A stretch of 46,345 nt of DNA, from the IMG/VR virus record IMGVR_UViG_3300031370_000003. One strand, given 5' to 3'. Within the stretch, counting starts at the first letter, position 1. Each line of letters opens with the position of its first letter. The stretch comes from a virus. Its lineage: Duplodnaviria > Heunggongvirae > Uroviricota > Caudoviricetes. This document shows, one piece after another, positions 1-46,345 of this stretch. Below the pieces are notes generated by a model that was not told the origin of the DNA, did no database searches, and saw only the letters and a list, made by a program, of their open reading frames with translations. Both the position numbers and the translations under genes were made by a program.

Positions 1-477
1 TCCCCAGCCGGTGTCCGTTCGCACATTCTCAGCTCAGTGACGCCGTTCCTGAACATGCGCACCGCCGAATATCTCAACACGCTGTCTGACGGCAATATCG
101 TTGCTGAATGGTCAACCATGGAGACCACCAAGAAAGGTGAGATCCGTGACAAGTTCAACATCAATGTGTCGAAAGCCGGTTCCAGCAAATCATTCATGGG
201 TTTATCCGGTGGTGAGAAACGCAAGGTGCGAATTTCTTGCTCACTGGCATTGCAGGATCTGGTGGCCAGCCGCGCCAGCAAAAACATCCAGCTGTTTATC
301 GGTGATGAAATTGATGATGCGCTGGACTCAGCAGGACTTGAGCGCTTGATGGGCATCCTTGAGACCAAGGCGCGCGAGCGTGGCACCGTGATGATCATCA
401 GCCACAAAGAAATGAAATCATGGTTCCGCGAAACTATCACCGTTGAAGTGAAGGATGGCCGCAGCTATGTCAGTTAA
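1..477 (+). CDS. SbcC/Rad50-family ABC ATPase, C-terminal part (5'-truncated by the window edge)
   Basis: Frame is open from base 1; ABC signature LSGGEKRK, Walker B LFIGDE plus D-loop, H-loop ISH. Confidence 0.9.
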   Translation, partial: SPAGVRSHILSSVTPFLNMRTAEYLNTLSDGNIVAEWSTMETTKKGEIRDKFNINVSKAGSSKSFMGLSGGEKRKVRISCSLALQDLVASRASKNIQLFIGDEIDDALDSAGLERLMGILETKARERGTVMIISHKEMKSWFRETITVEVKDGRSYVS

Positions 478-1183
478 TGAGCTGAGTTACATCCAGTTCC
501 GGCAAGTGGTTTCTGTACTGGCATCCATTAACCTCCTGTCGGATTACGTGGACGAGCCGGTACGGCCTAAGTGGTACTTCGAGCTAAGCGAGGTAGATGA
601 CGCGCAGCGCGCCGCGTTAACGGAGTTGCTTGACGCCAGCCCGGTCATGACGACGCTGACGCATGAAAGCAATATAAAGCCGCTTATGATCAACTTAGCA
701 GATCCGAGCGGCTATCTGCCTCGCGAGTGCGGTCTGGTCACTTTGAGTGACGTAAACACCTTGACCATGAGTATTGGCGACCCGTCACTGTATCTGGATA
801 GCCAGCAAATCAGCGCGTTCAACACTTTTATCCGCCGTCTAAAAAACAAATCGGAGCTGGTGGCCAGCGGTGGCACTGCATTCGAAAGCGTTGCTATCAA
901 ATTCGAAGAAGGTGATGACCTCATCCGAAACACTATTGTTGAGTTTAAGGATGGCAAAGGTGAGACCATTTTTGTCGCTGACGGCGATACACATGAAAAT
1001 GTTAAGCACAATCTGCCGAAGAACTACTTAAGTGAATTGTGTGAGTTCGTTGCGCAAACAATGATGACCTCAGAGGATGATGATTCATTGTTCAATGAGC
1101 TGCTGGGCGTACCATCAAGAAGCCAGCAAAAAGATGAACCGGTTAAAACGCAGGAAGCCCACCCTCAGTGGGGAACATGGTAA
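467..1183 (+). CDS. Hypothetical protein
   Basis: Long ORF overlapping the upstream stop; ATG 467 follows AAGGA; no motif recognised. Confidence 0.8.
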   Translation: MSVNELSYIQFRQVVSVLASINLLSDYVDEPVRPKWYFELSEVDDAQRAALTELLDASPVMTTLTHESNIKPLMINLADPSGYLPRECGLVTLSDVNTLTMSIGDPSLYLDSQQISAFNTFIRRLKNKSELVASGGTAFESVAIKFEEGDDLIRNTIVEFKDGKGETIFVADGDTHENVKHNLPKNYLSELCEFVAQTMMTSEDDDSLFNELLGVPSRSQQKDEPVKTQEAHPQWGTW

Positions 1184-1192
1184 GGAGACCAT

Positions 1193-1762
1193 ATGAGTAA
1201 GTTGATTAAAATCGTCGGGTTAGACCCCAGCATGAGTAACTTTGGCATCGCTGCTGGCACACTCGATCTGGACACCAATGAAGTTAAGGTCACGCGCTTT
1301 GAGCTGGCTGAAACGAAGGCCGGTGGCAAGAAGAAAACGGTTCGCGTGAACAGCGACGATCTACGCCGCGCAGGTGAGATTTGGGCGAAAGCAAAGCCAA
1401 TGATAGATGAGGCACATATCGTTTTTGCTGAGCTGCCGGTGGGTAGCCAATCGTCTCGTGCTCAGACCAGCTATGGCATTTGCATTGGCGTTCTGGCAAG
1501 CATTCAAAAGCCGCTAATACAGATTACCCCTGACGAAATTAAGAAGTATGTCGGCGGTAAAGCGAGTGTTGCCAAAGAGGACATCATTGAATGGGCTATT
1601 CAGGAGCAACCAGACGCCCCCTGGCTGCGCCACAAGTCCAAAGGTGAAATGGTGCTGACCGGCAAGAATGAGCACCTTGCTGACGCTGTAGCGGCGATTT
1701 ACGTGGGTTTAGATACTGATCAATTCAAGCAGGTGGTAAGCGTACTGAAAGCAATTTTATGA
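1193..1762 (+). CDS. RuvC-like Holliday junction resolvase
   Basis: IVGLDPSMSNFGIA (Asp I), FAELP (Glu II), EHLADAVAA (Asp III/IV); RBS AAGGAG. Confidence 0.85.
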   Translation: MSKLIKIVGLDPSMSNFGIAAGTLDLDTNEVKVTRFELAETKAGGKKKTVRVNSDDLRRAGEIWAKAKPMIDEAHIVFAELPVGSQSSRAQTSYGICIGVLASIQKPLIQITPDEIKKYVGGKASVAKEDIIEWAIQEQPDAPWLRHKSKGEMVLTGKNEHLADAVAAIYVGLDTDQFKQVVSVLKAIL

Positions 1763-1769
1763 TTTATCG

Positions 1770-1798
1770 TTGATAGGTGGTCAACTACCTACTATCAT
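1770..1798 (+). promoter_or_regulatory. Sigma70 promoter of nrdA with motif-A operator (1774-1791) in the spacer
   Basis: TTGATA-17-TATCAT enclosing TAGGTGGTCAACTACCTA. Confidence 0.7.
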
Positions 1799-1801
1799 GA
1801 C

Positions 1802-1826
1802 GGCCACTATATGTAGTGGCCTTTTT
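1802..1826 (+). terminator. Hairpin plus T-run upstream of nrdA (terminator or attenuator)
   Basis: GGCCACTA-TATG-TAGTGGCC-TTTTT. Confidence 0.55.
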
Positions 1827-1839
1827 ATTGGGAAAACAC

Positions 1840-4164
1840 ATGATTAACATTCAGAAACGTGACGGGCGATCGGAGCCACTGAGCGAAGATAAGTATAACC
1901 GCGTGGTAATGTGGGCGGTCGAAGGCGTTGAAAACGTCAGTGCATCAGCCATTGCCCTCGGTGCTTCTGCCAGCATTTTTGACGGCATGACCACCAGCCA
2001 GTTGCATGATGCGCTGGTGAAAGCCGCAGCTGATTTGATCAGCCCGGAAACTCCGAACTACTCCCAGGTTGCAGCCCGTCTTAATCTGTTCAAAATGCGC
2101 AAAGATGCGTTTGGTCAGTACGAATACCCCGACCTGTACATGCACATCGTGAACCTCGTAAATCGTGGCATTTACGATGAAGATTTGTTGAAACGCTATC
2201 ATCCAAACGAAATCAACGAGCTGGGCAAATATCTCGATACCGCTCGCGATGATCTGTTTGGCTACGCGGCCACCGTGCAGCTGCAGGGCAAATATCTTGT
2301 CCAGAACCGCGTCACTGGAAAAATTCACGAAGCACCGCAACACATTTATATGCTGGTGGGCATGTGTCTGTTCCAGGATTGGCAGGACGGCACCAGTGGT
2401 AAAACTCGTCTGGAAATGGTCAAAGGCTTCTATGATGTCACCAGTACATTCAAGCTCTCATTGCCAACCCCAATCATGGCAGGCGTTCGCACACCGACGC
2501 GCCAGTTCTCAAGCTGCGTACTGATTGAATCTGGCGACAGTCTGAAGGCCATTAATGGTACAGCTGCCGCGATCGTCGATTACGTTTCTCAACGTGCCGG
2601 CATCGGCATTAGCTTTGGCCGCATCCGTGCGCTGGGAAGCGAAATCCGTGGTGGCGAAGCGACCCACACTGGCGTTATCCCGTTCCTGAAGCACTTCCAG
2701 ACAGCCGTGAAATCCTGTTCGCAGGGCGGTGTTCGTGGCGGCGCAGCTACTGCGTATTATCCGTTCTGGCATCTGGAAACTGAAAGCCTGCTGGTGCTGA
2801 AAAACAACCGCGGTGTGGATGAGAACCGTGTACGCCATCTTGACTACGGTGTGTTGCTGAACCGTCTGATGTACCGCCGTCTTATTCGTGAAGAGAACAT
2901 CACTCTGTTTAGTCCGAATGATGTGCCTGGTCTGTATGACGCTTATTTCGAAGATCAGGATCTGTTCGAAGAGCTTTACCTGAAATACGAGGCTGACCCG
3001 GCTATTCGCAAGAAGAGTGTTTCTGCCGTTGAGCTGTTCTCTTCCATGATGCAGGAGCGCGCCTCTACCGGTCGTATTTATATCGGCAACGCTGACCACA
3101 TGAACGAGCATAGCTCCTTCATCCAGAGCATTGCGCCAGTGCGTATGTCAAACCTGTGTGCTGAAATTACGCTGCCAACCAAACCGCTGGTGAAAACTGA
3201 CGATCCCAACGGCGAGATCGCTCTTTGCACACTGTCGGCGTTTAACCTCGGCGCCATCGATTCTCTGGGTGACCTGCAGGAAGTCGCATTCTTTGCAGTC
3301 GCGGCACTCGACTCACTGCTTGATTACCAAAACTACCCAATGGAAGCCGCAGAGCGTGGAGCAAAAGCGCGCCGCAGCCTGGGTATTGGTGTAACCAACT
3401 TTGCGTATTACCTGGCGAAGAATGGCTTTAAATACTCCGATCTCGAAGGCAACAAGCTTGTTCACGAAACGTTTGAAGCGATTCAGTATTACCTTCTGGA
3501 CGCCAGCTGTAAATTAGCTGAAGCGAAAGGCGCGTGTGAGTGGTTCGACGAAACCAAATACTCTCTCGGCCAGCTGCCAATTGACCATTATCGCAAGTCC
3601 CTGGATGGTCAGGAGATCAATGCGAAGCATCCGCTGCTACTCCCATGGGAACAGCTGCGCCACCGCATCAAAGTGCATGGTCTGCGTAACTCTACGCTTA
3701 CAGCTCAGATGCCGTGCGAAACGTCGAGCCAGATCACCAACTCTACGAACGGCATCGAGCCGCCGCGCGGCGCTGTGTCCATCAAATCCTCCAAAGAAGG
3801 CGCCATCAAAATGGTTGTGCCTGATTTTGAGAACCTGAAAGGGCAATACGAATACCTGTGGGATATGCCGAGCAACTACGGCTATCTGACCAAAGTGGCA
3901 ATCATTCAGAAGTTCTTCGACCAGTCTATTTCGACCAACACGAACTATGACCCTGAGCGCTTCCCTAATGGCAAAGTCCCAATGGAAACGCTGCTTGATG
4001 ATCTGCTCACCGCCTACCAGCTGGGCATTAAAACTCTCTATTACCACAACACGCGCGACGGTGCCGGCCAAACGGAAGACACCAGCGATGTGACCAGCGC
4101 GCTCCAGGCTAATCAAGAGCCAATTCTTGACGACGAGCCTGATTGCGACACCTGCACCATCTAA
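1840..4164 (+). CDS. nrdA: Class Ia ribonucleotide reductase alpha subunit
   Basis: ATP-cone start MINIQKRDG, LPTPIMAG, active-site NLCAE, TLYY tyrosine pair, C-terminal CDTC. Confidence 0.97.
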   Translation: MINIQKRDGRSEPLSEDKYNRVVMWAVEGVENVSASAIALGASASIFDGMTTSQLHDALVKAAADLISPETPNYSQVAARLNLFKMRKDAFGQYEYPDLYMHIVNLVNRGIYDEDLLKRYHPNEINELGKYLDTARDDLFGYAATVQLQGKYLVQNRVTGKIHEAPQHIYMLVGMCLFQDWQDGTSGKTRLEMVKGFYDVTSTFKLSLPTPIMAGVRTPTRQFSSCVLIESGDSLKAINGTAAAIVDYVSQRAGIGISFGRIRALGSEIRGGEATHTGVIPFLKHFQTAVKSCSQGGVRGGAATAYYPFWHLETESLLVLKNNRGVDENRVRHLDYGVLLNRLMYRRLIREENITLFSPNDVPGLYDAYFEDQDLFEELYLKYEADPAIRKKSVSAVELFSSMMQERASTGRIYIGNADHMNEHSSFIQSIAPVRMSNLCAEITLPTKPLVKTDDPNGEIALCTLSAFNLGAIDSLGDLQEVAFFAVAALDSLLDYQNYPMEAAERGAKARRSLGIGVTNFAYYLAKNGFKYSDLEGNKLVHETFEAIQYYLLDASCKLAEAKGACEWFDETKYSLGQLPIDHYRKSLDGQEINAKHPLLLPWEQLRHRIKVHGLRNSTLTAQMPCETSSQITNSTNGIEPPRGAVSIKSSKEGAIKMVVPDFENLKGQYEYLWDMPSNYGYLTKVAIIQKFFDQSISTNTNYDPERFPNGKVPMETLLDDLLTAYQLGIKTLYYHNTRDGAGQTEDTSDVTSALQANQEPILDDEPDCDTCTI

Positions 4165-4254
4165 GCGTGGGGCAGCCGCCCCACCGTCTCCAATCAATTG
4201 AACACCTGTGCCAGCGCATCACAATGCTGGCACGTAAAACAACGAGGAAAACAC

Positions 4255-5388
4255 ATGAGCCAATATTCAACGTTCCGGCTTGGGGCGAACGACGCGACAA
4301 AAGAACCTATGTTCCTTGGCCTGTCAGTAAACGTATCTCGCTATGACCAGCAAAAATATCGCCTGTTTGAGAAGCTGATCGAGAAGCAGCTCTCTTTCTT
4401 CTGGCGCCCTGAAGAAGTGGACATTTCTAAAGATCGCATTGAGTTCAACAACAAACTGCAACCGCATGAGCGACACATCTTCCTGAGCAACCTCCGTTAC
4501 CAAACTCTGCTGGACTCCGTACAGGGTCGCAGCCCGAACGCTACATTGCTGCCGCTGGCGTCCATTCCAGAGCTGGAGACGTGGATTGAAACGTGGTCAT
4601 TCTCAGAGACCATTCATAGCCGCAGCTACACGCACATCATTCGTGGCATGGTCGATAACCCGGCTGAAATTTTCGACGGCATTGTGAGCGATGAAGAAAT
4701 TGTGAGCCGCGCCGCATCGGTTACTGAGCAGTATGACGCCCTGTATCAGCTGATCTGCGCTCGCGAGTATCTATCAGAGCAGGAAGGCCGTTTTGATGAG
4801 ATTTATGGCGAACTTGCCATGGAGAAACAGGTTTACCGCACCCTGGTAGCAGTAAACGCTCTGGAGGCAATCCGCTTCTATGTCAGCTTCGCCTGCACGT
4901 TTTCTTTTGGTGAGCGTGGACTACTGGAAGGCAATACAAAAATTATGCGCTTCATCGCGCGTGATGAGGCTCTGCATTGTCACTCTACAGAAATGATGAT
5001 CAAGTACATGCGCGTCGGCAAAGAGGGTGAGCAGTGGAAGGCTGTGGCTGATGAGCTTGAGCCCTTTGTTTACCAGACCATGAAGGACGTGGCTGAGCAG
5101 GAGATGCGCTGGGCAGAACACCTTTTCAAAGATGGCTCTATGATCGGCCTCAATGCAGAAATCCTGAAGCAGTATGTGAAATATCGCACCAACGTTAGCC
5201 TGCGTCGCATGGGGCTTAAGCCAATTTTCGAAGATGCTTTGAATGATCCACTGCCGTGGATGAACAAATGGCTGCTGAGTGACCAAGTGCAAGTGGCGCC
5301 GCAAGAAGTTGAGGTTAGCTCATATCTGGTTGGGCAGATCGACTCAACGGTGAGTTCGAAGAGCCTGAAGAAGTTCGCCGACATTTGA
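4255..5388 (+). CDS. nrdB: Class Ia ribonucleotide reductase beta subunit
   Basis: FWRPEEVD, ETIHSRSY (iron ligands and radical Tyr), RDEALH, C-terminal SSYLVG. Confidence 0.97.
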   Translation: MSQYSTFRLGANDATKEPMFLGLSVNVSRYDQQKYRLFEKLIEKQLSFFWRPEEVDISKDRIEFNNKLQPHERHIFLSNLRYQTLLDSVQGRSPNATLLPLASIPELETWIETWSFSETIHSRSYTHIIRGMVDNPAEIFDGIVSDEEIVSRAASVTEQYDALYQLICAREYLSEQEGRFDEIYGELAMEKQVYRTLVAVNALEAIRFYVSFACTFSFGERGLLEGNTKIMRFIARDEALHCHSTEMMIKYMRVGKEGEQWKAVADELEPFVYQTMKDVAEQEMRWAEHLFKDGSMIGLNAEILKQYVKYRTNVSLRRMGLKPIFEDALNDPLPWMNKWLLSDQVQVAPQEVEVSSYLVGQIDSTVSSKSLKKFADI

Positions 5389-5470
5389 TGAATTTACGTG
5401 TTGGATGCCTACGTCCAACACGTTACTATGTTGAAAATAAAGTGATTGTTTATATAAATAAGGAAACAAG

Positions 5471-6328
5471 ATGTTTACTGGCATTATGGACAAAGTGAAG
5501 CTGTTCGGTGACAAAGTTGTCGGCTTCAAGCCAGATCTTTACGAGCTGCATCCGGGTTATGGCGATCATACTCTGGACATCTATGAGATGGTTAACCAAT
5601 TCCACGGGCTGTTTCAGCATCCTCAGCGTATAGCTGCAACACCGGCGCTGCTTCGCTTACGTGCAAAACTTATTCGCGAAGAAGCTGTTGAAGAAGGCAT
5701 CCCAGCTGCCGATAACTCAAATTTAGAGAAGATATTGGATGCGATGGCCGACTTCCTCTATGTCGGTATTGGCACTATGGTGGCGATCCGCGGCGGCGCA
5801 CCTATGGGGATGAGTATTTATACCCAGGATCAAAGCGTAGGTCGATTCCATGAGACTTTGTCTATGACTTCCGCAGCGATCGATGATGTGAAGCTACCGT
5901 TTTATGAAGCTGGCAAAGTCGCTGATGAGCTTGAGGCTCTTGCGACCAAAATTGAGTCAGAGAATTTGTCAGAAGGTGCTCTTATTAACGAGCTGCGCCG
6001 AGTCCTGAACATGCTTTATGTCGCCTGCAGCATGACCTATCGCCTGGCTGATTTAATGGACATCAACATTGTAGAGCTGGTGGCGGAAGTTCACCGTTCC
6101 AACATGACGAAGCTGTGGCCGGGTGACGATGCAGAGCGGGCTGTGGCGGTGGATCGCTGCCAGTACGACCATTCAGATCTGGGCTTCCGTGCTTGTGAAG
6201 GTACTGATTTAAGAATCGGATTCCGCATCTCAGATGGCAAAATCCTCAAGTCACCAACCTACAGTGAAGCTGATCTGGTTGGCTTTGTTGCGACGGCTAA
6301 GACGTCTACTATTGTGAAGGAATTATGA
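5471..6328 (+). CDS. MazG/PRA-PH-like all-alpha NTP pyrophosphohydrolase (possible dUTPase)
   Basis: LIREEAVEE...DAMADFLYV...EVHRSNMTK pattern; directly upstream of thyA. Confidence 0.75.
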   Translation: MFTGIMDKVKLFGDKVVGFKPDLYELHPGYGDHTLDIYEMVNQFHGLFQHPQRIAATPALLRLRAKLIREEAVEEGIPAADNSNLEKILDAMADFLYVGIGTMVAIRGGAPMGMSIYTQDQSVGRFHETLSMTSAAIDDVKLPFYEAGKVADELEALATKIESENLSEGALINELRRVLNMLYVACSMTYRLADLMDINIVELVAEVHRSNMTKLWPGDDAERAVAVDRCQYDHSDLGFRACEGTDLRIGFRISDGKILKSPTYSEADLVGFVATAKTSTIVKEL

Positions 6329-6410
6329 AGATGCGCCTTGTAGTTAAATGGCTATAAAGGTATATTTGATTCTTATGCGAAATAAACCTTATCAGAATAT
6401 CTGATTTATA

Positions 6411-6437
6411 GGCGCCCTTCTGGGCGTCTTTTTTTTT
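6411..6437 (+). terminator. Rho-independent terminator
   Basis: GGCGCCC-TTCT-GGGCGTC followed by T9. Confidence 0.75.
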
Positions 6438-6491
6438 GCTTTTAAGTTATAGGGTTGCTTTGATGGCGCTCTTTTTTTACTTATTATAAGA

Positions 6492-6509
6492 TAGGTATTC
6501 ACATACCTA
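6492..6509. promoter_or_regulatory. Motif-A palindromic operator upstream of thyA
   Basis: TAGGTA-TTCACA-TACCTA, extended to GATAGGTA...TACCTATC. Confidence 0.65.
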
Positions 6510-6523
6510 TCAAAGAAACCAAG

Positions 6524-7609
6524 ATGACAAGTTTACTCAACAAACCTTTCACTAATGGCCTGGCGACGGATTACACATACCGTTCAGTAATTAGCCGGGT
6601 TCAATCAGAAGGCATGGCCTCTGGCGACAGAACTGGAACCGGCACAAAAGGAACCTGTTTCTTAGCAACCGATTACCTGCTGACTGGTGCATCAGTGCCA
6701 CTTGTTTCCAGCAAAAAAACCAACCTCAAACCTCTTCTGGTTGAGCTGGAGTGGTATCTCAAAGGCACTGGCAATATCGGCTTCCTGAAAGAGCATGGCG
6801 TCAAAATCTGGGACGCATGGGCCGATGAGAACGATGACCTCGGGCCGGTCTACGGAAAGCAATGGCGCAGCCTGGAAGACACCCGGATTATACTTAGCAG
6901 CGATCTACAAAAATATCTTGAGCGCGGTTACTTGCTTGAAACTGAAATCGACGACAAACGTTCCCTTGTCACCAGAAACGTTGACCAGTTGGCGCGTATC
7001 GTTAACACGCTTCGCACTAACCCATCCGATCGCCGAATGCTGATGAGTGCATGGAACGTGGCTCAGCTGGAAGACATGGCACTGCCACCTTGCCACTTTG
7101 CGTTTTACGTGTGGAGTCGTGAGCTGGATTTCCCAACCCGTTTGTCGATGGCGAGTGATGTCGGCCGGACGCACTCTCAGTACGGGCATGAAAGCATGTA
7201 TAGCCGCCTGCTTGAGCTGCTGGATTCTGGCACTGAGATTAATGACGAGCTGATGGACAGCCTGGGTATTCCAAAGCGAGTTCTTTGCTCTACGGTAATG
7301 CAGCGCAGCGTTGATGTGTTTGTCGGTATGCCTTTCAACATTGCTGGGTACGGCATCCTGACTCACTTCATTGCCCAAATTACCGGCCACATGGCCGCGT
7401 CTCTGACTCATTACGGATGTGACGTCCATCTCTATGACAATCACCAAGAGGCGGTTGAAGAACTTCAGGCGCGCGAGATCCCCAAAAGCTCTGACCCGGT
7501 GGTCATCCTTCCCGAAGCATGGGAAGAGATTGACGATTTCCGCTGGGATGGCGTCGTGGTTGAAGGCTATGAACCACTGCCATGGATCAAGGTTCCGGTG
7601 GCGGTGTAG
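6524..7609 (+). CDS. thyA: Thymidylate synthase
   Basis: DRTGTGT, IWDAWAD, YGKQWR, catalytic LPPCH, QRSVD, PFNIAGY, DVHLYDNH. Confidence 0.95.
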   Translation: MTSLLNKPFTNGLATDYTYRSVISRVQSEGMASGDRTGTGTKGTCFLATDYLLTGASVPLVSSKKTNLKPLLVELEWYLKGTGNIGFLKEHGVKIWDAWADENDDLGPVYGKQWRSLEDTRIILSSDLQKYLERGYLLETEIDDKRSLVTRNVDQLARIVNTLRTNPSDRRMLMSAWNVAQLEDMALPPCHFAFYVWSRELDFPTRLSMASDVGRTHSQYGHESMYSRLLELLDSGTEINDELMDSLGIPKRVLCSTVMQRSVDVFVGMPFNIAGYGILTHFIAQITGHMAASLTHYGCDVHLYDNHQEAVEELQAREIPKSSDPVVILPEAWEEIDDFRWDGVVVEGYEPLPWIKVPVAV

Positions 7610-7611
7610 CA

Positions 7612-8028
7612 ATGGCCAGGGGAATGATTGTTTTTTGTGAGATCGACAATGTTTTGGCTGAGGTAAATCACCGCAGCTCATTGTCGGCCGAGGATGATCG
7701 TCTGGTAATGGGCGATGGTCTTATCTTCCCCACCAGCCGAATGCTCCGGGGCTTCATGCGCTCCGGGGCAGAAATTGCTTTGGTTTCAAATCGCTCAGCC
7801 AAATTGAGTGAGGCTACGAAGCAATGGCTAAAAGGGGCTGGCATTGATTACGACTGGCTTTACTTCGGCGGAATGACGCCCAAGTACGGAGCTTTTTTGA
7901 AAAAGACTTTGCAGGAGCATCGGGTCGATCGACTTATTGCAGCGGTAGGCGCCAGCCAAGAGTTTGTCAGCGTAATGGCAAGCCACCCAAACCGCCCTGT
8001 TTGTTATGTCGTCCGAAAGGGAGAGTGA
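7612..8028 (+). CDS. HAD-superfamily phosphatase-like protein (PNKP-type), degenerate motif I
   Basis: IVFCEIDNVLA in place of DxDGTL; VSNR motif II; TKQWL...IDYDWL. Confidence 0.6.
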   Translation: MARGMIVFCEIDNVLAEVNHRSSLSAEDDRLVMGDGLIFPTSRMLRGFMRSGAEIALVSNRSAKLSEATKQWLKGAGIDYDWLYFGGMTPKYGAFLKKTLQEHRVDRLIAAVGASQEFVSVMASHPNRPVCYVVRKGE

Positions 8029-8030
8029 CC

Positions 8031-8534
8031 ATGTTTATGATTGCTGCGGTGGCCAAGAACGGCGCCATCGGAAAAGGGAATCAGCTGCCATGGCGCAGCA
8101 AAGAAGATCTGCAAATTTTCAAGCGCATGACGACCGGTAAGATTGTAGTTATGGGGCGTAAAACAGCGGAAAGCCTGGGTAAGCCACTGCCTGACCGTGT
8201 GAACGTTGTTATCAGCCGTGATGCAGCTCGTGTACCGGCTGGATTCGCCCATCTCAGAGGTATGTCTGATGTGGCTAAGTTGTCGGTCTATTCAAACTGC
8301 GAGGTGGCCATCATTGGGGGCGCTGATATTTATCGTCTCGCTTTGCCATACGCTCATCGCGTTTACCTCACCCACCTTGATATTGAAGTGCCAGACGCAG
8401 ATACCTTCTTTCCAATGGAAGAAATGGCCGCCGCAAATCTGATTTCGCTTGAGACGTTAGTGGTTCAAGAGGAAACGGAAACAACTCCAGCCTTTAAACA
8501 AGTTGTTTATGGAGATAAAGAATGGATCGCATAG
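8031..8534 (+). CDS. folA: Dihydrofolate reductase
   Basis: IAAVAKNGAIG, LPW...D, VVMGRKTAESL, PLPDRVNVVISR, IIGGADIY, ADTFFP. Confidence 0.93.
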   Translation: MFMIAAVAKNGAIGKGNQLPWRSKEDLQIFKRMTTGKIVVMGRKTAESLGKPLPDRVNVVISRDAARVPAGFAHLRGMSDVAKLSVYSNCEVAIIGGADIYRLALPYAHRVYLTHLDIEVPDADTFFPMEEMAAANLISLETLVVQEETETTPAFKQVVYGDKEWIA

Positions 8535-9157
8535 GTTTTGCTGGCGCCCAGGGAACGGGCAAAACGACTTTAGCCAAGCGTCTCGCACTTAAGTACGGTT
8601 ACAGGTTTGTCGATGCTGGCGTCGGCGCGCTGATGAGTAAGCTAGGTGTTGTGGTTGGCAAAGAAATGCCTCTCTTCGAACGACTGCAGGTGCAGCTGGC
8701 CGTCGCGAACCACATTGCCGACAAATCCAGTGGCTCAGGCAGTTTCGTTATGGATCGAACGCCAATTGACGTTATGGCCTACACCATCGACCTCCTCCAC
8801 CAGGTTAATGATGATCGTTGTGTTTCGCTGTTCAATGAGATTCAACAGGTGTGCTCGCGAACCGCAATCGCGAACTACAACGTGATTGTTGGTTTGCGCC
8901 CGGGGATCGAGCTTTCTCAAGAGGACAAAGATCGAGAGCAGCGAGGCTCTCTCGACCCTTTGTATGTTCGCCGAATTGATGCGCTGGTGTGTGGCGAACT
9001 GAACAATCTCAACCTCTTTGAGAACAAGCGGAATCTTACAGTCGGCTTTTTCCCGCCAACTTTAACGGATCTGGATGCGCGGATTACTTCATTTAGCCAA
9101 TACATTCGAAATTCCGCAGCAGCACACAAGCGGCCAGTCGATAGCGCCTTGCACTAA
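8522..9157 (+). CDS. P-loop nucleotide kinase (dNMP kinase/AAA_28-like)
   Basis: Walker A GAQGTGKT; DRTPID motif; located in the nucleotide cluster. Confidence 0.75.
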   Translation: MDRIGFAGAQGTGKTTLAKRLALKYGYRFVDAGVGALMSKLGVVVGKEMPLFERLQVQLAVANHIADKSSGSGSFVMDRTPIDVMAYTIDLLHQVNDDRCVSLFNEIQQVCSRTAIANYNVIVGLRPGIELSQEDKDREQRGSLDPLYVRRIDALVCGELNNLNLFENKRNLTVGFFPPTLTDLDARITSFSQYIRNSAAAHKRPVDSALH

Positions 9158-9218
9158 GTGTTGAACCCCTCTCGTGGTGCGCAACAATACGCGCACCACA
9201 TGATCACGGAATACAAGC

Positions 9219-9638
9219 ATGACCACCGACCTTCTCTTGCAGGATGAAATCGACCGGAAGACGGTTGAAGCGCTCGAACGAGTGGTGATCGAATTTGAGT
9301 CAAAACTTCTGACTGCTCGTGAGGCAAGAATTGCCATCCGCGCAGTGTTTGAGAGTGTTCAGGGGCTGCTGACTGAATCCATCAGCGAAATACTAAATCA
9401 GGTGATGACTCAGTTTGCTAACGAACCAGGTAAGCCCATTTTTCCCATGCACCTGGCAATGCCAGGCGGCAACACTATTTTCATCAGCGTTGATCTCGAC
9501 GACAAAACGATGCGTGTCCTAAACGTTACCACCGGTGCTGAGCTGGCCAAGGTCGTGTGCGACACGCAGACCGAGACAATCAAAAAGGCAGCTGCGTTTG
9601 CCAAAAACGCCATTGTCAAAGGAGCTAAAAAATTATGA
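9219..9638 (+). CDS. Hypothetical protein
   Basis: ORF translationally coupled to the downstream exonuclease. Confidence 0.8.
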   Translation: MTTDLLLQDEIDRKTVEALERVVIEFESKLLTAREARIAIRAVFESVQGLLTESISEILNQVMTQFANEPGKPIFPMHLAMPGGNTIFISVDLDDKTMRVLNVTTGAELAKVVCDTQTETIKKAAAFAKNAIVKGAKKL

Positions 9639-10177
9639 TCGCAACCGGGCTGGACATTGAATCAACTGGGCTGGACTTCCGCGGTGGCCATCGAGTCATC
9701 GAGATCGCCCTATCCTCCTACAACATCATCACCAAAGAGAAGATAGCAAGCCTGGAGATGCGCTTTAACCCGCGGCGAACCATCCAACCAGAAGCGCAAA
9801 AGGTGCATGGCATCTCATTAGAGATGCTGGCCACCGCTCCACTCTTTGAAGACAAAGCCCCTGAGCTTATCGCGATGTTGGACGCCAGCGACTTTTACAT
9901 TGCTCACAATGGAGAAGGCTTTGATGGCCCGTTCCTGCAACATGAGTTCAATCTCTCTGGTCACACCATGCCAGACAAGCCCATGTTTGACACGATGTTA
10001 GAGGGGCTGTGGGCTACAGAAGATGGGAAGCGCCCTCGTCTGCAAGAGCTGGCTTTTGCGTTGGGGCTGGTCTATGACACGGAGAAAGCGCATAGCGCCC
10101 TCTACGATGTAGATCTGATGATGGAATGCTTCTTCCTTGCGCGCGAGAAATACGGTCTATTCCAACTATCTTTCTAA
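9635..10177 (+). CDS. DEDDh 3'-5' exonuclease (Pol III epsilon-like)
   Basis: ExoI LDIESTG, ExoII AHNGEGFD, ExoIII HSALYD. Confidence 0.9.
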   Translation: MIATGLDIESTGLDFRGGHRVIEIALSSYNIITKEKIASLEMRFNPRRTIQPEAQKVHGISLEMLATAPLFEDKAPELIAMLDASDFYIAHNGEGFDGPFLQHEFNLSGHTMPDKPMFDTMLEGLWATEDGKRPRLQELAFALGLVYDTEKAHSALYDVDLMMECFFLAREKYGLFQLSF

Positions 10178-10188
10178 CCTTGCACAAT

Positions 10189-10205
10189 GGCCGCGCTAAG
10201 CGGCC
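10189..10205. terminator. Hairpin between convergent genes
   Basis: GGCCGC-GCTAA-GCGGCC. Confidence 0.55.
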
Positions 10206-10594
10206 TATTTACATGGGTAAATAGTAATAAAAGCTTTGAGAGCAGCAGCTTCAAGTGGACTATCTCCCATATTCTTTATGACACGTTGACCTTCTTCCCC
10301 CTTGAGGTAGCTTTGCAATGTCAACTCCAACATATCTCCATTAATAATTAAACTATTCGGTGTACAAAAAAGTGGCTTTTGATTAATGACGTCTGAAAAG
10401 GCATTTGAAGTATTAAAACCACTGGCGACACCATTAAGGTATGCCTTGTAAATTTGCACATTACTATTCGTTACGCCTTTGGATGCAACTTCATGATATT
10501 TAAGGTAATCATTTACAGAAAAAATATTTGCTGAGGATGAAATTGCAGGGAAGGAACAGAGGGCTGCAACCAAAAGGAATATTGTTTTTTTCAT
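10205..10594 (-). CDS. Secreted Rap1a/Tai4-like immunity-family protein (moron)
   Basis: Signal peptide; YLNG...FCTP...YL...AL...YPC pattern; AT-rich and antisense to neighbours. Confidence 0.55.
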   Translation of the reverse strand: MKKTIFLLVAALCSFPAISSSANIFSVNDYLKYHEVASKGVTNSNVQIYKAYLNGVASGFNTSNAFSDVINQKPLFCTPNSLIINGDMLELTLQSYLKGEEGQRVIKNMGDSPLEAAALKAFITIYPCK

Positions 10595-10754
10595 ACTTAA
10601 ATTAAATTTTATAGAGAGGGGATAACTATGTTAAACCAACCTATGACGGTTTCAAAATATTTCTGAGCCTAACTTAATTGCTTTTTCCCCTAACTCAGTT
10701 TGGCAAAATAGTTGTCATCACGAAGTACATTTAAAACAAAGAAAGGAAAAGCAC

Positions 10755-11558
10755 ATGTCCAACGCAGCCCAAACAAACGTTTCTGATCTCGATGCTCTGT
10801 CTGCGATCTTGGCATCCCTTGATGAAACCCCAGCCGCCGCTGACAGTCAGATGAAAGGCATCGATTCTTTGCTCGATGAGCTGGAAACGAACGCAGCTGA
10901 GGCCGCCACATCGACACCAGAGAGCATCGCGGCAAAGATCGAAAACGAATTACCGGTTACGCCAGCTGCTGCTTCAGGTGATATGGAACAGGTGATCATT
11001 GATTTAGAAGAGTCGAACACGGCCACACCGCCAGAGAAATCAACGGAGATTTTGGCCGGTGGCGAAGAGAATATTCTCCCGGTGATAGAAGAACCGGCCG
11101 CACCTGAAGTTCAGGAGGAAAAGCAACCTGAACCTAAGCCTAAAAAAGCCAGCACACCTCGTGGTGCTCGATTCACCTTTGACGGTAAGGACGATGCCTT
11201 CTTTGAGAAAGCTGGCCTGCAGCGCGAGGATTTCATGAAGTGCTACAACGAGGCTCCAGTGAAGGCAATGGACAAAATCCAAAACATTATGCACTGGTTC
11301 AGTGGTGGCCCAGATCTGAGCGTGTATACCCGTATTTCGTTACACTCATTAATCGCTGACAAAACGGCCAGCAGCAATAGCCTCAAATTGGCTATGATGA
11401 GCTATCCAGAGAAGCCCTATCCAGTTGGCACTGCCTCCACTCAGGCTGGCCAAATGATGGCAGTATTTCCGGCGCTGGGTATCGCTGAGAAAGATGGGAA
11501 ATCGTTAACCCTTAATGCTGATTCTCCTATCGTCAAAAAGTTTATGGCGGAAGAGTAA
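10755..11558 (+). CDS. Hypothetical protein with acidic low-complexity N-terminus and putative wHTH C-terminus
   Basis: RBS AAGGA; D/E-rich N-terminal half; C-terminal TQAGQMMAVFPALGIAEK. Confidence 0.8.
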   Translation: MSNAAQTNVSDLDALSAILASLDETPAAADSQMKGIDSLLDELETNAAEAATSTPESIAAKIENELPVTPAAASGDMEQVIIDLEESNTATPPEKSTEILAGGEENILPVIEEPAAPEVQEEKQPEPKPKKASTPRGARFTFDGKDDAFFEKAGLQREDFMKCYNEAPVKAMDKIQNIMHWFSGGPDLSVYTRISLHSLIADKTASSNSLKLAMMSYPEKPYPVGTASTQAGQMMAVFPALGIAEKDGKSLTLNADSPIVKKFMAEE

Positions 11559-11722
11559 AGAGACCATCTAAATTCGCCCACGGGAAGGACGCTGTGGGCT
11601 TAACGCAAATAAACAATACAAACCCATCCACTTCGCTAGAAACGCTTCCCTCGCGCTTCCCTGAACGTATTTTTCATGCTGATATAGTCAAACAAAAACA
11701 ATACCACTCTGGGGTAGAGGGA

Positions 11723-12118
11723 ATGACAACAGTAACCACTGAGAAAGAACTCGCACAAGCAATAAAATCTAACCAATCCACTATTACCATCACCGGCGAT
11801 CTGTCTAAGAAAACATTAAAAATTCACGCGACAGGCTCTGTTGCATGGGCGGTCGTAGCCGCCAGTCTTATCGTGGCGGGAGGCGCAGCGTTTGTAACCA
11901 TGGGATCTGGTGGAACCGCGACCCCCGTTGCAGCCCCCACCGCTGCACTGGCAGGTGTTGGCGCAACGTCGGTGCTAGGTATTGGCGCTACCACGTCAGC
12001 CATCAGTGTGATCTTGGCCTCTGGGGGCGTAGCTGCTGGGATGAAAACCCTTAAGTCCCTTAGAAAATATAAAGTCGTCGAGAAATCAGAAGGTATGCTT
12101 GTCCTAAACCGTAGATAA
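11723..12118 (+). CDS. Gly/Ala-rich membrane protein
   Basis: RBS GAGGG; long hydrophobic glycine-zipper-like core. Confidence 0.75.
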   Translation: MTTVTTEKELAQAIKSNQSTITITGDLSKKTLKIHATGSVAWAVVAASLIVAGGAAFVTMGSGGTATPVAAPTAALAGVGATSVLGIGATTSAISVILASGGVAAGMKTLKSLRKYKVVEKSEGMLVLNRR

Positions 12119-12146
12119 CATGAGGGCGCTTCGCGCCCTTATTGCA

Positions 12147-12194
12147 TTGCGAACGGAAAAATAATTTGCGATCATGTAGGTAGTTAACTACCTA
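12147..12194 (+). promoter_or_regulatory. Promoter of dam with a perfect motif-A operator at 12177-12194
   Basis: TTGCGA-17-GATCAT (TG extension) followed by TAGGTAGTTAACTACCTA. Confidence 0.7.
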
Positions 12195-12206
12195 CCGAGA
12201 ATTATC

Positions 12207-12821
12207 ATGATTGCCGCAGAGAAGATTAAAAAGCGCGAGCGTGACAAAGAGCTGCGCGACCTGTGGCGCACTCCACGATGGCTATTTGAGGCCATTCAGA
12301 AATACCTGGGCATCCAGTTTAACGTTGACGTGGCTTGTGATGCCGGCAACGCGCTGCTGCCTGGCTTTATCGGCAGGGAAAGAGACGCGCTTGTTTGTGA
12401 GTGGGGCGAGCCAGGCACAAATGCTTTTCTCAATCCGCCTTATTCCAAGATTAAACCCTGGATAGAGGCTGCTATGCGTGAGCAGCGTCGCGGCGTATCG
12501 ACAGTAATGCTGATCCCCCAATCACTTGATACCGCCTGGTATGAGTTCGCTACTGAATCAGCTAATGAGACGGTGGTGCTGACCGGTGGGCGTGTAGCCT
12601 TTCTGGAACCAGACGTGGAGCTGGGGTTGGTAGAAGTACGTGAAAACCCAGGTGGTAGTATGCTGGTGGTCTTCCGCGGCCACTGCCACCAAGCTGGGCA
12701 CATTCTTCGCAAGGTTTCACTGCCAGTAATGAAAGAGCTGGGTGGTTATGATCCTTTAAAAGCAATCAGAAAGAAGCGCCCCTCCAAGAAGAAACAACCC
12801 ACGTTGGAGCTGGCAGCTTAG
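12207..12821 (+). CDS. dam: Phage-type DNA N6-adenine methyltransferase
   Basis: DLWRTP, VDVACD, catalytic NPPYS; phage Dam family layout. Confidence 0.88.
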   Translation: MIAAEKIKKRERDKELRDLWRTPRWLFEAIQKYLGIQFNVDVACDAGNALLPGFIGRERDALVCEWGEPGTNAFLNPPYSKIKPWIEAAMREQRRGVSTVMLIPQSLDTAWYEFATESANETVVLTGGRVAFLEPDVELGLVEVRENPGGSMLVVFRGHCHQAGHILRKVSLPVMKELGGYDPLKAIRKKRPSKKKQPTLELAA

Positions 12822-12846
12822 CACCACCACAAACCCAATTTATCCA

Positions 12847-12901
12847 ACCTGCTTCCGTATATTTATATACTGGTTAGTTATTTATTTATAGAGAAGCAGG
12901 T
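12847..12901. repeat. 55-bp inverted-repeat element, copy 1
   Basis: ACCTGCTTC-N37 (AT-rich)-GAAGCAGGT; similar element at 38991. Confidence 0.7.
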
Positions 12902-13004
12902 CGGTCGTAAGCAACCCACCAGCCCTTGTCATACCTGGTTTTTTTGGTAGATCACCTTCCCAGAAAAATTATGATCGCTGGACATCAATCAGAAGGAATT
13001 ACAC

Positions 13005-13238
13005 ATGGCACACCCTACCAACGTAGTGGCACTGATCGACACTGATTTTCTCGCCAATGCACGTCAGCTACTAAAAAGCCGCGATCAGTCATTCACGCTT
13101 TATGAGTGGGCGCTTAAGGCGATCCGCGGTGGGCAGCATACAAATGAAGTTGAGCAGCTGATCGGCGAGTTAATCAACGAAGTTCATGGGCTGAATGTTC
13201 AACTTCACGGACGCACTGAGCAGAAAGCCACCGCTTAA
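13005..13238 (+). CDS. Small hypothetical protein
   Basis: RBS AAGGA; 77 aa. Confidence 0.7.
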   Translation: MAHPTNVVALIDTDFLANARQLLKSRDQSFTLYEWALKAIRGGQHTNEVEQLIGELINEVHGLNVQLHGRTEQKATA

Positions 13239-13270
13239 AATAGTAACGCTGTTAAATAGTCATTTAGCTA

Positions 13271-13299
13271 TTTACCGTCTGATCTACCAGTGCTAACAT
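13271..13299 (+). promoter_or_regulatory. Sigma70 promoter facing the ORF-free structured region
   Basis: TTTACC-17-TAACAT with TG extension. Confidence 0.6.
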
Positions 13300-13304
13300 C
13301 CCGC

Positions 13305-13730
13305 CGTCATTTTTCGGAATGGCTCGGCAGATGGGTGGAGGATTATGGCGCTGGCGTCTGCTTAAAGGAACCTGTTACCAGCGATCGAACCGGGACGCGA
13401 AAGCCGCTCGGGGAGAGGGAGAATCAAAGCAGGAGAGAAAAGGAGTCACTGTAGGTTGTCGAAACCAGACGAGTTCCAAGAGGTTGGTGTCTGGTGTTCC
13501 CCTCCTACAGTGAGGAAGGATCTCGATTCTGGGGTATTGCTGCCCACAACCTTCCTAACCGGGACTGGCATTAGATCTCGGTCATAGTTTCTGGCTATGA
13601 TTTGCTCAGGTTAGCGTGGGTTTCAGCGCCCTGCTTCCCTGGGTGAATTATATCCAGAACACACAACCTCTCACTCCGTTCGAGGGAAACCTCACATTCG
13701 TTCGGTTTCTCACTTCTAAACCCATTCTGG
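13305..13730 (+). ncRNA. Candidate structured non-coding RNA or origin element
   Basis: No credible ORF; promoter upstream; stems 13446-55/13504-13, 13464-70/13489-95, 13513-19/13550-56, 13582-87/13595-600. Confidence 0.35.
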
Positions 13731-13844
13731 GTATTGTATATATTTTTCAATTAGTTAATTGTTTCGCGCGAGAAATTTCCGAATTTCCTTGATCTATGTC
13801 ATTCATCATATATGATTTGGTTAATGGAAATTATGGGGTGTTAC

Positions 13845-14435
13845 ATGAAAAAGTTAGACATTAGTGATCACATTTATACCAGGTTGGCTAAACACGCAGT
13901 TGGCTTTGAAACCCCTGAAAGCGTAATCGAACGACTGCTAGATGCTTATGAAATTGTTCCGGGGCAGAAGCCGAAATTGACCTTCATACCTGAAAACGAA
14001 GAAGAATTTAAAGCAAGACTAGTTGAGTCTCGTCATGCTTACGTCGAACTCAGAATGGAAGATGGCACGATTCAGGCCGGTGAATGGAGTGCTCATTCAT
14101 TCAAAGATAGCTCGAACTTAAGAGCGAATATCTGGTCGGGTTATCTTCGGAACTGGTCGAAAAGGGGAATCGTTGCAGCAACTTTTGAGGTCGTAATGTC
14201 CCCAAACAGTGAAGACAAAATAGTACAATCCGCTGAATTCGAAAAGTATGTAATTAACCAACACGCAAGTGGCTCCATTTCCGTTAAGGTTAACGATATG
14301 GATGCAAGACCAGTCAAACCAATGCTGAGGAAGATAGCTGAGGCACTCGATGTCAGCATCGTCAATTCAAACAACAATGATCTAAATACGCGCCAGCTTG
14401 GGGCATCCATTATCAAAGCTCTTACCCCCCCATGA
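13845..14435 (+). CDS. Multi-domain putative DNA-binding protein with a SeqA-N-like ribbon-helix-helix
   Basis: MKKLDISDHIYTRLAKHAVGFETPESVIERLL resembles the SeqA N-terminus; AT-rich. Confidence 0.6.
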   Translation: MKKLDISDHIYTRLAKHAVGFETPESVIERLLDAYEIVPGQKPKLTFIPENEEEFKARLVESRHAYVELRMEDGTIQAGEWSAHSFKDSSNLRANIWSGYLRNWSKRGIVAATFEVVMSPNSEDKIVQSAEFEKYVINQHASGSISVKVNDMDARPVKPMLRKIAEALDVSIVNSNNNDLNTRQLGASIIKALTPP

Positions 14436-14459
14436 GGGGGTTTTTAAACAATCATTTAA

Positions 14460-14495
14460 TAAGTAGTTGACTACCTACATTTAAAATATTAAATT
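14460..14495 (+). promoter_or_regulatory. Motif-A operator (14460-14477) overlapping the -35 of a sigma70 promoter
   Basis: TAAGTAGTTGACTACCTA; TTGACT-17-TAAATT. Confidence 0.7.
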
Positions 14496-14608
14496 GACCG
14501 CGTCAGGACGACGACGGCGCTGGTTTAGCGCTTGCTCCATGGACGGAGCACAAACACGGCTGGGTTCGCCCAGCCGTAACTCTTTGTGTCTCAAGAAGGG
14601 ATTCGTTT

Positions 14609-14920
14609 GTGAATATGTTGTTGTCTTACGCAGACGTTTTGACCGGCATTAAAACCGGCGCCTCCTTCGCACGTCAGAAATGGCCTGCCGACACATCCAT
14701 ACGACTCCGCACCGGGGTGATCAGCTCAAGCGAATACCAGAAAACTGAAGGCAAAGTGTTCTTCGGCCTTCCACTTAACCTTTTTGAAGTCCACCAGCCA
14801 GACGGTTACACCGTATTTCCTGGTTTAGAGATGGTTCTTCCAAATGGCAAGGTGGTTGATTACCTAGCTTCGATGATTGACCAGCTCGCCTGCGATTGGA
14901 AACGAGTGGAAGCTAAATGA
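14609..14920 (+). CDS. DUF2829/Tad2-like protein
   Basis: SYADVLTGIKTGASFARQKW...YLASMIDQLACDWKRV matches the family pattern xAxxxxKxGxxVARxxW...xASQxDxLAxDW. Confidence 0.65.
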   Translation: MNMLLSYADVLTGIKTGASFARQKWPADTSIRLRTGVISSSEYQKTEGKVFFGLPLNLFEVHQPDGYTVFPGLEMVLPNGKVVDYLASMIDQLACDWKRVEAK

Positions 14921-15435
14921 TCAGCTATTTGTTCTTCAAGCGCCGCTACGAGCGCCAGCTTCGGCAGATGGAAATCCGCATCCATGAACTTGAGTCACGT
15001 TGCGATCGCCTGTCCGATGCTTTGGTTACGTTCGGCACCGCAGCCGGTGTAAAGCATGTCGAGAAGCAACGTGGCCGTTCTGAAGTGGAGTTGTGGGGGT
15101 TGTCCGATCCGCCAGTTTTTATAGGGAAGGAAAAATCTCATGCAGCAGTACCAGCTTCAACGACTTCGGCGCGCAGCGCAGCCCCTGTTAGTGATGTTAA
15201 CCATGTGCCTTTTGTGTACATCGATAACGACGATGTTCCAGCTCGGGCCAGCGTCTCTCAGAGTGCCAGCAGTTCGCACCATAGCAGCCCCGCAAGCAGT
15301 TGCTCCGTCAGCAGCAGTTCCAGCCACACCAGCCACCATTCTTCCCACGGGAGCCATAGTGGATTCGACCATGGCGGTGGAAGCTATGACTCAGGCAGTT
15401 CCTTCGATTCAGGTGGATCGTTCGGCTGCGATTAA
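14917..15435 (+). CDS. Hypothetical protein with a Ser/His/Gly-rich disordered tail
   Basis: Coupled start (ATGA overlap); low-complexity tail ending GSFGCD. Confidence 0.75.
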   Translation: MISYLFFKRRYERQLRQMEIRIHELESRCDRLSDALVTFGTAAGVKHVEKQRGRSEVELWGLSDPPVFIGKEKSHAAVPASTTSARSAAPVSDVNHVPFVYIDNDDVPARASVSQSASSSHHSSPASSCSVSSSSSHTSHHSSHGSHSGFDHGGGSYDSGSSFDSGGSFGCD

Positions 15436-15447
15436 AGGAGACGCCTG

Positions 15448-15621
15448 ATGTGGTTCAAAGGCTTAGTGCTTTTTGGTTTTGTGGTGATTGTTTCGTGGAT
15501 CACCAATCTCGTGAAGGTTTTCACGACTGACATCCCGGCGCCCCTCTGGGGAGGCAAAGAGATTGCCAGAGTAATCGGCATTTTCATTCCGCCCCTGGGT
15601 GCAGCGCTCGGATTCTTTTAG
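15448..15621 (+). CDS. Small two-TM membrane protein (57 aa, not in the ORF track)
   Basis: RBS AAAGGAG; MWFKGLVLFGFVVIVSWITNLVK...RVIGIFIPPLGAALGFF. Confidence 0.75.
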   Translation: MWFKGLVLFGFVVIVSWITNLVKVFTTDIPAPLWGGKEIARVIGIFIPPLGAALGFF

Positions 15622-15674
15622 CACGTAACGTAGTGCTTTTACCCCGTTTTGGGCGCGCTACGATATGACCACTT

Positions 15675-15689
15675 AGAAAACAAGTTGTT
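15675..15689 (+). promoter_or_regulatory. Motif-B operator
   Basis: AGAAAACAAGTTGTT just downstream of the -10 TACGAT. Confidence 0.6.
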
Positions 15690-15710
15690 AAATAAACAAA
15701 GGAAAAACGC

Positions 15711-16136
15711 ATGTTAGGTTTGTTCAAAAAGAAAACTCGTAAAGTTGTTGCTGAAGTTAAAAAGATGGAAAACCGCGATGCGGTTGAGGCAACAGTATGG
15801 GGTGCTTATTCCATCGCATATGCAGATGGCACCTGTGATTCCAAAGAGATCGCAACTCTGGAGAAAACCATCTCTGCGCTGCCGGCGTTCGCTCCGTTTG
15901 CTGGCGAAATCGCCCAGATGAGCAGCAATATCCGTGCTCGCTATGAAGCATCCCCTCGCTCCGCTAATGCAGAAGCTCTGCGTCAGTTGGCGGATGTTGC
16001 AGGCACTACTGATGCAGTTGATGTGCTGTGTCTGTGCCTGGACGTTGCTGATAATGATGGTATCGGTGAAGAAGAAGAGAAGCAGCTGAAGAAAATTGCC
16101 CAGGCGCTGCAGCTGCCTCTGGATCAGTACATCTGA
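15711..16136 (+). CDS. terB: Phage TerB-like protein
   Basis: IAYADG...E...LE and VADNDGIGEEEEKQLKKIAQAL are TerB-type metal-binding helices. Confidence 0.75.
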   Translation: MLGLFKKKTRKVVAEVKKMENRDAVEATVWGAYSIAYADGTCDSKEIATLEKTISALPAFAPFAGEIAQMSSNIRARYEASPRSANAEALRQLADVAGTTDAVDVLCLCLDVADNDGIGEEEEKQLKKIAQALQLPLDQYI

Positions 16137-16288
16137 TGATGCGAAACATTCGCCTCGGCGCAGCCGGATTTTTTGCACTGCTCGCGGTCATGGTGGATTT
16201 TGCCAGCCGGTTGATGTCAGTGCTCACCGATGGCGCATTACTGGCGGTCGCAGTTGTCATTCTTCTACCGCTACTGAAAAAGCAGTAA
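16136..16288 (+). CDS. DUF3927-like small membrane protein (50 aa, not in the ORF track)
   Basis: TGATG coupling; MMRNIRLGAAGFFALLAVMVDFASRLMSVLTDGALL; typical neighbour of phage TerB. Confidence 0.7.
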   Translation: MMRNIRLGAAGFFALLAVMVDFASRLMSVLTDGALLAVAVVILLPLLKKQ

Positions 16289-16290
16289 CC

Positions 16291-16314
16291 AAAGGCGTCT
16301 TCGGACGCCTTTTT
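16291..16314 (+). terminator. Rho-independent terminator
   Basis: AAAGGCGTC-TTCG-GACGCCTTTTT. Confidence 0.8.
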
Positions 16315-16391
16315 ATTCGCTCCACTCCCCTGCCCAAGCCGAACCAAATTGCTTAGTGGCCTTTTCCGATGGTGGCAATATACATCCATCG

Positions 16392-16406
16392 AGAAAACAA
16401 GTTGTT
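16392..16406 (+). promoter_or_regulatory. Motif-B operator
   Basis: AGAAAACAAGTTGTT; partial second copy at 16414-16426. Confidence 0.6.
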
Positions 16407-16435
16407 ATCACAAATAAGAAAACAAGGAAAAGCAC

Positions 16436-16975
16436 ATGTGTATTTTATGCGAATTGAAAAAAGCCGCCGCCAAGCAATCTGAAGAGCGCACCTCTGAAGT
16501 CAGCCTCTCAGAAGTGGCCAAACATGCTCGTGCTCTGATCGCTAAAGAGAACCTGCATCCTGTAGAGGTCATTTACGCACTGCAATTCCTGATGCCGGTA
16601 ATGAAAGACCCTGAGATGATGCTGGAGCTGCTTGTTAAAGCTGACGATGAAATGCAGGCGAACAAAGCGCCGCGCACTGGTGATAGCACTGTAGGATCGA
16701 TCCAACGTGTTGAAGAGCTGGAAAAAGAAGTCGCACGCCTTAACTCCCAGATCAATCTGCAGGCCACCAATGGAAAGGCAATGGGTGACGCTCTTGCATC
16801 GTTAAGCGCCAGCATGAATATCGAGCTGCCGGTTCTGGATGGGTCAAACCCACGCTCTACCGTAAAAGCCTTGTCTAATGTGGCTGACAAACTCGAAAGC
16901 CATAAAGCAGGCATCGAGTTCTGGATGCGTGAAATCACCAACCGCTACGATCTGAACAAAACGGCCTCTCATTAA
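16436..16975 (+). CDS. Hypothetical coiled-coil protein
   Basis: RBS AAGGA; heptad-like VEELEKEVARLNSQI. Confidence 0.8.
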   Translation: MCILCELKKAAAKQSEERTSEVSLSEVAKHARALIAKENLHPVEVIYALQFLMPVMKDPEMMLELLVKADDEMQANKAPRTGDSTVGSIQRVEELEKEVARLNSQINLQATNGKAMGDALASLSASMNIELPVLDGSNPRSTVKALSNVADKLESHKAGIEFWMREITNRYDLNKTASH

Positions 16976-17017
16976 TTTAAAATGGGCGCTACGGCGCCCA
17001 TCTCATTTAGGTAAATC

Positions 17018-17620
17018 ATGGACATCATCATCGACAAAGCTCGCACTTATGCGACCGCTGCTCACGGCGCTGTTGGTCAACGCCGCAAGTACACTAACGA
17101 GCCGTACATCACCCACCCAACCGCTGTTGCCGAGCTGGTTCGTGCGCATGGCGGCACCAGAGATATGATTGCGGCCGCGTATCTTCACGATGTCATTGAA
17201 GACACTCAGTTGACCTTTGACGATCTGAAAGAGGCGTTTGGCGAGAGTATCGCCTGGAAGGTTGACGCGTTGACCAATAAAGCCGGCAAAGAAGATGGCA
17301 ACCGCGTACAGCGTTTTGTTATCAACTGCCGCGCGCTGATTAATAGCCTCGATGAAGAAACGATGGTGATCAAACTGTGCGATCTGCTGCATAACACCTC
17401 TTCCATCGTTGAGCATGACCACGGATTCGCTGCGATCTACCTCGCTGAAAAAGAGTTCATGATGGATGAAATCTTTGGCCTGATGGAGGGCGGTCTGGCC
17501 GACATTGTCCGTGCAAAATTAGTGTGGGGCTATGAGCAACTGAGTGCCAGCTTCAAGGCGCGCCATTTAAAGCATCTGCGCACTATCCAGACTGCTTGGA
17601 GTGAACAAGATGCTGCCTGA
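17018..17620 (+). CDS. HD-domain RelA/SpoT-hydrolase-like (Mesh1/SAH) protein
   Basis: AH..Q.RK...EPYITHP, AAYLHDVIEDT, V..LT, IKLCDLLHN. Confidence 0.85.
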   Translation: MDIIIDKARTYATAAHGAVGQRRKYTNEPYITHPTAVAELVRAHGGTRDMIAAAYLHDVIEDTQLTFDDLKEAFGESIAWKVDALTNKAGKEDGNRVQRFVINCRALINSLDEETMVIKLCDLLHNTSSIVEHDHGFAAIYLAEKEFMMDEIFGLMEGGLADIVRAKLVWGYEQLSASFKARHLKHLRTIQTAWSEQDAA

Positions 17621-17720
17621 AGCGACCAGCGCCCTCGATCGCTTCAAGCAGGCAGACTCAATCGGGCTTAATGTCCGCTTTGTGCCAGGAGCAGACGTTG
17701 CAAAGACTCAGCTATTTTAG
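17610..17720 (+). pseudogene. Probable 5' remnant of a gene interrupted by the foreign insert
   Basis: ATG with GGAG RBS overlapping the HD gene end; reads into the hairpin repeat at 17670 and stops after 36 aa. Confidence 0.35.
17670..17699. repeat. 30-bp imperfect palindrome, copy 1
   Basis: AATGTCCGCT-TTGTGCCAGG-AGCAGACGTT; 27/30 identical to 19025-19054. Confidence 0.75.
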
Positions 17721-17826
17721 AACATACAGTGTGCTGTCCTGATGTTTAGGCTAGCTAGGTTTCCGACTCTGTCGACAGGCAGCTAAGTAATAGAATAGGC
17801 CAGCCCCTCTGCTGGCCCAGTCAGAC

Positions 17827-18246
17827 TTAAGAACGACCGTTATATCCATCCCAGTAAGTTTGAATAGCGTTTTTTTTCATAATGTTGACTCGCTTGTCTG
17901 GCTGGTCTGCATCATATTCCCGGTTTATGATCTTGGTTTTTTGATTCTTAGGTGAAAAAGGGCCGTCACCCTTAGTGAAACTGTCCACTCTTTGCTGCGC
18001 CTGAATGGCGGTCAGGCCTGCTGTCCTATCCTCTTTCCCTAACACGTAAAACTGGCTGAGAAACTGTGCCATCAGACGGATGTTATCTGCTGTTAACGGT
18101 TGCGTATTGGCATCAAAGTGTATCTGTTGCATTTGGTAAGCCATATGCCGGGCGTTTTTATCAACGCTGGTCCGGGGGCTGGAACAGGCTGCCAGGGCTA
18201 ATGGTAGAACGAGTGAAAGTGCTATAAGACGCGCTGAATACATCAT
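17827..18246 (-). CDS. Exc2-family (entry-exclusion-type) lipoprotein
   Basis: Lipobox LAAC; FY..GK.DR.AGLT..QAQ.RV..F and TYWDGYNG pattern. Confidence 0.7.
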   Translation of the reverse strand: MMYSARLIALSLVLPLALAACSSPRTSVDKNARHMAYQMQQIHFDANTQPLTADNIRLMAQFLSQFYVLGKEDRTAGLTAIQAQQRVDSFTKGDGPFSPKNQKTKIINREYDADQPDKRVNIMKKNAIQTYWDGYNGRS

Positions 18247-18385
18247 GGCCGATCCCTGTAGTGAGGCAAAGCAGGCATGGTAATGTGATGATTGCACCAG
18301 CGTAAGCCGCCAAAAATAGCGGCTTTGATACAATCCTGATTTTCAAACTCTTGGCGCTCAAGGAGCTAAGGCCAACATACCGCGT

Positions 18386-18415
18386 AAGTGGCGCTGCTTG
18401 CTAGGAGCGAACGTT
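18386..18415. repeat. 30-bp palindrome, degenerate copy 2
   Basis: AAGTGGCGCT-GCTTGCTAGG-AGCGAACGTT. Confidence 0.45.
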
Positions 18416-18446
18416 AAGTCCTGAAAATTGCCATAAGTTTGAAGAG

Positions 18447-18854
18447 TTATCGCCAGTTGGCTGCCCTTAGCATCTTTATTAATTGGCGTCCCGCATTAGG
18501 GTCATTTTTATATACTCGCATAGCATTTCGTTTGAATATTGCCGGATAACTACAGGATAGTAAGGGGGTCAAAACAAACATCAAAACACCCGCACCAAAA
18601 GTCGCTAAACCATGTAGCCAGCTGATCATTGAAAGAGGAATTAAAAAAAAGCAGTAGTGAGCATAAAAAAATAACTGTGTGCTGATTTGAGCCCATTTAG
18701 GTATCAACACCCTAGGATCTATCTCATAAAGTTGATTTTTAAAGAGTATTTCTTTAGCACTAGTCCTCATACCTATAAGCCATAAAAATGGAAAGTAAGT
18801 TAGTCCAAACAACGCTATCACAACTAAGTTCCAGTTATACATGTCTAAATCCAT
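18447..18854 (-). CDS. AT-rich multi-TM membrane protein
   Basis: Three hydrophobic segments; low GC. Confidence 0.7.
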   Translation of the reverse strand: MDLDMYNWNLVVIALFGLTYFPFLWLIGMRTSAKEILFKNQLYEIDPRVLIPKWAQISTQLFFYAHYCFFLIPLSMISWLHGLATFGAGVLMFVLTPLLSCSYPAIFKRNAMRVYKNDPNAGRQLIKMLRAANWR

Positions 18855-18982
18855 ATTTCTTCTCAAACTGTCTCATTTTCGCACAAGTTATACTTTATAG
18901 GGATAAGATAAGTTGCGATGTCATTACCTTGTTTCGGAGCTTGATTCTGCCAGTACTTAACGCCACTAATATGTTACTTGTT

Positions 18983-19054
18983 AATGTCCGTTTTTCGCTC
19001 ATCGCGGACCGTACAGCCGACCAAAACGTCCGCTTTGTGCCAGGAGCGGACGAT
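18983..19054. repeat. 30-bp palindrome, copies 3 and 4 in tandem
   Basis: AATGTCCGTT-TTTCGCTCAT-CGCGGACCGT (18983) and AACGTCCGCT-TTGTGCCAGG-AGCGGACGAT (19025). Confidence 0.7.
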
Positions 19055-19305
19055 GCAGACGCCATCATTTGCTAATTCCTTGATAAGATAATTTGCAAAG
19101 CAACATAAATTTTGGTAAGTATAAACACTAAGAGGTCAGAGGAGTGAGCGGGACGGGTCAACTGGCATCAGTGTTTCAATCAATGTAAGCATAAATGTGA
19201 ACATTAATAGCACTACTAATGTTAGCCGTCTTGGGGGTTCGAATCCCCTTGGTAAGAAGAAAAAAGCATCCAAATTCACTACTACTCGTAAAGGAGACCG
19301 TAACA

Positions 19306-19419
19306 ATGCAAAAATATGTCGCTAAAGTGAAAGTCAAATTCAAAGTATATGGTGCCGGATTGATCTTCCTGCTACTGGGTGGGACAGGTGTCCACTTCGC
19401 TCAACCCTGTGACCTCTGA
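19306..19419 (+). CDS. 37-aa basic/hydrophobic peptide
   Basis: RBS AAGGAG; MQKYVAKVKVKFKVYGAGLIFLLLGG...; own terminator. Confidence 0.5.
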   Translation: MQKYVAKVKVKFKVYGAGLIFLLLGGTGVHFAQPCDL

Positions 19420-19428
19420 TAAATCGAT

Positions 19429-19454
19429 AAAAAAGCCTCTTTTGAGGCTTTTTT
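19429..19454. terminator. Bidirectional terminator
   Basis: AAAAAAGCCTC-TTTT-GAGGCTTTTTT. Confidence 0.75.
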
Positions 19455-19554
19455 ATTTATTATTTAATCCCAAAAATTAGTAATGTTTAAAAATTTTTTA
19501 GTATCTGCAGCAATTACATTAGGTATTTCAGATAAATTAGATGCCAAGTTTGAC

Positions 19555-19599
19555 TGACCTGCTCCCCGTTGATTCATACGGAATGCTGTTAGAAATGTC
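19555..19599 (+). mobile_element. Orphan IS3-family (IS407-group-like) terminal repeat remnant
   Basis: TGACCTGCTCCCCGTTGATT...TGTTAG.AATGTC recognised from memory as an IS end; no transposase follows. Confidence 0.5.
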
Positions 19600-19655
19600 A
19601 GCTCTTTGCTCACAGCAAAACTCCCGAGCTGCTGACATGAACAGCATCAAATTAA

Positions 19656-19778
19656 CTAACGTTTCTCACTACTCAGAGAGTTGTTAGAGCAGACTACAAC
19701 TGGTTTCCCTCGCAGATCAGGTCGGAAAATTGTCTCACAAGAGGCATAAAATGAATTAGCATCGACGAGGGCAAACAT
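19656..19778 (-). pseudogene. umuC: Truncated Y-family polymerase V subunit (first ~33 aa)
   Basis: MFALVDANSFYASCETIFRPDLRGKPVVVCSNN, then stop. Confidence 0.85.
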
Positions 19779-19798
19779 TCGGCTATCTCTCGAAATAA

Positions 19799-19814
19799 CT
19801 GTACGTATATACAG
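19799..19814. promoter_or_regulatory. LexA SOS box
   Basis: CTGT-ACGTATAT-ACAG, 20 bp upstream of the umuC remnant. Confidence 0.8.
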
Positions 19815-19869
19815 CATAATAGATCGACTTTTGCGATTAGCCAAATGGAAGGGGCAATCCGCCCCTTAA

Positions 19870-20520
19870 TTAGTAGTTGGTGAATTGAGCATAGGGAACT
19901 CTAAGCCCACCGCGAACGCCAAAAGACTGCGCATATGTTGGCTGCTTTTTGCTGACGTATCGGCATTGAATTTGAGTGCCTGTCCACTTGGTAATAAGCC
20001 CAGAGTAACCTACAACCTCGCCATCGTCAGATATGTTCCCAGGCAACGCATTCATTAAAATCCATGGGTTAAAGTTGACGTTAAAGGACACAGTAGATGA
20101 ATCCACCGGCGAGTTGGTAGGAAGGTCAATAAAACCTCTGATGCGCGGCGCAAGCTCCGCGCTTTTAGCACTCCAAACCAGCTGGCCGCTGGCGTTCAAT
20201 ACATCAAGATAACCACTCTGGATCGCAACGTTTCGGCTGGTTCTAATAATGCGACCACTATTGTTTTGAAAGCACCAGGCGCCAGGCATCGCGAACGCAC
20301 CGGGATTTAGCTGATACCAGTAGAGATAACCAGGTTGTGGCCAACTGTTACTTGGCAAAAAGCCAAAAGGATAGTCGCCGCCAAATGGGTTTTTGACTTG
20401 GTAATAGCCTATGTCAGTTAGGCCAGTAATATTTCTGATGTCTGAAAAAAGCGTGGTTCGATTGTCAGAATCGACCATGACCGCCCCAGCATTGTTGAAT
20501 AACTCAAATCCATATGACAT
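19870..20520 (-). CDS. Tail-tip-associated (post-gpJ-type) beta-rich protein
   Basis: MSYGFELFNNAGAVMVDS N-terminus with an internal repeat GYLDVLNASGQLVWSA; RBS AAGGAGG. Confidence 0.55.
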   Translation of the reverse strand: MSYGFELFNNAGAVMVDSDNRTTLFSDIRNITGLTDIGYYQVKNPFGGDYPFGFLPSNSWPQPGYLYWYQLNPGAFAMPGAWCFQNNSGRIIRTSRNVAIQSGYLDVLNASGQLVWSAKSAELAPRIRGFIDLPTNSPVDSSTVSFNVNFNPWILMNALPGNISDDGEVVGYSGLITKWTGTQIQCRYVSKKQPTYAQSFGVRGGLRVPYAQFTNY

Positions 20521-20529
20521 GTAACCTCC

Positions 20530-20826
20530 TTATGCGTACCGGTACACTTCAACCGTGAACGTCTCGGATGAGTAGTAGCCGTTCATCTGGTACAAAGTGA
20601 AACTGTTTGTGCCTGTAACACAATAACAATCGACGAACCCTCCGAATGAGTTGTGCGTGATGATGGCGAATGAATTTGAAGCATTGATCCCTGGTACAGA
20701 TTGGGTAAACGATTTAGCCCCTGATGCCATTTTCGCAGTGTATGTGCCAATAAAACGACAATTGTAATCGCTAAGATCGACGACAAGCCTGCCGCTCCCA
20801 TCCCAGCACTGAAGCCCGAAAGCCAT
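20530..20826 (-). CDS. Small tail-tip-associated partner protein
   Basis: MAFGLQCWDGSGRLVVDLSDY N-terminus; RBS AAGGA. Confidence 0.55.
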   Translation of the reverse strand: MAFGLQCWDGSGRLVVDLSDYNCRFIGTYTAKMASGAKSFTQSVPGINASNSFAIITHNSFGGFVDCYCVTGTNSFTLYQMNGYYSSETFTVEVYRYA

Positions 20827-20933
20827 GGTTAAAATCCTTTTCAACCGTTGAAAGTCTTGACATTTTACAATTAGCATAACGCCGTAAACAAATTGTTTTA
20901 TGCCTTGTCTTATATGGAATAATAACACCAATA

Positions 20934-20948
20934 AGAAAACATTTTGTT
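20934..20948 (+). promoter_or_regulatory. Motif-B operator (variant)
   Basis: AGAAAACATTTTGTT downstream of TG-N-AATAAT; extra AAACAAATTGTTT at 20886-20898. Confidence 0.55.
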
Positions 20949-20961
20949 TAATGGTGAGCAA

Positions 20962-22647
20962 ATGAGCACAGCACTTTCAATCATCGAAGCATCATCCCCT
21001 GGCAGCAGCGTGGCATTCCGCGAAGAGCTGGCGATAATCAATAACATCGTAGCAGAGTGCGATCGAGAGATTGCCCTGATGCACGAGGTGCACGACTACG
21101 TTTATGGTGATGACCGGTATCAGATGATTAATCGACTGTTGGAGCTGAACCACCAGCCAGATTGCAGCGCGCGCCCCGGAAGCACCCTTTCCAAAGTTAA
21201 CTTGCAGCATGTGAAGGAAAACATTCACGCCCGTTATTGGCAGCGGGTGACGGAAATGACGAACGTTCTGATGATCATGCCAGCTGCGCGCCGTGAGGAA
21301 TGGCGTGAGCAATTCATCTACGGGAAGATGGAAGTAACCGAGGAACGTAAAACGGGAATGTTCAAGGACACTTACCGTGCCAAGAAATATGTGGGCGTTC
21401 CAGAGTTCACCCTTAAAACTGTTGTGCCAACCATGGTGTCATTGCTCAACGACCGGCACAAATATCTGGTTGAACGTGTGCATGGGCTATTCAAGGCGCT
21501 GAGTCCGAACCACAAAACGAACAAGGTTTTTGGCTTCTCAGAAAAGATGATCATCTCCTATGTCTTTACCGACTATTGGAATGACAGTATTTCAATCAAC
21601 TACCGCAAAGAGGACGTGCTCGACGACCTGCGTGTGATGCTTCACTTCTTCGCGCATCAGGAAATTACAGAGGTGGCACCGTCACGTCATGTGTTCAGCG
21701 CGCTTTACCGTGACAACAAGGCAATGAACACTTGGTACAGCATCGACGGTAACTTGATGCGAGTGAAGATGTTCAAGAACGGCAACCTGCACATTCAGGT
21801 TCACCCGGACGTAGCCTGGAAACTCAATGAAGTTCTGGCGGTGGCAATGCCAGCCTCGATCCCGTCAGAGCTTCGTAAGCCACCTGCAAAGAGCGCCCCG
21901 CCGAAAGAGTTTGGGCATGTTCACACGGAAGTGAGCAGCCAGGCGAGAAGAGCGTTATCAACGATGAGTAATCGTTACGGCAGCTGGTCGTATAGTCATC
22001 ATGGTTTGTCCAAATCAGAGATAGAGAAGGCTGACGCTGTCATTAAGCGGATCGGCGGCGTTCAAACCAGCAGCCATTGCTTTAAATTCCCATATGAGCC
22101 TGGGAACATTATCAGCATGATCATGGCCACCGGCCAGATACCAGATGTCGTTGCTCACCAATTCTATCCAACCCCTCTACCAATCGCCGAGTACGTTGCG
22201 GCCGCATTGAATATGCAGCCGGGTGAAAGCCTGCTTGAGCCTTCTGCTGGGCGAGGTGACTTGCTTGCGGCGGTTCCACTGGCACATGAGTTTGCGACCT
22301 GCGTTGAGGTGGCGCCGCTATTTGCGGAGATCCTGAAGGAGAAAGGCTTCACTGATGTGCATAACCTCGATTTCATGGCCTGGACAAAAGACTACTCCAA
22401 GATGAAGTTCGACAAGATAGCCATGAACCCGCCTTACTCCGAAGGTCGTGCCAAAACACATACTCTCGCCGCTCTGGAACATTTGAATGTTGGCGGCCGG
22501 CTGGTGGCTGTTCTCCCTGGTTTGCCAAACCTAAGTGAGTGGATTGACGACCGCCGATTTGCATGTGCGATCGGGAAAACATTTGAACGAGAGTTCGAGG
22601 ACACCGGCGTTACTGTCACCGTCTGCATTTTCAAATGTCTAAAGTGA
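20962..22647 (+). CDS. DUF4942-type protein with a C-terminal class I SAM amino-methyltransferase
   Basis: QFYPTP, motif I LLEPSAGRG, motif IV NPPY; N-terminal VKMFKNGNLH. Confidence 0.8.
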   Translation: MSTALSIIEASSPGSSVAFREELAIINNIVAECDREIALMHEVHDYVYGDDRYQMINRLLELNHQPDCSARPGSTLSKVNLQHVKENIHARYWQRVTEMTNVLMIMPAARREEWREQFIYGKMEVTEERKTGMFKDTYRAKKYVGVPEFTLKTVVPTMVSLLNDRHKYLVERVHGLFKALSPNHKTNKVFGFSEKMIISYVFTDYWNDSISINYRKEDVLDDLRVMLHFFAHQEITEVAPSRHVFSALYRDNKAMNTWYSIDGNLMRVKMFKNGNLHIQVHPDVAWKLNEVLAVAMPASIPSELRKPPAKSAPPKEFGHVHTEVSSQARRALSTMSNRYGSWSYSHHGLSKSEIEKADAVIKRIGGVQTSSHCFKFPYEPGNIISMIMATGQIPDVVAHQFYPTPLPIAEYVAAALNMQPGESLLEPSAGRGDLLAAVPLAHEFATCVEVAPLFAEILKEKGFTDVHNLDFMAWTKDYSKMKFDKIAMNPPYSEGRAKTHTLAALEHLNVGGRLVAVLPGLPNLSEWIDDRRFACAIGKTFEREFEDTGVTVTVCIFKCLK

Positions 22648-22780
22648 ATGATTTGTTTAAACAAATAAGTAAATAATATATCTGTTTAAATTTGTGTGTT
22701 CTTAAACCTTAGATGCCATGAATAGTTGTTCGAGTGATAGTATTGCAAGGTTGCAGTAACTATAAACATATGGGAGCTGA

Positions 22781-23971
22781 TTGATGACTGACACAGCGTT
22801 TTCGAAACATCTTATGAAAGAAGTAGACCCTGAGCAGTACGTTGAGCTTTTAGGTATTGAAAAAAGCCAAATACATGAGTTTGCACATCAAGATATAATT
22901 TGTCCGGTCTGTGAGGCTAGTGGAGGCACCTATGTAAGAGCAACACAAACTGGCATTTATCATAAAAAAGCTCATTTTCGCTTCATAGGTGCCAACGGAG
23001 AAAGTGCTCATCATCCATCATGTGATTTTTATGGCGATCGTTTGTCGCACGAAGTAGGCCAACATCTGGTTCGCTATACTACAGATAGGACGAAAATCAC
23101 ACATGTCATCAGGAAGTTAGTATGCGCTGGTATCCAAGAAGGTATCTTTTCACAAGAGACTATGAGGCTAATGCGTCAGTGGTTTTTTGAAAAACGCACG
23201 TCTTCAACGTTTGTTATTGATATCACTGAAGATGATCTGAATTGGTTAGAATTTATCATTCGCCTCCAGAGATACCCATATGCTAACGGAAGGGACACAT
23301 TGTTGCCATTTACTCCAGTACAAGCAACCGTCCCTGGCTTTTCCTGGGAGGAGGCCATTCAACGAGAAGCCGTAAGGATTCATCAGCCCACGTTGATAGT
23401 GCTAGATGAGCTAAAAATTTGGCCAAAACACATTATCGATTTACAAAAATATCTACAGAACGGCAAACAAAAATTACTTATCGACCCGGCCCTGCTTCGA
23501 GATGAGTACAAAAAAACCCTTCAACTGACGTCATTCATAGTCAACAATTTCGCAGAATTCAAAAGCAAAGCTGTGCGTGACAGAGCTGACGGTGAAGAAA
23601 AGTTGTTAGCTTTTGCTGCGCTTTTACTTTTTGTTTCCGGTTGGAGCATTGATACTGCAATCGAGAAATTTGCAGTCATAGCAAATGTGAAACAAGTAGA
23701 TGATATGCTCGCAGGCAATTTCATTGGCCTAAATCCTTATCTTAAATTTTCTATTGCTGATACGGTAAGTAAACTTCAGAAAAATGGTGGCGTAGCTTTC
23801 AAGGAGATTGAGCTTTGGGAGGTTGAGACAAACATGCGTGACAGCTATGAGCAGTTCAGCCGAAGCCATACCCCCCCTTTGCCGCCACTTGGTCCGGACT
23901 TATACATTCAAAAGCATCTCGAAGACCTTGCGTTTGAGAAGAGAATTTTAGGCTTGGCTGAAGGGCGATGA
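22781..23971 (+). CDS. Hypothetical accessory protein with an N-terminal zinc-finger-like motif
   Basis: CPVC...HF...HHPSC; AT-rich single-gene unit. Confidence 0.75.
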   Translation: MMTDTAFSKHLMKEVDPEQYVELLGIEKSQIHEFAHQDIICPVCEASGGTYVRATQTGIYHKKAHFRFIGANGESAHHPSCDFYGDRLSHEVGQHLVRYTTDRTKITHVIRKLVCAGIQEGIFSQETMRLMRQWFFEKRTSSTFVIDITEDDLNWLEFIIRLQRYPYANGRDTLLPFTPVQATVPGFSWEEAIQREAVRIHQPTLIVLDELKIWPKHIIDLQKYLQNGKQKLLIDPALLRDEYKKTLQLTSFIVNNFAEFKSKAVRDRADGEEKLLAFAALLLFVSGWSIDTAIEKFAVIANVKQVDDMLAGNFIGLNPYLKFSIADTVSKLQKNGGVAFKEIELWEVETNMRDSYEQFSRSHTPPLPPLGPDLYIQKHLEDLAFEKRILGLAEGR

Positions 23972-24312
23972 AAGTCAATAATTGACCTTTTCTATAAGAG
24001 CAAGTTGACCTGGCTATTTTACACTAAATTGATAAGCCCACACCAGTAACCACCTTGGTTTGTGGGTATATTCACCCATAAGAAAACAAATAAATAACCG
24101 ATCAACAAAAAGTCAACGCTACCACCTCTTTTCGCCCCTAAAGTTGATCTGTTGCAGCCACCCCACTTATACCCGCCAAGAAATCGCCAGAACCACACCA
24201 GGGAAGAGACATCTCCCCAAAGCAATACCATTTACCATCCACATGATAGACATGCTTAGAATCGCTCCCGTTGCGTTATAAGCGATAGCAAAACAAATTG
24301 TTTCACCACATA

Positions 24313-24327
24313 AGAAAACAAGTTGTT
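24313..24327 (+). promoter_or_regulatory. Motif-B operator
   Basis: AGAAAACAAGTTGTT; AAACAAATTGTTT at 24291-24303. Confidence 0.55.
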
Positions 24328-24476
24328 AAGGCAATAAAGAACTGGCACAACTGCCATTACCCATACTCCCATAAACGCGAATACCCACCTCACTTTCGTC
24401 AGGCTATCAGAGAACAACCCTCCGACTTACTGCAGGCAACCCAGAACCCCAATCACCATAGACAGCAGCGGAAACT

Positions 24477-24713
24477 GGAAAGGGAGACACGCCATTACCC
24501 ACATGCCCGGAAGATTCAACCAGCCCAGATAATCCAGCACCAGCACTGGCGGGAGAAGCAACCCGCATAAGCTACAGAGAGAATAAGCTATAGGGGGAAC
24601 TGCCATCACTTTCACATCCGCGATTCACAACAAACCCAGCTACCGAGAAGAGAAATCCCCAAGAGGAAACTGGAGAGGCGAATACAGGAAAAGGAGACAT
24701 GCCATTACCCACA
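24477..24713 (+). repeat. 27-bp direct repeat pair in a T-poor non-coding block
   Basis: GGAAAGGGAGACACGCCATTACCCACA (24477) and GGAAAAGGAGACATGCCATTACCCACA (24687); core also at 24353. Confidence 0.7.
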
Positions 24714-25107
24714 CCTCCACGATTATCAGAAGAGAAACATCCAGACACCACAACCAGACATTCACCACTAACCGTTATAGGGAGTAACGAATACACCAGA
24801 AGGAAGAAAGCAAATCCCAGAGAGGAAGAGACTGCGCTATTGAGCGTTAAAGGAGAGAAACACATAGGGATTGCTCACTATAGTGGTCAGTCGATATGGG
24901 TATGTTTACCAATAGGGAATGGGGGAACTGTAAGGGAGTGAAATGGTGGAGGGCGCGCTTCAACCACCGTATTTATTCAACCCCTAAATTTCCGTCGCCT
25001 TCACATAGTCCCCTTCGCTCGATACACCCGCAGGGAGAATGTCACCGCCGCCCCAATCCCTCGATTCGCCGACCGTCACCTGAGCACACCGATGATTGAC
25101 ACCAGCC

Positions 25108-25184
25108 TTCGGGAAGCGGCGAGGAACCGGTATAGAAACGGTCAGAGGAAATTTTCGGGAAACGGGTGGATGCCGGTATAGAAA
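25108..25184 (+). repeat. Two 31-bp bipartite direct repeats (46-bp period)
   Basis: TTCGGGAARCGG-N7-CCGGTATAGAAA at 25108 and 25154; third copy at 29280. Confidence 0.7.
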
Positions 25185-25350
25185 AAAAGAAGGCGAGTGG
25201 TGGCTCGCCCAGAGAAAGGTCAGGCTCATATCTCTATAGTTGATTTTCGGCTAAGAGCCTGTGGTCATCCATGACCAGTGGGTATTGTTGGATACACTCT
25301 TAAGGGGTGCAAGTCCTATTGTACGGGTCGAGGGTGAGGAAATGCTGAAA

Positions 25351-25539
25351 CTACCTACGTGACTTTTTCTCTTCCCGCAGGCGTCGCGCCAATTGTTTGA
25401 TTTCGTCGTCCCTAGCTTTTTGCTTTTTACCGGCAGGAGTCTTGGAGTGTTTCCACCCTTTCCAGCTCATGTAGACGATCACCAACACTATCACGGTCAT
25501 GTCCCATGACAGGAAGCCATGTTTATACAACCAATCCAT
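25351..25539 (-). CDS. Small single-TM membrane protein
   Basis: RBS GGAG; MDWLYKHGF...TM...basic tail. Confidence 0.6.
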   Translation of the reverse strand: MDWLYKHGFLSWDMTVIVLVIVYMSWKGWKHSKTPAGKKQKARDDEIKQLARRLREEKKSRR

Positions 25540-25668
25540 TTCAGCTCTCCGGGGATTTGTTTGCGCCATATTAGCACCGATGCCACTGGCGCACCCTTGA
25601 AGTTCAGCTTTATCGCCTATCCGTTGTTGACATAATAAGACCCATAAGAAAACAACGGAATAAAGCAC

Positions 25669-25875
25669 ATGTATAAACATCTAAATATCAGCATCACATT
25701 GGAAGGCGTGGACACTGATGAGATCTCACTTGATGACGTTATCCGCTCTGAAGATGTAGCCCAACGTATTGGCACCCTCATTGGTCATGGCTACAGAGAA
25801 GGCTCATTCCCACTGCCAATGAATGACCAGCAAATGTCAGTCGCCTGGAACTGCACTACTTCTGATTCTAATTGA
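25669..25875 (+). CDS. Hypothetical protein
   Basis: 68 aa, follows a CATAAT promoter and a partial motif B. Confidence 0.7.
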   Translation: MYKHLNISITLEGVDTDEISLDDVIRSEDVAQRIGTLIGHGYREGSFPLPMNDQQMSVAWNCTTSDSN

Positions 25876-25885
25876 GGGGAATACT

Positions 25886-26128
25886 ATGTCTGTGAAAATG
25901 CCTGGGCTGCTGGAACACTGGAGCGTTGACGAGCTGGCCGAATGTCTGGATGGCGTCGGCAAAGAGTTGTACGCAAAACTGTGGTCATACATCCCCGAAA
26001 AAGGAGATGGCCCGAAAGGAGCTGAGGTCTGGAATGAACTGACCGAAGAACAACAGCAGCGACTTGCTGATGCGGTATATCGAGAGTTCCCGGACTTGAA
26101 AGCGGTAGACGAAGAAGATTCACTGTAA
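25886..26128 (+). CDS. Hypothetical acidic protein
   Basis: RBS GAGGGG; followed by a terminator. Confidence 0.7.
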   Translation: MSVKMPGLLEHWSVDELAECLDGVGKELYAKLWSYIPEKGDGPKGAEVWNELTEEQQQRLADAVYREFPDLKAVDEEDSL

Positions 26129-26179
26129 TCGGAAGGCCACCAGCGCGGTGGCTTTTCTTTTGCCCACTCTCACCTGCGG

Positions 26180-26212
26180 CCACCAGCACCCGATCATCCA
26201 CCAGCACCCGAT
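26180..26212 (+). repeat. 15-bp direct repeat
   Basis: CCACCAGCACCCGAT at 26180 and 26198. Confidence 0.7.
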
Positions 26213-26260
26213 ACGTTATGCTTTGTGCCCTCTTGAGACACTGTATTATTTACACCAACG

Positions 26261-26275
26261 AGAAAACAAATTGTT
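26261..26275 (+). promoter_or_regulatory. Motif-B operator
   Basis: AGAAAACAAATTGTT after TG-TATTAT. Confidence 0.6.
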
Positions 26276-26289
26276 TACATGGTGTGAAT

Positions 26290-26628
26290 ATGAATCTGAT
26301 GCAAGCTATCGCTAACTACCATCGCAGCACGTTCAATCCGGTTAAGCGCTCTATCTCCCGCGTGAATCTGGTGGACATAACTGCGAACGGCGTAGTCATC
26401 GGCGTGTTTCGTGAGAAGATTTTTGAGCATAAGTCGCTTGAGAGCGGCGAGTGCAAACGCTACAAAGTGGGCGAGCGCCTGTCCATTTCTGTTACGCGCA
26501 CTAATCGAAAGTACAGATTCGCAAATATTCAGCACTTCCCTAAAGACCAACTTGAGCGGGTGCTGGTTCTTGTTAACCAGATTGCCCAGATGGAGATTCA
26601 GCGAGCTACGATCGCCGTAGCAGTATAA
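26290..26628 (+). CDS. Hypothetical basic protein
   Basis: ORF between motif B and a terminator. Confidence 0.7.
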   Translation: MNLMQAIANYHRSTFNPVKRSISRVNLVDITANGVVIGVFREKIFEHKSLESGECKRYKVGERLSISVTRTNRKYRFANIQHFPKDQLERVLVLVNQIAQMEIQRATIAVAV

Positions 26629-26653
26629 TCATGTGCCTTTGACTAATTCAGTC

Positions 26654-26686
26654 AGCCCACCTCTAATCCTTGGTGGGCTTTTTTTT
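26654..26686 (+). terminator. Rho-independent terminator
   Basis: AGCCCACC...GGTGGGCT plus T-run. Confidence 0.7.
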
Positions 26687-26722
26687 GGTTCGTTCACCCC
26701 GCATCTCCCCTGACTCATTTTG

Positions 26723-26775
26723 TTTACTGCCTTTAATCACATGCGATAATAAGACGCATAAGAAAACAAATTGTT
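26723..26775 (+). promoter_or_regulatory. Promoter plus motif-B operator (26761-26775)
   Basis: TTTACT-16-GATAAT (TG extension); AGAAAACAAATTGTT. Confidence 0.65.
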
Positions 26776-26790
26776 TAAAAGGATATGCAC

Positions 26791-27129
26791 ATGAACGAAT
26801 CAATGTCTGATTTCCGCGAGATCACCAAAGAAGAGTACAACGATTATGAAGAGCTGGTGGATGGTAACTTTACTGTCATTGATGCGCGTTGGGTGGTGAG
26901 CATCGACATGCGCGATGATGAGCCAACCTTGGTCATTGCAGATTGGAGTAATGGCGATAGTGATGACGTTGGCTCGTTGTTCGATATGAGTCATGCTAGT
27001 GGTGAATATTACAAAACCCTTAAGCGTCGCTATTTCACTGGATGCCAAGCGACTGACGCAATCTGGACAACTTATCTCGACCTCGTTGCTCATCGTGATG
27101 TAGAAGCATTCCTCAAGTCATTCGACTAA
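26791..27129 (+). CDS. Hypothetical acidic protein
   Basis: RBS AAGGA; terminator at 27129-27148. Confidence 0.7.
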   Translation: MNESMSDFREITKEEYNDYEELVDGNFTVIDARWVVSIDMRDDEPTLVIADWSNGDSDDVGSLFDMSHASGEYYKTLKRRYFTGCQATDAIWTTYLDLVAHRDVEAFLKSFD

Positions 27130-27170
27130 GCCCCAGATGGGGCTTTTTGCATTGGTTAGCGCCCTTCTGC

Positions 27171-27199
27171 TTGTAAGTAGGTAACTACCTATCTAAAAT
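27171..27199 (+). promoter_or_regulatory. Promoter with motif-A operator (27174-27191) in the spacer
   Basis: TTGTAA-17-TAAAAT enclosing TAAGTAGGTAACTACCTA. Confidence 0.7.
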
Positions 27200-27229
27200 G
27201 TCCGCGACTAAACATGACATGGAGGTCAT

Positions 27230-27652
27230 ATGACATACAAGGCAACAGAACTGGTTTACGACATGTATTACGCCTCTGAGCGCACCGAAGACGGTGACAA
27301 GGTGGCAAAGATTACTGTCCAGATCCGTGATACGTCCGTAGGGCTTGAGAAGCAGATCAGTACCCTGGTTCGAACAACCCCGAAAGACAAAGCGCAACCT
27401 GCGGTGTACTCCATCGGTGCGCAGACTGTTATGGACGGCAGTGACCCACTGCTGGTGGCAATTGAAGGTCATTACCGTGCATCTGGTAAAGACCTGTTTG
27501 AGACCCTGATGGATGAGGTTACCGACTTCATTGAAACAGGCATCGACAACACTAGCACCTGGATCGGCGCATATGGCATGAAGATTACCTCCGGCGTAAC
27601 GCTGGATAATTATCTACCTGCTGATGTGCTGGCCGCGGGCCAGAATGCTTAA
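27230..27652 (+). CDS. Hypothetical protein
   Basis: RBS GGAGG; single-gene unit. Confidence 0.8.
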   Translation: MTYKATELVYDMYYASERTEDGDKVAKITVQIRDTSVGLEKQISTLVRTTPKDKAQPAVYSIGAQTVMDGSDPLLVAIEGHYRASGKDLFETLMDEVTDFIETGIDNTSTWIGAYGMKITSGVTLDNYLPADVLAAGQNA

Positions 27653-27695
27653 ACCACAATGGCGCGCTAAACCGCGCCATTTTCTTATGCCCGAT

Positions 27696-27710
27696 AACAA
27701 CTTGTTTTCT
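27696..27710 (-). promoter_or_regulatory. Motif-B operator, inverted
   Basis: AACAACTTGTTTTCT over the -35 region of the TG-C-GATAAT promoter. Confidence 0.6.
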
Positions 27711-27762
27711 GCCGCGTGTCACTTGCGATAATTAGTCCAACAACAAAACAAAAGAAAAGCAC

Positions 27763-28044
27763 ATGACCGAATTTAACGTTACACCCAAAGCAGAAGACGT
27801 CCACCTGCTTTGCTGGCTTGACCTGAACGAAGCCGAGCAGAACGAAATGGATCACGTCGAATATGACGACCAGGGCAGCACCCGCTTCTTCCACCACGAA
27901 GGCGTACTCTTCGATGTGGCCGACTTCATGATTGATGACCGTGCTCCTGAATGGCACGCCGGTTATCCACTCAATGCCTTCGCAATGCTGATGATCCGTC
28001 TCACTGAAGGTGGCGATAGCGTAGACATCGGCTTGATGCACTGA
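27763..28044 (+). CDS. Hypothetical acidic protein
   Basis: Start context AAAAGCACATG shared with other early genes. Confidence 0.75.
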   Translation: MTEFNVTPKAEDVHLLCWLDLNEAEQNEMDHVEYDDQGSTRFFHHEGVLFDVADFMIDDRAPEWHAGYPLNAFAMLMIRLTEGGDSVDIGLMH

Positions 28045-28053
28045 GAGGGCGCC

Positions 28054-28347
28054 ATGAAATTCCAACCAACGCCAGCAATCCAGAACCCGGAGACGGAAGC
28101 CTTCTGCCAGAAAATGGCAAAGGAGTATATCGCTCAGGTTCAGCCCCACCAGCGCGGGAGCACCATTTATGCCCAAGCATATGGGTTATGGAAGGCCAAA
28201 GTCGATGTGTGGATACAGCAGCGTTCCCTCGTGCGCTGGGAAGTCATTGCTATGCAAGATCGCATTCGTTCACTGATTGAATACCCTAAAGATATTTGTA
28301 CCCGAGACGATAACTTTGGTTGTTATTTCAAGGGGACAATGGAATGA
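28054..28347 (+). CDS. Hypothetical protein
   Basis: RBS GAGAGGG. Confidence 0.65.
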   Translation: MKFQPTPAIQNPETEAFCQKMAKEYIAQVQPHQRGSTIYAQAYGLWKAKVDVWIQQRSLVRWEVIAMQDRIRSLIEYPKDICTRDDNFGCYFKGTME

Positions 28348-29159
28348 AAATGATTAAACTCATCGGTATGGTAGCTATCGGTTTGCTGGCTGGATTACAA
28401 GCTAACGCGGCCTCCTTTGACTGTGCCAAAGCTTCAAGCCAGGTTGAGAATATTATCTGTAAAAACTACGAGATAAGTCGGCTTGATGATGTTCTATCTA
28501 CAAACTACAAGAGCCTATTGAAGGCACCGGTAGATGCGGATGTAGTTTCGAATGCGAAAATTGAGCAGAAGGCTTGGCTCCAGACAAGAAATGAATGTAG
28601 TAATGACGCATGTGTGCGAGATGAGTACATAGCTCGCAATGATGTTATTTGTGAGACGATGCTGAATAAATCAAAAGGCCCTTCAAACTGCATTTCTACA
28701 AGCTTGGCAATACAAGATATTAAAAAAGAAGAGTATGACAAATCACATGTGAAAACAGCTGCACAAGCCATACAAGACTCATACGAAAAACATAAAGAAG
28801 AAGTTAGCGACTTAGGCTTCTCAGAGGCTCAGCTTGCTTCAGGACTATACATCTCACGAGGTCCTGGGTCACCGTACTCAAACTACATCTCCTTAGCTAA
28901 TTACCTTGCTTTATTACACGATGTGGATGGATTCAAAAGCATATCGAAGGTGGATACAGGAAAATATTTTGGCTTCAGACTAAAAATATCAGGGCAGCCA
29001 TACACAGGATTTATCTTCCACGTTGAAGACGATGAAATGTATCTGAACGGTATGATTCAGGGGGATGACGTTTACGAGACAGGACCTGATATTCGCGTAA
29101 CTAATGCTTTTGTAGTGTATGCAGTGACCTCAATGAGTAATAACGGCGCAAATTTATAA
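28344..29159 (+). CDS. Secreted LprI-family (lysozyme-inhibitor-like) protein with a C-terminal extension
   Basis: Signal peptide; ASFDCAKA...IC...LDD...Y...QKAWL..RN.C...C. Confidence 0.8.
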   Translation: MKMIKLIGMVAIGLLAGLQANAASFDCAKASSQVENIICKNYEISRLDDVLSTNYKSLLKAPVDADVVSNAKIEQKAWLQTRNECSNDACVRDEYIARNDVICETMLNKSKGPSNCISTSLAIQDIKKEEYDKSHVKTAAQAIQDSYEKHKEEVSDLGFSEAQLASGLYISRGPGSPYSNYISLANYLALLHDVDGFKSISKVDTGKYFGFRLKISGQPYTGFIFHVEDDEMYLNGMIQGDDVYETGPDIRVTNAFVVYAVTSMSNNGANL

Positions 29160-29279
29160 ACTTTGTTTAGGGCGTCGGAAACGGCGCTTTTTTTGTTTGG
29201 GAGCCGTGGCCGTAGGGAAATGTTTGAAAACGGCCATAGCCCTCGAAGTGTAGCCGCAGGGAAACGGGTAGGGGAATTT

Positions 29280-29310
29280 TTCGGGAAACGGCCAGCTTTC
29301 GGTATAGGTA
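29280..29310 (+). repeat. Third copy of the bipartite repeat
   Basis: TTCGGGAAACGG-CCAGCTT-TCGGTATAG. Confidence 0.65.
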
Positions 29311-29734
29311 TTTAGGTACAGAGTAGGTTTGGGTTAAGGAGTGGGGTAGGGCGGTGGCCAGGGACACCCCAGAATCGACCTCAGCCATTTGCCGAGCATC
29401 CACCTGAATGGCTTTACGCCTTGACTGCTTTACCACTGAATCGCCAGCCAGCCAGCCAGACACGCCAGCCAGTAAGCGCACATTGTACCAGCGCCACGCG
29501 ATGCCAGCGCACAATGCCGCACCATACCGACACATAACAGCGCGCCCATATTGGCAACTTACACCAGACAACGATCACAATTTAAATATGGCGATTTAAA
29601 CGCGCTGTAAAGCGTTCTAAGCGCTTGAATCTATAGCGTGTGGTAACGCATTGCCCAACGTTAAAACGCGTCTCTGTGATCGTCTCATAGCGTCGAATTT
29701 GGGCTTGTCTCGTTTGCTACGATACAACGAAAAA

Positions 29735-30047
29735 AGCGCCCATAGTAGGCGCTGAAGTGGTGCGGATCTGGAAAGCAAAAAAGCGCCCATAGTGGGCGCT
29801 TAAAATTAGCAGTAAAGATCGCGTTTTAGTTTTCCGATTGTATCGACTAAAAACATATAACGTTTTTTTCTTTCCGTCATATAACCATTAACGGCATCGA
29901 AAAAATTTAAATTCATTGCGTCAACTTCCGCTTGTAGCTCTGCGCAAAGTTCCGCTTTAAATTTCAAATATGCTTTATTCTGGCGCTTTAAATATTCTTG
30001 CTTAGTCATTCTATTGTGTCCATTTAAAAGCGCCCATAGTGGGCGCT
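29735..30047 (-). repeat. Three copies of a 19-bp terminator-like hairpin
   Basis: AGCGCCCATAGT(G/A)GGCGCT at 29735, 29782 and 30029, each with an A-tract on its left. Confidence 0.75.
29806..30009 (-). CDS. Small hypothetical protein
   Basis: 67 aa, bracketed by hairpin repeats. Confidence 0.65.
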   Translation of the reverse strand: MTKQEYLKRQNKAYLKFKAELCAELQAEVDAMNLNFFDAVNGYMTERKKRYMFLVDTIGKLKRDLYC

Positions 30048-30055
30048 ATATTCCT

Positions 30056-30709
30056 TTATTGAGCTACTGCGAAAGCATCACGGATATAAGACACAAAATC
30101 ATTATCTAACAGTTTATATTGTTGTGATCCGTTTTTGGCTGCGCCAGCTCCTTTGATCTTCTCAATCAAGCCCAAACGTTCACACATAGCGATTAACTGA
30201 TTTGCTTGCGTATACGTTTGATCCGCTTGCTTCTCGTTTTCTTTCTTCGCTTCATCCATCAGCGTTTTAATTGCGCCATTGGTGAAAACTTCCATTTCAT
30301 CCTTGATAATTTCAACAATTGCAAAAACGCGTGAACCAGATTGATCCGCTAATGAGTATTCGCAACGTTTAGCGCGGATAGAATTAATCAAGTAGACCAG
30401 TTTTTCTAAGCTATAGCTATTTTCCATTGCTTCGCGGAAAAACTGCTCTGGCGTTTGCTTGCTTGCTTTAATCGCATAATAAAACACGCTATTTGCTTTA
30501 TCGTCAGTCAGTGGCTTGCAAACGTTGTTAGTGAAGTATGCAAGTTTAGTTTTAGCAGCTTGCATAGCTTTTTTATCTGCTTTCGTATCTTGTCCAGCGT
30601 TATAGCGAGTAGTGTAATTTTGTTCGACGCTTGCAACAGTTTCAGCTAATTCAGTTGCAACAGTGGTAGCAGCTTCAAGAACAGATTTTTTTGAGATGAT
30701 ATTAGACAT
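30056..30709 (-). CDS. Hypothetical protein with a putative C-terminal wHTH
   Basis: RBS AGGA; TQANQLIAMCERLGLIEK. Confidence 0.8.
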   Translation of the reverse strand: MSNIISKKSVLEAATTVATELAETVASVEQNYTTRYNAGQDTKADKKAMQAAKTKLAYFTNNVCKPLTDDKANSVFYYAIKASKQTPEQFFREAMENSYSLEKLVYLINSIRAKRCEYSLADQSGSRVFAIVEIIKDEMEVFTNGAIKTLMDEAKKENEKQADQTYTQANQLIAMCERLGLIEKIKGAGAAKNGSQQYKLLDNDFVSYIRDAFAVAQ

Positions 30710-31129
30710 AATTTTTAATCCTATATATTTGCGCAAAGCGCTGAAAGTTTTGTTTATCGTTAGCGTGTTTGCTTTCGATGTGTTGCATTATGGATGAGTT
30801 AAAAAACCGTGCAAGTCCTTTTTATGATTTCTTTTAAAAAAGATGAAAAAAGCAAAGTCCTAGAAATAAGAGTATAAGGAAGGAAGGTGTTCCCTCAATA
30901 AATCCCCTATTTCGGCTACTGCCCTTATATAAAATTGACCGGTTGACCATCGCTACCAATAAAATATTACACCAATAACCGTATTGACCTTATATATAAT
31001 TGATCGACTCAACAATTGACCACTCGACCGCTGCCGCATGGATAACCTTATAGCTTGCTGATATGATGCAACGGTGAATAACACACCTGCACTACAAAAC
31101 TTAAATTAGATTACCCTTATAGATTCGGG

Positions 31130-31558
31130 ATGAATATGAAAATTGCCTATTTCGCTGCAACAGCTGCTGCACTCCTTCTCTCCGCCTGCTCCAACCAACC
31201 AGTAGCGACCGGTGAAGCAAAAGAAGTACCGTCGAAGCAGATCATCGATCGCACCCTTACACAATCCTCAACTGGTACGGTGCTGACGGTCGTTAAACGC
31301 GATTCTGGAACTAAGGGAGCATTCTGCACCGCGACGGTTGCAGTTGATGGGAAAGATGTGGCCGAAGTGGGGATGTCTGAGAAGGTGAGCCTTTACCTTA
31401 CGCCCGGGGAACACATTATCGGCGCCAGACTTTCAAACGCATTTCCCTTTTGTGCCGGCGAGACAGCTGAGGTTACAGCAAACGTTAGCAAAGAGGCTGT
31501 TTACCGATTCGGTGTGAATGCCGGGGCAAACTTCTATATCAACAAAACTGCTTGGTAA
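31130..31558 (+). CDS. Lipoprotein (DUF2846-like)
   Basis: Lipobox LSAC; KRDSG...C...VDGK...L.PGEH. Confidence 0.7.
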   Translation: MNMKIAYFAATAAALLLSACSNQPVATGEAKEVPSKQIIDRTLTQSSTGTVLTVVKRDSGTKGAFCTATVAVDGKDVAEVGMSEKVSLYLTPGEHIIGARLSNAFPFCAGETAEVTANVSKEAVYRFGVNAGANFYINKTAW

Positions 31559-31561
31559 TAG

Positions 31562-31583
31562 TTGGCGCCCGTTAGGGCGCCAA
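31562..31583. terminator. Bidirectional terminator between convergent genes
   Basis: TTGGCGCCC-GTTA-GGGCGCCAA. Confidence 0.65.
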
Positions 31584-31594
31584 TAAACATGAAA

Positions 31595-32641
31595 TTAATA
31601 ACCTGACGATTTAAATTGCCTTGCTATAAAGTTGATCATTTCATTACCTTGAGATCCATTTCTGAATTTCATTTCACTTTCAAAATCTATGTTCGGTGTA
31701 AAGTGAATAATTTGATTGCCTTTATAAAGTTTTAGTGGCGAGTAAAATGATATTTCCTTGGTTTCAATCAACTCCCGGACGCCAGCAATTGCGCTTCCAA
31801 TTAAAATGTCACAAAGTTGAACGGATGGGTGCAACTTCGAATCGACTTGATTTACTTGTTTGACTTTTAACGGGTATTTAATGCCCGCAATTTCAGACAT
31901 TTTAAACTCAGCAGGGCTTTTGCAGTTGATTAGCATGGATAGATAATTGTTGTATTGCAAAAGATTGTCTGAACGATCATGTTTTATAGTATATGGTTCG
32001 TCTGCCATGAGTTCAGTGCGTGTAATTAATGCTTGGAGAATGACAAATGCAGCGTCGGTTGAAATGCTAGGGTTCACAATTGCATCTATACAATCAGGGT
32101 GTTCAAGCGCTAAGGGTCCGAAAAATTCTGGCAGTCGATTCCAGTTTATACTGTGGATACTAGAGATTAAGGTCTCGATTGAAGTGGGCGTTTTCTCAAA
32201 CATCGCATTCTGAAATGCCAAAAGTATGTTGTCAAAATCTCTACCGTAATACCCTTGACAGACATGGTAAGCCATAGAAGCCAGAGTGACATTGCCTCCA
32301 TTTTCATACAGATTTATATCATTGGCGTAGTAAAAGGGTTCAACAGCATACTCAATGAACATTTGGATAAGTAGAAAGCGCTTATCAGCAACACAAGTTA
32401 CGCTTTTAAAATTCTCTAAAATATCCTTTTGCAGCAGATAGAGAGGTTTTTGGTTAGTAACCCGCCTCTTGAGAGAGCTAAACTTCAATTCTGGGGCTTG
32501 CAGTTTAGGAAAATGTTGTTTAATTAGATACTGGGCATCATCATTGGTAATGTTTATAGCACTTGCGCCTTGCCAAGGCTGAGATTTTTGTAGAAGATCT
32601 CGTCCAGTGTACCCAGATTCATCAATTGAATATTCACTCAT
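31595..32641 (-). CDS. DUF3800-family (RNase H-like fold) protein
   Basis: N-terminal IDESG, C-terminal VQLCD; AT-rich. Confidence 0.7.
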   Translation of the reverse strand: MSEYSIDESGYTGRDLLQKSQPWQGASAINITNDDAQYLIKQHFPKLQAPELKFSSLKRRVTNQKPLYLLQKDILENFKSVTCVADKRFLLIQMFIEYAVEPFYYANDINLYENGGNVTLASMAYHVCQGYYGRDFDNILLAFQNAMFEKTPTSIETLISSIHSINWNRLPEFFGPLALEHPDCIDAIVNPSISTDAAFVILQALITRTELMADEPYTIKHDRSDNLLQYNNYLSMLINCKSPAEFKMSEIAGIKYPLKVKQVNQVDSKLHPSVQLCDILIGSAIAGVRELIETKEISFYSPLKLYKGNQIIHFTPNIDFESEMKFRNGSQGNEMINFIARQFKSSGY

Positions 32642-32693
32642 TTGCTTTAAATTCCTTTTGCGTAAGACATCGTAATGAATGTTGCTGATTTGT

Positions 32694-33218
32694 CTAAAAC
32701 GGAATGATGCGGTCAACCCAATCAAATAGCACCACCAGCTGCTTGCCGCCATCTTGCCTGACATTCAATTGGCCGGCATTGACACCTGCAGATCGCCCCT
32801 CAATTTCTCTACCATCTGCCATGTAGACACGGAGTAGCTTTTCGTTTTGGTGCGCCTTGCGGCAAATCTTGAAGAAGTCTCGCTTTGATGGCTGGTTCAC
32901 CAACTCATCTGCGTTTATGGTCAGCCTTCCCACATAATCAACCTGAACATCTGATGGATTGATGGTTTCAATTACGGCCACGCGCTCAAGAGGTACACGA
33001 ACCCGGTGTTCGTTGTCCGATGAGGTAGGGGTTAAGTCGAGTTTGTTACGTGCTGTTAGAAGCCCATATACGTACAGAGAGAAAACTTGGCCATCCTCCA
33101 GAGTTACCCTTACAGGAATCTGCTTGGCGCGGTAATACTGCAATGATCTCTCGACATCTTTGTAATCGCGAGGCCAGACCTCAGCGGGAATGCCATATGT
33201 AATGTCGGTGATAGTCAT
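32694..33218 (-). CDS. Hypothetical protein with two Sm/Hfq-like repeats
   Basis: VRVTLEDG...VPLERVAVIE and LRVYMADG...VLFDWVDRII. Confidence 0.65.
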   Translation of the reverse strand: MTITDITYGIPAEVWPRDYKDVERSLQYYRAKQIPVRVTLEDGQVFSLYVYGLLTARNKLDLTPTSSDNEHRVRVPLERVAVIETINPSDVQVDYVGRLTINADELVNQPSKRDFFKICRKAHQNEKLLRVYMADGREIEGRSAGVNAGQLNVRQDGGKQLVVLFDWVDRIIPF

Positions 33219-33319
33219 CTGGTGTCCGAATAAGTGTTTTGAGTAGGGTAACACGCAATTTAATTGAGGTGGGGGAGGTGCCGAGGTAGTGGGCTGGTCG
33301 AGACCAGCCCATTGTGAAG

Positions 33320-33625
33320 TTAAGGCTTCGGTTCTGGGGTGTTTGAGTGTTCCAAACCAGCGAGCAGAATATCCCGATCTTCTTCGGTCATGTCGGTGGT
33401 GTTGTACAGTTCAATAATCCTTTGTGCGGCTTTACTGGTGGCCATTGCCCTTTTCGAGTACCGCGCGAAGTCGGCCATATTTACTTCTGCGATGATCATG
33501 TCGATTACCTCAGACTTGGTCATCTTGACGCCAGATTCTTTGAGTTTATCTTTAAACGCTTCGACTTTGTCGTTAGCGCGAGGACTCAAAGCGACCTGGC
33601 AAAAAACAGGTTTTGGTTTTTCCAT
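33320..33625 (-). CDS. Putative ribbon-helix-helix DNA-binding protein
   Basis: VFCQVALSPRANDKVE...MTKSEVIDMII. Confidence 0.6.
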   Translation of the reverse strand: MEKPKPVFCQVALSPRANDKVEAFKDKLKESGVKMTKSEVIDMIIAEVNMADFARYSKRAMATSKAAQRIIELYNTTDMTEEDRDILLAGLEHSNTPEPKP

Positions 33626-33628
33626 GTA

Positions 33629-35203
33629 TCAGTTGCCCAGAACATTAAAATCAAACTTCCCATCGACCGGTAACACGCCTTCAGCGAAGCCGGGTGTAGT
33701 GTCAATGATGTTTTTGCGCTCGTAGGAATGAGACATCAGGTACTTATTGGAACTATCAATAAAGTCAGAGATAAAACAAACATTTGCCTGATTCTTTTTA
33801 GCACGTAGACCGCGCCCAACACGCTGACGCATCTCGACTTCTGCCTTACCACCACCAGCTAGGATCACCGCGCCCACACTTGGGACATCAACGCCTACAT
33901 CGAGTATGGTGGAGCCAATGAGAATGTCTATTTTGCCTGCAGCCAGGCTCTGCAATTTTGCTTGTCGTACTTTCTGGGATGATTCACCGTAAATGAAGTC
34001 AACCCGCAATCCCTCTGCCTGCATCATCTCCATTAAGATCTGACCATGCCTTTTGTGCTTTACCAACGTCATACAGTTTAACTTGTGTGACCTATACATT
34101 ACAGCGGCACGAACAATCGCTGCATTACGGTTTAGGTTATAAACGATGCCTAGTTGGTACGCCTTTTGGTATGGCGTGCTCATAACAACCCGGAAATTCA
34201 GGTGTTTTGATGCAAGTTCAGCCTTAATCCTAGCCTCATCTGGAGTGTACGCGATTTTATGATATAAGAAGTAGGGTTTTGCCAAAATACCTTTATCAAT
34301 CAAATATTTTTCCGTCACCTTTATCTCAATTCGGCCGGCAACAGCCATCAATCGCATGTTGGCTTCCGTGGAATCCTTCATAAACGGAGTAGCGGTCAAA
34401 GCCAGACGATAATCAGCGTTGTGACAGAGTCTGGCGATGTCGTAAAAGCTGGAGCCGGATGATTCGTGCGCTTCTTCCAAAATAAGGAGGGAAACGCTGG
34501 CAAGCAGCTGTTTAATAAGCTCTCTTCGCTTGAGGTGCTGGGCGCGTTTCTCGGGAGAGAGGTCAGAACCAGGCTCATTTATAAAACTGGAGAGTGTTTG
34601 AACGGTCGCAACGTTGATATGACGTGATACCTTCAGTTCGCCCGAGCCAATCACACCAACCTTCTGCCCCTTAAGCCACGGCTCGCCATTATCAGCGCGA
34701 TAGTCGATGGATTTTTGAAAGTTATCTGCCATTTGGAACATTAGGACAGATCGAGTCGTAATGAACAGCGTCATACGACCGATACGTGCAGCTGCCTTGC
34801 AGGCTATATTCGATTTTCCGCCACCGGTTGCGACCTGGGCAATCATCCCGCCCACTTTTACCATGGTTTCAACAGTCTGATCTTGATATGCGTAGTCTGG
34901 ATTGTAGGGGAATGGGTTAACCGCGGGATTTGGCTTGCCAAGAGCAGAAACCATCGGTTTCCGAATGTGAGTTGCAGGAATACCAGCCCGGTTTAGCTTT
35001 GCTGCGATAGATCGAGCAAATCCAGCCGGAAACGAGCATTTTGACCAGTTGAACATGGTGCTGCGACCATCCCATCCACCACTACCTGAAAATGAGGCGC
35101 CATCAACATCGTAGCTCAACATGTCCTGAACTATCTTTTTTACGTTGTCATCCGCCCCTGAAATTAACGCGTTCACTGCGTTTGATACAATTCTAACGCT
35201 CAT
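33629..35203 (-). CDS. Superfamily II helicase (UvsW/ResIII-like)
   Basis: ATGGGKS, LEEAH, TATP, GVDVP, QRVGRGLR. Confidence 0.9.
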   Translation of the reverse strand: MSVRIVSNAVNALISGADDNVKKIVQDMLSYDVDGASFSGSGGWDGRSTMFNWSKCSFPAGFARSIAAKLNRAGIPATHIRKPMVSALGKPNPAVNPFPYNPDYAYQDQTVETMVKVGGMIAQVATGGGKSNIACKAAARIGRMTLFITTRSVLMFQMADNFQKSIDYRADNGEPWLKGQKVGVIGSGELKVSRHINVATVQTLSSFINEPGSDLSPEKRAQHLKRRELIKQLLASVSLLILEEAHESSGSSFYDIARLCHNADYRLALTATPFMKDSTEANMRLMAVAGRIEIKVTEKYLIDKGILAKPYFLYHKIAYTPDEARIKAELASKHLNFRVVMSTPYQKAYQLGIVYNLNRNAAIVRAAVMYRSHKLNCMTLVKHKRHGQILMEMMQAEGLRVDFIYGESSQKVRQAKLQSLAAGKIDILIGSTILDVGVDVPSVGAVILAGGGKAEVEMRQRVGRGLRAKKNQANVCFISDFIDSSNKYLMSHSYERKNIIDTTPGFAEGVLPVDGKFDFNVLGN

Positions 35204-35249
35204 GTGTCTTTCCTTAGTGCCTTTATTGTGCTAACAGTCTATGATTTAA

Positions 35250-35267
35250 TAAGTAGTTGGTTACTTA
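35250..35267. promoter_or_regulatory. Motif-A operator between the divergent helicase and ParB operons
   Basis: TAAGTA-GTTGGT-TACTTA. Confidence 0.6.
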
Positions 35268-35966
35268 ATGGATTATATCAAAAACATGGACGTAAAAATT
35301 AACATCTTGCAGGTGGAAGTAGGGCGACTGCAGCCAAACCCGTGGAATACAAACGCCGTGGGTCTTCAGAATTTTGAAAAGCTGAAAGGCTCAATCGACC
35401 GCCTGGGTTTCTTTAAACCGATCCTGGCTCGCGAGCTGCCAGATGGCTCATTCCAGATCCTCGGTGGTGAACACCGCTGGCGCGCAGCCATTGAGCAGGG
35501 CATTACCACTGTGCCAGTTATCACCGTTGGTCAGATCAGCGACGTGGTGGCAAAGCAAATGTCTCTCGTTGATAACGAGCGCTACGGTGAAGACGATCAA
35601 CTCTCTTTGCAGCGTCTGATTGAAGAAATCCAGTCAGAAACTGGCTTCAGCCTTTCAGAAATAGCCCCATTTGATGACGAGATGGCAGCGACACTGGCCC
35701 GAACTGCGGCTTTCGATATGGCGGAACTGGAGCGACTGACTGATGGCGACGAGAAAGCGGCAGAAGAGGATAAACGCGAGAAGGTTGAGCGTTTGGGTGT
35801 GGAGCACCAAACGATGCGCTTCAAAGTCACCTTCGACTCTGCTGATTCAGTCACTACAGCCATTAAATCGATCATTGCCGAGCAGGGCATTAATACTGGC
35901 AGCGACATGGAAGACGCTGGAGAAGCCCTGGTGTGGCTCGCAGACTTTTACAAGGAACGTAACTGA
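35268..35966 (+). CDS. ParB/Srx-domain protein 1 (alternative start 35286)
   Basis: LQPNPWNTN, GFFKPIL, ILGGEHRWRAA, DNERYG. Confidence 0.88.
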   Translation: MDYIKNMDVKINILQVEVGRLQPNPWNTNAVGLQNFEKLKGSIDRLGFFKPILARELPDGSFQILGGEHRWRAAIEQGITTVPVITVGQISDVVAKQMSLVDNERYGEDDQLSLQRLIEEIQSETGFSLSEIAPFDDEMAATLARTAAFDMAELERLTDGDEKAAEEDKREKVERLGVEHQTMRFKVTFDSADSVTTAIKSIIAEQGINTGSDMEDAGEALVWLADFYKERN

Positions 35967-36643
35967 TGAGCACCCCATTTGAGATCGTGTATCTCGACCC
36001 TAAAACTCTGGTTCCATATGAGGCCAATGCCAAAAAACACGACGAAACCCAGATTCGTGATTTGGCTGCGGCAATTTCCAAGCGTGGATTTGACCAGCCA
36101 ATCACCGTTGATAAAGACATGGTGATCATCACCGGCCACGGCCGCCGAGAAGCTGCAATTTATGCAGGGCTTGACCTGGTGCCGGTAATTATCCGAGCCG
36201 ATCTCGACGAGGTCTCTGTTCGTGCGAAGCGTCTGGAAGACAACCGTCTGGCCAGTACCGATTACGATGCCATCAAGCTGCAAAAAGAGCTTGAAGAGCT
36301 GGTGCTGGGCGACGAGGTGGTGATTGGCTTCGACGAGCGTGAGCTGAGCGTTTTGGTTGGTAGCATGACGGAAGACATGGCCACCGACTCTCTGGTGATG
36401 GACTTGGGTCATGAATCCGTGCGCCAGCATGAAGAGCATGAAGAGATCTCCCGGGAAGTGGCGGAGTCAGAATTGCGAGTGATCGACGTGTTGGGCTTTA
36501 AAACGCTTCCCGCTGGCTCTGCGCTGGTTGTTGGGGATTTACTTGCCCACATGGAAGAAGTGACGGGAGAGAGCGGGGCAGAAGCATTTGTGGCTTATGC
36601 GAAGCGTGTTTCTGAAGAAGCTGTCGATGAGGAAGGGGCATGA
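35966..36643 (+). CDS. ParB/Srx-domain protein 2
   Basis: LVPYEANAKKH, GFDQPITVD, ITGHGRREAA, LEDNR. Confidence 0.88.
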   Translation: MSTPFEIVYLDPKTLVPYEANAKKHDETQIRDLAAAISKRGFDQPITVDKDMVIITGHGRREAAIYAGLDLVPVIIRADLDEVSVRAKRLEDNRLASTDYDAIKLQKELEELVLGDEVVIGFDERELSVLVGSMTEDMATDSLVMDLGHESVRQHEEHEEISREVAESELRVIDVLGFKTLPAGSALVVGDLLAHMEEVTGESGAEAFVAYAKRVSEEAVDEEGA

Positions 36644-37281
36644 GCAACTACCTCATCAATGTAGCTTTCCAAACGCGTGTCACAAAGACCACCCGAACGC
36701 TGGAGATCGCTGAATCGTTTGGCCTGGGTCTGGATGAAAAAGAATGGTCTCTTTACGACAACCTGGAGCTGGAAATCCGCTCTGGTGATGTCGTGTACAT
36801 CACCGGTCAATCAGGATCTGGTAAATCGGTGGTGTTGCGCGAGCTTCAGCGTTTGATGAAAGAAGAAGGTCAGGATGTGGCCTCAATCGAAGACTTTGCC
36901 TTTGACGACAGCAAGAACGTCATTGACCAGCTGGGTAAAACCACCAGCGAGGCATTGGGGCTGTTATCTATGGCTGGGCTTAACGATGCCTATTTGTTTG
37001 TTCGCAAACCTTCTGAGATGTCAGACGGCCAGCGTTACCGCCTGAAAATCGCAAAGCTAATCGAAACCGGCGCAAAGGTATGGGTTGCTGATGAGTTTGG
37101 CGCTGTTCTGGATCGAGTAACTGCCCAGGTGGTTGCATCCAATCTCCAGCGCGCAGCGCGCAAAGCCGGGGCAACTGTCATGGTGGCAACCACGCATGAA
37201 GACCTCAAAAATGCTCTGCGCCCGGATGTGCAGATCACCAAGCACTACAAAGAACGTGTGAAGGTGGATTATGCAGCTTAA
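36640..37281 (+). CDS. Soluble ABC-type ATPase
   Basis: GQSGSGKS, MSDGQ signature, VWVADE, TTHED; no permease nearby. Confidence 0.88.
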   Translation: MSNYLINVAFQTRVTKTTRTLEIAESFGLGLDEKEWSLYDNLELEIRSGDVVYITGQSGSGKSVVLRELQRLMKEEGQDVASIEDFAFDDSKNVIDQLGKTTSEALGLLSMAGLNDAYLFVRKPSEMSDGQRYRLKIAKLIETGAKVWVADEFGAVLDRVTAQVVASNLQRAARKAGATVMVATTHEDLKNALRPDVQITKHYKERVKVDYAA

Positions 37282-37819
37282 AAAGGTTTTCCCGATTTAT
37301 GAAGGGGCTGAGCTGCGCCGCCGCTGGACACACGAGGCTGAATGGCAAGATTGGCTTCGTGCCCATGGCGCCTATGGCTTCCGTGTCGCCCCATATTACA
37401 ACCGCTGCGTCGTGGTTTTTGGTGAGAAACGCTATGTGGAGGTGATCAAACAGCTCTATGGGCTGGATGAGAGTGAATATGTAGCGGGGGTTGGTGGCAT
37501 GGTCACTGACCTGGGCTATATCCAGTACGACACCAATGTTCACTGCGTATATCTGCCTGAAAACTACAATGAGTCGGTTTACTGGCACGAAGCCTTGCAC
37601 ATCGCGCTTATCACTGGTCAACACCATGATTTGATGCCTTCAGATCAGGAGGCTTTCACTTATCTTCAGGGCTACATCGTTGAAGAGTTCGTAAAGGCTC
37701 GCGTTAAGTTCCTGGCCGACAAGAAGGCGGGTGGTTTGCCGGCGATCGAGGATATTGTGACGCGTCACCCCTCAACCATTCGTCGCGGTGGTTATGGCAG
37801 TCGGAAGGTGGTGCGATGA
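37271..37819 (+). CDS. HExxH (zincin-like) protein
   Basis: WHEALH...DQEAF; overlaps both neighbours. Confidence 0.65.
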   Translation: MQLKKVFPIYEGAELRRRWTHEAEWQDWLRAHGAYGFRVAPYYNRCVVVFGEKRYVEVIKQLYGLDESEYVAGVGGMVTDLGYIQYDTNVHCVYLPENYNESVYWHEALHIALITGQHHDLMPSDQEAFTYLQGYIVEEFVKARVKFLADKKAGGLPAIEDIVTRHPSTIRRGGYGSRKVVR

Positions 37820-38706
37820 ACGACGTAACCATCAAACGCTACAAGCCTGAAGAGTTTCCGAAGCATTTGGATTTTCTGGAGCGTATGACTGTGACGCGCG
37901 GCACTGTGGATGATTGGAATGCTTTGAAGTCGCTGCATTATAAAACTGACGGCAAACCATTCGCACCAACCTATTACCGCTGCGAGCTTGATGGTCGGCT
38001 GGTGGGCGTTGTTGTTGTGGCTTTTCCAAAACTGCTTCTGGCGCCGCGTCACCGCATGTTCCCCAAACTGAAGCCCACCACTAACACGACGGTGGCCAAT
38101 CAGTTCTGGGGGCGTTACGTGAACAACAATTTCGCTGTGATCAGCCGTTCAGTGGTGGACACCCAATACCGTGGCGTGGGTGTTTCATATCGCATGATTA
38201 ACCTGGTGAGCCGAATGCACAACAGGCCGATCATCGAAATCCAGTCCTCGATGAGCAAATACAACCCGTTTGCGATGAAGGCAGGCTATCAGTTTATTCG
38301 ACCAGAGCGTCCGAAGAGTTACGAAAGTGCGCTGCGCGTATTCCATCGGCATTTCCGTGCCGACCCGGGCGACAATGAGAGCATTGTGAAAGAGCTGTTC
38401 TCTATGAGCGAGAATCGCCGCCGCCGCGCGCTGGTGGATCTCGTTGCCGACTACCACAAGAACTCATCGTTGGCGAAAGCTGGGCGCAACCGAGGCACAA
38501 CCGTTCAAGACATCGCCGATTCTCTGGTGGATGAAGCCAGTATCGTGAAATTGCTGAAGGACATTCACAACCTTAGCTTTACTTCGCCGCTCTATGGTGT
38601 TTACCGCAACCCGGATTTTGGCAGGGATTTGCCTGACGTGTTGCCACTACTGGCATTCGACAACCAACCATTAAATGCGCCGCTGGATCTGGCGCGTATC
38701 TCGTAA
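37816..38706 (+). CDS. GNAT-fold acyltransferase (possibly Mom-like)
   Basis: ISRSVVDTQYRGVG motif A; NPFAMKAGY motif B. Confidence 0.8.
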   Translation: MNDVTIKRYKPEEFPKHLDFLERMTVTRGTVDDWNALKSLHYKTDGKPFAPTYYRCELDGRLVGVVVVAFPKLLLAPRHRMFPKLKPTTNTTVANQFWGRYVNNNFAVISRSVVDTQYRGVGVSYRMINLVSRMHNRPIIEIQSSMSKYNPFAMKAGYQFIRPERPKSYESALRVFHRHFRADPGDNESIVKELFSMSENRRRRALVDLVADYHKNSSLAKAGRNRGTTVQDIADSLVDEASIVKLLKDIHNLSFTSPLYGVYRNPDFGRDLPDVLPLLAFDNQPLNAPLDLARIS

Positions 38707-38718
38707 GGAAGCGAGCAA

Positions 38719-38985
38719 ATGATTTTGACAGATAAGCAGAAAGATATTCTGCGCACCATTTACCTTGGCCACGATCGCGGCCATTTACTTGACCTCGATG
38801 AGCTGCTGGAGGTTCTTCCATACAAAACCACAAAGCAGAGTATGCAGTTCTCTCTTCGAGCGCTGATTAAAAAGGGACTTGTCGAGAAAGGTGAGTTTCG
38901 TGCGCGTGGAGATGATGGCTACCAGCGACGCACACTCGGTCTGACCGTTATGGGTAGAGCAAGCGTAAAGCTGATGGTGGCATGA
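38719..38985 (+). CDS. Winged-helix DNA-binding protein
   Basis: LTDKQKDIL...SMQFSLRALIKKGLVEK...LTVMG. Confidence 0.75.
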   Translation: MILTDKQKDILRTIYLGHDRGHLLDLDELLEVLPYKTTKQSMQFSLRALIKKGLVEKGEFRARGDDGYQRRTLGLTVMGRASVKLMVA

Positions 38986-38990
38986 GAAAG

Positions 38991-39043
38991 ACCTGCTTCC
39001 CATAAATAATTAATGGCTGGTTATTTAAATATACAGAAGCAGG
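38991..39043. repeat. 55-bp inverted-repeat element, copy 2
   Basis: ACCTGCTTC-N36-GAAGCAGG upstream of the terminase small subunit. Confidence 0.7.
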
Positions 39044-39158
39044 CTTTTAACCACTCCCCAATTAAGTTGTTTTCTAACTGTTGAAACCAATTTGTTTAGC
39101 AACTCCAGAAATGATTTTACTCGGCGCAAGGAAGCGCCGTGGTGGTTTAGAGGGAACT

Positions 39159-39797
39159 ATGACGACCGAAGCTGAAGAGGTAAAGGTCAAGGTCACGCCA
39201 GCTATGTGGGCGGAGATCGAGGCGAAATGGGCGTCCGGCGAGTACACGCTTTCAAGATTGGAAGACGAGTATGGGCTGCGCCGCGAGACCTTCTCTCGTT
39301 ATTTCAAAAAGAAGGGTTTGGCCAAAGGAGCCGACTCAGTTGGCAAGATGGTGCGTGAATCCCTGAAGTCAGACGCAGAGATCCGCGCTAAAGAGCGCGC
39401 CGACAAAATTGATGATCGTCGTAACAAGTATGACAGCTGGGCATTCACTCTTGGCAGAATGGCGATGGGTCAGGTTGCCGAGGCAAAGTCCAAAGGCACA
39501 TCGCTTGCTGTAATCGAGGGCGATCTAAAGTCAATTCAGCGCGCCAGCAATATTCTGGCTAAGTGCTTTGATGTGTCATCCAAAGCCCTGGGCATGGATA
39601 AAGACGAAGGTTTGGCCGACGAAATCCCGAACCTGGTGTTCGGCGAATTGACACCAAATCAGGTGGCAGAGCTGCGTAAATCAGAAGAACCAGATCTGAT
39701 TGACGATGATGAGCTTGAGGCACTTGAAGAGGAAGCAGCAAAAGACGCTGAGAGCGTTTTGGAGAGTGAAGCTGACGATGATAGTGGGGAAGCATAA
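39159..39797 (+). CDS. Terminase small subunit (probable)
   Basis: N-terminal HTH, helical oligomerisation region, acidic tail; directly before terL. Confidence 0.75.
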   Translation: MTTEAEEVKVKVTPAMWAEIEAKWASGEYTLSRLEDEYGLRRETFSRYFKKKGLAKGADSVGKMVRESLKSDAEIRAKERADKIDDRRNKYDSWAFTLGRMAMGQVAEAKSKGTSLAVIEGDLKSIQRASNILAKCFDVSSKALGMDKDEGLADEIPNLVFGELTPNQVAELRKSEEPDLIDDDELEALEEEAAKDAESVLESEADDDSGEA

Positions 39798-39799
39798 CC

Positions 39800-41056
39800 A
39801 TGGCCATCCCGTCATCGCTGAGCTTGATTCAGCTGCATTCTGGGCAGATGTCAGTGTTCCAATCACCCCATCGTTTCAAAGTGGTGTGTGCTGGCCGACG
39901 CTGGGGTAAGTCTCGACTGTCAATTTCTAAAATTATTCGTGCGGCCGCTTCTGGCCGCAAACAGCGTGTTTGGTACGTAGCGCCAACGTATCAGATGGCC
40001 AGGCAGATTTTGTGGGATGACCTTCAGGAGACAATCCCGCGCAAATGGGTGGCTAAAAAGAACGACACCACAATGACGATCGTTCTCAAGAACGGTTCGG
40101 AAATTGCACTAAAAGGTGCGGATAAGCCAGATACATTGCGTGGTGTTGCGTTGAACTTTGTCGTGCTTGACGAGTTCCAGGATATGAAGCCTGACACCTG
40201 GTACAAGGTATTGCGTCCAACGCTGTCTTCTACCCGCGGTGGTGCGCTAATTATCGGCACACCGAAAGGCTTCTCTGAGTTCCATAAACTTTGGACGATC
40301 GGGCAAAACGAAGATTTGCAGAAGAAGGGACAGTGGAAGAGCTGGCAGTTTGTGACAGCCGATTCACCCTTTGTTCCAGAGGCGGAGATCGAAGCCGCGC
40401 GGAATGATATGGACCCTAAATCATTCGCTCAGGAATACCTTGCGTCGTTTGAGAACATGTCAGGTCGCGTGTATTACCCGTTCGACCGCAAAACGCATGT
40501 TAAGGATGTGGCCTTTAATCCGAAGCTGCCTATCTGGGTTGGTCAGGACTTTAACATCGATCCAATGTCCTCGGTCATCCTGCAGCCGCAGCCGAATGGT
40601 GAAGTTTGGGCGGTGGATGAGCTGGTGCTGTATTCTTCAAACACCGCAGAGGTATGTGATGAGCTGGAACGCCGGTACTGGCGATCGAAGTCTCAGGTAA
40701 CAATCTTCCCAGACCCTGCAGGCGCATACCGACAACATGCGCGCGGTGAATCGGATGTGGACATCTTTAAGGAGAAGGGTTTTCTGCGCATCGATCACCC
40801 GAAGAAGCACCCGCCGATCGCTGACCGTGTGAATGCAGTAAACCGTATGCTGATGACCGCGTCTGGAGATGTGAGACTTTATATCAGCCCGAAGTGTAAG
40901 GGACTGATTGAATCGCTGGAAAAGGTGATCTACAAACCGGGTTCGCGTGATATGGACAAGTCAGGTGGTGTAGAGCATAGCGCTGACGCCCTCGGCTATC
41001 CAATTCATAGAAGATTTCCGGTTAAAAGTCGTGTTATTCTTGGTGGCTCACGATAG
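39800..41056 (+). CDS. terL: Terminase large subunit
   Basis: AGRRWGKS, VVLDE, IGTPKG, nuclease GQDFN and HSADA. Confidence 0.95.
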   Translation: MAIPSSLSLIQLHSGQMSVFQSPHRFKVVCAGRRWGKSRLSISKIIRAAASGRKQRVWYVAPTYQMARQILWDDLQETIPRKWVAKKNDTTMTIVLKNGSEIALKGADKPDTLRGVALNFVVLDEFQDMKPDTWYKVLRPTLSSTRGGALIIGTPKGFSEFHKLWTIGQNEDLQKKGQWKSWQFVTADSPFVPEAEIEAARNDMDPKSFAQEYLASFENMSGRVYYPFDRKTHVKDVAFNPKLPIWVGQDFNIDPMSSVILQPQPNGEVWAVDELVLYSSNTAEVCDELERRYWRSKSQVTIFPDPAGAYRQHARGESDVDIFKEKGFLRIDHPKKHPPIADRVNAVNRMLMTASGDVRLYISPKCKGLIESLEKVIYKPGSRDMDKSGGVEHSADALGYPIHRRFPVKSRVILGGSR

Positions 41057-41071
41057 GTGGTCAGCTACCTA
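41054..41071. promoter_or_regulatory. Motif-A operator between terL and portal
   Basis: TAGGTGGTCAGCTACCTA; begins at the terL stop codon. Confidence 0.6.
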
Positions 41072-41110
41072 TATTAAAGCGGTATTTATATTAAATTGGG
41101 GTTTGGTCAA

Positions 41111-42679
41111 ATGGAATTGACTGACAAAGTAATCAAGGATCTGGTTAAACGCCGGCATCCTGAGTACGAAAAGAAAAAGGAGCATTGGGACTTTATTTCG
41201 GCCACCTACGCGGGTGGCCGGGCATGGTTCGATGACAACGTTTTCCGCTATTTCAAAGAAGGTGATCAGGAATACAAAGAACGTGTAGAGCGAGCATACC
41301 GCTTCAACCACACGCGTGAAGTTGTAAACCTGATCAACAAATACATTTTCCGCGAAGATATTCACCGCACTGAGGAAGATGCACCAGAGTTCATCCGGGA
41401 TTTCTGGCGCCGCGCGACTCGTCAAAACGTTTCCGTTAACGAGTTCATGGCCGCCATCGATCTGCAATCCTCCATCTATGGGCGAATTTGGGTTGTGGTG
41501 GATAGCACAATGGAAGCTGGCGCTGAGTCGGTTGAAGACCAGAAGAAGCAAGATGGCCGCGCCTACGCTTACTGGATTTCACCGCAGCAGATGCTGGATC
41601 TGGCATGGGATGACGACGGCAATTTACTGTGGGCGCTGGTGGTGGAAGTCGCCCGTGATGATGCCGACCCGTTTGCTTCTACCGGACAGGAGTTCCAGCG
41701 TTATCGCTTGTGGACTCAAAACGAATGGTATCTGTTCCGCGAAGAGGTGAAGAAGGGTGGTCAGAAAGGTAATGCTAAGGTTTACCTCGAAGATAGTGGT
41801 GAGCATAACCTGGGTGTTGTGCCGGTGTTCCCCGTTGACTGTATTGGTCAAAGCGAATCGCCATACTTCAGCCCATCGCTAATTGATGACATCGCTTACC
41901 TTGACCGTGCGGTGGCCAACTACCTGTCGAACCTTGATGCAATCATTCAGGATCAGACCTTCTCCCAGCTGGCGATTCCAGTTCAGGCAATGCTGCCTGG
42001 CGATGAGAACCACGGCAAGGTATTGGAAATGGGAACTAAACGAGTGTTTACCTTTGATGGTGAAGGTGGCTCGCAGCCGTTCTACATGTCGCCAGACCCG
42101 AAGCAAGCCCAGATGATCATCACCACGGTTCAAACTGTCATCAACGAGATTTATCACTCTGTTGGTGTTGCCGGTGAACGAACTAAGCAGGACAACGCCA
42201 AGGGCATTGATAATTCATCTGGCGCAGCCAAAGCATACGACTTCCAGCGCGTGAATAGCTTGCTGGTGACGAAAGCTGAACGTCTGGAACGTGCAGAGCG
42301 CCAGATGCTTGCCCTGGTTGGCAAATGGATGGGTGAAGAGCTGGAAGACGATCACACATTGGTTAGCTACCCGGAGAGTTTCGACATCCGTGGTTTGACT
42401 GACGAATTTGCTGTTGCTCAGCAGTTATCAGAGTTGCAGGCGCCGGAAAGTGTTCGTCGTTATCAGATGGAAATGCTCATCGATAAGATCTTCCCGAACG
42501 TCACGGAGAAAATGAAAAAGGAATTTGAGGCAGATCTCTTGAAATTTCCTCCAAAAAATGTATCTGTGGGTATTGAAAATAGGTTGTCAACTACCTATGA
42601 TAAGGCATCTTCTCAAGAAACCGAGAATACTTCTTCCCAAGGATCAGGGAACTCATCTGCTCAAGCAACCGAGCGATAA
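41111..42679 (+). CDS. Portal protein
   Basis: ~520 aa after terL; SPP1-type layout. Confidence 0.85.
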   Translation: MELTDKVIKDLVKRRHPEYEKKKEHWDFISATYAGGRAWFDDNVFRYFKEGDQEYKERVERAYRFNHTREVVNLINKYIFREDIHRTEEDAPEFIRDFWRRATRQNVSVNEFMAAIDLQSSIYGRIWVVVDSTMEAGAESVEDQKKQDGRAYAYWISPQQMLDLAWDDDGNLLWALVVEVARDDADPFASTGQEFQRYRLWTQNEWYLFREEVKKGGQKGNAKVYLEDSGEHNLGVVPVFPVDCIGQSESPYFSPSLIDDIAYLDRAVANYLSNLDAIIQDQTFSQLAIPVQAMLPGDENHGKVLEMGTKRVFTFDGEGGSQPFYMSPDPKQAQMIITTVQTVINEIYHSVGVAGERTKQDNAKGIDNSSGAAKAYDFQRVNSLLVTKAERLERAERQMLALVGKWMGEELEDDHTLVSYPESFDIRGLTDEFAVAQQLSELQAPESVRRYQMEMLIDKIFPNVTEKMKKEFEADLLKFPPKNVSVGIENRLSTTYDKASSQETENTSSQGSGNSSAQATER

Positions 42680-42697
42680 GGCGTAAAAAGGAATTTT

Positions 42698-43597
42698 ATG
42701 AATCTGTGGCAAATGATGATGGTCAATCGTGGCCTGATGGACGTCGCTGGCAAGGAAGAGCTGGGCGGTGGCGGTGGCGGTGAACCTTCCAAAGAGCAGC
42801 AGGCTGAGCAGCCTGGTGGCGAAGGCAAGGAGCACAACCTAGGCACTGATGACGTACATAAACAGGCACGTCAGCCGGAAACTGAAGACGAATACGCAGG
42901 TCTGTCGCAAGAACAGCTGATCGCAAAGTTGCGTGACGCTAAGAAGTCAGGCGCTGAGCTTTTGAAAGAGAGCATGAAGCGCAAGGAAAAACTGGCTGCT
43001 TATGGTGACATCGACCCAGAACGTGCTCGTCAATTGGTGGACGCGGAAGCTGCGGCAGAACGTGCCCGTCAAGAAGCGGAGCAAACTGAGCTTGAGCGCC
43101 GCGGCGAGTTTGACGCGGTCAAAAAGCAAATGGTTGCCGCTCACCAAGCGGATCTGCAGGTAGAGCGTGACGCTCGAACTCAGGTCGAAGCTGAAAATGC
43201 CACTCTGAAGGCGCAACTGCTTGAGATGACCGTAGGTGCATCTTTCTCTGGTTCCGGTTTCTTGCGTGATAAGGCTCTGATGACACCGGCCAAAGCTCGT
43301 GTGATTTATGGCAACCACTTCGAAGTAGGCGAAGACGGCAGCGTAGTCGGTTATGACAAGCCTGCAGGTCAGAAAGACCGCGCGGTGCTGGTCGATGGCC
43401 ACGGCCAACCACTCGCGTTCGAATCAGCGATTGAGCGTATTTTACGTGCAGATCCTGAAGCCGATGCTCTGCTGCGAAGCGAAGCAAAACCCGGTGCTGG
43501 CTCACAAAGTAAGCCAAGCGCCAAAGTAACCACCCCGGTGAACAAGTCAACGATTGACAAGTTAACTGCGGGGCTGGGAAAAATCGTTACAAAATAA
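42698..43597 (+). CDS. Capsid scaffolding protein
   Basis: Acidic coiled coil with a PGAG-type C-terminal motif; between portal and capsid. Confidence 0.75.
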   Translation: MNLWQMMMVNRGLMDVAGKEELGGGGGGEPSKEQQAEQPGGEGKEHNLGTDDVHKQARQPETEDEYAGLSQEQLIAKLRDAKKSGAELLKESMKRKEKLAAYGDIDPERARQLVDAEAAAERARQEAEQTELERRGEFDAVKKQMVAAHQADLQVERDARTQVEAENATLKAQLLEMTVGASFSGSGFLRDKALMTPAKARVIYGNHFEVGEDGSVVGYDKPAGQKDRAVLVDGHGQPLAFESAIERILRADPEADALLRSEAKPGAGSQSKPSAKVTTPVNKSTIDKLTAGLGKIVTK

Positions 43598-43623
43598 CAT
43601 CTTAATCAAAAGGAATTGAAAAG

Positions 43624-44496
43624 ATGCCATTACTGCGAGACGAAGCTGAAAAGCTGTCTAACAACGAACTGGAACAGGGCGTAATCGAAACTATCATCGA
43701 TCGCGATGACCTGTTTGCCGTTCTGCCTTTCATGAAGATCAACTCTAAAGCGTATCTGTACAACCGCGAAGATTCACTGTCTGAAGCCAGCTTCATTGAC
43801 GTGAACGATGTGGTTCCAGAAGGCGCTGCAACGTTCACCGAGCATGTGGCTAAGCTGCGTATTCTGGCTGGCGACGTTGACGTTGATAAATTCCTGGCAA
43901 CCACCATGGCCGACACCAATAGCCAGCTGGCTATCCAGGTTCGTTCCAAAGTGAAAGGTCTGGCGCGCGCATTCCGCCGCAACCTGATCCAGGGTGACTC
44001 CACCAAAGACGCCAAATCCTTTGACGGCATTGCCAAACTGATGGCTGCTGATCAGGGCATTGTTGCCAACGCTTCCATGACCTTCTCCATGCTCGATGAG
44101 CTGGTTGATGCCGTGAAAGATCTGGGCGCTGATTGCCTGATGGTTCGATCTGAGCATATGCGCGCCTACCGTGCGTTGCTGCGTACCGTAAACGTCGGCC
44201 CGTCTGAAGTGATGATCGAGAACTTTGGTCGTCCGATGCTGACCCACAACGGCATTCCGTTCATCGTGAACGACTTCATCCCTGTTGTTGACGGCGCTGC
44301 CGACATCTACGGCCTGCACCTGTCCGAAGAGAACGGTCTGACCGGTCTGTACGGTGGTGATAATGCCGGTATCGTGGTTGAGTCCATCGGCACCGTTCAG
44401 AACAAAGACGCCCTGCGTACTCGCGTTAAGTGGTACTGCTCTCTGGCGAACAAGCACGATAAAGCGATCGCAGCGCTGAAAGGCGTTAAGATTTAA
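43624..44496 (+). CDS. Major capsid protein (HK97 fold)
   Basis: 290 aa after the scaffold; GDVDVDKF and NGIPFIVND are typical. Confidence 0.85.
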   Translation: MPLLRDEAEKLSNNELEQGVIETIIDRDDLFAVLPFMKINSKAYLYNREDSLSEASFIDVNDVVPEGAATFTEHVAKLRILAGDVDVDKFLATTMADTNSQLAIQVRSKVKGLARAFRRNLIQGDSTKDAKSFDGIAKLMAADQGIVANASMTFSMLDELVDAVKDLGADCLMVRSEHMRAYRALLRTVNVGPSEVMIENFGRPMLTHNGIPFIVNDFIPVVDGAADIYGLHLSEENGLTGLYGGDNAGIVVESIGTVQNKDALRTRVKWYCSLANKHDKAIAALKGVKI

Positions 44497-44502
44497 TCTT
44501 AA

Positions 44503-44526
44503 TGATAGGTAGTTAACTACCTATCA
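44503..44526. promoter_or_regulatory. Perfect extended motif-A palindrome after the capsid gene
   Basis: TGATAGGTAGTTAACTACCTATCA. Confidence 0.7.
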
Positions 44527-44538
44527 ACGATCACTAGC

Positions 44539-44568
44539 AAGGGTGGGCAAGTCGCCCACCCTTTTTTT
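44539..44568 (+). terminator. Terminator after the capsid gene
   Basis: AAGGGTGGGC-AAGTC-GCCCACCC followed by T7. Confidence 0.8.
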
Positions 44569-44579
44569 ATGGAGTAAAC

Positions 44580-45041
44580 ATGGCAGACAAAAAAGTACGT
44601 ATTACCGAAGAAGTGCTCTCGGATTACACGGGTCACATGTTCGGTGTGCCTTTCGTTAATAGTGTGAGCGCGAATCCGGTTGGTGAGCGCCGCCAGGCAC
44701 GAATGCTGGCAGCTCTTCGCGGAGAAGTGATTGACGCTGGTCAGCAGTCTGGTTCAGGCAACACCGCCAGTTCCGGTCAGCAAAAAGTGGCGATCAACGC
44801 CATCTACATGAACCCGGCTTCTACCGGTCTGAAAGTGGGTGAGTCTCGAACTTTGACCTACAACACTGCGCCAGATAACGCCACTGACAAGTCAGGCGTT
44901 TGGAGCACTAACAACGCAGCGATCTTAACGGTTGATCAAAAAGGCAAGATCACGGCTGCAGGTGTAGGTAATGCCGTAGTTACTTTCACCTCAAACGATG
45001 GCCCGTCTTCCACCTGCCAGGTTGCAGTAACCGCGGCTTAA
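44580..45041 (+). CDS. Virion protein with a C-terminal Ig-like (Big_2) domain
   Basis: LKVGES..L.....P.NAT.K...WS..N..I.TVD..G.ITA...GNAVVT. Confidence 0.8.
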   Translation: MADKKVRITEEVLSDYTGHMFGVPFVNSVSANPVGERRQARMLAALRGEVIDAGQQSGSGNTASSGQQKVAINAIYMNPASTGLKVGESRTLTYNTAPDNATDKSGVWSTNNAAILTVDQKGKITAAGVGNAVVTFTSNDGPSSTCQVAVTAA

Positions 45042-45071
45042 CAAACGTGGCCGCTTGCCGGCCACTCAAGG

Positions 45072-45512
45072 ATGAATATGAAATCTGCAAAAGTACGACT
45101 GCTCGAATCATGCTTTAAGGGTTATACAGGCATGTTGTGTGGCATCCAGTTTGAAGATGGCATCTCTGTATCAGAACTGCCATTCGTGGATCAGCAGCGC
45201 ATTTGCTCATCGATGCGCGCAGAAACCATTGAGGGAACCAATGTGTCTCCTTCTGGGATTTATAGCGAGCGCCATGGGTTATCCGCTGACAGCGTAAAAG
45301 AGACCGCAGCGCCAGTTAATGAGCGTATGGAGCGAGTGACCACGCAAGCCCATGTAAGCACTCAGCCTAAGTTCTCTCGTGAAGAGCTGGAAGCGGTAGC
45401 CGACAACGAAGGAATTGCCGGTTTACGCCAGATCGGAAATGAGCTGGGTGTAAAGGGCAAGGGCATCGTTGAGATGATCGAAGGCATTATGAAAGCCCAG
45501 GGCGGTGAATGA
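45072..45512 (+). CDS. Head-associated protein, N-terminus paralogous to the upstream gene, HeH-like C-terminus
   Basis: KVRLLE...YTG..G..F; C-terminal REELE...LRQIG..LGVKG. Confidence 0.75.
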   Translation: MNMKSAKVRLLESCFKGYTGMLCGIQFEDGISVSELPFVDQQRICSSMRAETIEGTNVSPSGIYSERHGLSADSVKETAAPVNERMERVTTQAHVSTQPKFSREELEAVADNEGIAGLRQIGNELGVKGKGIVEMIEGIMKAQGGE

Positions 45513-46342
45513 TGGCTCAGCTCGGCACGTTTAAAAGCAGCGAAGCTGTTTCGCTGTCATTCACTCTCAATGTGCTCGATGCGGCATCCGCAACGTACAC
45601 CCTGAAGGACGGCCGGGCGAACATTGTGGCGGAAGATGTACCAGTGGAGTTTGAGGCTGGCCAGATGTCCGTCACTGTTGTCGTGCCAGCTGAGTACAAC
45701 CAGCTTGTAGATCGTGAACGGGATTTGCGTCGTTTGGTCTTGACGATCAATGACGGCACTATCAATCACCTCAGTGAGCAGCTGTATGTTCTGATGGCAG
45801 ACTTTGAGCTGGCGGTTCCACGGCATTCGTTTGCCACAATCGCTGACGCCCAGATGCAGGCAATCGACATGCTGAATGGGGATGCGTTACTTGCCGATGG
45901 TGACAGCCTGATGCGCAAGCGTCTTATTGAGGCCACGAATCGCATCAAGACAATGCCTTTCTCAATTCGTCGAATCTTCGGTATCGATTATGACGATTAC
46001 GACCGACCGCAAAACATGTTGAACGTCACCACAATGCCGTTTGGCGCAGCAGGACAGTACCGCGTCGATATGGTGGATTGGGATGAGCTGAGCGATGAGG
46101 ATTTTGCCGCTTTCCCGGATGTCTTCAAGCGCGCTGTGATGTTGGCTGTGATCAACGAAGCGTGTGAAATTGCCAACGGCAACGATGTAGCTGCCGCGCG
46201 CGAAGATGGGATTCTCTCGGAGTCGATTGGCGAGACGACCAATATGTACCGAACCGGCAAAAGCGCACCTAAGACGGTGGCCAGAACCACCTGGCGTTTG
46301 CTGGCTAAGTATACCAATAACCGGTTTATCGTTCGTCGGTAG
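45509..46342 (+). CDS. Head-tail adaptor / head completion protein
   Basis: Position after the capsid genes; C-terminal ILSESIGETTNMY. Confidence 0.65.
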   Translation: MMAQLGTFKSSEAVSLSFTLNVLDAASATYTLKDGRANIVAEDVPVEFEAGQMSVTVVVPAEYNQLVDRERDLRRLVLTINDGTINHLSEQLYVLMADFELAVPRHSFATIADAQMQAIDMLNGDALLADGDSLMRKRLIEATNRIKTMPFSIRRIFGIDYDDYDRPQNMLNVTTMPFGAAGQYRVDMVDWDELSDEDFAAFPDVFKRAVMLAVINEACEIANGNDVAAAREDGILSESIGETTNMYRTGKSAPKTVARTTWRLLAKYTNNRFIVRR

Positions 46343-46345
46343 TCA

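Follow-up and report, generated by a model that had tools for sequence, protein, structure and literature searches.

A dispersed 18-bp palindrome in an SSU5-like phage-plasmid as the probable operator of an element-encoded repressor

The 46,345-nucleotide stretch of viral DNA analysed here (IMG/VR record IMGVR_UViG_3300031370_000003, Caudoviricetes; hereafter the window) belongs to an SSU5-like phage-plasmid, and a palindrome dispersed along it, motif A, raises the question of what reads its copies and to what effect. Motif A spans 18 bp, or 20-24 bp if the A/T-rich flanks are counted, and is a dyad of two TARGTA half-sites around a lineage-specific inner core. Following the scan against shuffled sequence that the first-pass annotation had proposed, a symmetrised position weight matrix identified nine strong sites in the window (each at least 20.5 bits) and a single weak match in a coding region (14849, 16.0 bits), compared with 0.03 matches at 16 bits in shuffled sequence (Table 1). 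Exact matches to TARGTA-N6-TACYTA numbered six (6492, 12177, 14460, 27174, 35250 and 44506) where approximately zero are expected, none having arisen in 100 dinucleotide shuffles of the window. That annotation had listed eight copies of this consensus, confined to intergenic DNA and gene junctions. All eight lie where it placed them, but those at 1774 and 41054 read TAGGTG, with a G at position 6 that departs from the consensus, and differ from the perfect palindrome at two to three positions, whilst a ninth site at 42580 (TAGGTTGTCAACTACCTA) had been overlooked. Seven of the nine are fully non-coding and 41054 sits at the terL/portal junction on the terL stop codon, but 42580 falls within the portal ORF, in a window of which a greedy ORF call assigns 90% to coding sequence. 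The sites carry neither CTGT-N8-ACAG nor the NrdR box consensus, in keeping with the mismatch to LexA and NrdR boxes already recorded; true LexA-like boxes occurred only in distant relatives. Our literature search found no paper describing the motif.

Table 1. Motif-A sites, neighbouring elements and candidate regulators in the window (positions of the whole stretch).
Feature	Coordinates	Strand	Score or match	Context
Motif-A site 1, TAGGTGGTCAACTACCTA	1774..1791		25.5 bits	nrdA ATG (1840) 49 nt downstream
Sigma-70-like promoter TTGATA-17-TATCAT	1770..1798	+	10/12 consensus matches	Spacer filled by site 1
Terminator-like hairpin and T-run	1802..1826	+		Between site 1 and nrdA; kept in SSU5 and Cyrano flanks
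Motif-A site 2	6492..6509			thyA start 14-15 nt downstream
Motif-A site 3, perfect palindrome	12177..12194		30.6 bits	Adenine methylase (dam-like) start 12-13 nt downstream
Motif-A site 4	14460..14477			Contains -35 TTGACT of predicted promoter 14467-14495; terminator 15 nt upstream
Motif-A site 5	27174..27191			In spacer of predicted promoter TTGTAA-17-TAAAAT (27171-27199); preceded by terminator 27128-27145
FljA-family protein	32694..33254	-	PF03614	Rival RNA-level regulator, disfavoured
RHH-like protein	33320..33625	-	phrog_1466, no Pfam match	Earlier candidate, disfavoured
Motif-A site 6	35250..35267			In 64-bp divergent region between helicase operon (-) and ParB-like/packaging operon (+)
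Two ParB_N-domain proteins (35268/35966)	35268..36643	+		Directly downstream of site 6; KorB-like rival, disfavoured
Small wHTH-like protein	38719..38985	+	phrog_900	Earlier candidate, disfavoured
Motif-A site 7	41054..41071			terL/portal junction; first TAG is the terL stop codon
Motif-A site 8	42580..42597			Inside 3' end of portal ORF; scaffold-like gene 100 nt downstream
Predicted internal promoter TTGAAA-17-TATGAT	42573-42601		10/12 matches	Site 8 in spacer
Motif-A site 9, perfect palindrome	44506..44523			9 nt past capsid stop; 15 nt before terminator 44539-44563

The sites are conserved in position and have changed in sequence in concert by lineage. They occupy matching positions before matching genes in seven relatives, supplying the conservation on which the first-pass annotation had made its reading depend, and site-to-gene distances vary little across lineages (46-50 nt for nrdA, 12-14 nt for dam and 101-102 nt for the scaffold-like gene). 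Across eight genomes, we counted 91 exact TAnGTA-N6-TACnTA sites (0.05-0.16 expected per genome), 81 of which fall in the approximately 9% of the DNA that is non-coding. Each relative carries 7-20 exact sites compared with about 0.1 expected, and an SSU5-type phage-plasmid of ~110 kb has ~20 motif-A sites, nine of them in the window. Three or four operator types were distinguished, each uniform within a genome, even where a site falls within the portal or the cobT-like ORF: TARGTA-GTTAAC-TACYTA in the window lineage, TARGTA-AGTACT-TACYTA in SSU5 and Cyrano, TATGTA-N6-TACATA in one lineage and an AT-core form in a Photorhabdus relative. Site 6 is kept in all lineages with a core that differs by lineage. 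Enterobacter plasmids include carriers of the window type and of the SSU5 type, which suggests that the reader of the sites is encoded by the element rather than being a host factor.

The dyad could instead function once transcribed, forming a hairpin in the RNA of 5' leaders or of intercistronic regions, either as a translational operator for an FljA-family protein or as a processing or stability signal. Start codons lie 12-25 nt downstream of many sites, six of the nine fold to -6 kcal/mol or better, and a full-length member of the FljA family (PF03614, E 1e-61) is among the element's own proteins, a family with a precedent in FljA, which blocks translation of fliC mRNA (PMC2652032). We nevertheless regard this reading as very unlikely. 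Among 137 distinct sites, non-Watson-Crick pairs comprised 68 G-U, 59 A-C and 120 others, so that G-U is not in excess over A-C on the transcribed strand; this lack of RNA-pairing bias argues for a DNA rather than an RNA element. Half-site sequence is kept without compensatory pairing, the hairpins have energies between -2.6 and -12.9 kcal/mol with three sites folding no better than shuffles, and the distance to the start codon reaches 130 nt. Sites within promoter spacers would also stay untranscribed from those promoters. An FljA-type mRNA operator in particular was rejected on the pair counts, the heterogeneous hairpin energies and the fliC leaders of Salmonella, E. coli and Enterobacter, from which motif-like sequence is absent.

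At the DNA level, sigma-70-like matches on the plus strand, with good -35 and -10 boxes 16-17 bp apart, overlap five of the nine sites. The consensus scan reproduced the promoter placements previously given for 1774, 27174 and 14460; at 12177, which had been assigned to about +1, it predicted none. Site 2 covers about +1 of a predicted promoter at 6460-6487 (TTGATG-16-TATTAT), as the -10 box ends 4 nt upstream. The register of site 1 against its promoter is likewise visible in SSU5 and Cyrano, and SSU5 retains TTGAAA-17-TATGAT at the site-8 position around its own core. Transcription from the predicted promoter at site 1 would start within the 5' arm of the hairpin that follows. Since no promoter was predicted at 41054 or 44506 and two sites have terminators downstream, not every motif-A site is a simple promoter operator.

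From these patterns we infer a mechanism acting on DNA, by repression rather than activation. Motif A is probably the double-stranded operator set of an element-encoded dimeric repressor, most likely the XRE-type protein described below, that silences genes in the plasmid state. The repressor would bind the dyad and block RNA polymerase, as suggested by the placement of sites within the spacer, across the -35 box or near +1 of strong predicted sigma-70-type promoters, as well as at junctions between genes of the late operon, and genes for nucleotide metabolism, methylation, packaging and the head would be kept silent during plasmid life.

The same overlap could be read the other way, with the palindrome as a positive promoter element at which a phage activator binds to turn on genes of one temporal class, as at the Lpa late promoters of P1 or with MerR-type activators that bind in the spacer. 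P1 Lpa-type late promoters combine a -10 box lacking a -35 box with a 9-bp inverted repeat at about -22 and the Lpa activator. At 1774, 27174 and 42580 the predicted start point follows the dyad centre by ~22 bp, many late structural genes of the relatives are preceded by sites, and SSU5, which grows lytically, retains its sites without the XRE protein. The overlapped promoters, however, have 9-10 of 12 consensus matches and 16-17-bp spacers and should not need an activator, several sites lie 12-19 nt from a start codon, too near to be placed upstream of a start point, and a -10 box is missing downstream of some. The Lpa architecture itself was rejected on the good -35 hexamers and the variable register, which shifts among the spacer, -35 and +1. 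Activation is an improbable reading.

The most likely repressor is a ~126-aa XRE/434-Cro-like protein whose gene adjoins the integrase outside the window and was read in relatives, not in the window's own genome. It is homologous to CYRAN_45 of Cyrano, whose expression in lysogens lies 10-fold above background (PMC9928086 Table 1), and SSU5 was the only motif-bearing genome examined that lacked the XRE protein. Although Pfam HTH_3 was not detected in it, PHROG transcription-regulator families matched at E-values down to 1e-7. An AlphaFold2 model (pLDDT 78, about 90 over residues 11-80) places helices at residues 8-19, 24-30, 37-43, 51-61 and 65-76 in a five-helix HTH arrangement and resembles 434 Cro, C.AhdI and Stl, with Foldseek matches to 2cro (1.7 Å rmsd over 61 columns) and 1y7y (1.5 Å) at weak E-values (0.02-0.1). 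Modelled as a homodimer, the protein scored an ipSAE of 0.42 compared with 0.01 for the best control. Among proteins solved as pairs, 20 of 30 attained this mark, as did 1 of 23 whose structures are single chains. Contacts agreed between runs to at least 98%, the partner pLDDT was at least 82, and the predicted interface is formed by the C-terminal helices, leaving the HTH free. The modelling thus supports a symmetric homodimer, which would match the dyad of the operator.

Variation in the recognition helix partly follows the operator types. N at residue 41 is confined to genomes of the window type, among them lineages of 83% and 74% identity. At this position 72 SSU5-type loci have L, as do G003 and a Serratia relative, and the TATGTA type has I; relatives bearing M have AGT or AT cores, so there is no simple code, and few independent events lie behind the correlation. 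Positions 36 and 38 vary inside one operator type. The XRE gene is preceded by motif-like sites in every lineage, with two in its divergent region in the Photorhabdus relative, and in the window lineage those beside the gene resemble SSU5-type half-sites (TAAGTAAGT), not the window type. SSU5 keeps ~15 good sites yet has no XRE homologue, indicating either recent loss of the gene or another or additional reader of the sites.

The case of SSU5 bears on a further alternative, in which the sites are DNA operators bound by a different element-encoded protein: the RHH-like protein (33320), the wHTH protein (38719), the KorB-like ParB_N proteins (35268/35966) or a small protein whose gene is transcribed divergently from that of the XRE protein. 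All of these are present in SSU5, the ParB-like operon and the helicase/RHH-like operon lie directly behind site 6, and the RHH-like homologue in Cyrano, CYRAN_117, is expressed in lysogens 12-fold above background (PMC9928086 Table 1). The RHH-like protein is disfavoured because its putative strand reads FCQVALS in the window and YCQVALS in Cyrano despite their different operator types, and varies among SSU5-type genomes of one operator type, up to SCHLKLS in G003. The wHTH protein is disfavoured by a likely recognition helix that is nearly identical across operator types. In the ParB_N proteins, ParB_N was the only domain detected, with no HTH, and they have acidic tails and few, scattered type-specific columns. 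We consider a binder from this group unlikely. The first-pass annotation had proposed a dimeric regulator co-controlling nucleotide, methylation and head genes; conserved positions, concerted change, promoter overlap and unbiased mismatches favour that idea, but not the regulators named for it within the window, which either do not track the motif types (33320 and 38719) or have no DNA-binding family match (10755 and 30056).

As a network read by an XRE-type repressor, motif A would be comparable to the C1 operators of P1 and to the stoperators of mycobacteriophages and would belong to a kind of system already known. The 17-mer operators of P1 are asymmetric, and C1, which is larger, is not known to be XRE-like, in contrast to the dyads and the 126-aa 434-Cro-like candidate described here. 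P1 C1 is an element-encoded repressor with operators near many promoters over a ~100-kb plasmid prophage, and its binding is required for lysogeny (PMC8198154). The proposed network resembles it in the dispersed operators of one element-encoded repressor and in having DNA-metabolism and methylase-type genes among those regulated, but motif A also occurs throughout the late operon, unlike in P1, where late genes depend on the activator Lpa (PMC8198154). The ten or more dispersed copies, far above chance and in non-coding DNA, that mark a network of the C1 type have their counterpart in the nine sites of the window and the 7-20 exact ones per relative, 81 of 91 non-coding. Motif A would work like the C1 network without being a member of it, as the dyad differs in sequence from C1-type sites.

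Stoperators of Cluster A mycobacteriophages, read by L5 gp71-type repressors, number 20-30 per genome in short intergenic gaps, inside operons and at promoters, and their consensus diverges jointly with the repressor between lineages to give immunity groups. Motif A shares the many sites in gaps, operons and promoters and the concerted lineage change, but is palindromic and mostly on predicted promoter elements, unlike the asymmetric, orientation-dependent stoperators that act as elongation blocks, and the proteins are unrelated. The 434, P22 and lambda cI/Cro repressors, with palindromic operators of 14-18 bp, are closer in the modelled five-helix HTH fold (near 434 Cro, 434 repressor and C-proteins), the 18-bp dyad, the modelled symmetric dimer and the motif-like sites in the repressor's divergent control region, but lambdoid operators cluster at two control regions whereas here ~20 single sites are spread genome-wide. 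KorB, of the ParB family, coordinates many operons of IncP-1 plasmids through 12 OB palindromes. The likeness lies in a dispersed palindrome set on a plasmid with ParB_N genes directly behind one site; the two ParB_N proteins differ in having no detected HTH and no sign of following the operator types.

More tentatively, the XRE protein and motif A may together give SSU5/pHCM2-type phage-plasmids an immunity system of at least three to four specificity classes. One small repressor could directly silence a whole ~110-kb genome, including the late structural operon, through ~20 operators, some inside portal and cobT-like coding sequence, that are rewritten in step with the repressor, and a second palindrome, AAACAAnTTGTTT, could provide an independent layer of control. 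This second palindrome is invariant across the family.

Dispersed through the window is the 18-bp palindrome TARGTA-N6-TACYTA (motif A), as the first-pass annotation had claimed, with six exact matches against 0.00 expected. Searching with the perfect form at up to three mismatches added 1774 and 41054, both of which read TAGGTG, and a ninth site at 42580; the eight sites originally counted thus exist, but one had been overlooked, and the consensus given for all eight is exact in six. A symmetrised PWM scored the nine sites at 20.5-30.6 bits, with a single weak match in coding DNA (14849, 16.0 bits), whilst shuffled sequence gave 0.03 matches at 16 bits and a degenerate site at position 13253 fell below the threshold. 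Placement of every site between genes or at gene junctions was largely upheld in this 90% coding window, where seven of the nine are fully non-coding and the TAG of site 41054 is the terL stop codon, but it does not hold for 42580, which lies within the portal ORF.

From sequence comparison, the window is assigned to an SSU5-type phage-plasmid, since its head-gene region shares 77% identity with Salmonella phage SSU5 and 75% with Escherichia phage Cyrano, and its first 12 kb shares 94% identity with a 109-kb Cronobacter plasmid. Such elements occur frequently in Salmonella, E. coli, Klebsiella, Enterobacter and Cronobacter, and 214 plasmid records match part of the window. Everything outside the window was read in relatives, seven of which were compared at full length (the Cronobacter plasmid, SSU5, Cyrano, G002-G004 and G001, a 110-kb circularly permuted relative and the nearest record used), together with 80 loci of ~20 kb each sampled around the packaging operon. 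Each full genome carried 7-20 exact TAnGTA-N6-TACnTA sites, compared to ~0.1 expected, and 81 of 91 such sites fell in non-coding DNA, which constitutes ~9% of the sequence. Motif A is conserved across the seven full-length relatives, and its sites are orthologous between genomes, as each keeps its spacing from the gene downstream.

Positions of motif-A sites relative to genes, and coordinates of associated features (in the window unless another record is named)
Feature	Position	Strand	Remark
Site before nrdA	46-50 nt from gene start
Site before thyA	~15-19 nt from gene start
Site before dam-like methylase	12-14 nt from gene start
Site before ParB-like gene	18-24 nt from gene start
Site before scaffold-like gene	101-102 nt from gene start
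Site before gene following capsid gene	47-59 nt from gene start
Predicted promoter TTGATA-17-TATCAT	1770-1798	+	motif-A site in spacer
Predicted promoter	6460-6487	+	-10 box ends 4 nt before site
Predicted promoter	14467-14495	+	-35 hexamer within site
Predicted promoter	27171-27199	+	site in spacer
Predicted promoter TTGAAA-17-TATGAT	42573-42601	+	site in spacer; 3' end of portal ORF; kept in SSU5
Terminator-like hairpin	1802-1826		before nrdA
Terminator-like hairpin	44539-44563		after capsid gene
Site in cobT-like gene	L011 (Cronobacter plasmid): 23648		acidic linker region
Site in cobT-like gene	L014 (SSU5): 43662		acidic linker region
FljA-family protein	32694-33254	-	full-length; PF03614, E 1e-61
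RHH-like protein	33320-33625	-	phrog_1466, no Pfam match
DUF3800-like gene	31595-32764	-	389 aa
ACTGTATGnATATACAGT	L315:5786-5803		distant relative
ACTGTATGnATATACAGT	L312:7439-7456		distant relative
AAACAAnTTGTTT	5464, 8496, 15678, 16395, 20886, 20937, 24291, 24316, 26264, 26764, 27695, 39085		at most one mismatch

The form of the operator differs between lineages. TARGTA-GTTAAC-TACYTA is carried by the window, the Cronobacter plasmid, G001 and loci L020-L025, TARGTA-AGTACT-TACYTA by SSU5, Cyrano, G003, G004 and the remaining loci, and TATGTA-N6-TACATA by G002. A change of type affects all sites of a genome, including the portal-ORF site and the cobT-like-ORF site of relatives, which points to a single trans-acting reader whose specificity has shifted. 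Enterobacter plasmids carry both window-type and SSU5-type operators, which makes the element, rather than the host, the likely source of the reader; the occurrence of two types among elements of one host genus speaks against a site for a host factor. The site in the cobT-like gene is kept in both the Cronobacter plasmid and SSU5 lineages, each with its own core.

In a consensus scan, five of the nine sites overlapped plus-strand sigma-70-like matches. A search for RNA evidence located only assembled contigs with small shares, of a kind that does not reveal transcript starts. The predicted promoters are near consensus and would hence call for repression, not activation, and the variable register between site and promoter is what operators show. 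Part of the sequence coding for the portal C-terminus is set by the lineage-specific operator core of the site at 42580. A -10 box at a set offset from the site was rejected: the A/T-rich palindromic flanks give rise to the apparent peaks at -5 and +16, which mirror each other and carry no oriented promoter signal. Four sites come after terminators and so would mark the starts of transcription units, while two (1774, 44506) have terminators downstream instead, in the form of intrinsic-terminator-like hairpins directly following the site. This promoter/operator-then-terminator order is also kept in SSU5 and Cyrano. For nrdA, the predicted start point lies within the 5' arm of the hairpin, whereby the promoter's own transcripts may escape termination.

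An RNA reading of the palindromes, as hairpins bound by a FljA-like protein, was worth testing given that the window encodes a FljA-family protein and that FljA blocks fliC translation (PMC2652032). Selection for an RNA hairpin should favour G-U pairs, yet among the non-Watson-Crick stem positions of 137 distinct sites G-U (68) was close to A-C (59), with 120 of other kinds, which argues against this reading. The half-sites are instead kept as sequence, with T1, A2 and T5 almost invariant and without compensatory change. Predicted hairpin energies ranged from -2.6 to -12.9 kcal/mol, three sites folding no better than shuffles, and the fliC leaders of Salmonella, E. coli and Enterobacter contained no motif-A-like sequence. 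These mismatch counts, hairpin energies and leader sequences together make an RNA hairpin or FljA operator unlikely. The FljA-family gene itself is conserved yet fast-evolving in all SSU5-type relatives, and through its product the phage-plasmid may regulate host flagellin. Repeats serving recombination, packaging or an origin were dropped on general grounds, being a poor match for ~20 single dyads scattered at gene starts.

Motif A is therefore best read as a DNA operator, for which the first-pass annotation had proposed regulators encoded in the window; its interpretation is supported in part, since these candidates do not track the operator types. The putative strand of the RHH-like protein hardly differs between the window and Cyrano despite their different operators, and varies among genomes of one type. 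Likewise, the likely recognition helix of the wHTH protein (38719) is nearly invariant across types, and two further in-window proteins, of the ParB_N kind, with acidic tails and no detected HTH, show no sign of following them. The SSU5 and Cyrano regulators SSU5_054, SSU5_116, Ant, CYRAN_43, CYRAN_46 and CYRAN_116 are not conserved across motif-bearing genomes. CYRAN_117, the Cyrano homologue of the RHH-like protein, is expressed in the lysogen at 12-fold above background, and the helicase gene upstream of it is absent from the lysogen-expressed list (PMC9928086).

The favoured candidate lies outside the window, where every motif-bearing genome examined except SSU5 encodes an XRE-type protein of 101-128 aa, its gene adjoining the integrase and divergent from the cobT-like replication operon. 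SSU5 retains the sites without the XRE gene and without an integrase. The Cyrano copy, CYRAN_45, is expressed in the lysogen at 10-fold above background (PMC9928086 Table 1). In its AF2 model the protein shows five helices folded as in 434 Cro and C-proteins, and the homodimer is modelled as symmetric, through the C-terminal helices (score 0.42, best control 0.01; contact agreement at least 98%, pLDDT at least 82). Of proteins with solved structures, 20 of 30 pairs attained that mark, as did 1 of 23 single chains. The recognition helix spans residues 37-43. At residue 41, every window-type genome has N, even in lineages with no more than 83% and 74% identity; L stands there in 72 SSU5-type loci (three helix variants), G003 and a Serratia relative, and I in the TATGTA type. 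By alignment, this residue would correspond to Gln33 of the 434 repressor, which contacts inner operator bases. A simple one-residue code fails in M-bearing relatives. In every lineage the XRE gene is preceded by motif-like sites, and those beside it in the window lineage resemble the SSU5-type half-site. A fourth operator type occurs in a Photorhabdus relative, where two of the best sites fall in the divergent region of the XRE gene. LexA-box-like perfect palindromes (ACTGTATGnATATACAGT) adjoin XRE or integrase genes in distant relatives, a hint that in some lineages the switch receives SOS input.

In its working the device would resemble the stoperators of Cluster A mycobacteriophages, and the XRE protein-site pair is of the 434/P22 kind. 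The device would likewise resemble the C1 operator network of P1 (PMC8198154). Our literature search returned no paper describing the device, nothing for the site sequences and no description of lysis-lysogeny control in SSU5-type phage-plasmids; the analysis adds the operator classes, the orthology of the sites by position, a test of DNA against RNA, evidence against the in-window candidates and an apparent covariation between operator and XRE helix. A defined operator, a candidate repressor and predicted specificity classes make lysis-lysogeny control open to experiment, the questions being what residue determines specificity, between which elements hetero-immunity exists and by what route induction occurs. 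A ready map of transcription units is a further yield of the site set, as is what may be a natural example of operators and repressor changing together at ~20 loci, even within coding sequence.

A second dispersed palindrome, AAACAAnTTGTTT, matched the window 12 times against 0.2 expected, its copies preceding a gene set different from that of motif A; speculatively, the wHTH protein, whose likely recognition helix hardly varies across the family, is a candidate reader. The DUF3800-like gene, found in the window and G001 and in neither the Cronobacter plasmid nor 79 of the 80 related loci, resembles an accessory insertion; its ORF and the FljA-like gene overlap by ~70 nt.

Follow-up and report, generated by a model that had tools for sequence, protein, structure and literature searches.

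In a 46,345-nt stretch of phage DNA (hereafter, the window), 570 formerly unannotated and "empty" bases between a 77-aa ORF and a 196-aa ORF hold a real, previously undescribed, large structured RNA, the expression of which is seen at a homolog. Window positions 13306 to ~13745 of the + strand very probably constitute the gene of this RNA. An earlier note on the DNA had proposed an undescribed phage ncRNA as one reading of the region, and this proposal is borne out by a conserved promoter, strand-specific covariation, the lack of a matching Rfam family, and a signal from the homolog in a lysogen. As for its role, the explanation that we consider best, and to which we would give about an even chance, is a single-copy core ncRNA gene whose RNA binds a protein in the plasmid state.

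By its sequence, the window comes from a Cronobacter-type member of the SSU5-type phage-plasmids. A plasmid of Cronobacter sp. JZ38 is 97.5% identical across the RNA region, and a complete 110-kb IMG/VR genome is 96-97.5% identical over the conserved blocks of the window (~37 of 46 kb), whereas the accessory middle of the window is either 90-93% identical to that genome or unaligned. In comparison with an E. coli-type element, DNA similarity of 63-75% runs across most core genes, and therefore the RNA is to be regarded as a core gene and not as an exceptional island.

SSU5-type elements are found often in clinical Klebsiella, E. coli, Salmonella, Citrobacter, Enterobacter, and Cronobacter, and resistance genes have been reported from phage-plasmids in general. 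The core genome of the SSU5 type, which resides in gut bacteria, includes the RNA, yet the RNA is absent from annotations and from the literature that we found. Its homolog is made in the dormant state, most strongly inside macrophages, and the RNA may offer a handle on the maintenance of SSU5-type elements. For RNA structural biology, an RNA of 435 nt in which conservation is as high at unpaired bases as in the helices represents a rare new object. The window itself contributes a divergent clade, the candidate pseudoknots, a strict linkage to the 77-aa ORF, retention of the RNA in a clade without RNase H, and a candidate partner from the FljA family.

Covariation and the fold of the + strand

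Base pairing in the region had been described as dense, and it is indeed above chance: the + strand folded with z = -3.0, and 0 of 100 shuffled sequences did as well, as compared with z = -1.3 for the - strand. Covariation across homologs was decisive. RNA copies were collected by pattern scans and nhmmer (the latter recovered all of them), and 86 full-length copies in IMG/VR were reduced to 71 unique sequences and then to 26 representatives at 97.5%. RNAalifold placed 99 pairs on the alignment of these 26 sequences (A1), 33 of them with compensatory changes. Pairs were also counted across the 26 representatives in a curated structure, whose 15 helices include two candidate pseudoknots. Standard pairs occupied 99.4% of 2572 cells, as opposed to 35-52% when the 3' partners were slid by 1-3 columns, and 31 pairs had changed on both sides (slid controls, 1-4). 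In 500 shuffles, the real alignment was never equalled in paired cells, in pairs or cells with double changes, or in covariation score. Collectively, covariation within these alignments proves a fold with at least 13 helices on the + strand (Table 1).

Most of the compensatory changes fall on the split between the window's clade and the SSU5 clade, so that the independent events are fewer than the cell counts suggest, and it is the divergent window clade that supplies most of the covariation. Given that pairs 35-69, 83-143, 103-119, 245-254, and 269-293 show three or four pair types, however, the covariation does not come wholly from a single deep split. G-U combinations were found in 315 cells and A-C combinations in 3, an excess that identifies the + strand as the RNA; the opposite-strand reading pairs in 87% of cells.

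Table 1. Coordinates of the RNA gene, its predicted helices, its control sites, and the protein-coding genes discussed in the text
Feature	Position	Strand	Remarks
Dam methylase gene	12207-12821		PF05869; followed by the 77-aa ORF and then the RNA gene
77-aa helical ORF, phrog_5343	13005-13238	+	PHROG match, E = 5e-34; constant upstream neighbor of the RNA
Inverted repeat	13253-13274	none	TAAATAG-N8-CTATTTA; abuts the -35 hexamer; operator-like
Promoter	13271-13299	+	-35 TTTACC (13271-13276), 17-nt spacer, -10 TAACAT (13294-13299)
RNA gene	13306-13745	+	~435 nt; 3' end approximate (+/- 15 nt)
P1, 5'-terminal hairpin	13306-13323	+	GTCATTT-TTCG-GAATGGC; begins at the predicted +1
P2, 12-bp hairpin	13326-13362	+	Invariant GAUGGGUGG; 4 double-changed pairs, 100% of cells paired
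P3	13371-13433	+	CCTGTT/AGCAGG; encloses P4 and the purine-rich joining strand; 3 compensatory pairs
P4	13390-13412	+	GAAA loop in the window; 1 compensatory pair plus G-U to G-C/A-U changes
Purine-rich strand	13417-13425	+	GGGAGAATC; 5' half of two candidate pseudoknots
P5, long hairpin	13447-13512	+	CACTGTAGG/CCTACAGTG; 6 compensatory pairs
P6	13513-13556	+	AGGAAGG/CCTTCCT; 4 compensatory pairs
P7, hairpin	13558-13582	+	5 compensatory pairs
P8, hairpin	13583-13599	+	1 compensatory pair
P9, bipartite hairpin	13606-13642	+	2 compensatory pairs, 3 one-sided G-U changes
P10 and P11, twin adjacent hairpins	13667-13709	+	Loops share UCAC(N)UYCGUUC
3' hairpin and T-rich tail	13720-13748	+	ACCCA-TTC-TGGGT; terminator-like site, probable terminator
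196-aa ORF	13845-14435		Downstream of the RNA in the window; own promoter-like site; unrelated to rnhA
FljA-family protein gene	32697-33218	-	Tandem Hfq-like predicted fold; PF03614, E = 9e-62

The stems and loops picked out in the earlier note were all recovered at the positions given there. The 5' hairpin with its TTCG loop is present, as are the nested stems (CACTGTAGG/CCTACAGTG enclosing CAGAC/GTCTG, AGGAAGG/CCTTCCT, and CATAGTT/GGCTATG) and the two copies of the repeat AACCGGGAC (at 13388 and 13557). The two hairpins at 13667-13709, with loops TCACTCCGTTC and TCACATTCGTTC, likewise exist, but they are adjacent, not overlapping as had been described. In these twin hairpins, P11 shows 3 compensatory pairs, whereas P10 and both loop motifs are invariant in the 26 representatives. 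P1 is represented across lineages by at least eight unrelated sequences, each of which forms a hairpin that starts 6-7 nt past the -10 hexamer; these are not alignable by MAFFT.

Conservation extends well beyond the helices, with 108 of 192 unpaired columns (56%) being invariant, as compared with 96 of 179 paired ones. P5 contains an inner CAGAC/GTCTG and the invariant loop motif GAGAGGUUG, and P6 contains an invariant internal loop (GAUCUYGRUUCUGGGR) and an inner helix (13532-13545). The candidate pseudoknot partners of the purine-rich strand lie at 13497-13501 (TTCCC) and 13525-13528 (GATT), with 100% of cells paired in each case. Both pseudoknots are tentative, since each of them rests on one compensatory pair.

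Promoter, predicted transcript ends, and expression of the homolog

The TTTACC-17-TAACAT promoter that had been read from the sequence is present and is, moreover, conserved as an extended -10 promoter (TGcTAACAT, with TG at 13291-13292). This layout (TTTAnn ... TGnTAnnAT, with TTTAnn as a weak -35) is kept in most lineages, and in the Klebsiella-type promoter the TG directly abuts TAGAAT. The RNA promoter scores below the threshold of a simple consensus scan. The neighboring motif, noted previously as TAAATA-N6-TAGCTA (13253-13270), is also there and in fact belongs to a longer inverted repeat, which is a degenerate copy of a palindromic motif repeated in the element. The equivalent position in SSU5 holds GGTAAGTACTTACC, the core of a ~26-bp palindrome, and the full palindrome (ATGATAGGTAAGTACTTACCTATCAT) is repeated in SSU5 within the same long operon, between genes at six places; related copies are found in the window at 14460 and 27174. 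Only the core is retained in the copy at the RNA promoter, and this may account for the RNA being made while the rest of the operon is silent.

The 5' end of the RNA was derived from the promoter and the start of the first hairpin. At the opposite end, the other clade has a different 3' hairpin (CAGGTTT...AAACCTG), for which there are some compensatory variants.

ORFs of 43-64 aa with GTG or TTG starts occur in the RNA region of the window, and one ORF, CYRAN_81, has been annotated at this place in Cyrano, as would be the case if the region encoded one or more small proteins. However, from lineage to lineage the small ORFs read the same conserved nucleotides in different frames, and they are broken by 1-nt and 7-nt indels or by early stops; none of the ORFs is conserved, and the region is non-coding. 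The substitutions are also of the kind that preserves base pairs, and a search for a hok-like type I toxin mRNA or a small-protein gene found no ORF that stays in frame across lineages. A protein-coding role is, in our view, barely credible.

CYRAN_81 provides a view of expression. This 44-aa ORF of Cyrano, the SSU5-type phage-plasmid resident in E. coli LF82, occupies record positions 78657-78791, inside the RNA homolog (78524-78989), and is on this comparison a mis-call. The original study (PMC9928086) listed it among the morons, as a "hypothetical protein". RNA sequencing of the LF82 lysogen by Misson et al. gave 12-fold for CYRAN_81 versus 10-fold for the putative repressor (PMC9928086), and the normalised (FPKM-type) value of CYRAN_81 was 117, compared with values of 9.5 (77-aa ORF), 8.4 (RNase H), and 6.0 (Dam) in the same listing (PMC9928086 S1 Table). 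The RNA homolog thus stands at 12-14x both flanking genes in the lysogen, in a table that is not stated to be strand-specific. It also stands at 8-40x both flanks in all five conditions (PMC9928086 tables), and the highest value of CYRAN_81 (log2 10.3) was in bacteria 6 h inside macrophages (PMC9928086). A discrete transcription unit with its end ahead of the next gene would give such a pattern; transcription must end at the 3' end of the RNA, because the gene downstream of the homolog is at background.

In addition, assembled contigs from 17 RNA runs (7 studies) contain the Klebsiella-type homolog. In two of three RNA runs, the RNA contig had 4-8x the depth of the Dam contig, although such contigs give no transcript ends; the third showed little difference in depth (43 for the RNA contig vs 34 for the Dam contig). 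A raw-read single-cell run had zero reads on the element.

These data also bear on a possible role in cis, in which the RNA would serve the downstream genes (in most elements, rnhA) as a leader, attenuator, or insulator. In one version, the purine strand (13421-13426) would pair alternatively with RUUCUGGG at 13526 or at 13725, and both copies do covary with the same purine position; moreover, RNA-seq contigs continue from the RNA into rnhA. Nevertheless, the gene downstream is variable: most elements have rnhA there, one has a GNAT gene in the opposite orientation, and the window has the 196-aa ORF with its own promoter-like site. Furthermore, rnhA is at background in the lysogen, with the RNA locus 14x higher. 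We consider a cis-acting role to be quite improbable.

Distribution, synteny, and relation to known RNAs

At ~68% identity, the RNA was found in 11 phages (SSU5, Cyrano, and Klebsiella phage-plasmids) and in 492 PLSDB plasmids from Klebsiella, Escherichia, Citrobacter, Cronobacter, Shigella, Salmonella, Enterobacter, and Buttiauxella, and metagenomes yielded 54 further copies. There is one copy per genome. The RNA comprises only two deep clades, that of the window (Cronobacter-type) and the SSU5 clade, which are ~68% identical. No third clade was found in protein-guided scans of IMG/VR and GTDB genomes or with a loose two-motif pattern in metagenomes. The window's copy belongs with the RNA of SSU5-type phage-plasmids, being detected by nhmmer at 491 bits and having the same helices and the same synteny. 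Judging from these searches, the RNA is restricted to one phage-plasmid group of Enterobacteriaceae. As a side observation, the search for a third clade gave one chance match (L212).

Synteny is constant on the upstream side, in that the RNA always follows the Dam and 77-aa genes. Indeed, among relatives of the 77-aa ORF, the RNA lies immediately downstream at 81 of 81 loci. The 77-aa ORF itself, whose expression in the LF82 lysogen is at background, has no Pfam, NCBIfam, or PADLOC family and no informative fold match, and its matches in the Atlas were all sub-threshold (0.81-0.82).

The RNase HI gene that comes next in the SSU5 clade relates to the other reading in the earlier note, a primer-RNA/ssDNA origin. 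According to this reading, the transcript would act as a primer RNA or in an R-loop origin (in the manner of ColE1 RNA II or T4 oriF), hybridising to AT-rich DNA downstream, with a cut by RNase H priming replication. Both clades do have an AT-rich stretch followed by a GC-rich palindrome after the RNA, and the RNA contains G-rich tracts. Still, two 9-mers are the only direct repeats in the RNA region, which also lacks DnaA boxes and a change in GC skew, and the genes on its two sides share one orientation. The AACCGGGAC repeat is not an iteron, because its copies are the 5' strands of two different helices; it is also absent from the SSU5 clade. RNase H (PF00075) was absent from three complete genomes of the window's clade in a search for which the E. 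coli-type control was positive, and the window itself contains no RNase H homolog, although host RNase H could act in its place. In addition, replicon typing assigns the elements to IncFIB (RepA), and the gene annotated as "replication helicase" in SSU5, ~18 kb from the RNA, is possibly part of that replicon. An RNA I-type Rfam match was lacking, and invariant unpaired nucleotides and pseudoknots are unexpected in a primer transcript. We therefore hold the origin reading to be very improbable.

The absence of any likeness to tRNA, tmRNA, RNase P, or an intron, as had been remarked from the sequence, was corroborated with Rfam 15 (4227 models, including RNase P, tmRNA, 6S, C4, RNAI, and introns), a set that we take to include the GOLLD and ROOL models. 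At the gathering threshold, there were 0 matches over the whole window, and at E <= 10 there was only eukaryotic miRNA/snoRNA noise (7-22 bits vs thresholds of 40-71). ARAGORN found 0 tRNA or tmRNA genes in the window, and no description of such an RNA was found in the literature on ncRNA of SSU5/pHCM2. The RNA is thus new at the level of the RNA family, and it may yet work like a known class. By analogy, its closest counterparts would be ROOL, GOLLD, OLE, and raiA in form, 6S and CsrB in proposed action, and the immunity RNAs of P1, P4, and N15 in setting.

Like ROOL, GOLLD, OLE, and raiA, the RNA is hundreds of nucleotides long, has many helices and strongly conserved unpaired positions, and is borne on a mobile element. 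These features (i.e., size, many helices, candidate pseudoknots, and unpaired positions that are as invariant as the paired ones) would suit an RNA that works independently of protein, either as a self-assembling "ornate" RNA like ROOL or GOLLD or as a ribozyme or ligand-binding RNA, and its carriage by a phage would suit it too, as ROOL and GOLLD are often phage-carried (PMC12286853). Unlike those RNAs, however, it matches no Rfam model, and its homolog is expressed in the lysogenic plasmid state; it is also smaller than ROOL and GOLLD and lacks a tRNA neighborhood. Inspected by eye, the alignment contained no conserved self-complementary loop for oligomer contacts, and there was no sign of cleavage or of a ligand. 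A protein-independent RNA accordingly seems unlikely to us.

P1 c4, P4 CI, and N15 CA resemble the RNA in being ncRNAs of the early operon of a temperate element that are made in the lysogen. If the RNA acted as they do, or in the manner of a copy-control RNA, its loops would kiss phage or host mRNA and block translation or terminate transcription. The twin loops contain UUCG, which is compatible with a YUNR U-turn, and offer two identical exposed loops; the homolog is expressed at a repressor-like level in the lysogen. Moreover, the SSU5 and E. coli-type loops are complementary over 11-12 nt to the ribosome-binding region of the SSU5_112 homolog, a site that ranks 12th of 14,755 genome windows by duplex energy in the E. 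coli type. Yet the orthologous site in the window's clade ranks only 588th of 14,582, no complementary own-genome site has been retained across the two clades (in contrast to the c4/CI immunity RNAs), and the remaining own-genome matches are at chance (E >= 0.25). The immunity RNAs known so far measure 60-80 nt and are recognised by Rfam, whereas the present RNA is five to six times longer and matches neither C4 nor any other model. A base-pairing immunity or regulatory RNA is, in our estimate, rather unlikely.

Other comparisons are looser. The RNA shares with ColE1 RNA II a structured transcript of several hundred nucleotides, G-rich tracts, and a position beside RNase H in many elements; it differs in having no RNA I signature or origin features, in the absence of RNase H from one clade, and in its RepA-typed replicon. 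The likeness to 6S and CsrB/RsmZ, which are abundant, stable, trans-acting sequesterers, belongs to the working model only and concerns the twin loops and a candidate Hfq-like partner. 6S is a single long hairpin with a central bubble, whereas the RNA here is multi-branched, with at least 13 helices and no Rfam 6S match; and it differs from CsrB in not being rich in GGA loops.

A proposed protein-binding role and a candidate partner

The invariance of 56% of the unpaired positions points to tertiary contacts and a bound protein. Together with the twin hairpins with the same loop and the candidate pseudoknots, these bases point to a function that depends on shape, be it through a bound protein or tertiary structure. 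We propose that the RNA would act in trans as a stable, compactly folded molecule and not through long base pairing. The twin identical loops of P10-P11 could form a two-fold binding platform, the variable 5' hairpin P1 could serve as a protective cap, and the RNA would bind and hold, or scaffold, a protein in the plasmid state. A protein held in this way could tune the maintenance of lysogeny or host physiology. That the RNA is specifically a trans-acting, protein-binding RNA is a possibility that we place somewhat below even.

The earlier note had also pointed to a tandem Sm-like protein encoded on the same element, and this holds at the level of the predicted fold: the protein is a member of the FljA family, and its own model superposes on Hfq. 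More specifically, the AlphaFold model consists of a helix and five strands, twice (pLDDT 64, from a shallow alignment of 3 sequences), and fits Hfq with TM 0.70-0.84 and rmsd 1.1-1.5 A over 56-61 residues. A tblastn search with the protein retrieved 12 SSU5-type phage records, essentially the RNA-carrying set, and two further partial matches on small fragment records. The co-occurrence carries no weight, because the RNA and the FljA-family protein are both core genes of one phage group. The Cyrano homolog, CYRAN_114, is expressed in the lysogen.

This FljA-family protein may be the most plausible partner of the RNA, albeit a doubtful one. It is similarly speculative, and improbable as matters stand, that the RNA and the tandem Hfq-like repressor could make up a self-contained RNP switch, with the RNA as decoy or scaffold. 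Such a switch would control phage or host translation in the plasmid state and help to keep the element quiescent, and it would represent a phage-borne Hfq-like system with its own large RNA.

Two reports cite the FljA family as a post-transcriptional, translational repressor of fliC mRNA (PMC2652032; bioRxiv 10.1101/2025.10.27.684867). The RNA was compared with the E. coli fliC 5' UTR for both mimicry and complementarity, and both ideas were rejected, as the scores did not exceed those of shuffles in 3 of 4 representatives (215-496 of 500 shuffles reached them). Klebsiella, the main host, is not known to be motile. One lineage (L032) had a nominally unusual same-sense score against the fliC 5' UTR (reached by 20 of 500 shuffles); it was one of eight comparisons, and the other lineages differ.

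The region 3' of the RNA

In both clades, the structured non-coding RNA gene is followed by an AT-rich stretch and then a GC-rich palindrome, with which the following transcript may begin as a 5' hairpin. The palindrome of the SSU5 clade, CACGCACGCGTGCGCACACGCGCG, is an alternating purine-pyrimidine run. The gene slot beyond has different occupants, namely rnhA, a GNAT gene or, in the window, a 196-aa ORF, and it looks like a hot spot of gene replacement. More specifically, rnhA lies directly 3' of the RNA in the SSU5 clade, whereas the window's clade lacks an RNase H gene: a PF00075 match was found neither in its complete genomes G002, G003, and G004 nor anywhere in the window. The N-terminus of the 196-aa ORF matches DUF7557 weakly (E = 2e-4, under the cut-off) and, in NCBIfam, scores just 27 bits with the "T4SS effector SepA family", whose cut-off is 110. 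The ORF has a promoter-like site of its own at 13789-13816. The match to the Tad2-like domain PF11195 in the window agrees with a separate earlier note.

Features discussed in the text (window coordinates unless indicated)
Feature	Position	Strand	Remarks
Promoter-like site GTGAGA-16-TATAAT	13647-13674	-	10/12 match
GC-rich palindrome TTTCGCGCGAGAAA	13762-13775		3' of the RNA, beyond the AT-rich stretch
196-aa ORF	13845-14435	+	Downstream of the RNA; weak N-terminal matches only
Tad2-like, anti-Thoeris-type domain (PF11195)	14609-14920	+	E = 2.5e-7, passes the Pfam cut-off
FljA-family gene, 174 aa	32697-33218	-	Pfam PF03614, E = 9e-62
CYRAN_43, small hypothetical gene	40268-40822 (Cyrano, OV696614)	-	Beside integrase and repressor

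Antisense promoter-like site and dispersed palindromes

The minus-strand promoter-like site lies inside the RNA gene, and its -35 element is formed by the strand complementary to the P10 loop, which is invariant. A -10-like sequence is kept in all lineages (TAATAC, TAATAT, TATACT), and an antisense transcript over P9-P7 from this predicted site is possible.

A palindrome of ~26 bp, ATGATAGGTAAGTACTTACCTATCAT, recurs in SSU5 (at 13779, 23655, 24713, 25908, 30182, and 39169), and TAAGTAGGTAACTACCTA-like copies occur in the window at 14460-14477 and 27174-27195. The copies sit intergenically, spread over the long rightward operon, and may constitute a set of operators for a dispersed repressor of the P1 C1 kind or, alternatively, an intercistronic RNA hairpin.

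The FljA-family protein and a highly expressed Cyrano gene

PF03614 is the family of FljA, "repressor of phase-1 flagellin", and the predicted fold of the window's member is a tandem Hfq/Sm-like one. The gene belongs to the SSU5-type core genome and is also part of it in the elements found in Klebsiella. Since Klebsiella is known as a non-motile genus, flagellin mRNA is an unlikely target of the protein in these elements.

In the published LF82 lysogen table (PMC9928086), CYRAN_43 of the SSU5-type phage-plasmid Cyrano is expressed 723-fold over the prophage background, by far the top value on this element.

Follow-up and report, generated by a model that had tools for sequence, protein, structure and literature searches.

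The window, the whole 46,345-nt stretch of DNA that was analysed, belongs to an SSU5-type phage-plasmid which, as read from the sequence, carries six plus-strand open reading frames directly upstream of its packaging genes (Table 1). Direct reading of the junctions shows that g1 and g2 overlap by 1 nt in the sequence TGATG, that both g2/g3 and g4/g5 meet in ATGA, that g3 and g4 overlap by 11 nt, and that g5 is separated from g6 by a 12-nt spacer containing GGAAG; the preliminary description, which had drawn a six-gene operon here, holds in all its reading frames, positions and junctions. Its domain calls hold as well (ParB-fold paralogues in g1 and g2, a complete soluble ABC ATPase in g3, an HExxH protein in g4, a GNAT fold in g5, and a weakly indicated winged helix-turn-helix (wHTH) protein in g6), with the GNAT assignment requiring fold prediction for its confirmation; and no ParA or permease domain, both of which it had reported missing, occurs among those window frames that were scanned. 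The link it made to the terminase is likewise borne out, the next genes being those for a TerS-like protein, TerL, and the portal protein. The true start of the TerS-like gene is probably the ATG near 39159.

Table 1. Features of the locus, in window coordinates.
Feature	Position	Strand	Basis and remarks
SF2 helicase gene, divergent from g1	33629..35203	-	ResIII, DEAD, Helicase_C
Motif A palindrome TAAGTAGTTGGTTACTTA	35250..35267	+	abuts the g1 ATG, in the divergent helicase/ParB intergenic region
g1, ParB-fold protein 1, 232 aa	35268..35966	+	Pfam ParB_N E 5e-14, phrog_723 E 1e-70
g2, ParB-fold protein 2, 225 aa	35966..36643	+	Pfam ParB_N E 1e-6, phrog_930 E 1e-95
g3, minimal soluble ABC ATPase, 213 aa	36640..37281	+	ABC_tran E 1e-13
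g4, small HExxH protein, 182 aa	37271..37819	+	possible zincin-like fold; lies in the g3–g5 slot
g5, GNAT-fold acyltransferase half, 296 aa	37816..38706	+	predicted fold
g6, small basic protein, 88 aa, probable wHTH	38719..38985	+	phrog_900 E 3e-40
TerS-like DNA-binding protein	39081..39797	+	phrog_867 matches from residue 27 onward
TerL	39800..41056	+	Terminase_6N E 1e-8, phrog_2 E 1e-60

Upstream of g1, the pattern TARGTA-N6-TACYTA (up to one mismatch) matches the window 11 times, where 0.12 matches are expected by chance. The divergent helicase gene is a conserved neighbour throughout the lineage, found in the distant relatives L002 and L003 and in the close relatives that extend that far.

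In g1, the N-terminal ParB/Srx domain carries the motifs GGEHRWRAA and DNERYG, with residues G66, G67, H69, R70, A74, D102, N103, and R105 invariant in the alignment of relatives; its C-terminal half is very acidic (pI 4.2). In g2, the corresponding motifs are GHGRREAA and EDNR, again with invariant key residues and an acidic C-terminal half. The two proteins are paralogues (hhalign probability 98.3% for profiles A3 and A4), and with their N-terminal ParB/Srx domain and their GxxRxxA and (D/E)N motifs both can be assigned by sequence to the ParB-CTPase fold. Pfam detects ParB_N alone in either protein and no HTH domain, TIGR00180 scoring below its cut-off. The genes adjacent to the pair are those of the helicase and the ABC ATPase, not the ParA gene that a ParABS system would have there.

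The ABC ATPase g3 possesses all the motifs of its class, namely Walker A (GQSGSGKS), a signature of the LSDGQ type (SDGQ), Walker B (DEF), the D-loop (LD), and the H-loop (TTH), and these are invariant in split and fused relatives alike. The fused relatives emerge from a profile search with g5. At E up to 0.001 it matches 919 representative proteins, of which many are 440–500 aa long, with the GNAT domain at about residues 200–480 and, according to Pfam, ABC_tran in the N-terminal 200 residues, and it is with this N-terminal domain that g3 aligns. Hundreds of other viral contigs encode ABC and GNAT as a single fused protein, and in relatives in which nothing lies between the two genes (L048), g3 overlaps the start of g5. 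Judged by these alignments, g3 and g5 are the predicted halves of one enzyme and the core of the module. JGI labels the g5 homologues with a COG2401-type name, and the ABC protein of Tenacibaculum phage pT24 matches the family profile (E 3e-37). Among the 80 best viral loci with a fused ABC-GNAT gene, over which the following counts were taken, a Terminase_6N TerL lies immediately upstream on the same strand in 43, and a ParB gene adjoins the fused form in a single locus. In L004 the TerL gene overlaps the ABC-GNAT gene. Two representatives from a phage replication module, P0170 and P0207, extend the fusion by a family-B DNA polymerase (PolB-ABC-GNAT); P0207 is found in 35 indexed blocks of the collection.

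The AlphaFold2 model of g5 (pLDDT 85.8) places a GNAT core at about residues 19–165 and 257–266, interrupted by a helical insert at about 166–255. The acyl-CoA loop, YRGVGVS, contains the invariant residues R119 and G122 (R119-G-x-G122), and the protein is basic (pI 9.8). In Pfam it has no significant match, GNAT models reaching an E of about 0.2. The annotation of g5 as an ABC ATP-binding subunit is refuted, its fold being that of a GNAT and not of an ATPase. Foldseek ranks NAT10 and TmcA best (E about 1e-4) and Mom 16th, and VIA-align gives Z of 11–12 to many GNATs. In the latter ranking Mom (8bv8_A) stands eighth with Z 11.2, within one Z unit of dozens of other GNATs, and provides the longest aligned stretch (165 residues). 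The Mom model finds no match in g5 at E up to 10 in Pfam searches. G001, the nearest complete record, encodes a g5 (locus L013) 100% identical to that of the window and has no PF25680 match at E up to 1. The comparison with Mom on which the preliminary description leaned finds no support in sequence, by which g5 is not a member of the Mom family; in fold, the likeness to Mom ties with dozens of GNATs. The similarity of g5 to Mom, TmcA, and NAT10 is, by these tied Z-scores, no better than that to GNATs acting on proteins or small molecules, and the top structural tie includes many protein N-acetyltransferases.

Between the two halves lies g4, whose alignment of relatives shows two invariant motifs, WHEALH and QEAxTYLQG. 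Its model (pLDDT 89) matches AFDB clusters of small metallopeptidases and of SprT-like and IrrE-like proteins at a TM-score of about 0.5; searches of the PDB (E up to 0.001) and of Pfam give no match. In the close relatives the slot between g3 and g5 has three states, holding g4, an unrelated 84-aa gene, or nothing, and in most relatives it is empty or otherwise occupied. The HExxH protein, which had been counted as a component of the system, is thus absent from most relatives and is optional cargo, not a core subunit. At the position of the last gene, g6, L002 and L003 have a gene of 87–92 aa. The basic character of g6 (pI 9.75) is clear, and two models suggest a wHTH fold from below the cut-off (LexA_DNA_bind E 0.008, MarR_2 E 0.011).

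Of 5,426 complete genomes of E. coli, 238 contain relatives of the module, and the 241 matches in this species all lie on plasmids; prophages of Ectothiorhodospira and of alphaproteobacteria have the full SSU5-type set. The order ParB, ABC(-GNAT), terminase recurs across phyla: Gordonia phage BiggityBass has ParB, an ABC-like protein, a methyltransferase, and terminase; Leptospira phage LE4 has a ParB-like protein, fused ABC-GNAT, and TerL; and Streptococcus prophage 315.4 has a g2-type ParB (matched by the g2 profile at E 2e-33), an ATPase of the same ABC family, an ASCH protein, and TerL, with no detectable GNAT. Elsewhere (L007, L090) the enzyme follows primase/DnaB, in replication modules. 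ASCH domains are encoded in 3 of 41 downstream neighbours, as well as in prophage 315.4 and L090, and none of the neighbourhoods examined has a permease gene next to the module. In the 74 more distant of 80 close relatives (L014–L087), identity to the window is 86–90% for g3, 79–91% for g5, and 87–92% for TerL, and 60–80% for g1, g2, g6, and terS; by this measure g3 and g5 appear strongly constrained, comparably with TerL. Conservation at the level of TerL is unusual for an anti-restriction gene and fits a structural or packaging role equally well.

The preliminary description had the ParB pair load or scaffold. In complex prediction, g2 modelled with g3 and g5 scores 0.39, against 0.00 for the best of three controls, in a range (0.60 or under) in which the mark is reached by 7 of 80 solved complexes and by both of the mismatched pairs that pass; overall, it is reached by 58 of the 80 solved complexes and by 2 of the 110 pairs that were mismatched. 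Runs agree in at least 61% of contacts, the partner pLDDT is at least 67, and the score drops to 0.00 when g5 is replaced. These models weakly support a contact of g2 with g3 and g5.

Beyond the gene structure, the folds, the intact motifs, the split/fused relation, and the recurrent neighbourhoods described here, we infer a substrate, a chemistry, a timing, and roles for the ParB-fold and wHTH proteins. We give an even chance to the reading that g3 and g5 put an acyl mark on a nucleobase of the phage DNA late in infection and so protect progeny DNA from host nucleases. The mark would be placed around replication or packaging: ATP-driven closure of the ABC dimer would grip or distort the DNA, allowing the basic GNAT and its helical insert to reach a base, by a logic analogous to the ATPase-plus-GNAT arrangement of TmcA and NAT10, which acetylate cytidine in RNA. 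With their acidic C-terminal halves and no HTH domain in Pfam, g1 and g2 could be adaptors or activators of the nucleotide-switch kind, recruiting or licensing the enzyme, a role modelled on the ParB-dependent phage thymine dioxygenases, while g6 may be a small DNA-binding specificity or regulatory factor, and g4 would be an unrelated cargo gene. Acylation of a nucleic acid, as already proposed in the preliminary description, fits the ABC-GNAT fusion, the TerL and PolB contexts, and the basic character of both the GNAT and the wHTH protein; that this nucleic acid is DNA we infer. The reading also draws on the recurrent ParB link, on the intact acyl-CoA loop of g5 and its NAT10 and TmcA matches, with Mom in the top tie, on the constraint on g3 and g5, and on the published precedents described below; against it stand the tied Z values, the TerL-like conservation, the rarity of ParB beside fused forms, and the Streptococcus version with no detectable GNAT. 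The further claim, that modification would be coupled to packaging, is suggested by the adjacency of genes, and adjacency to TerL does not equal functional coupling. In the literature we found no modified base in SSU5-type phages and no experimental characterisation of the module, in agreement with the preliminary description on the latter point.

It is unlikely, though it deserves serious weight, that the ABC-GNAT pair and its ParB helpers mark no bases at all and act instead on the packaging machinery or on DNA ends, either by acetylating TerS, TerL, portal, or capsid proteins or by ordering concatemeric DNA for the terminase in the manner of ParB and SMC. The TerL gene immediately upstream of so many fused genes, the position of the module upstream of terS/terL in phages of the SSU5 type and of Gordonia, Leptospira, and Streptococcus, a conservation equal to that of TerL, and the protein N-acetyltransferases in the top structural tie are all in keeping with such a factor, as is the ParB and ABC pair of prophage 315.4. 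This pair, together with the absence of ParB beside most fused forms, also means that the ATPase may act without acyl transfer. The PolB fusions and the position after primase/DnaB, however, show that replication modules carry the enzyme too, and g3 has no coiled coils or SMC-like arms. A further reading, which we regard as improbable, is that ABC-GNAT is no optional anti-restriction device and would instead carry out an essential packaging-linked step, conserved as tightly as the terminase, in which ATP-dependent acylation targets DNA or the packaging machinery itself and is required or sensed by terminase or portal; on DNA the product could be, for example, an N4-acyl-cytosine, with the nearby ASCH proteins as its readers or erasers.

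ASCH domains are N4-acetylcytidine amidohydrolases (YqfB) or binders of RNA or modified bases, and their recurrence near the module, like the top Foldseek ranks of NAT10 and TmcA, would also suit an enzyme whose substrate is RNA or a protein of the host or its defences. Such an enzyme could be a TmcA-like ATP-dependent tRNA/rRNA acyltransferase, or could inactivate a host defence or enzyme by acetylation; among phage GNATs, acetylation of host RNA polymerase has a known example in Rac (reviewed in PMC7824862). We nevertheless consider this quite unlikely, given that the module belongs to a late/packaging operon and not to the early host-takeover genes, has terminase as a neighbour and DNA polymerase as a fusion partner, and evolves slowly, unlike typical counter-defence genes. 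Plasmid partition, in which the ParB pair would bind a centromere and g3 would be the motor, is suggested by the presence of two ParB_N proteins on a plasmid-maintained element and by the plasmid location of every E. coli match, and is nonetheless highly improbable: the distribution of the module largely refutes it, the same set occurring in integrated prophages and lytic-type phages, while g1 and g2 have only the N-terminal ParB domain in Pfam, with no HTH and with acidic C-terminal halves, the sole ParA-like gene of G001 is about 33 kb from the ParB pair, and the partner ATPase is of the ABC and not of the ParA type. The PHROG and GenBank names ('ABC transporter', 'ABC transporter ATP-binding subunit') imply transporter components, to which we give practically no credence, as the neighbourhoods examined hold no permease and the ATPase is elsewhere fused to a GNAT or a DNA polymerase.

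If nucleobase acylation by g3 and g5 is correct, it would be an acyl modification of DNA that depends on ATP and is so far undescribed, carried by the SSU5/pHCM2-type phage-plasmids common in Escherichia, Klebsiella, and Salmonella and by hundreds of other phages, and the mark could affect sensitivity to restriction and CRISPR, sequencing signals, and host range in phage therapy. Were it in addition an essential packaging-linked step, these clinically common phage-plasmids would hold a DNA modification of a new class, and phage assembly would gain a checkpoint. Because the module is compact, with five genes expressible in E. coli, a long-standing computational prediction becomes directly testable.

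Among known systems, Mu Mom, which modifies adenine at N6 (PDB 8bv8, PF25680), has in common with g5 the GNAT fold, the status of a phage late gene, and, in the proposed reading, an anti-restriction logic, but it is not known to need an ATPase or ParB partner, and g5 lacks a sequence match to it, with Z tied to unrelated GNATs. TmcA and NAT10, RNA cytidine N4-acetyltransferases that combine a P-loop ATPase with a GNAT, may offer an analogy in their ATPase-coupled acylation of a nucleobase; their ATPase is, however, of the helicase type and not ABC, their substrate is RNA, and their tRNA-binding domains are absent from g5. ParB recruits SMC, an ABC-type ATPase, onto DNA, and the pairing of a ParB-fold nucleotide switch with an ABC-class ATPase on DNA may be seen as a conceptual parallel, although g3 has neither coiled-coil arms nor a kleisin partner. 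A ParB-like protein has been shown experimentally to activate a phage DNA base-modifying enzyme (PMC13229309); in these 5mYOX thymine dioxygenases an HTH-less ParB-fold protein stands beside the base-modifying enzyme, often near terminase genes, but the enzyme is an Fe/2OG dioxygenase and not a GNAT, with one ParB and no ABC ATPase. Fusions of the ParB fold to acetyltransferases and methyltransferases are also known (PMC12704722).

The closest relative is the COG2401-type 'ABC-type ATPase fused to a predicted acetyltransferase domain' of Iyer and colleagues. In Iyer et al. 2021 (PMC7824862), ABC-coupled GNATs, with Tenacibaculum phage pT24 named as a carrier, are predicted to acylate a DNA nucleobase (citing Iyer, Zhang, Burroughs, Aravind, NAR 2013); the idea of DNA acylation by such enzymes is thus not new, and since the predicted function is already in print, the window adds detail and not discovery. 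This detail consists of the three-state cargo slot, the TerL-level conservation, the g2-type ParB in common with Streptococcus prophages, and the weakly supported ParB-GNAT contact. The enzyme of the window has the same two domains, homologous by profile, and the same predicted function, and is placed in this class by its intact ABC motifs, its GNAT fold with acyl-CoA loop, and the adjacency of its halves together with their homology to the fused proteins; it differs in that its halves are separate genes flanking a variable cargo slot, and in the company of the two ParB paralogues and the wHTH protein.

The six genes g1-g6 form a plus-strand operon, with every ORF as the preliminary description gave it; g1 and g2 join in TGATG, g2 and g3 as well as g4 and g5 in ATGA, and g3 overlaps g4 by 11 nt, as read from the sequence; the 12-nt spacer between g5 and g6 contains a GGAAG ribosome-binding site. 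A divergent SF2 helicase gene lies upstream of g1; downstream of g6 follow a TerS-like gene (phrog_867), TerL (Terminase_6N, phrog_2) and then the portal gene. The window is of the SSU5/pHCM2 phage-plasmid type, its block having ~75% DNA identity to genes SSU5_125-130 of SSU5, and of 5,426 complete E. coli genomes 238 carry a relative, every one plasmid-borne. Whole-genome checks were done on G001, the nearest complete record to the window.

Features of the module in the window and of related loci (L-numbers) in other viral DNA
Feature	Location	Strand	Remark
g1	window 35268-35966	+	ParB-fold
g2	window 35966-36643	+	ParB-fold
g3	window 36640-37281	+	ABC ATPase
g4	window 37271-37819	+	WHEALH (HExxH) protein
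g5	window 37816-38706	+	predicted GNAT
g6	window 38719-38985	+	small basic, wHTH-like
Palindrome TARGTA-N6-TACYTA	window 1774, 6492, 12177, 14460, 27174, 35250, 41054, 42580, 44506, 44965 (positions listed)		
PolB-ABC-GNAT, 1260 aa	L007 8001-11783; also L167, L168 and, as a 1300-aa ORF, L170		indexed in 35 blocks of the collection
Fused ABC-GNAT with intein and LAGLIDADG homing endonuclease (P0161)	L089 7001-9544		
Separate ABC and GNAT genes, following primase and DnaB	L090 4294-7813		slot: FkbM-type methyltransferase and 270-aa protein

Set against the window, the 74 more distant members of the close set (L014-L087) keep g3 at 86-90% identity and g5 at 79-91%, on a par with TerL (87-92%) and far above g1, g2, g6 and terS, which reach only 60-80%. 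The product of g3 is an ABC ATPase, as had been proposed, and is soluble, minimal and complete; its Walker A, signature motif, Walker B, D-loop and H-loop are invariant across relatives. That of g5 has no significant sequence match in Pfam, NCBIfam or the PDB, and searching the PDB by sequence with single query and profile returned nothing meaningful; its confident AlphaFold2 model, built from 30 homologues (pLDDT 85.8), nevertheless aligns over residues 19-266 to dozens of GNATs (VIA-align Z 11-12), and the GNAT fold assigned to it in the preliminary description is thus borne out at the level of the model. The predicted fold carries a helical insert of ~90 residues (166-255) ahead of the last strands and a conserved acyl-CoA loop, Y-R-G-V-G-V-S, in which R119 and G122 are invariant. 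Foldseek places NAT10 and TmcA at the top and Mom at rank 16; the comparison with Mom that had been suggested finds g5 outside the Mom family by sequence, and in VIA-align its fold resembles nucleic-acid GNATs no more closely than protein and small-molecule GNATs. PHROG and GenBank call g5 an 'ABC transporter ATP-binding subunit' (SSU5_129 / phrog_886); this name is wrong for a protein of GNAT fold, and probably spread from proteins in which the two domains are fused.

An exhaustive profile search with g5 recovered such fused forms: of its 919 representative proteins, many are 440-500 aa long, with the GNAT at ~200-480 and a g3-type ABC ATPase in the N-terminal 200 residues (a word-index search for close fused forms among longer proteins gave one probable artefact). 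JGI names homologues of g5 'ABC-type ATPase with predicted acetyltransferase domain'. The core of the module thus reads as a split enzyme, g3 plus g5. Viral contigs carry the fused gene in abundance (at least 396 confirmed), and among the 80 best loci of these a Terminase_6N TerL lies immediately upstream on the same strand in 43, often a few bases away (e.g. L004). In one phage group the ABC-GNAT forms the C-terminal part of a fusion with a family-B DNA polymerase, within the replication module (P0207, P0170), and these contexts point to DNA machines. At L090, where ABC and GNAT genes are split, the FkbM-type methyltransferase and 270-aa protein in the slot suggest a multi-step modification pathway; two ParB-sized proteins upstream of the ABC gene have no ParB motifs and no Pfam hits, and are not counted as ParB. 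An amidoligase gene is present on the same contig as the intein-bearing form. The downstream neighbors of the fused genes are heterogeneous, the commonest family being ASCH (3 of 41), so that they point to no fixed third partner.

The HExxH gene, g4, had been taken for a member of the system. Its WHEALH motif is invariant, and the matches to its confident model (pLDDT 89), at TM ~0.5, are predicted proteins of small zincin, SprT-like and IrrE-like type; Pfam gives no match, and the PDB no match to the fold up to E 0.001; by tblastn it is found in three Klebsiella phage records only within the phage collection. Gene order was compared across 80 close viral relatives and, farther off, two prophages, one of Ectothiorhodospira and one on a 3.3-Mb contig of alphaproteobacterial type; it is constant as helicase, g1 g2 g3, slot, g5 g6, terS terL portal. 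In the close set the slot takes one of three states: ~30 nt, with g3 overlapping the start of g5; 256 nt with an unrelated 84-aa gene, as in SSU5; or ~540-553 nt with g4. In the distant prophages it holds other small genes (Phage_gp49_66, RyR). Given this variability, g4 is cargo rather than a subunit.

Both g1 and g2 match ParB_N in Pfam (E 5e-14 and 1e-6), in keeping with the ParB calls made earlier; they are paralogous (hhalign probability 98.3%), the residues of their GxxRxxA and (D/E)N motifs are invariant, Pfam finds no HTH domain in either, and their C-terminal halves are strongly acidic (pI 4.2). The small, basic g6 has wHTH matches below threshold. A ParB gene adjoining the fused ABC-GNAT is rare in the metagenomic set (1 of the 80 best loci of at least 396), but the link recurs in cultured phages from distant hosts: genes 1-4 of Gordonia phage BiggityBass encode a ParB, an ABC-like protein, a methyltransferase and a terminase; Leptospira phage LE4 has a ParB-like gene, then a fused ABC-GNAT, then TerL; and Streptococcus prophage 315.4 (L172 4486-6490) has a g2-type ParB (E 2e-33 to the g2 profile), then a g3-family ABC, an ASCH protein and TerL, with no GNAT detected. 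The split form also occurs in several ~110 kb phages of Pseudomonas, Rhizobium, Stenotrophomonas and Xanthomonas. The complex prediction envisaged in the preliminary description scored 0.39 for g2 with g3 and g5, against 0.00 for the best of three controls and 0.00 after g5 was replaced, with runs sharing at least 61% of contacts and a partner pLDDT of at least 67. Of 80 solved complexes 58 pass the mark for this score, as do 2 of 110 mismatched pairs; passes at 0.60 or under comprise only 7 of the 80 solved complexes and both of those mismatches. The prediction weakly supports a contact of g2 with g3 and g5.

The last base of motif A, the 18-bp palindrome ahead of g1, directly precedes the g1 ATG, so that it may act in translation initiation besides transcription; with at most one mismatch allowed, its pattern occurs 11 times in the window, where 0.12 would be expected. 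The spacer between g6 and terS (window 38986-39160) contains an inverted repeat, CCTGCTTC ... GAAGCAGG, flanking an AT-rich loop, and the SSU5 GenBank record is linearised ~60 nt past the g6 homologue; the spacer is a candidate pac/cos or operator region. Because the phrog_867 alignment begins at residue 27, the true start of terS probably lies at the ATG near 39159. A simple scan for promoters and terminators gave sites no more numerous than in shuffled sequence. Public runs containing the stretch are nearly all DNA; a single true RNA library, from a metatranscriptome, and three more of doubtful nature yield only short contigs of low depth that cover parts of g4-g6 and of the helicase gene, and these demonstrate neither transcription nor timing.

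Elsewhere in the window, a nucleotide-metabolism block (1816-9157 and 12207-12821) includes two ORFs at 1816-5388, the first of 782 aa and labelled nrdA from a reading of the sequence only, the second of 396 aa. It also holds a MazG-like pyrophosphohydrolase, a thymidylate-synthase homologue that at 361 aa is unusually long, DHFR after it, a P-loop kinase-like protein and, farther along, a Dam methyltransferase.

The best-supported reading, to which we give about an even chance, is that late in infection the module would use ATP to transfer an acyl group to a DNA base. Gripping or distorting the DNA would fall to the ABC dimer and the chemistry to the basic GNAT; the HTH-less ParB paralogues would be adaptors or activators working as a nucleotide switch, with g6 a DNA-binding accessory. 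DNA acylation is favored by the fusion to a DNA polymerase and the adjoining terminases elsewhere, by the ParB partners and the neighboring methyltransferases and ASCH domains, and by two precedents: TmcA and NAT10 are likewise ATPase plus GNAT, and a ParB-like protein has been shown experimentally to activate a phage thymine dioxygenase (PMC13229309). Proteins in which a ParB fold is fused to an acetyltransferase or a methyltransferase are also documented, their function not being known (PMC12704722). Against it, no modified base is known for SSU5-type phages, and neither the sequence of g5 nor its structural likeness singles out Mom or other nucleic-acid GNATs.

The TerL-like conservation of g3 and g5, and the occurrence of ParB plus ABC where no GNAT is detected, are compatible with a packaging or protein-directed role; a packaging or morphogenesis factor is unlikely all the same, and acylation of RNA or of a host protein slightly more so. 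A plasmid partition system, for all that the E. coli relatives are plasmid-borne, is very improbable, as phages that are integrated or lytic also carry the set, and G001 has its ParA-like gene ~33 kb away. Least credible, to the point of being negligible, is a transporter, the function in the name rejected for g5.

Acylation of DNA by such a module is essentially a published prediction: Iyer et al. (PMC7824862), citing Iyer, Zhang, Burroughs and Aravind 2013, give the ABC-coupled GNAT as predicted to acylate a DNA nucleobase, and Tenacibaculum phage pT24, named there as a carrier, has an ABC protein that matches our family profile at E 3e-37; the interpretation in the preliminary description was therefore essentially already in print. 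Our literature search found nothing on a COG2401-type fused ABC ATPase or DNA modification in SSU5, or on N4-acetyldeoxycytidine in bacteriophage. Compared with the prediction as restated in PMC7824862, the module is a further member of the predicted kind, to which the window adds a split form with a three-state cargo slot, a ParB pair and wHTH protein, conservation equal to that of TerL, and a g2-type ParB found across phyla.
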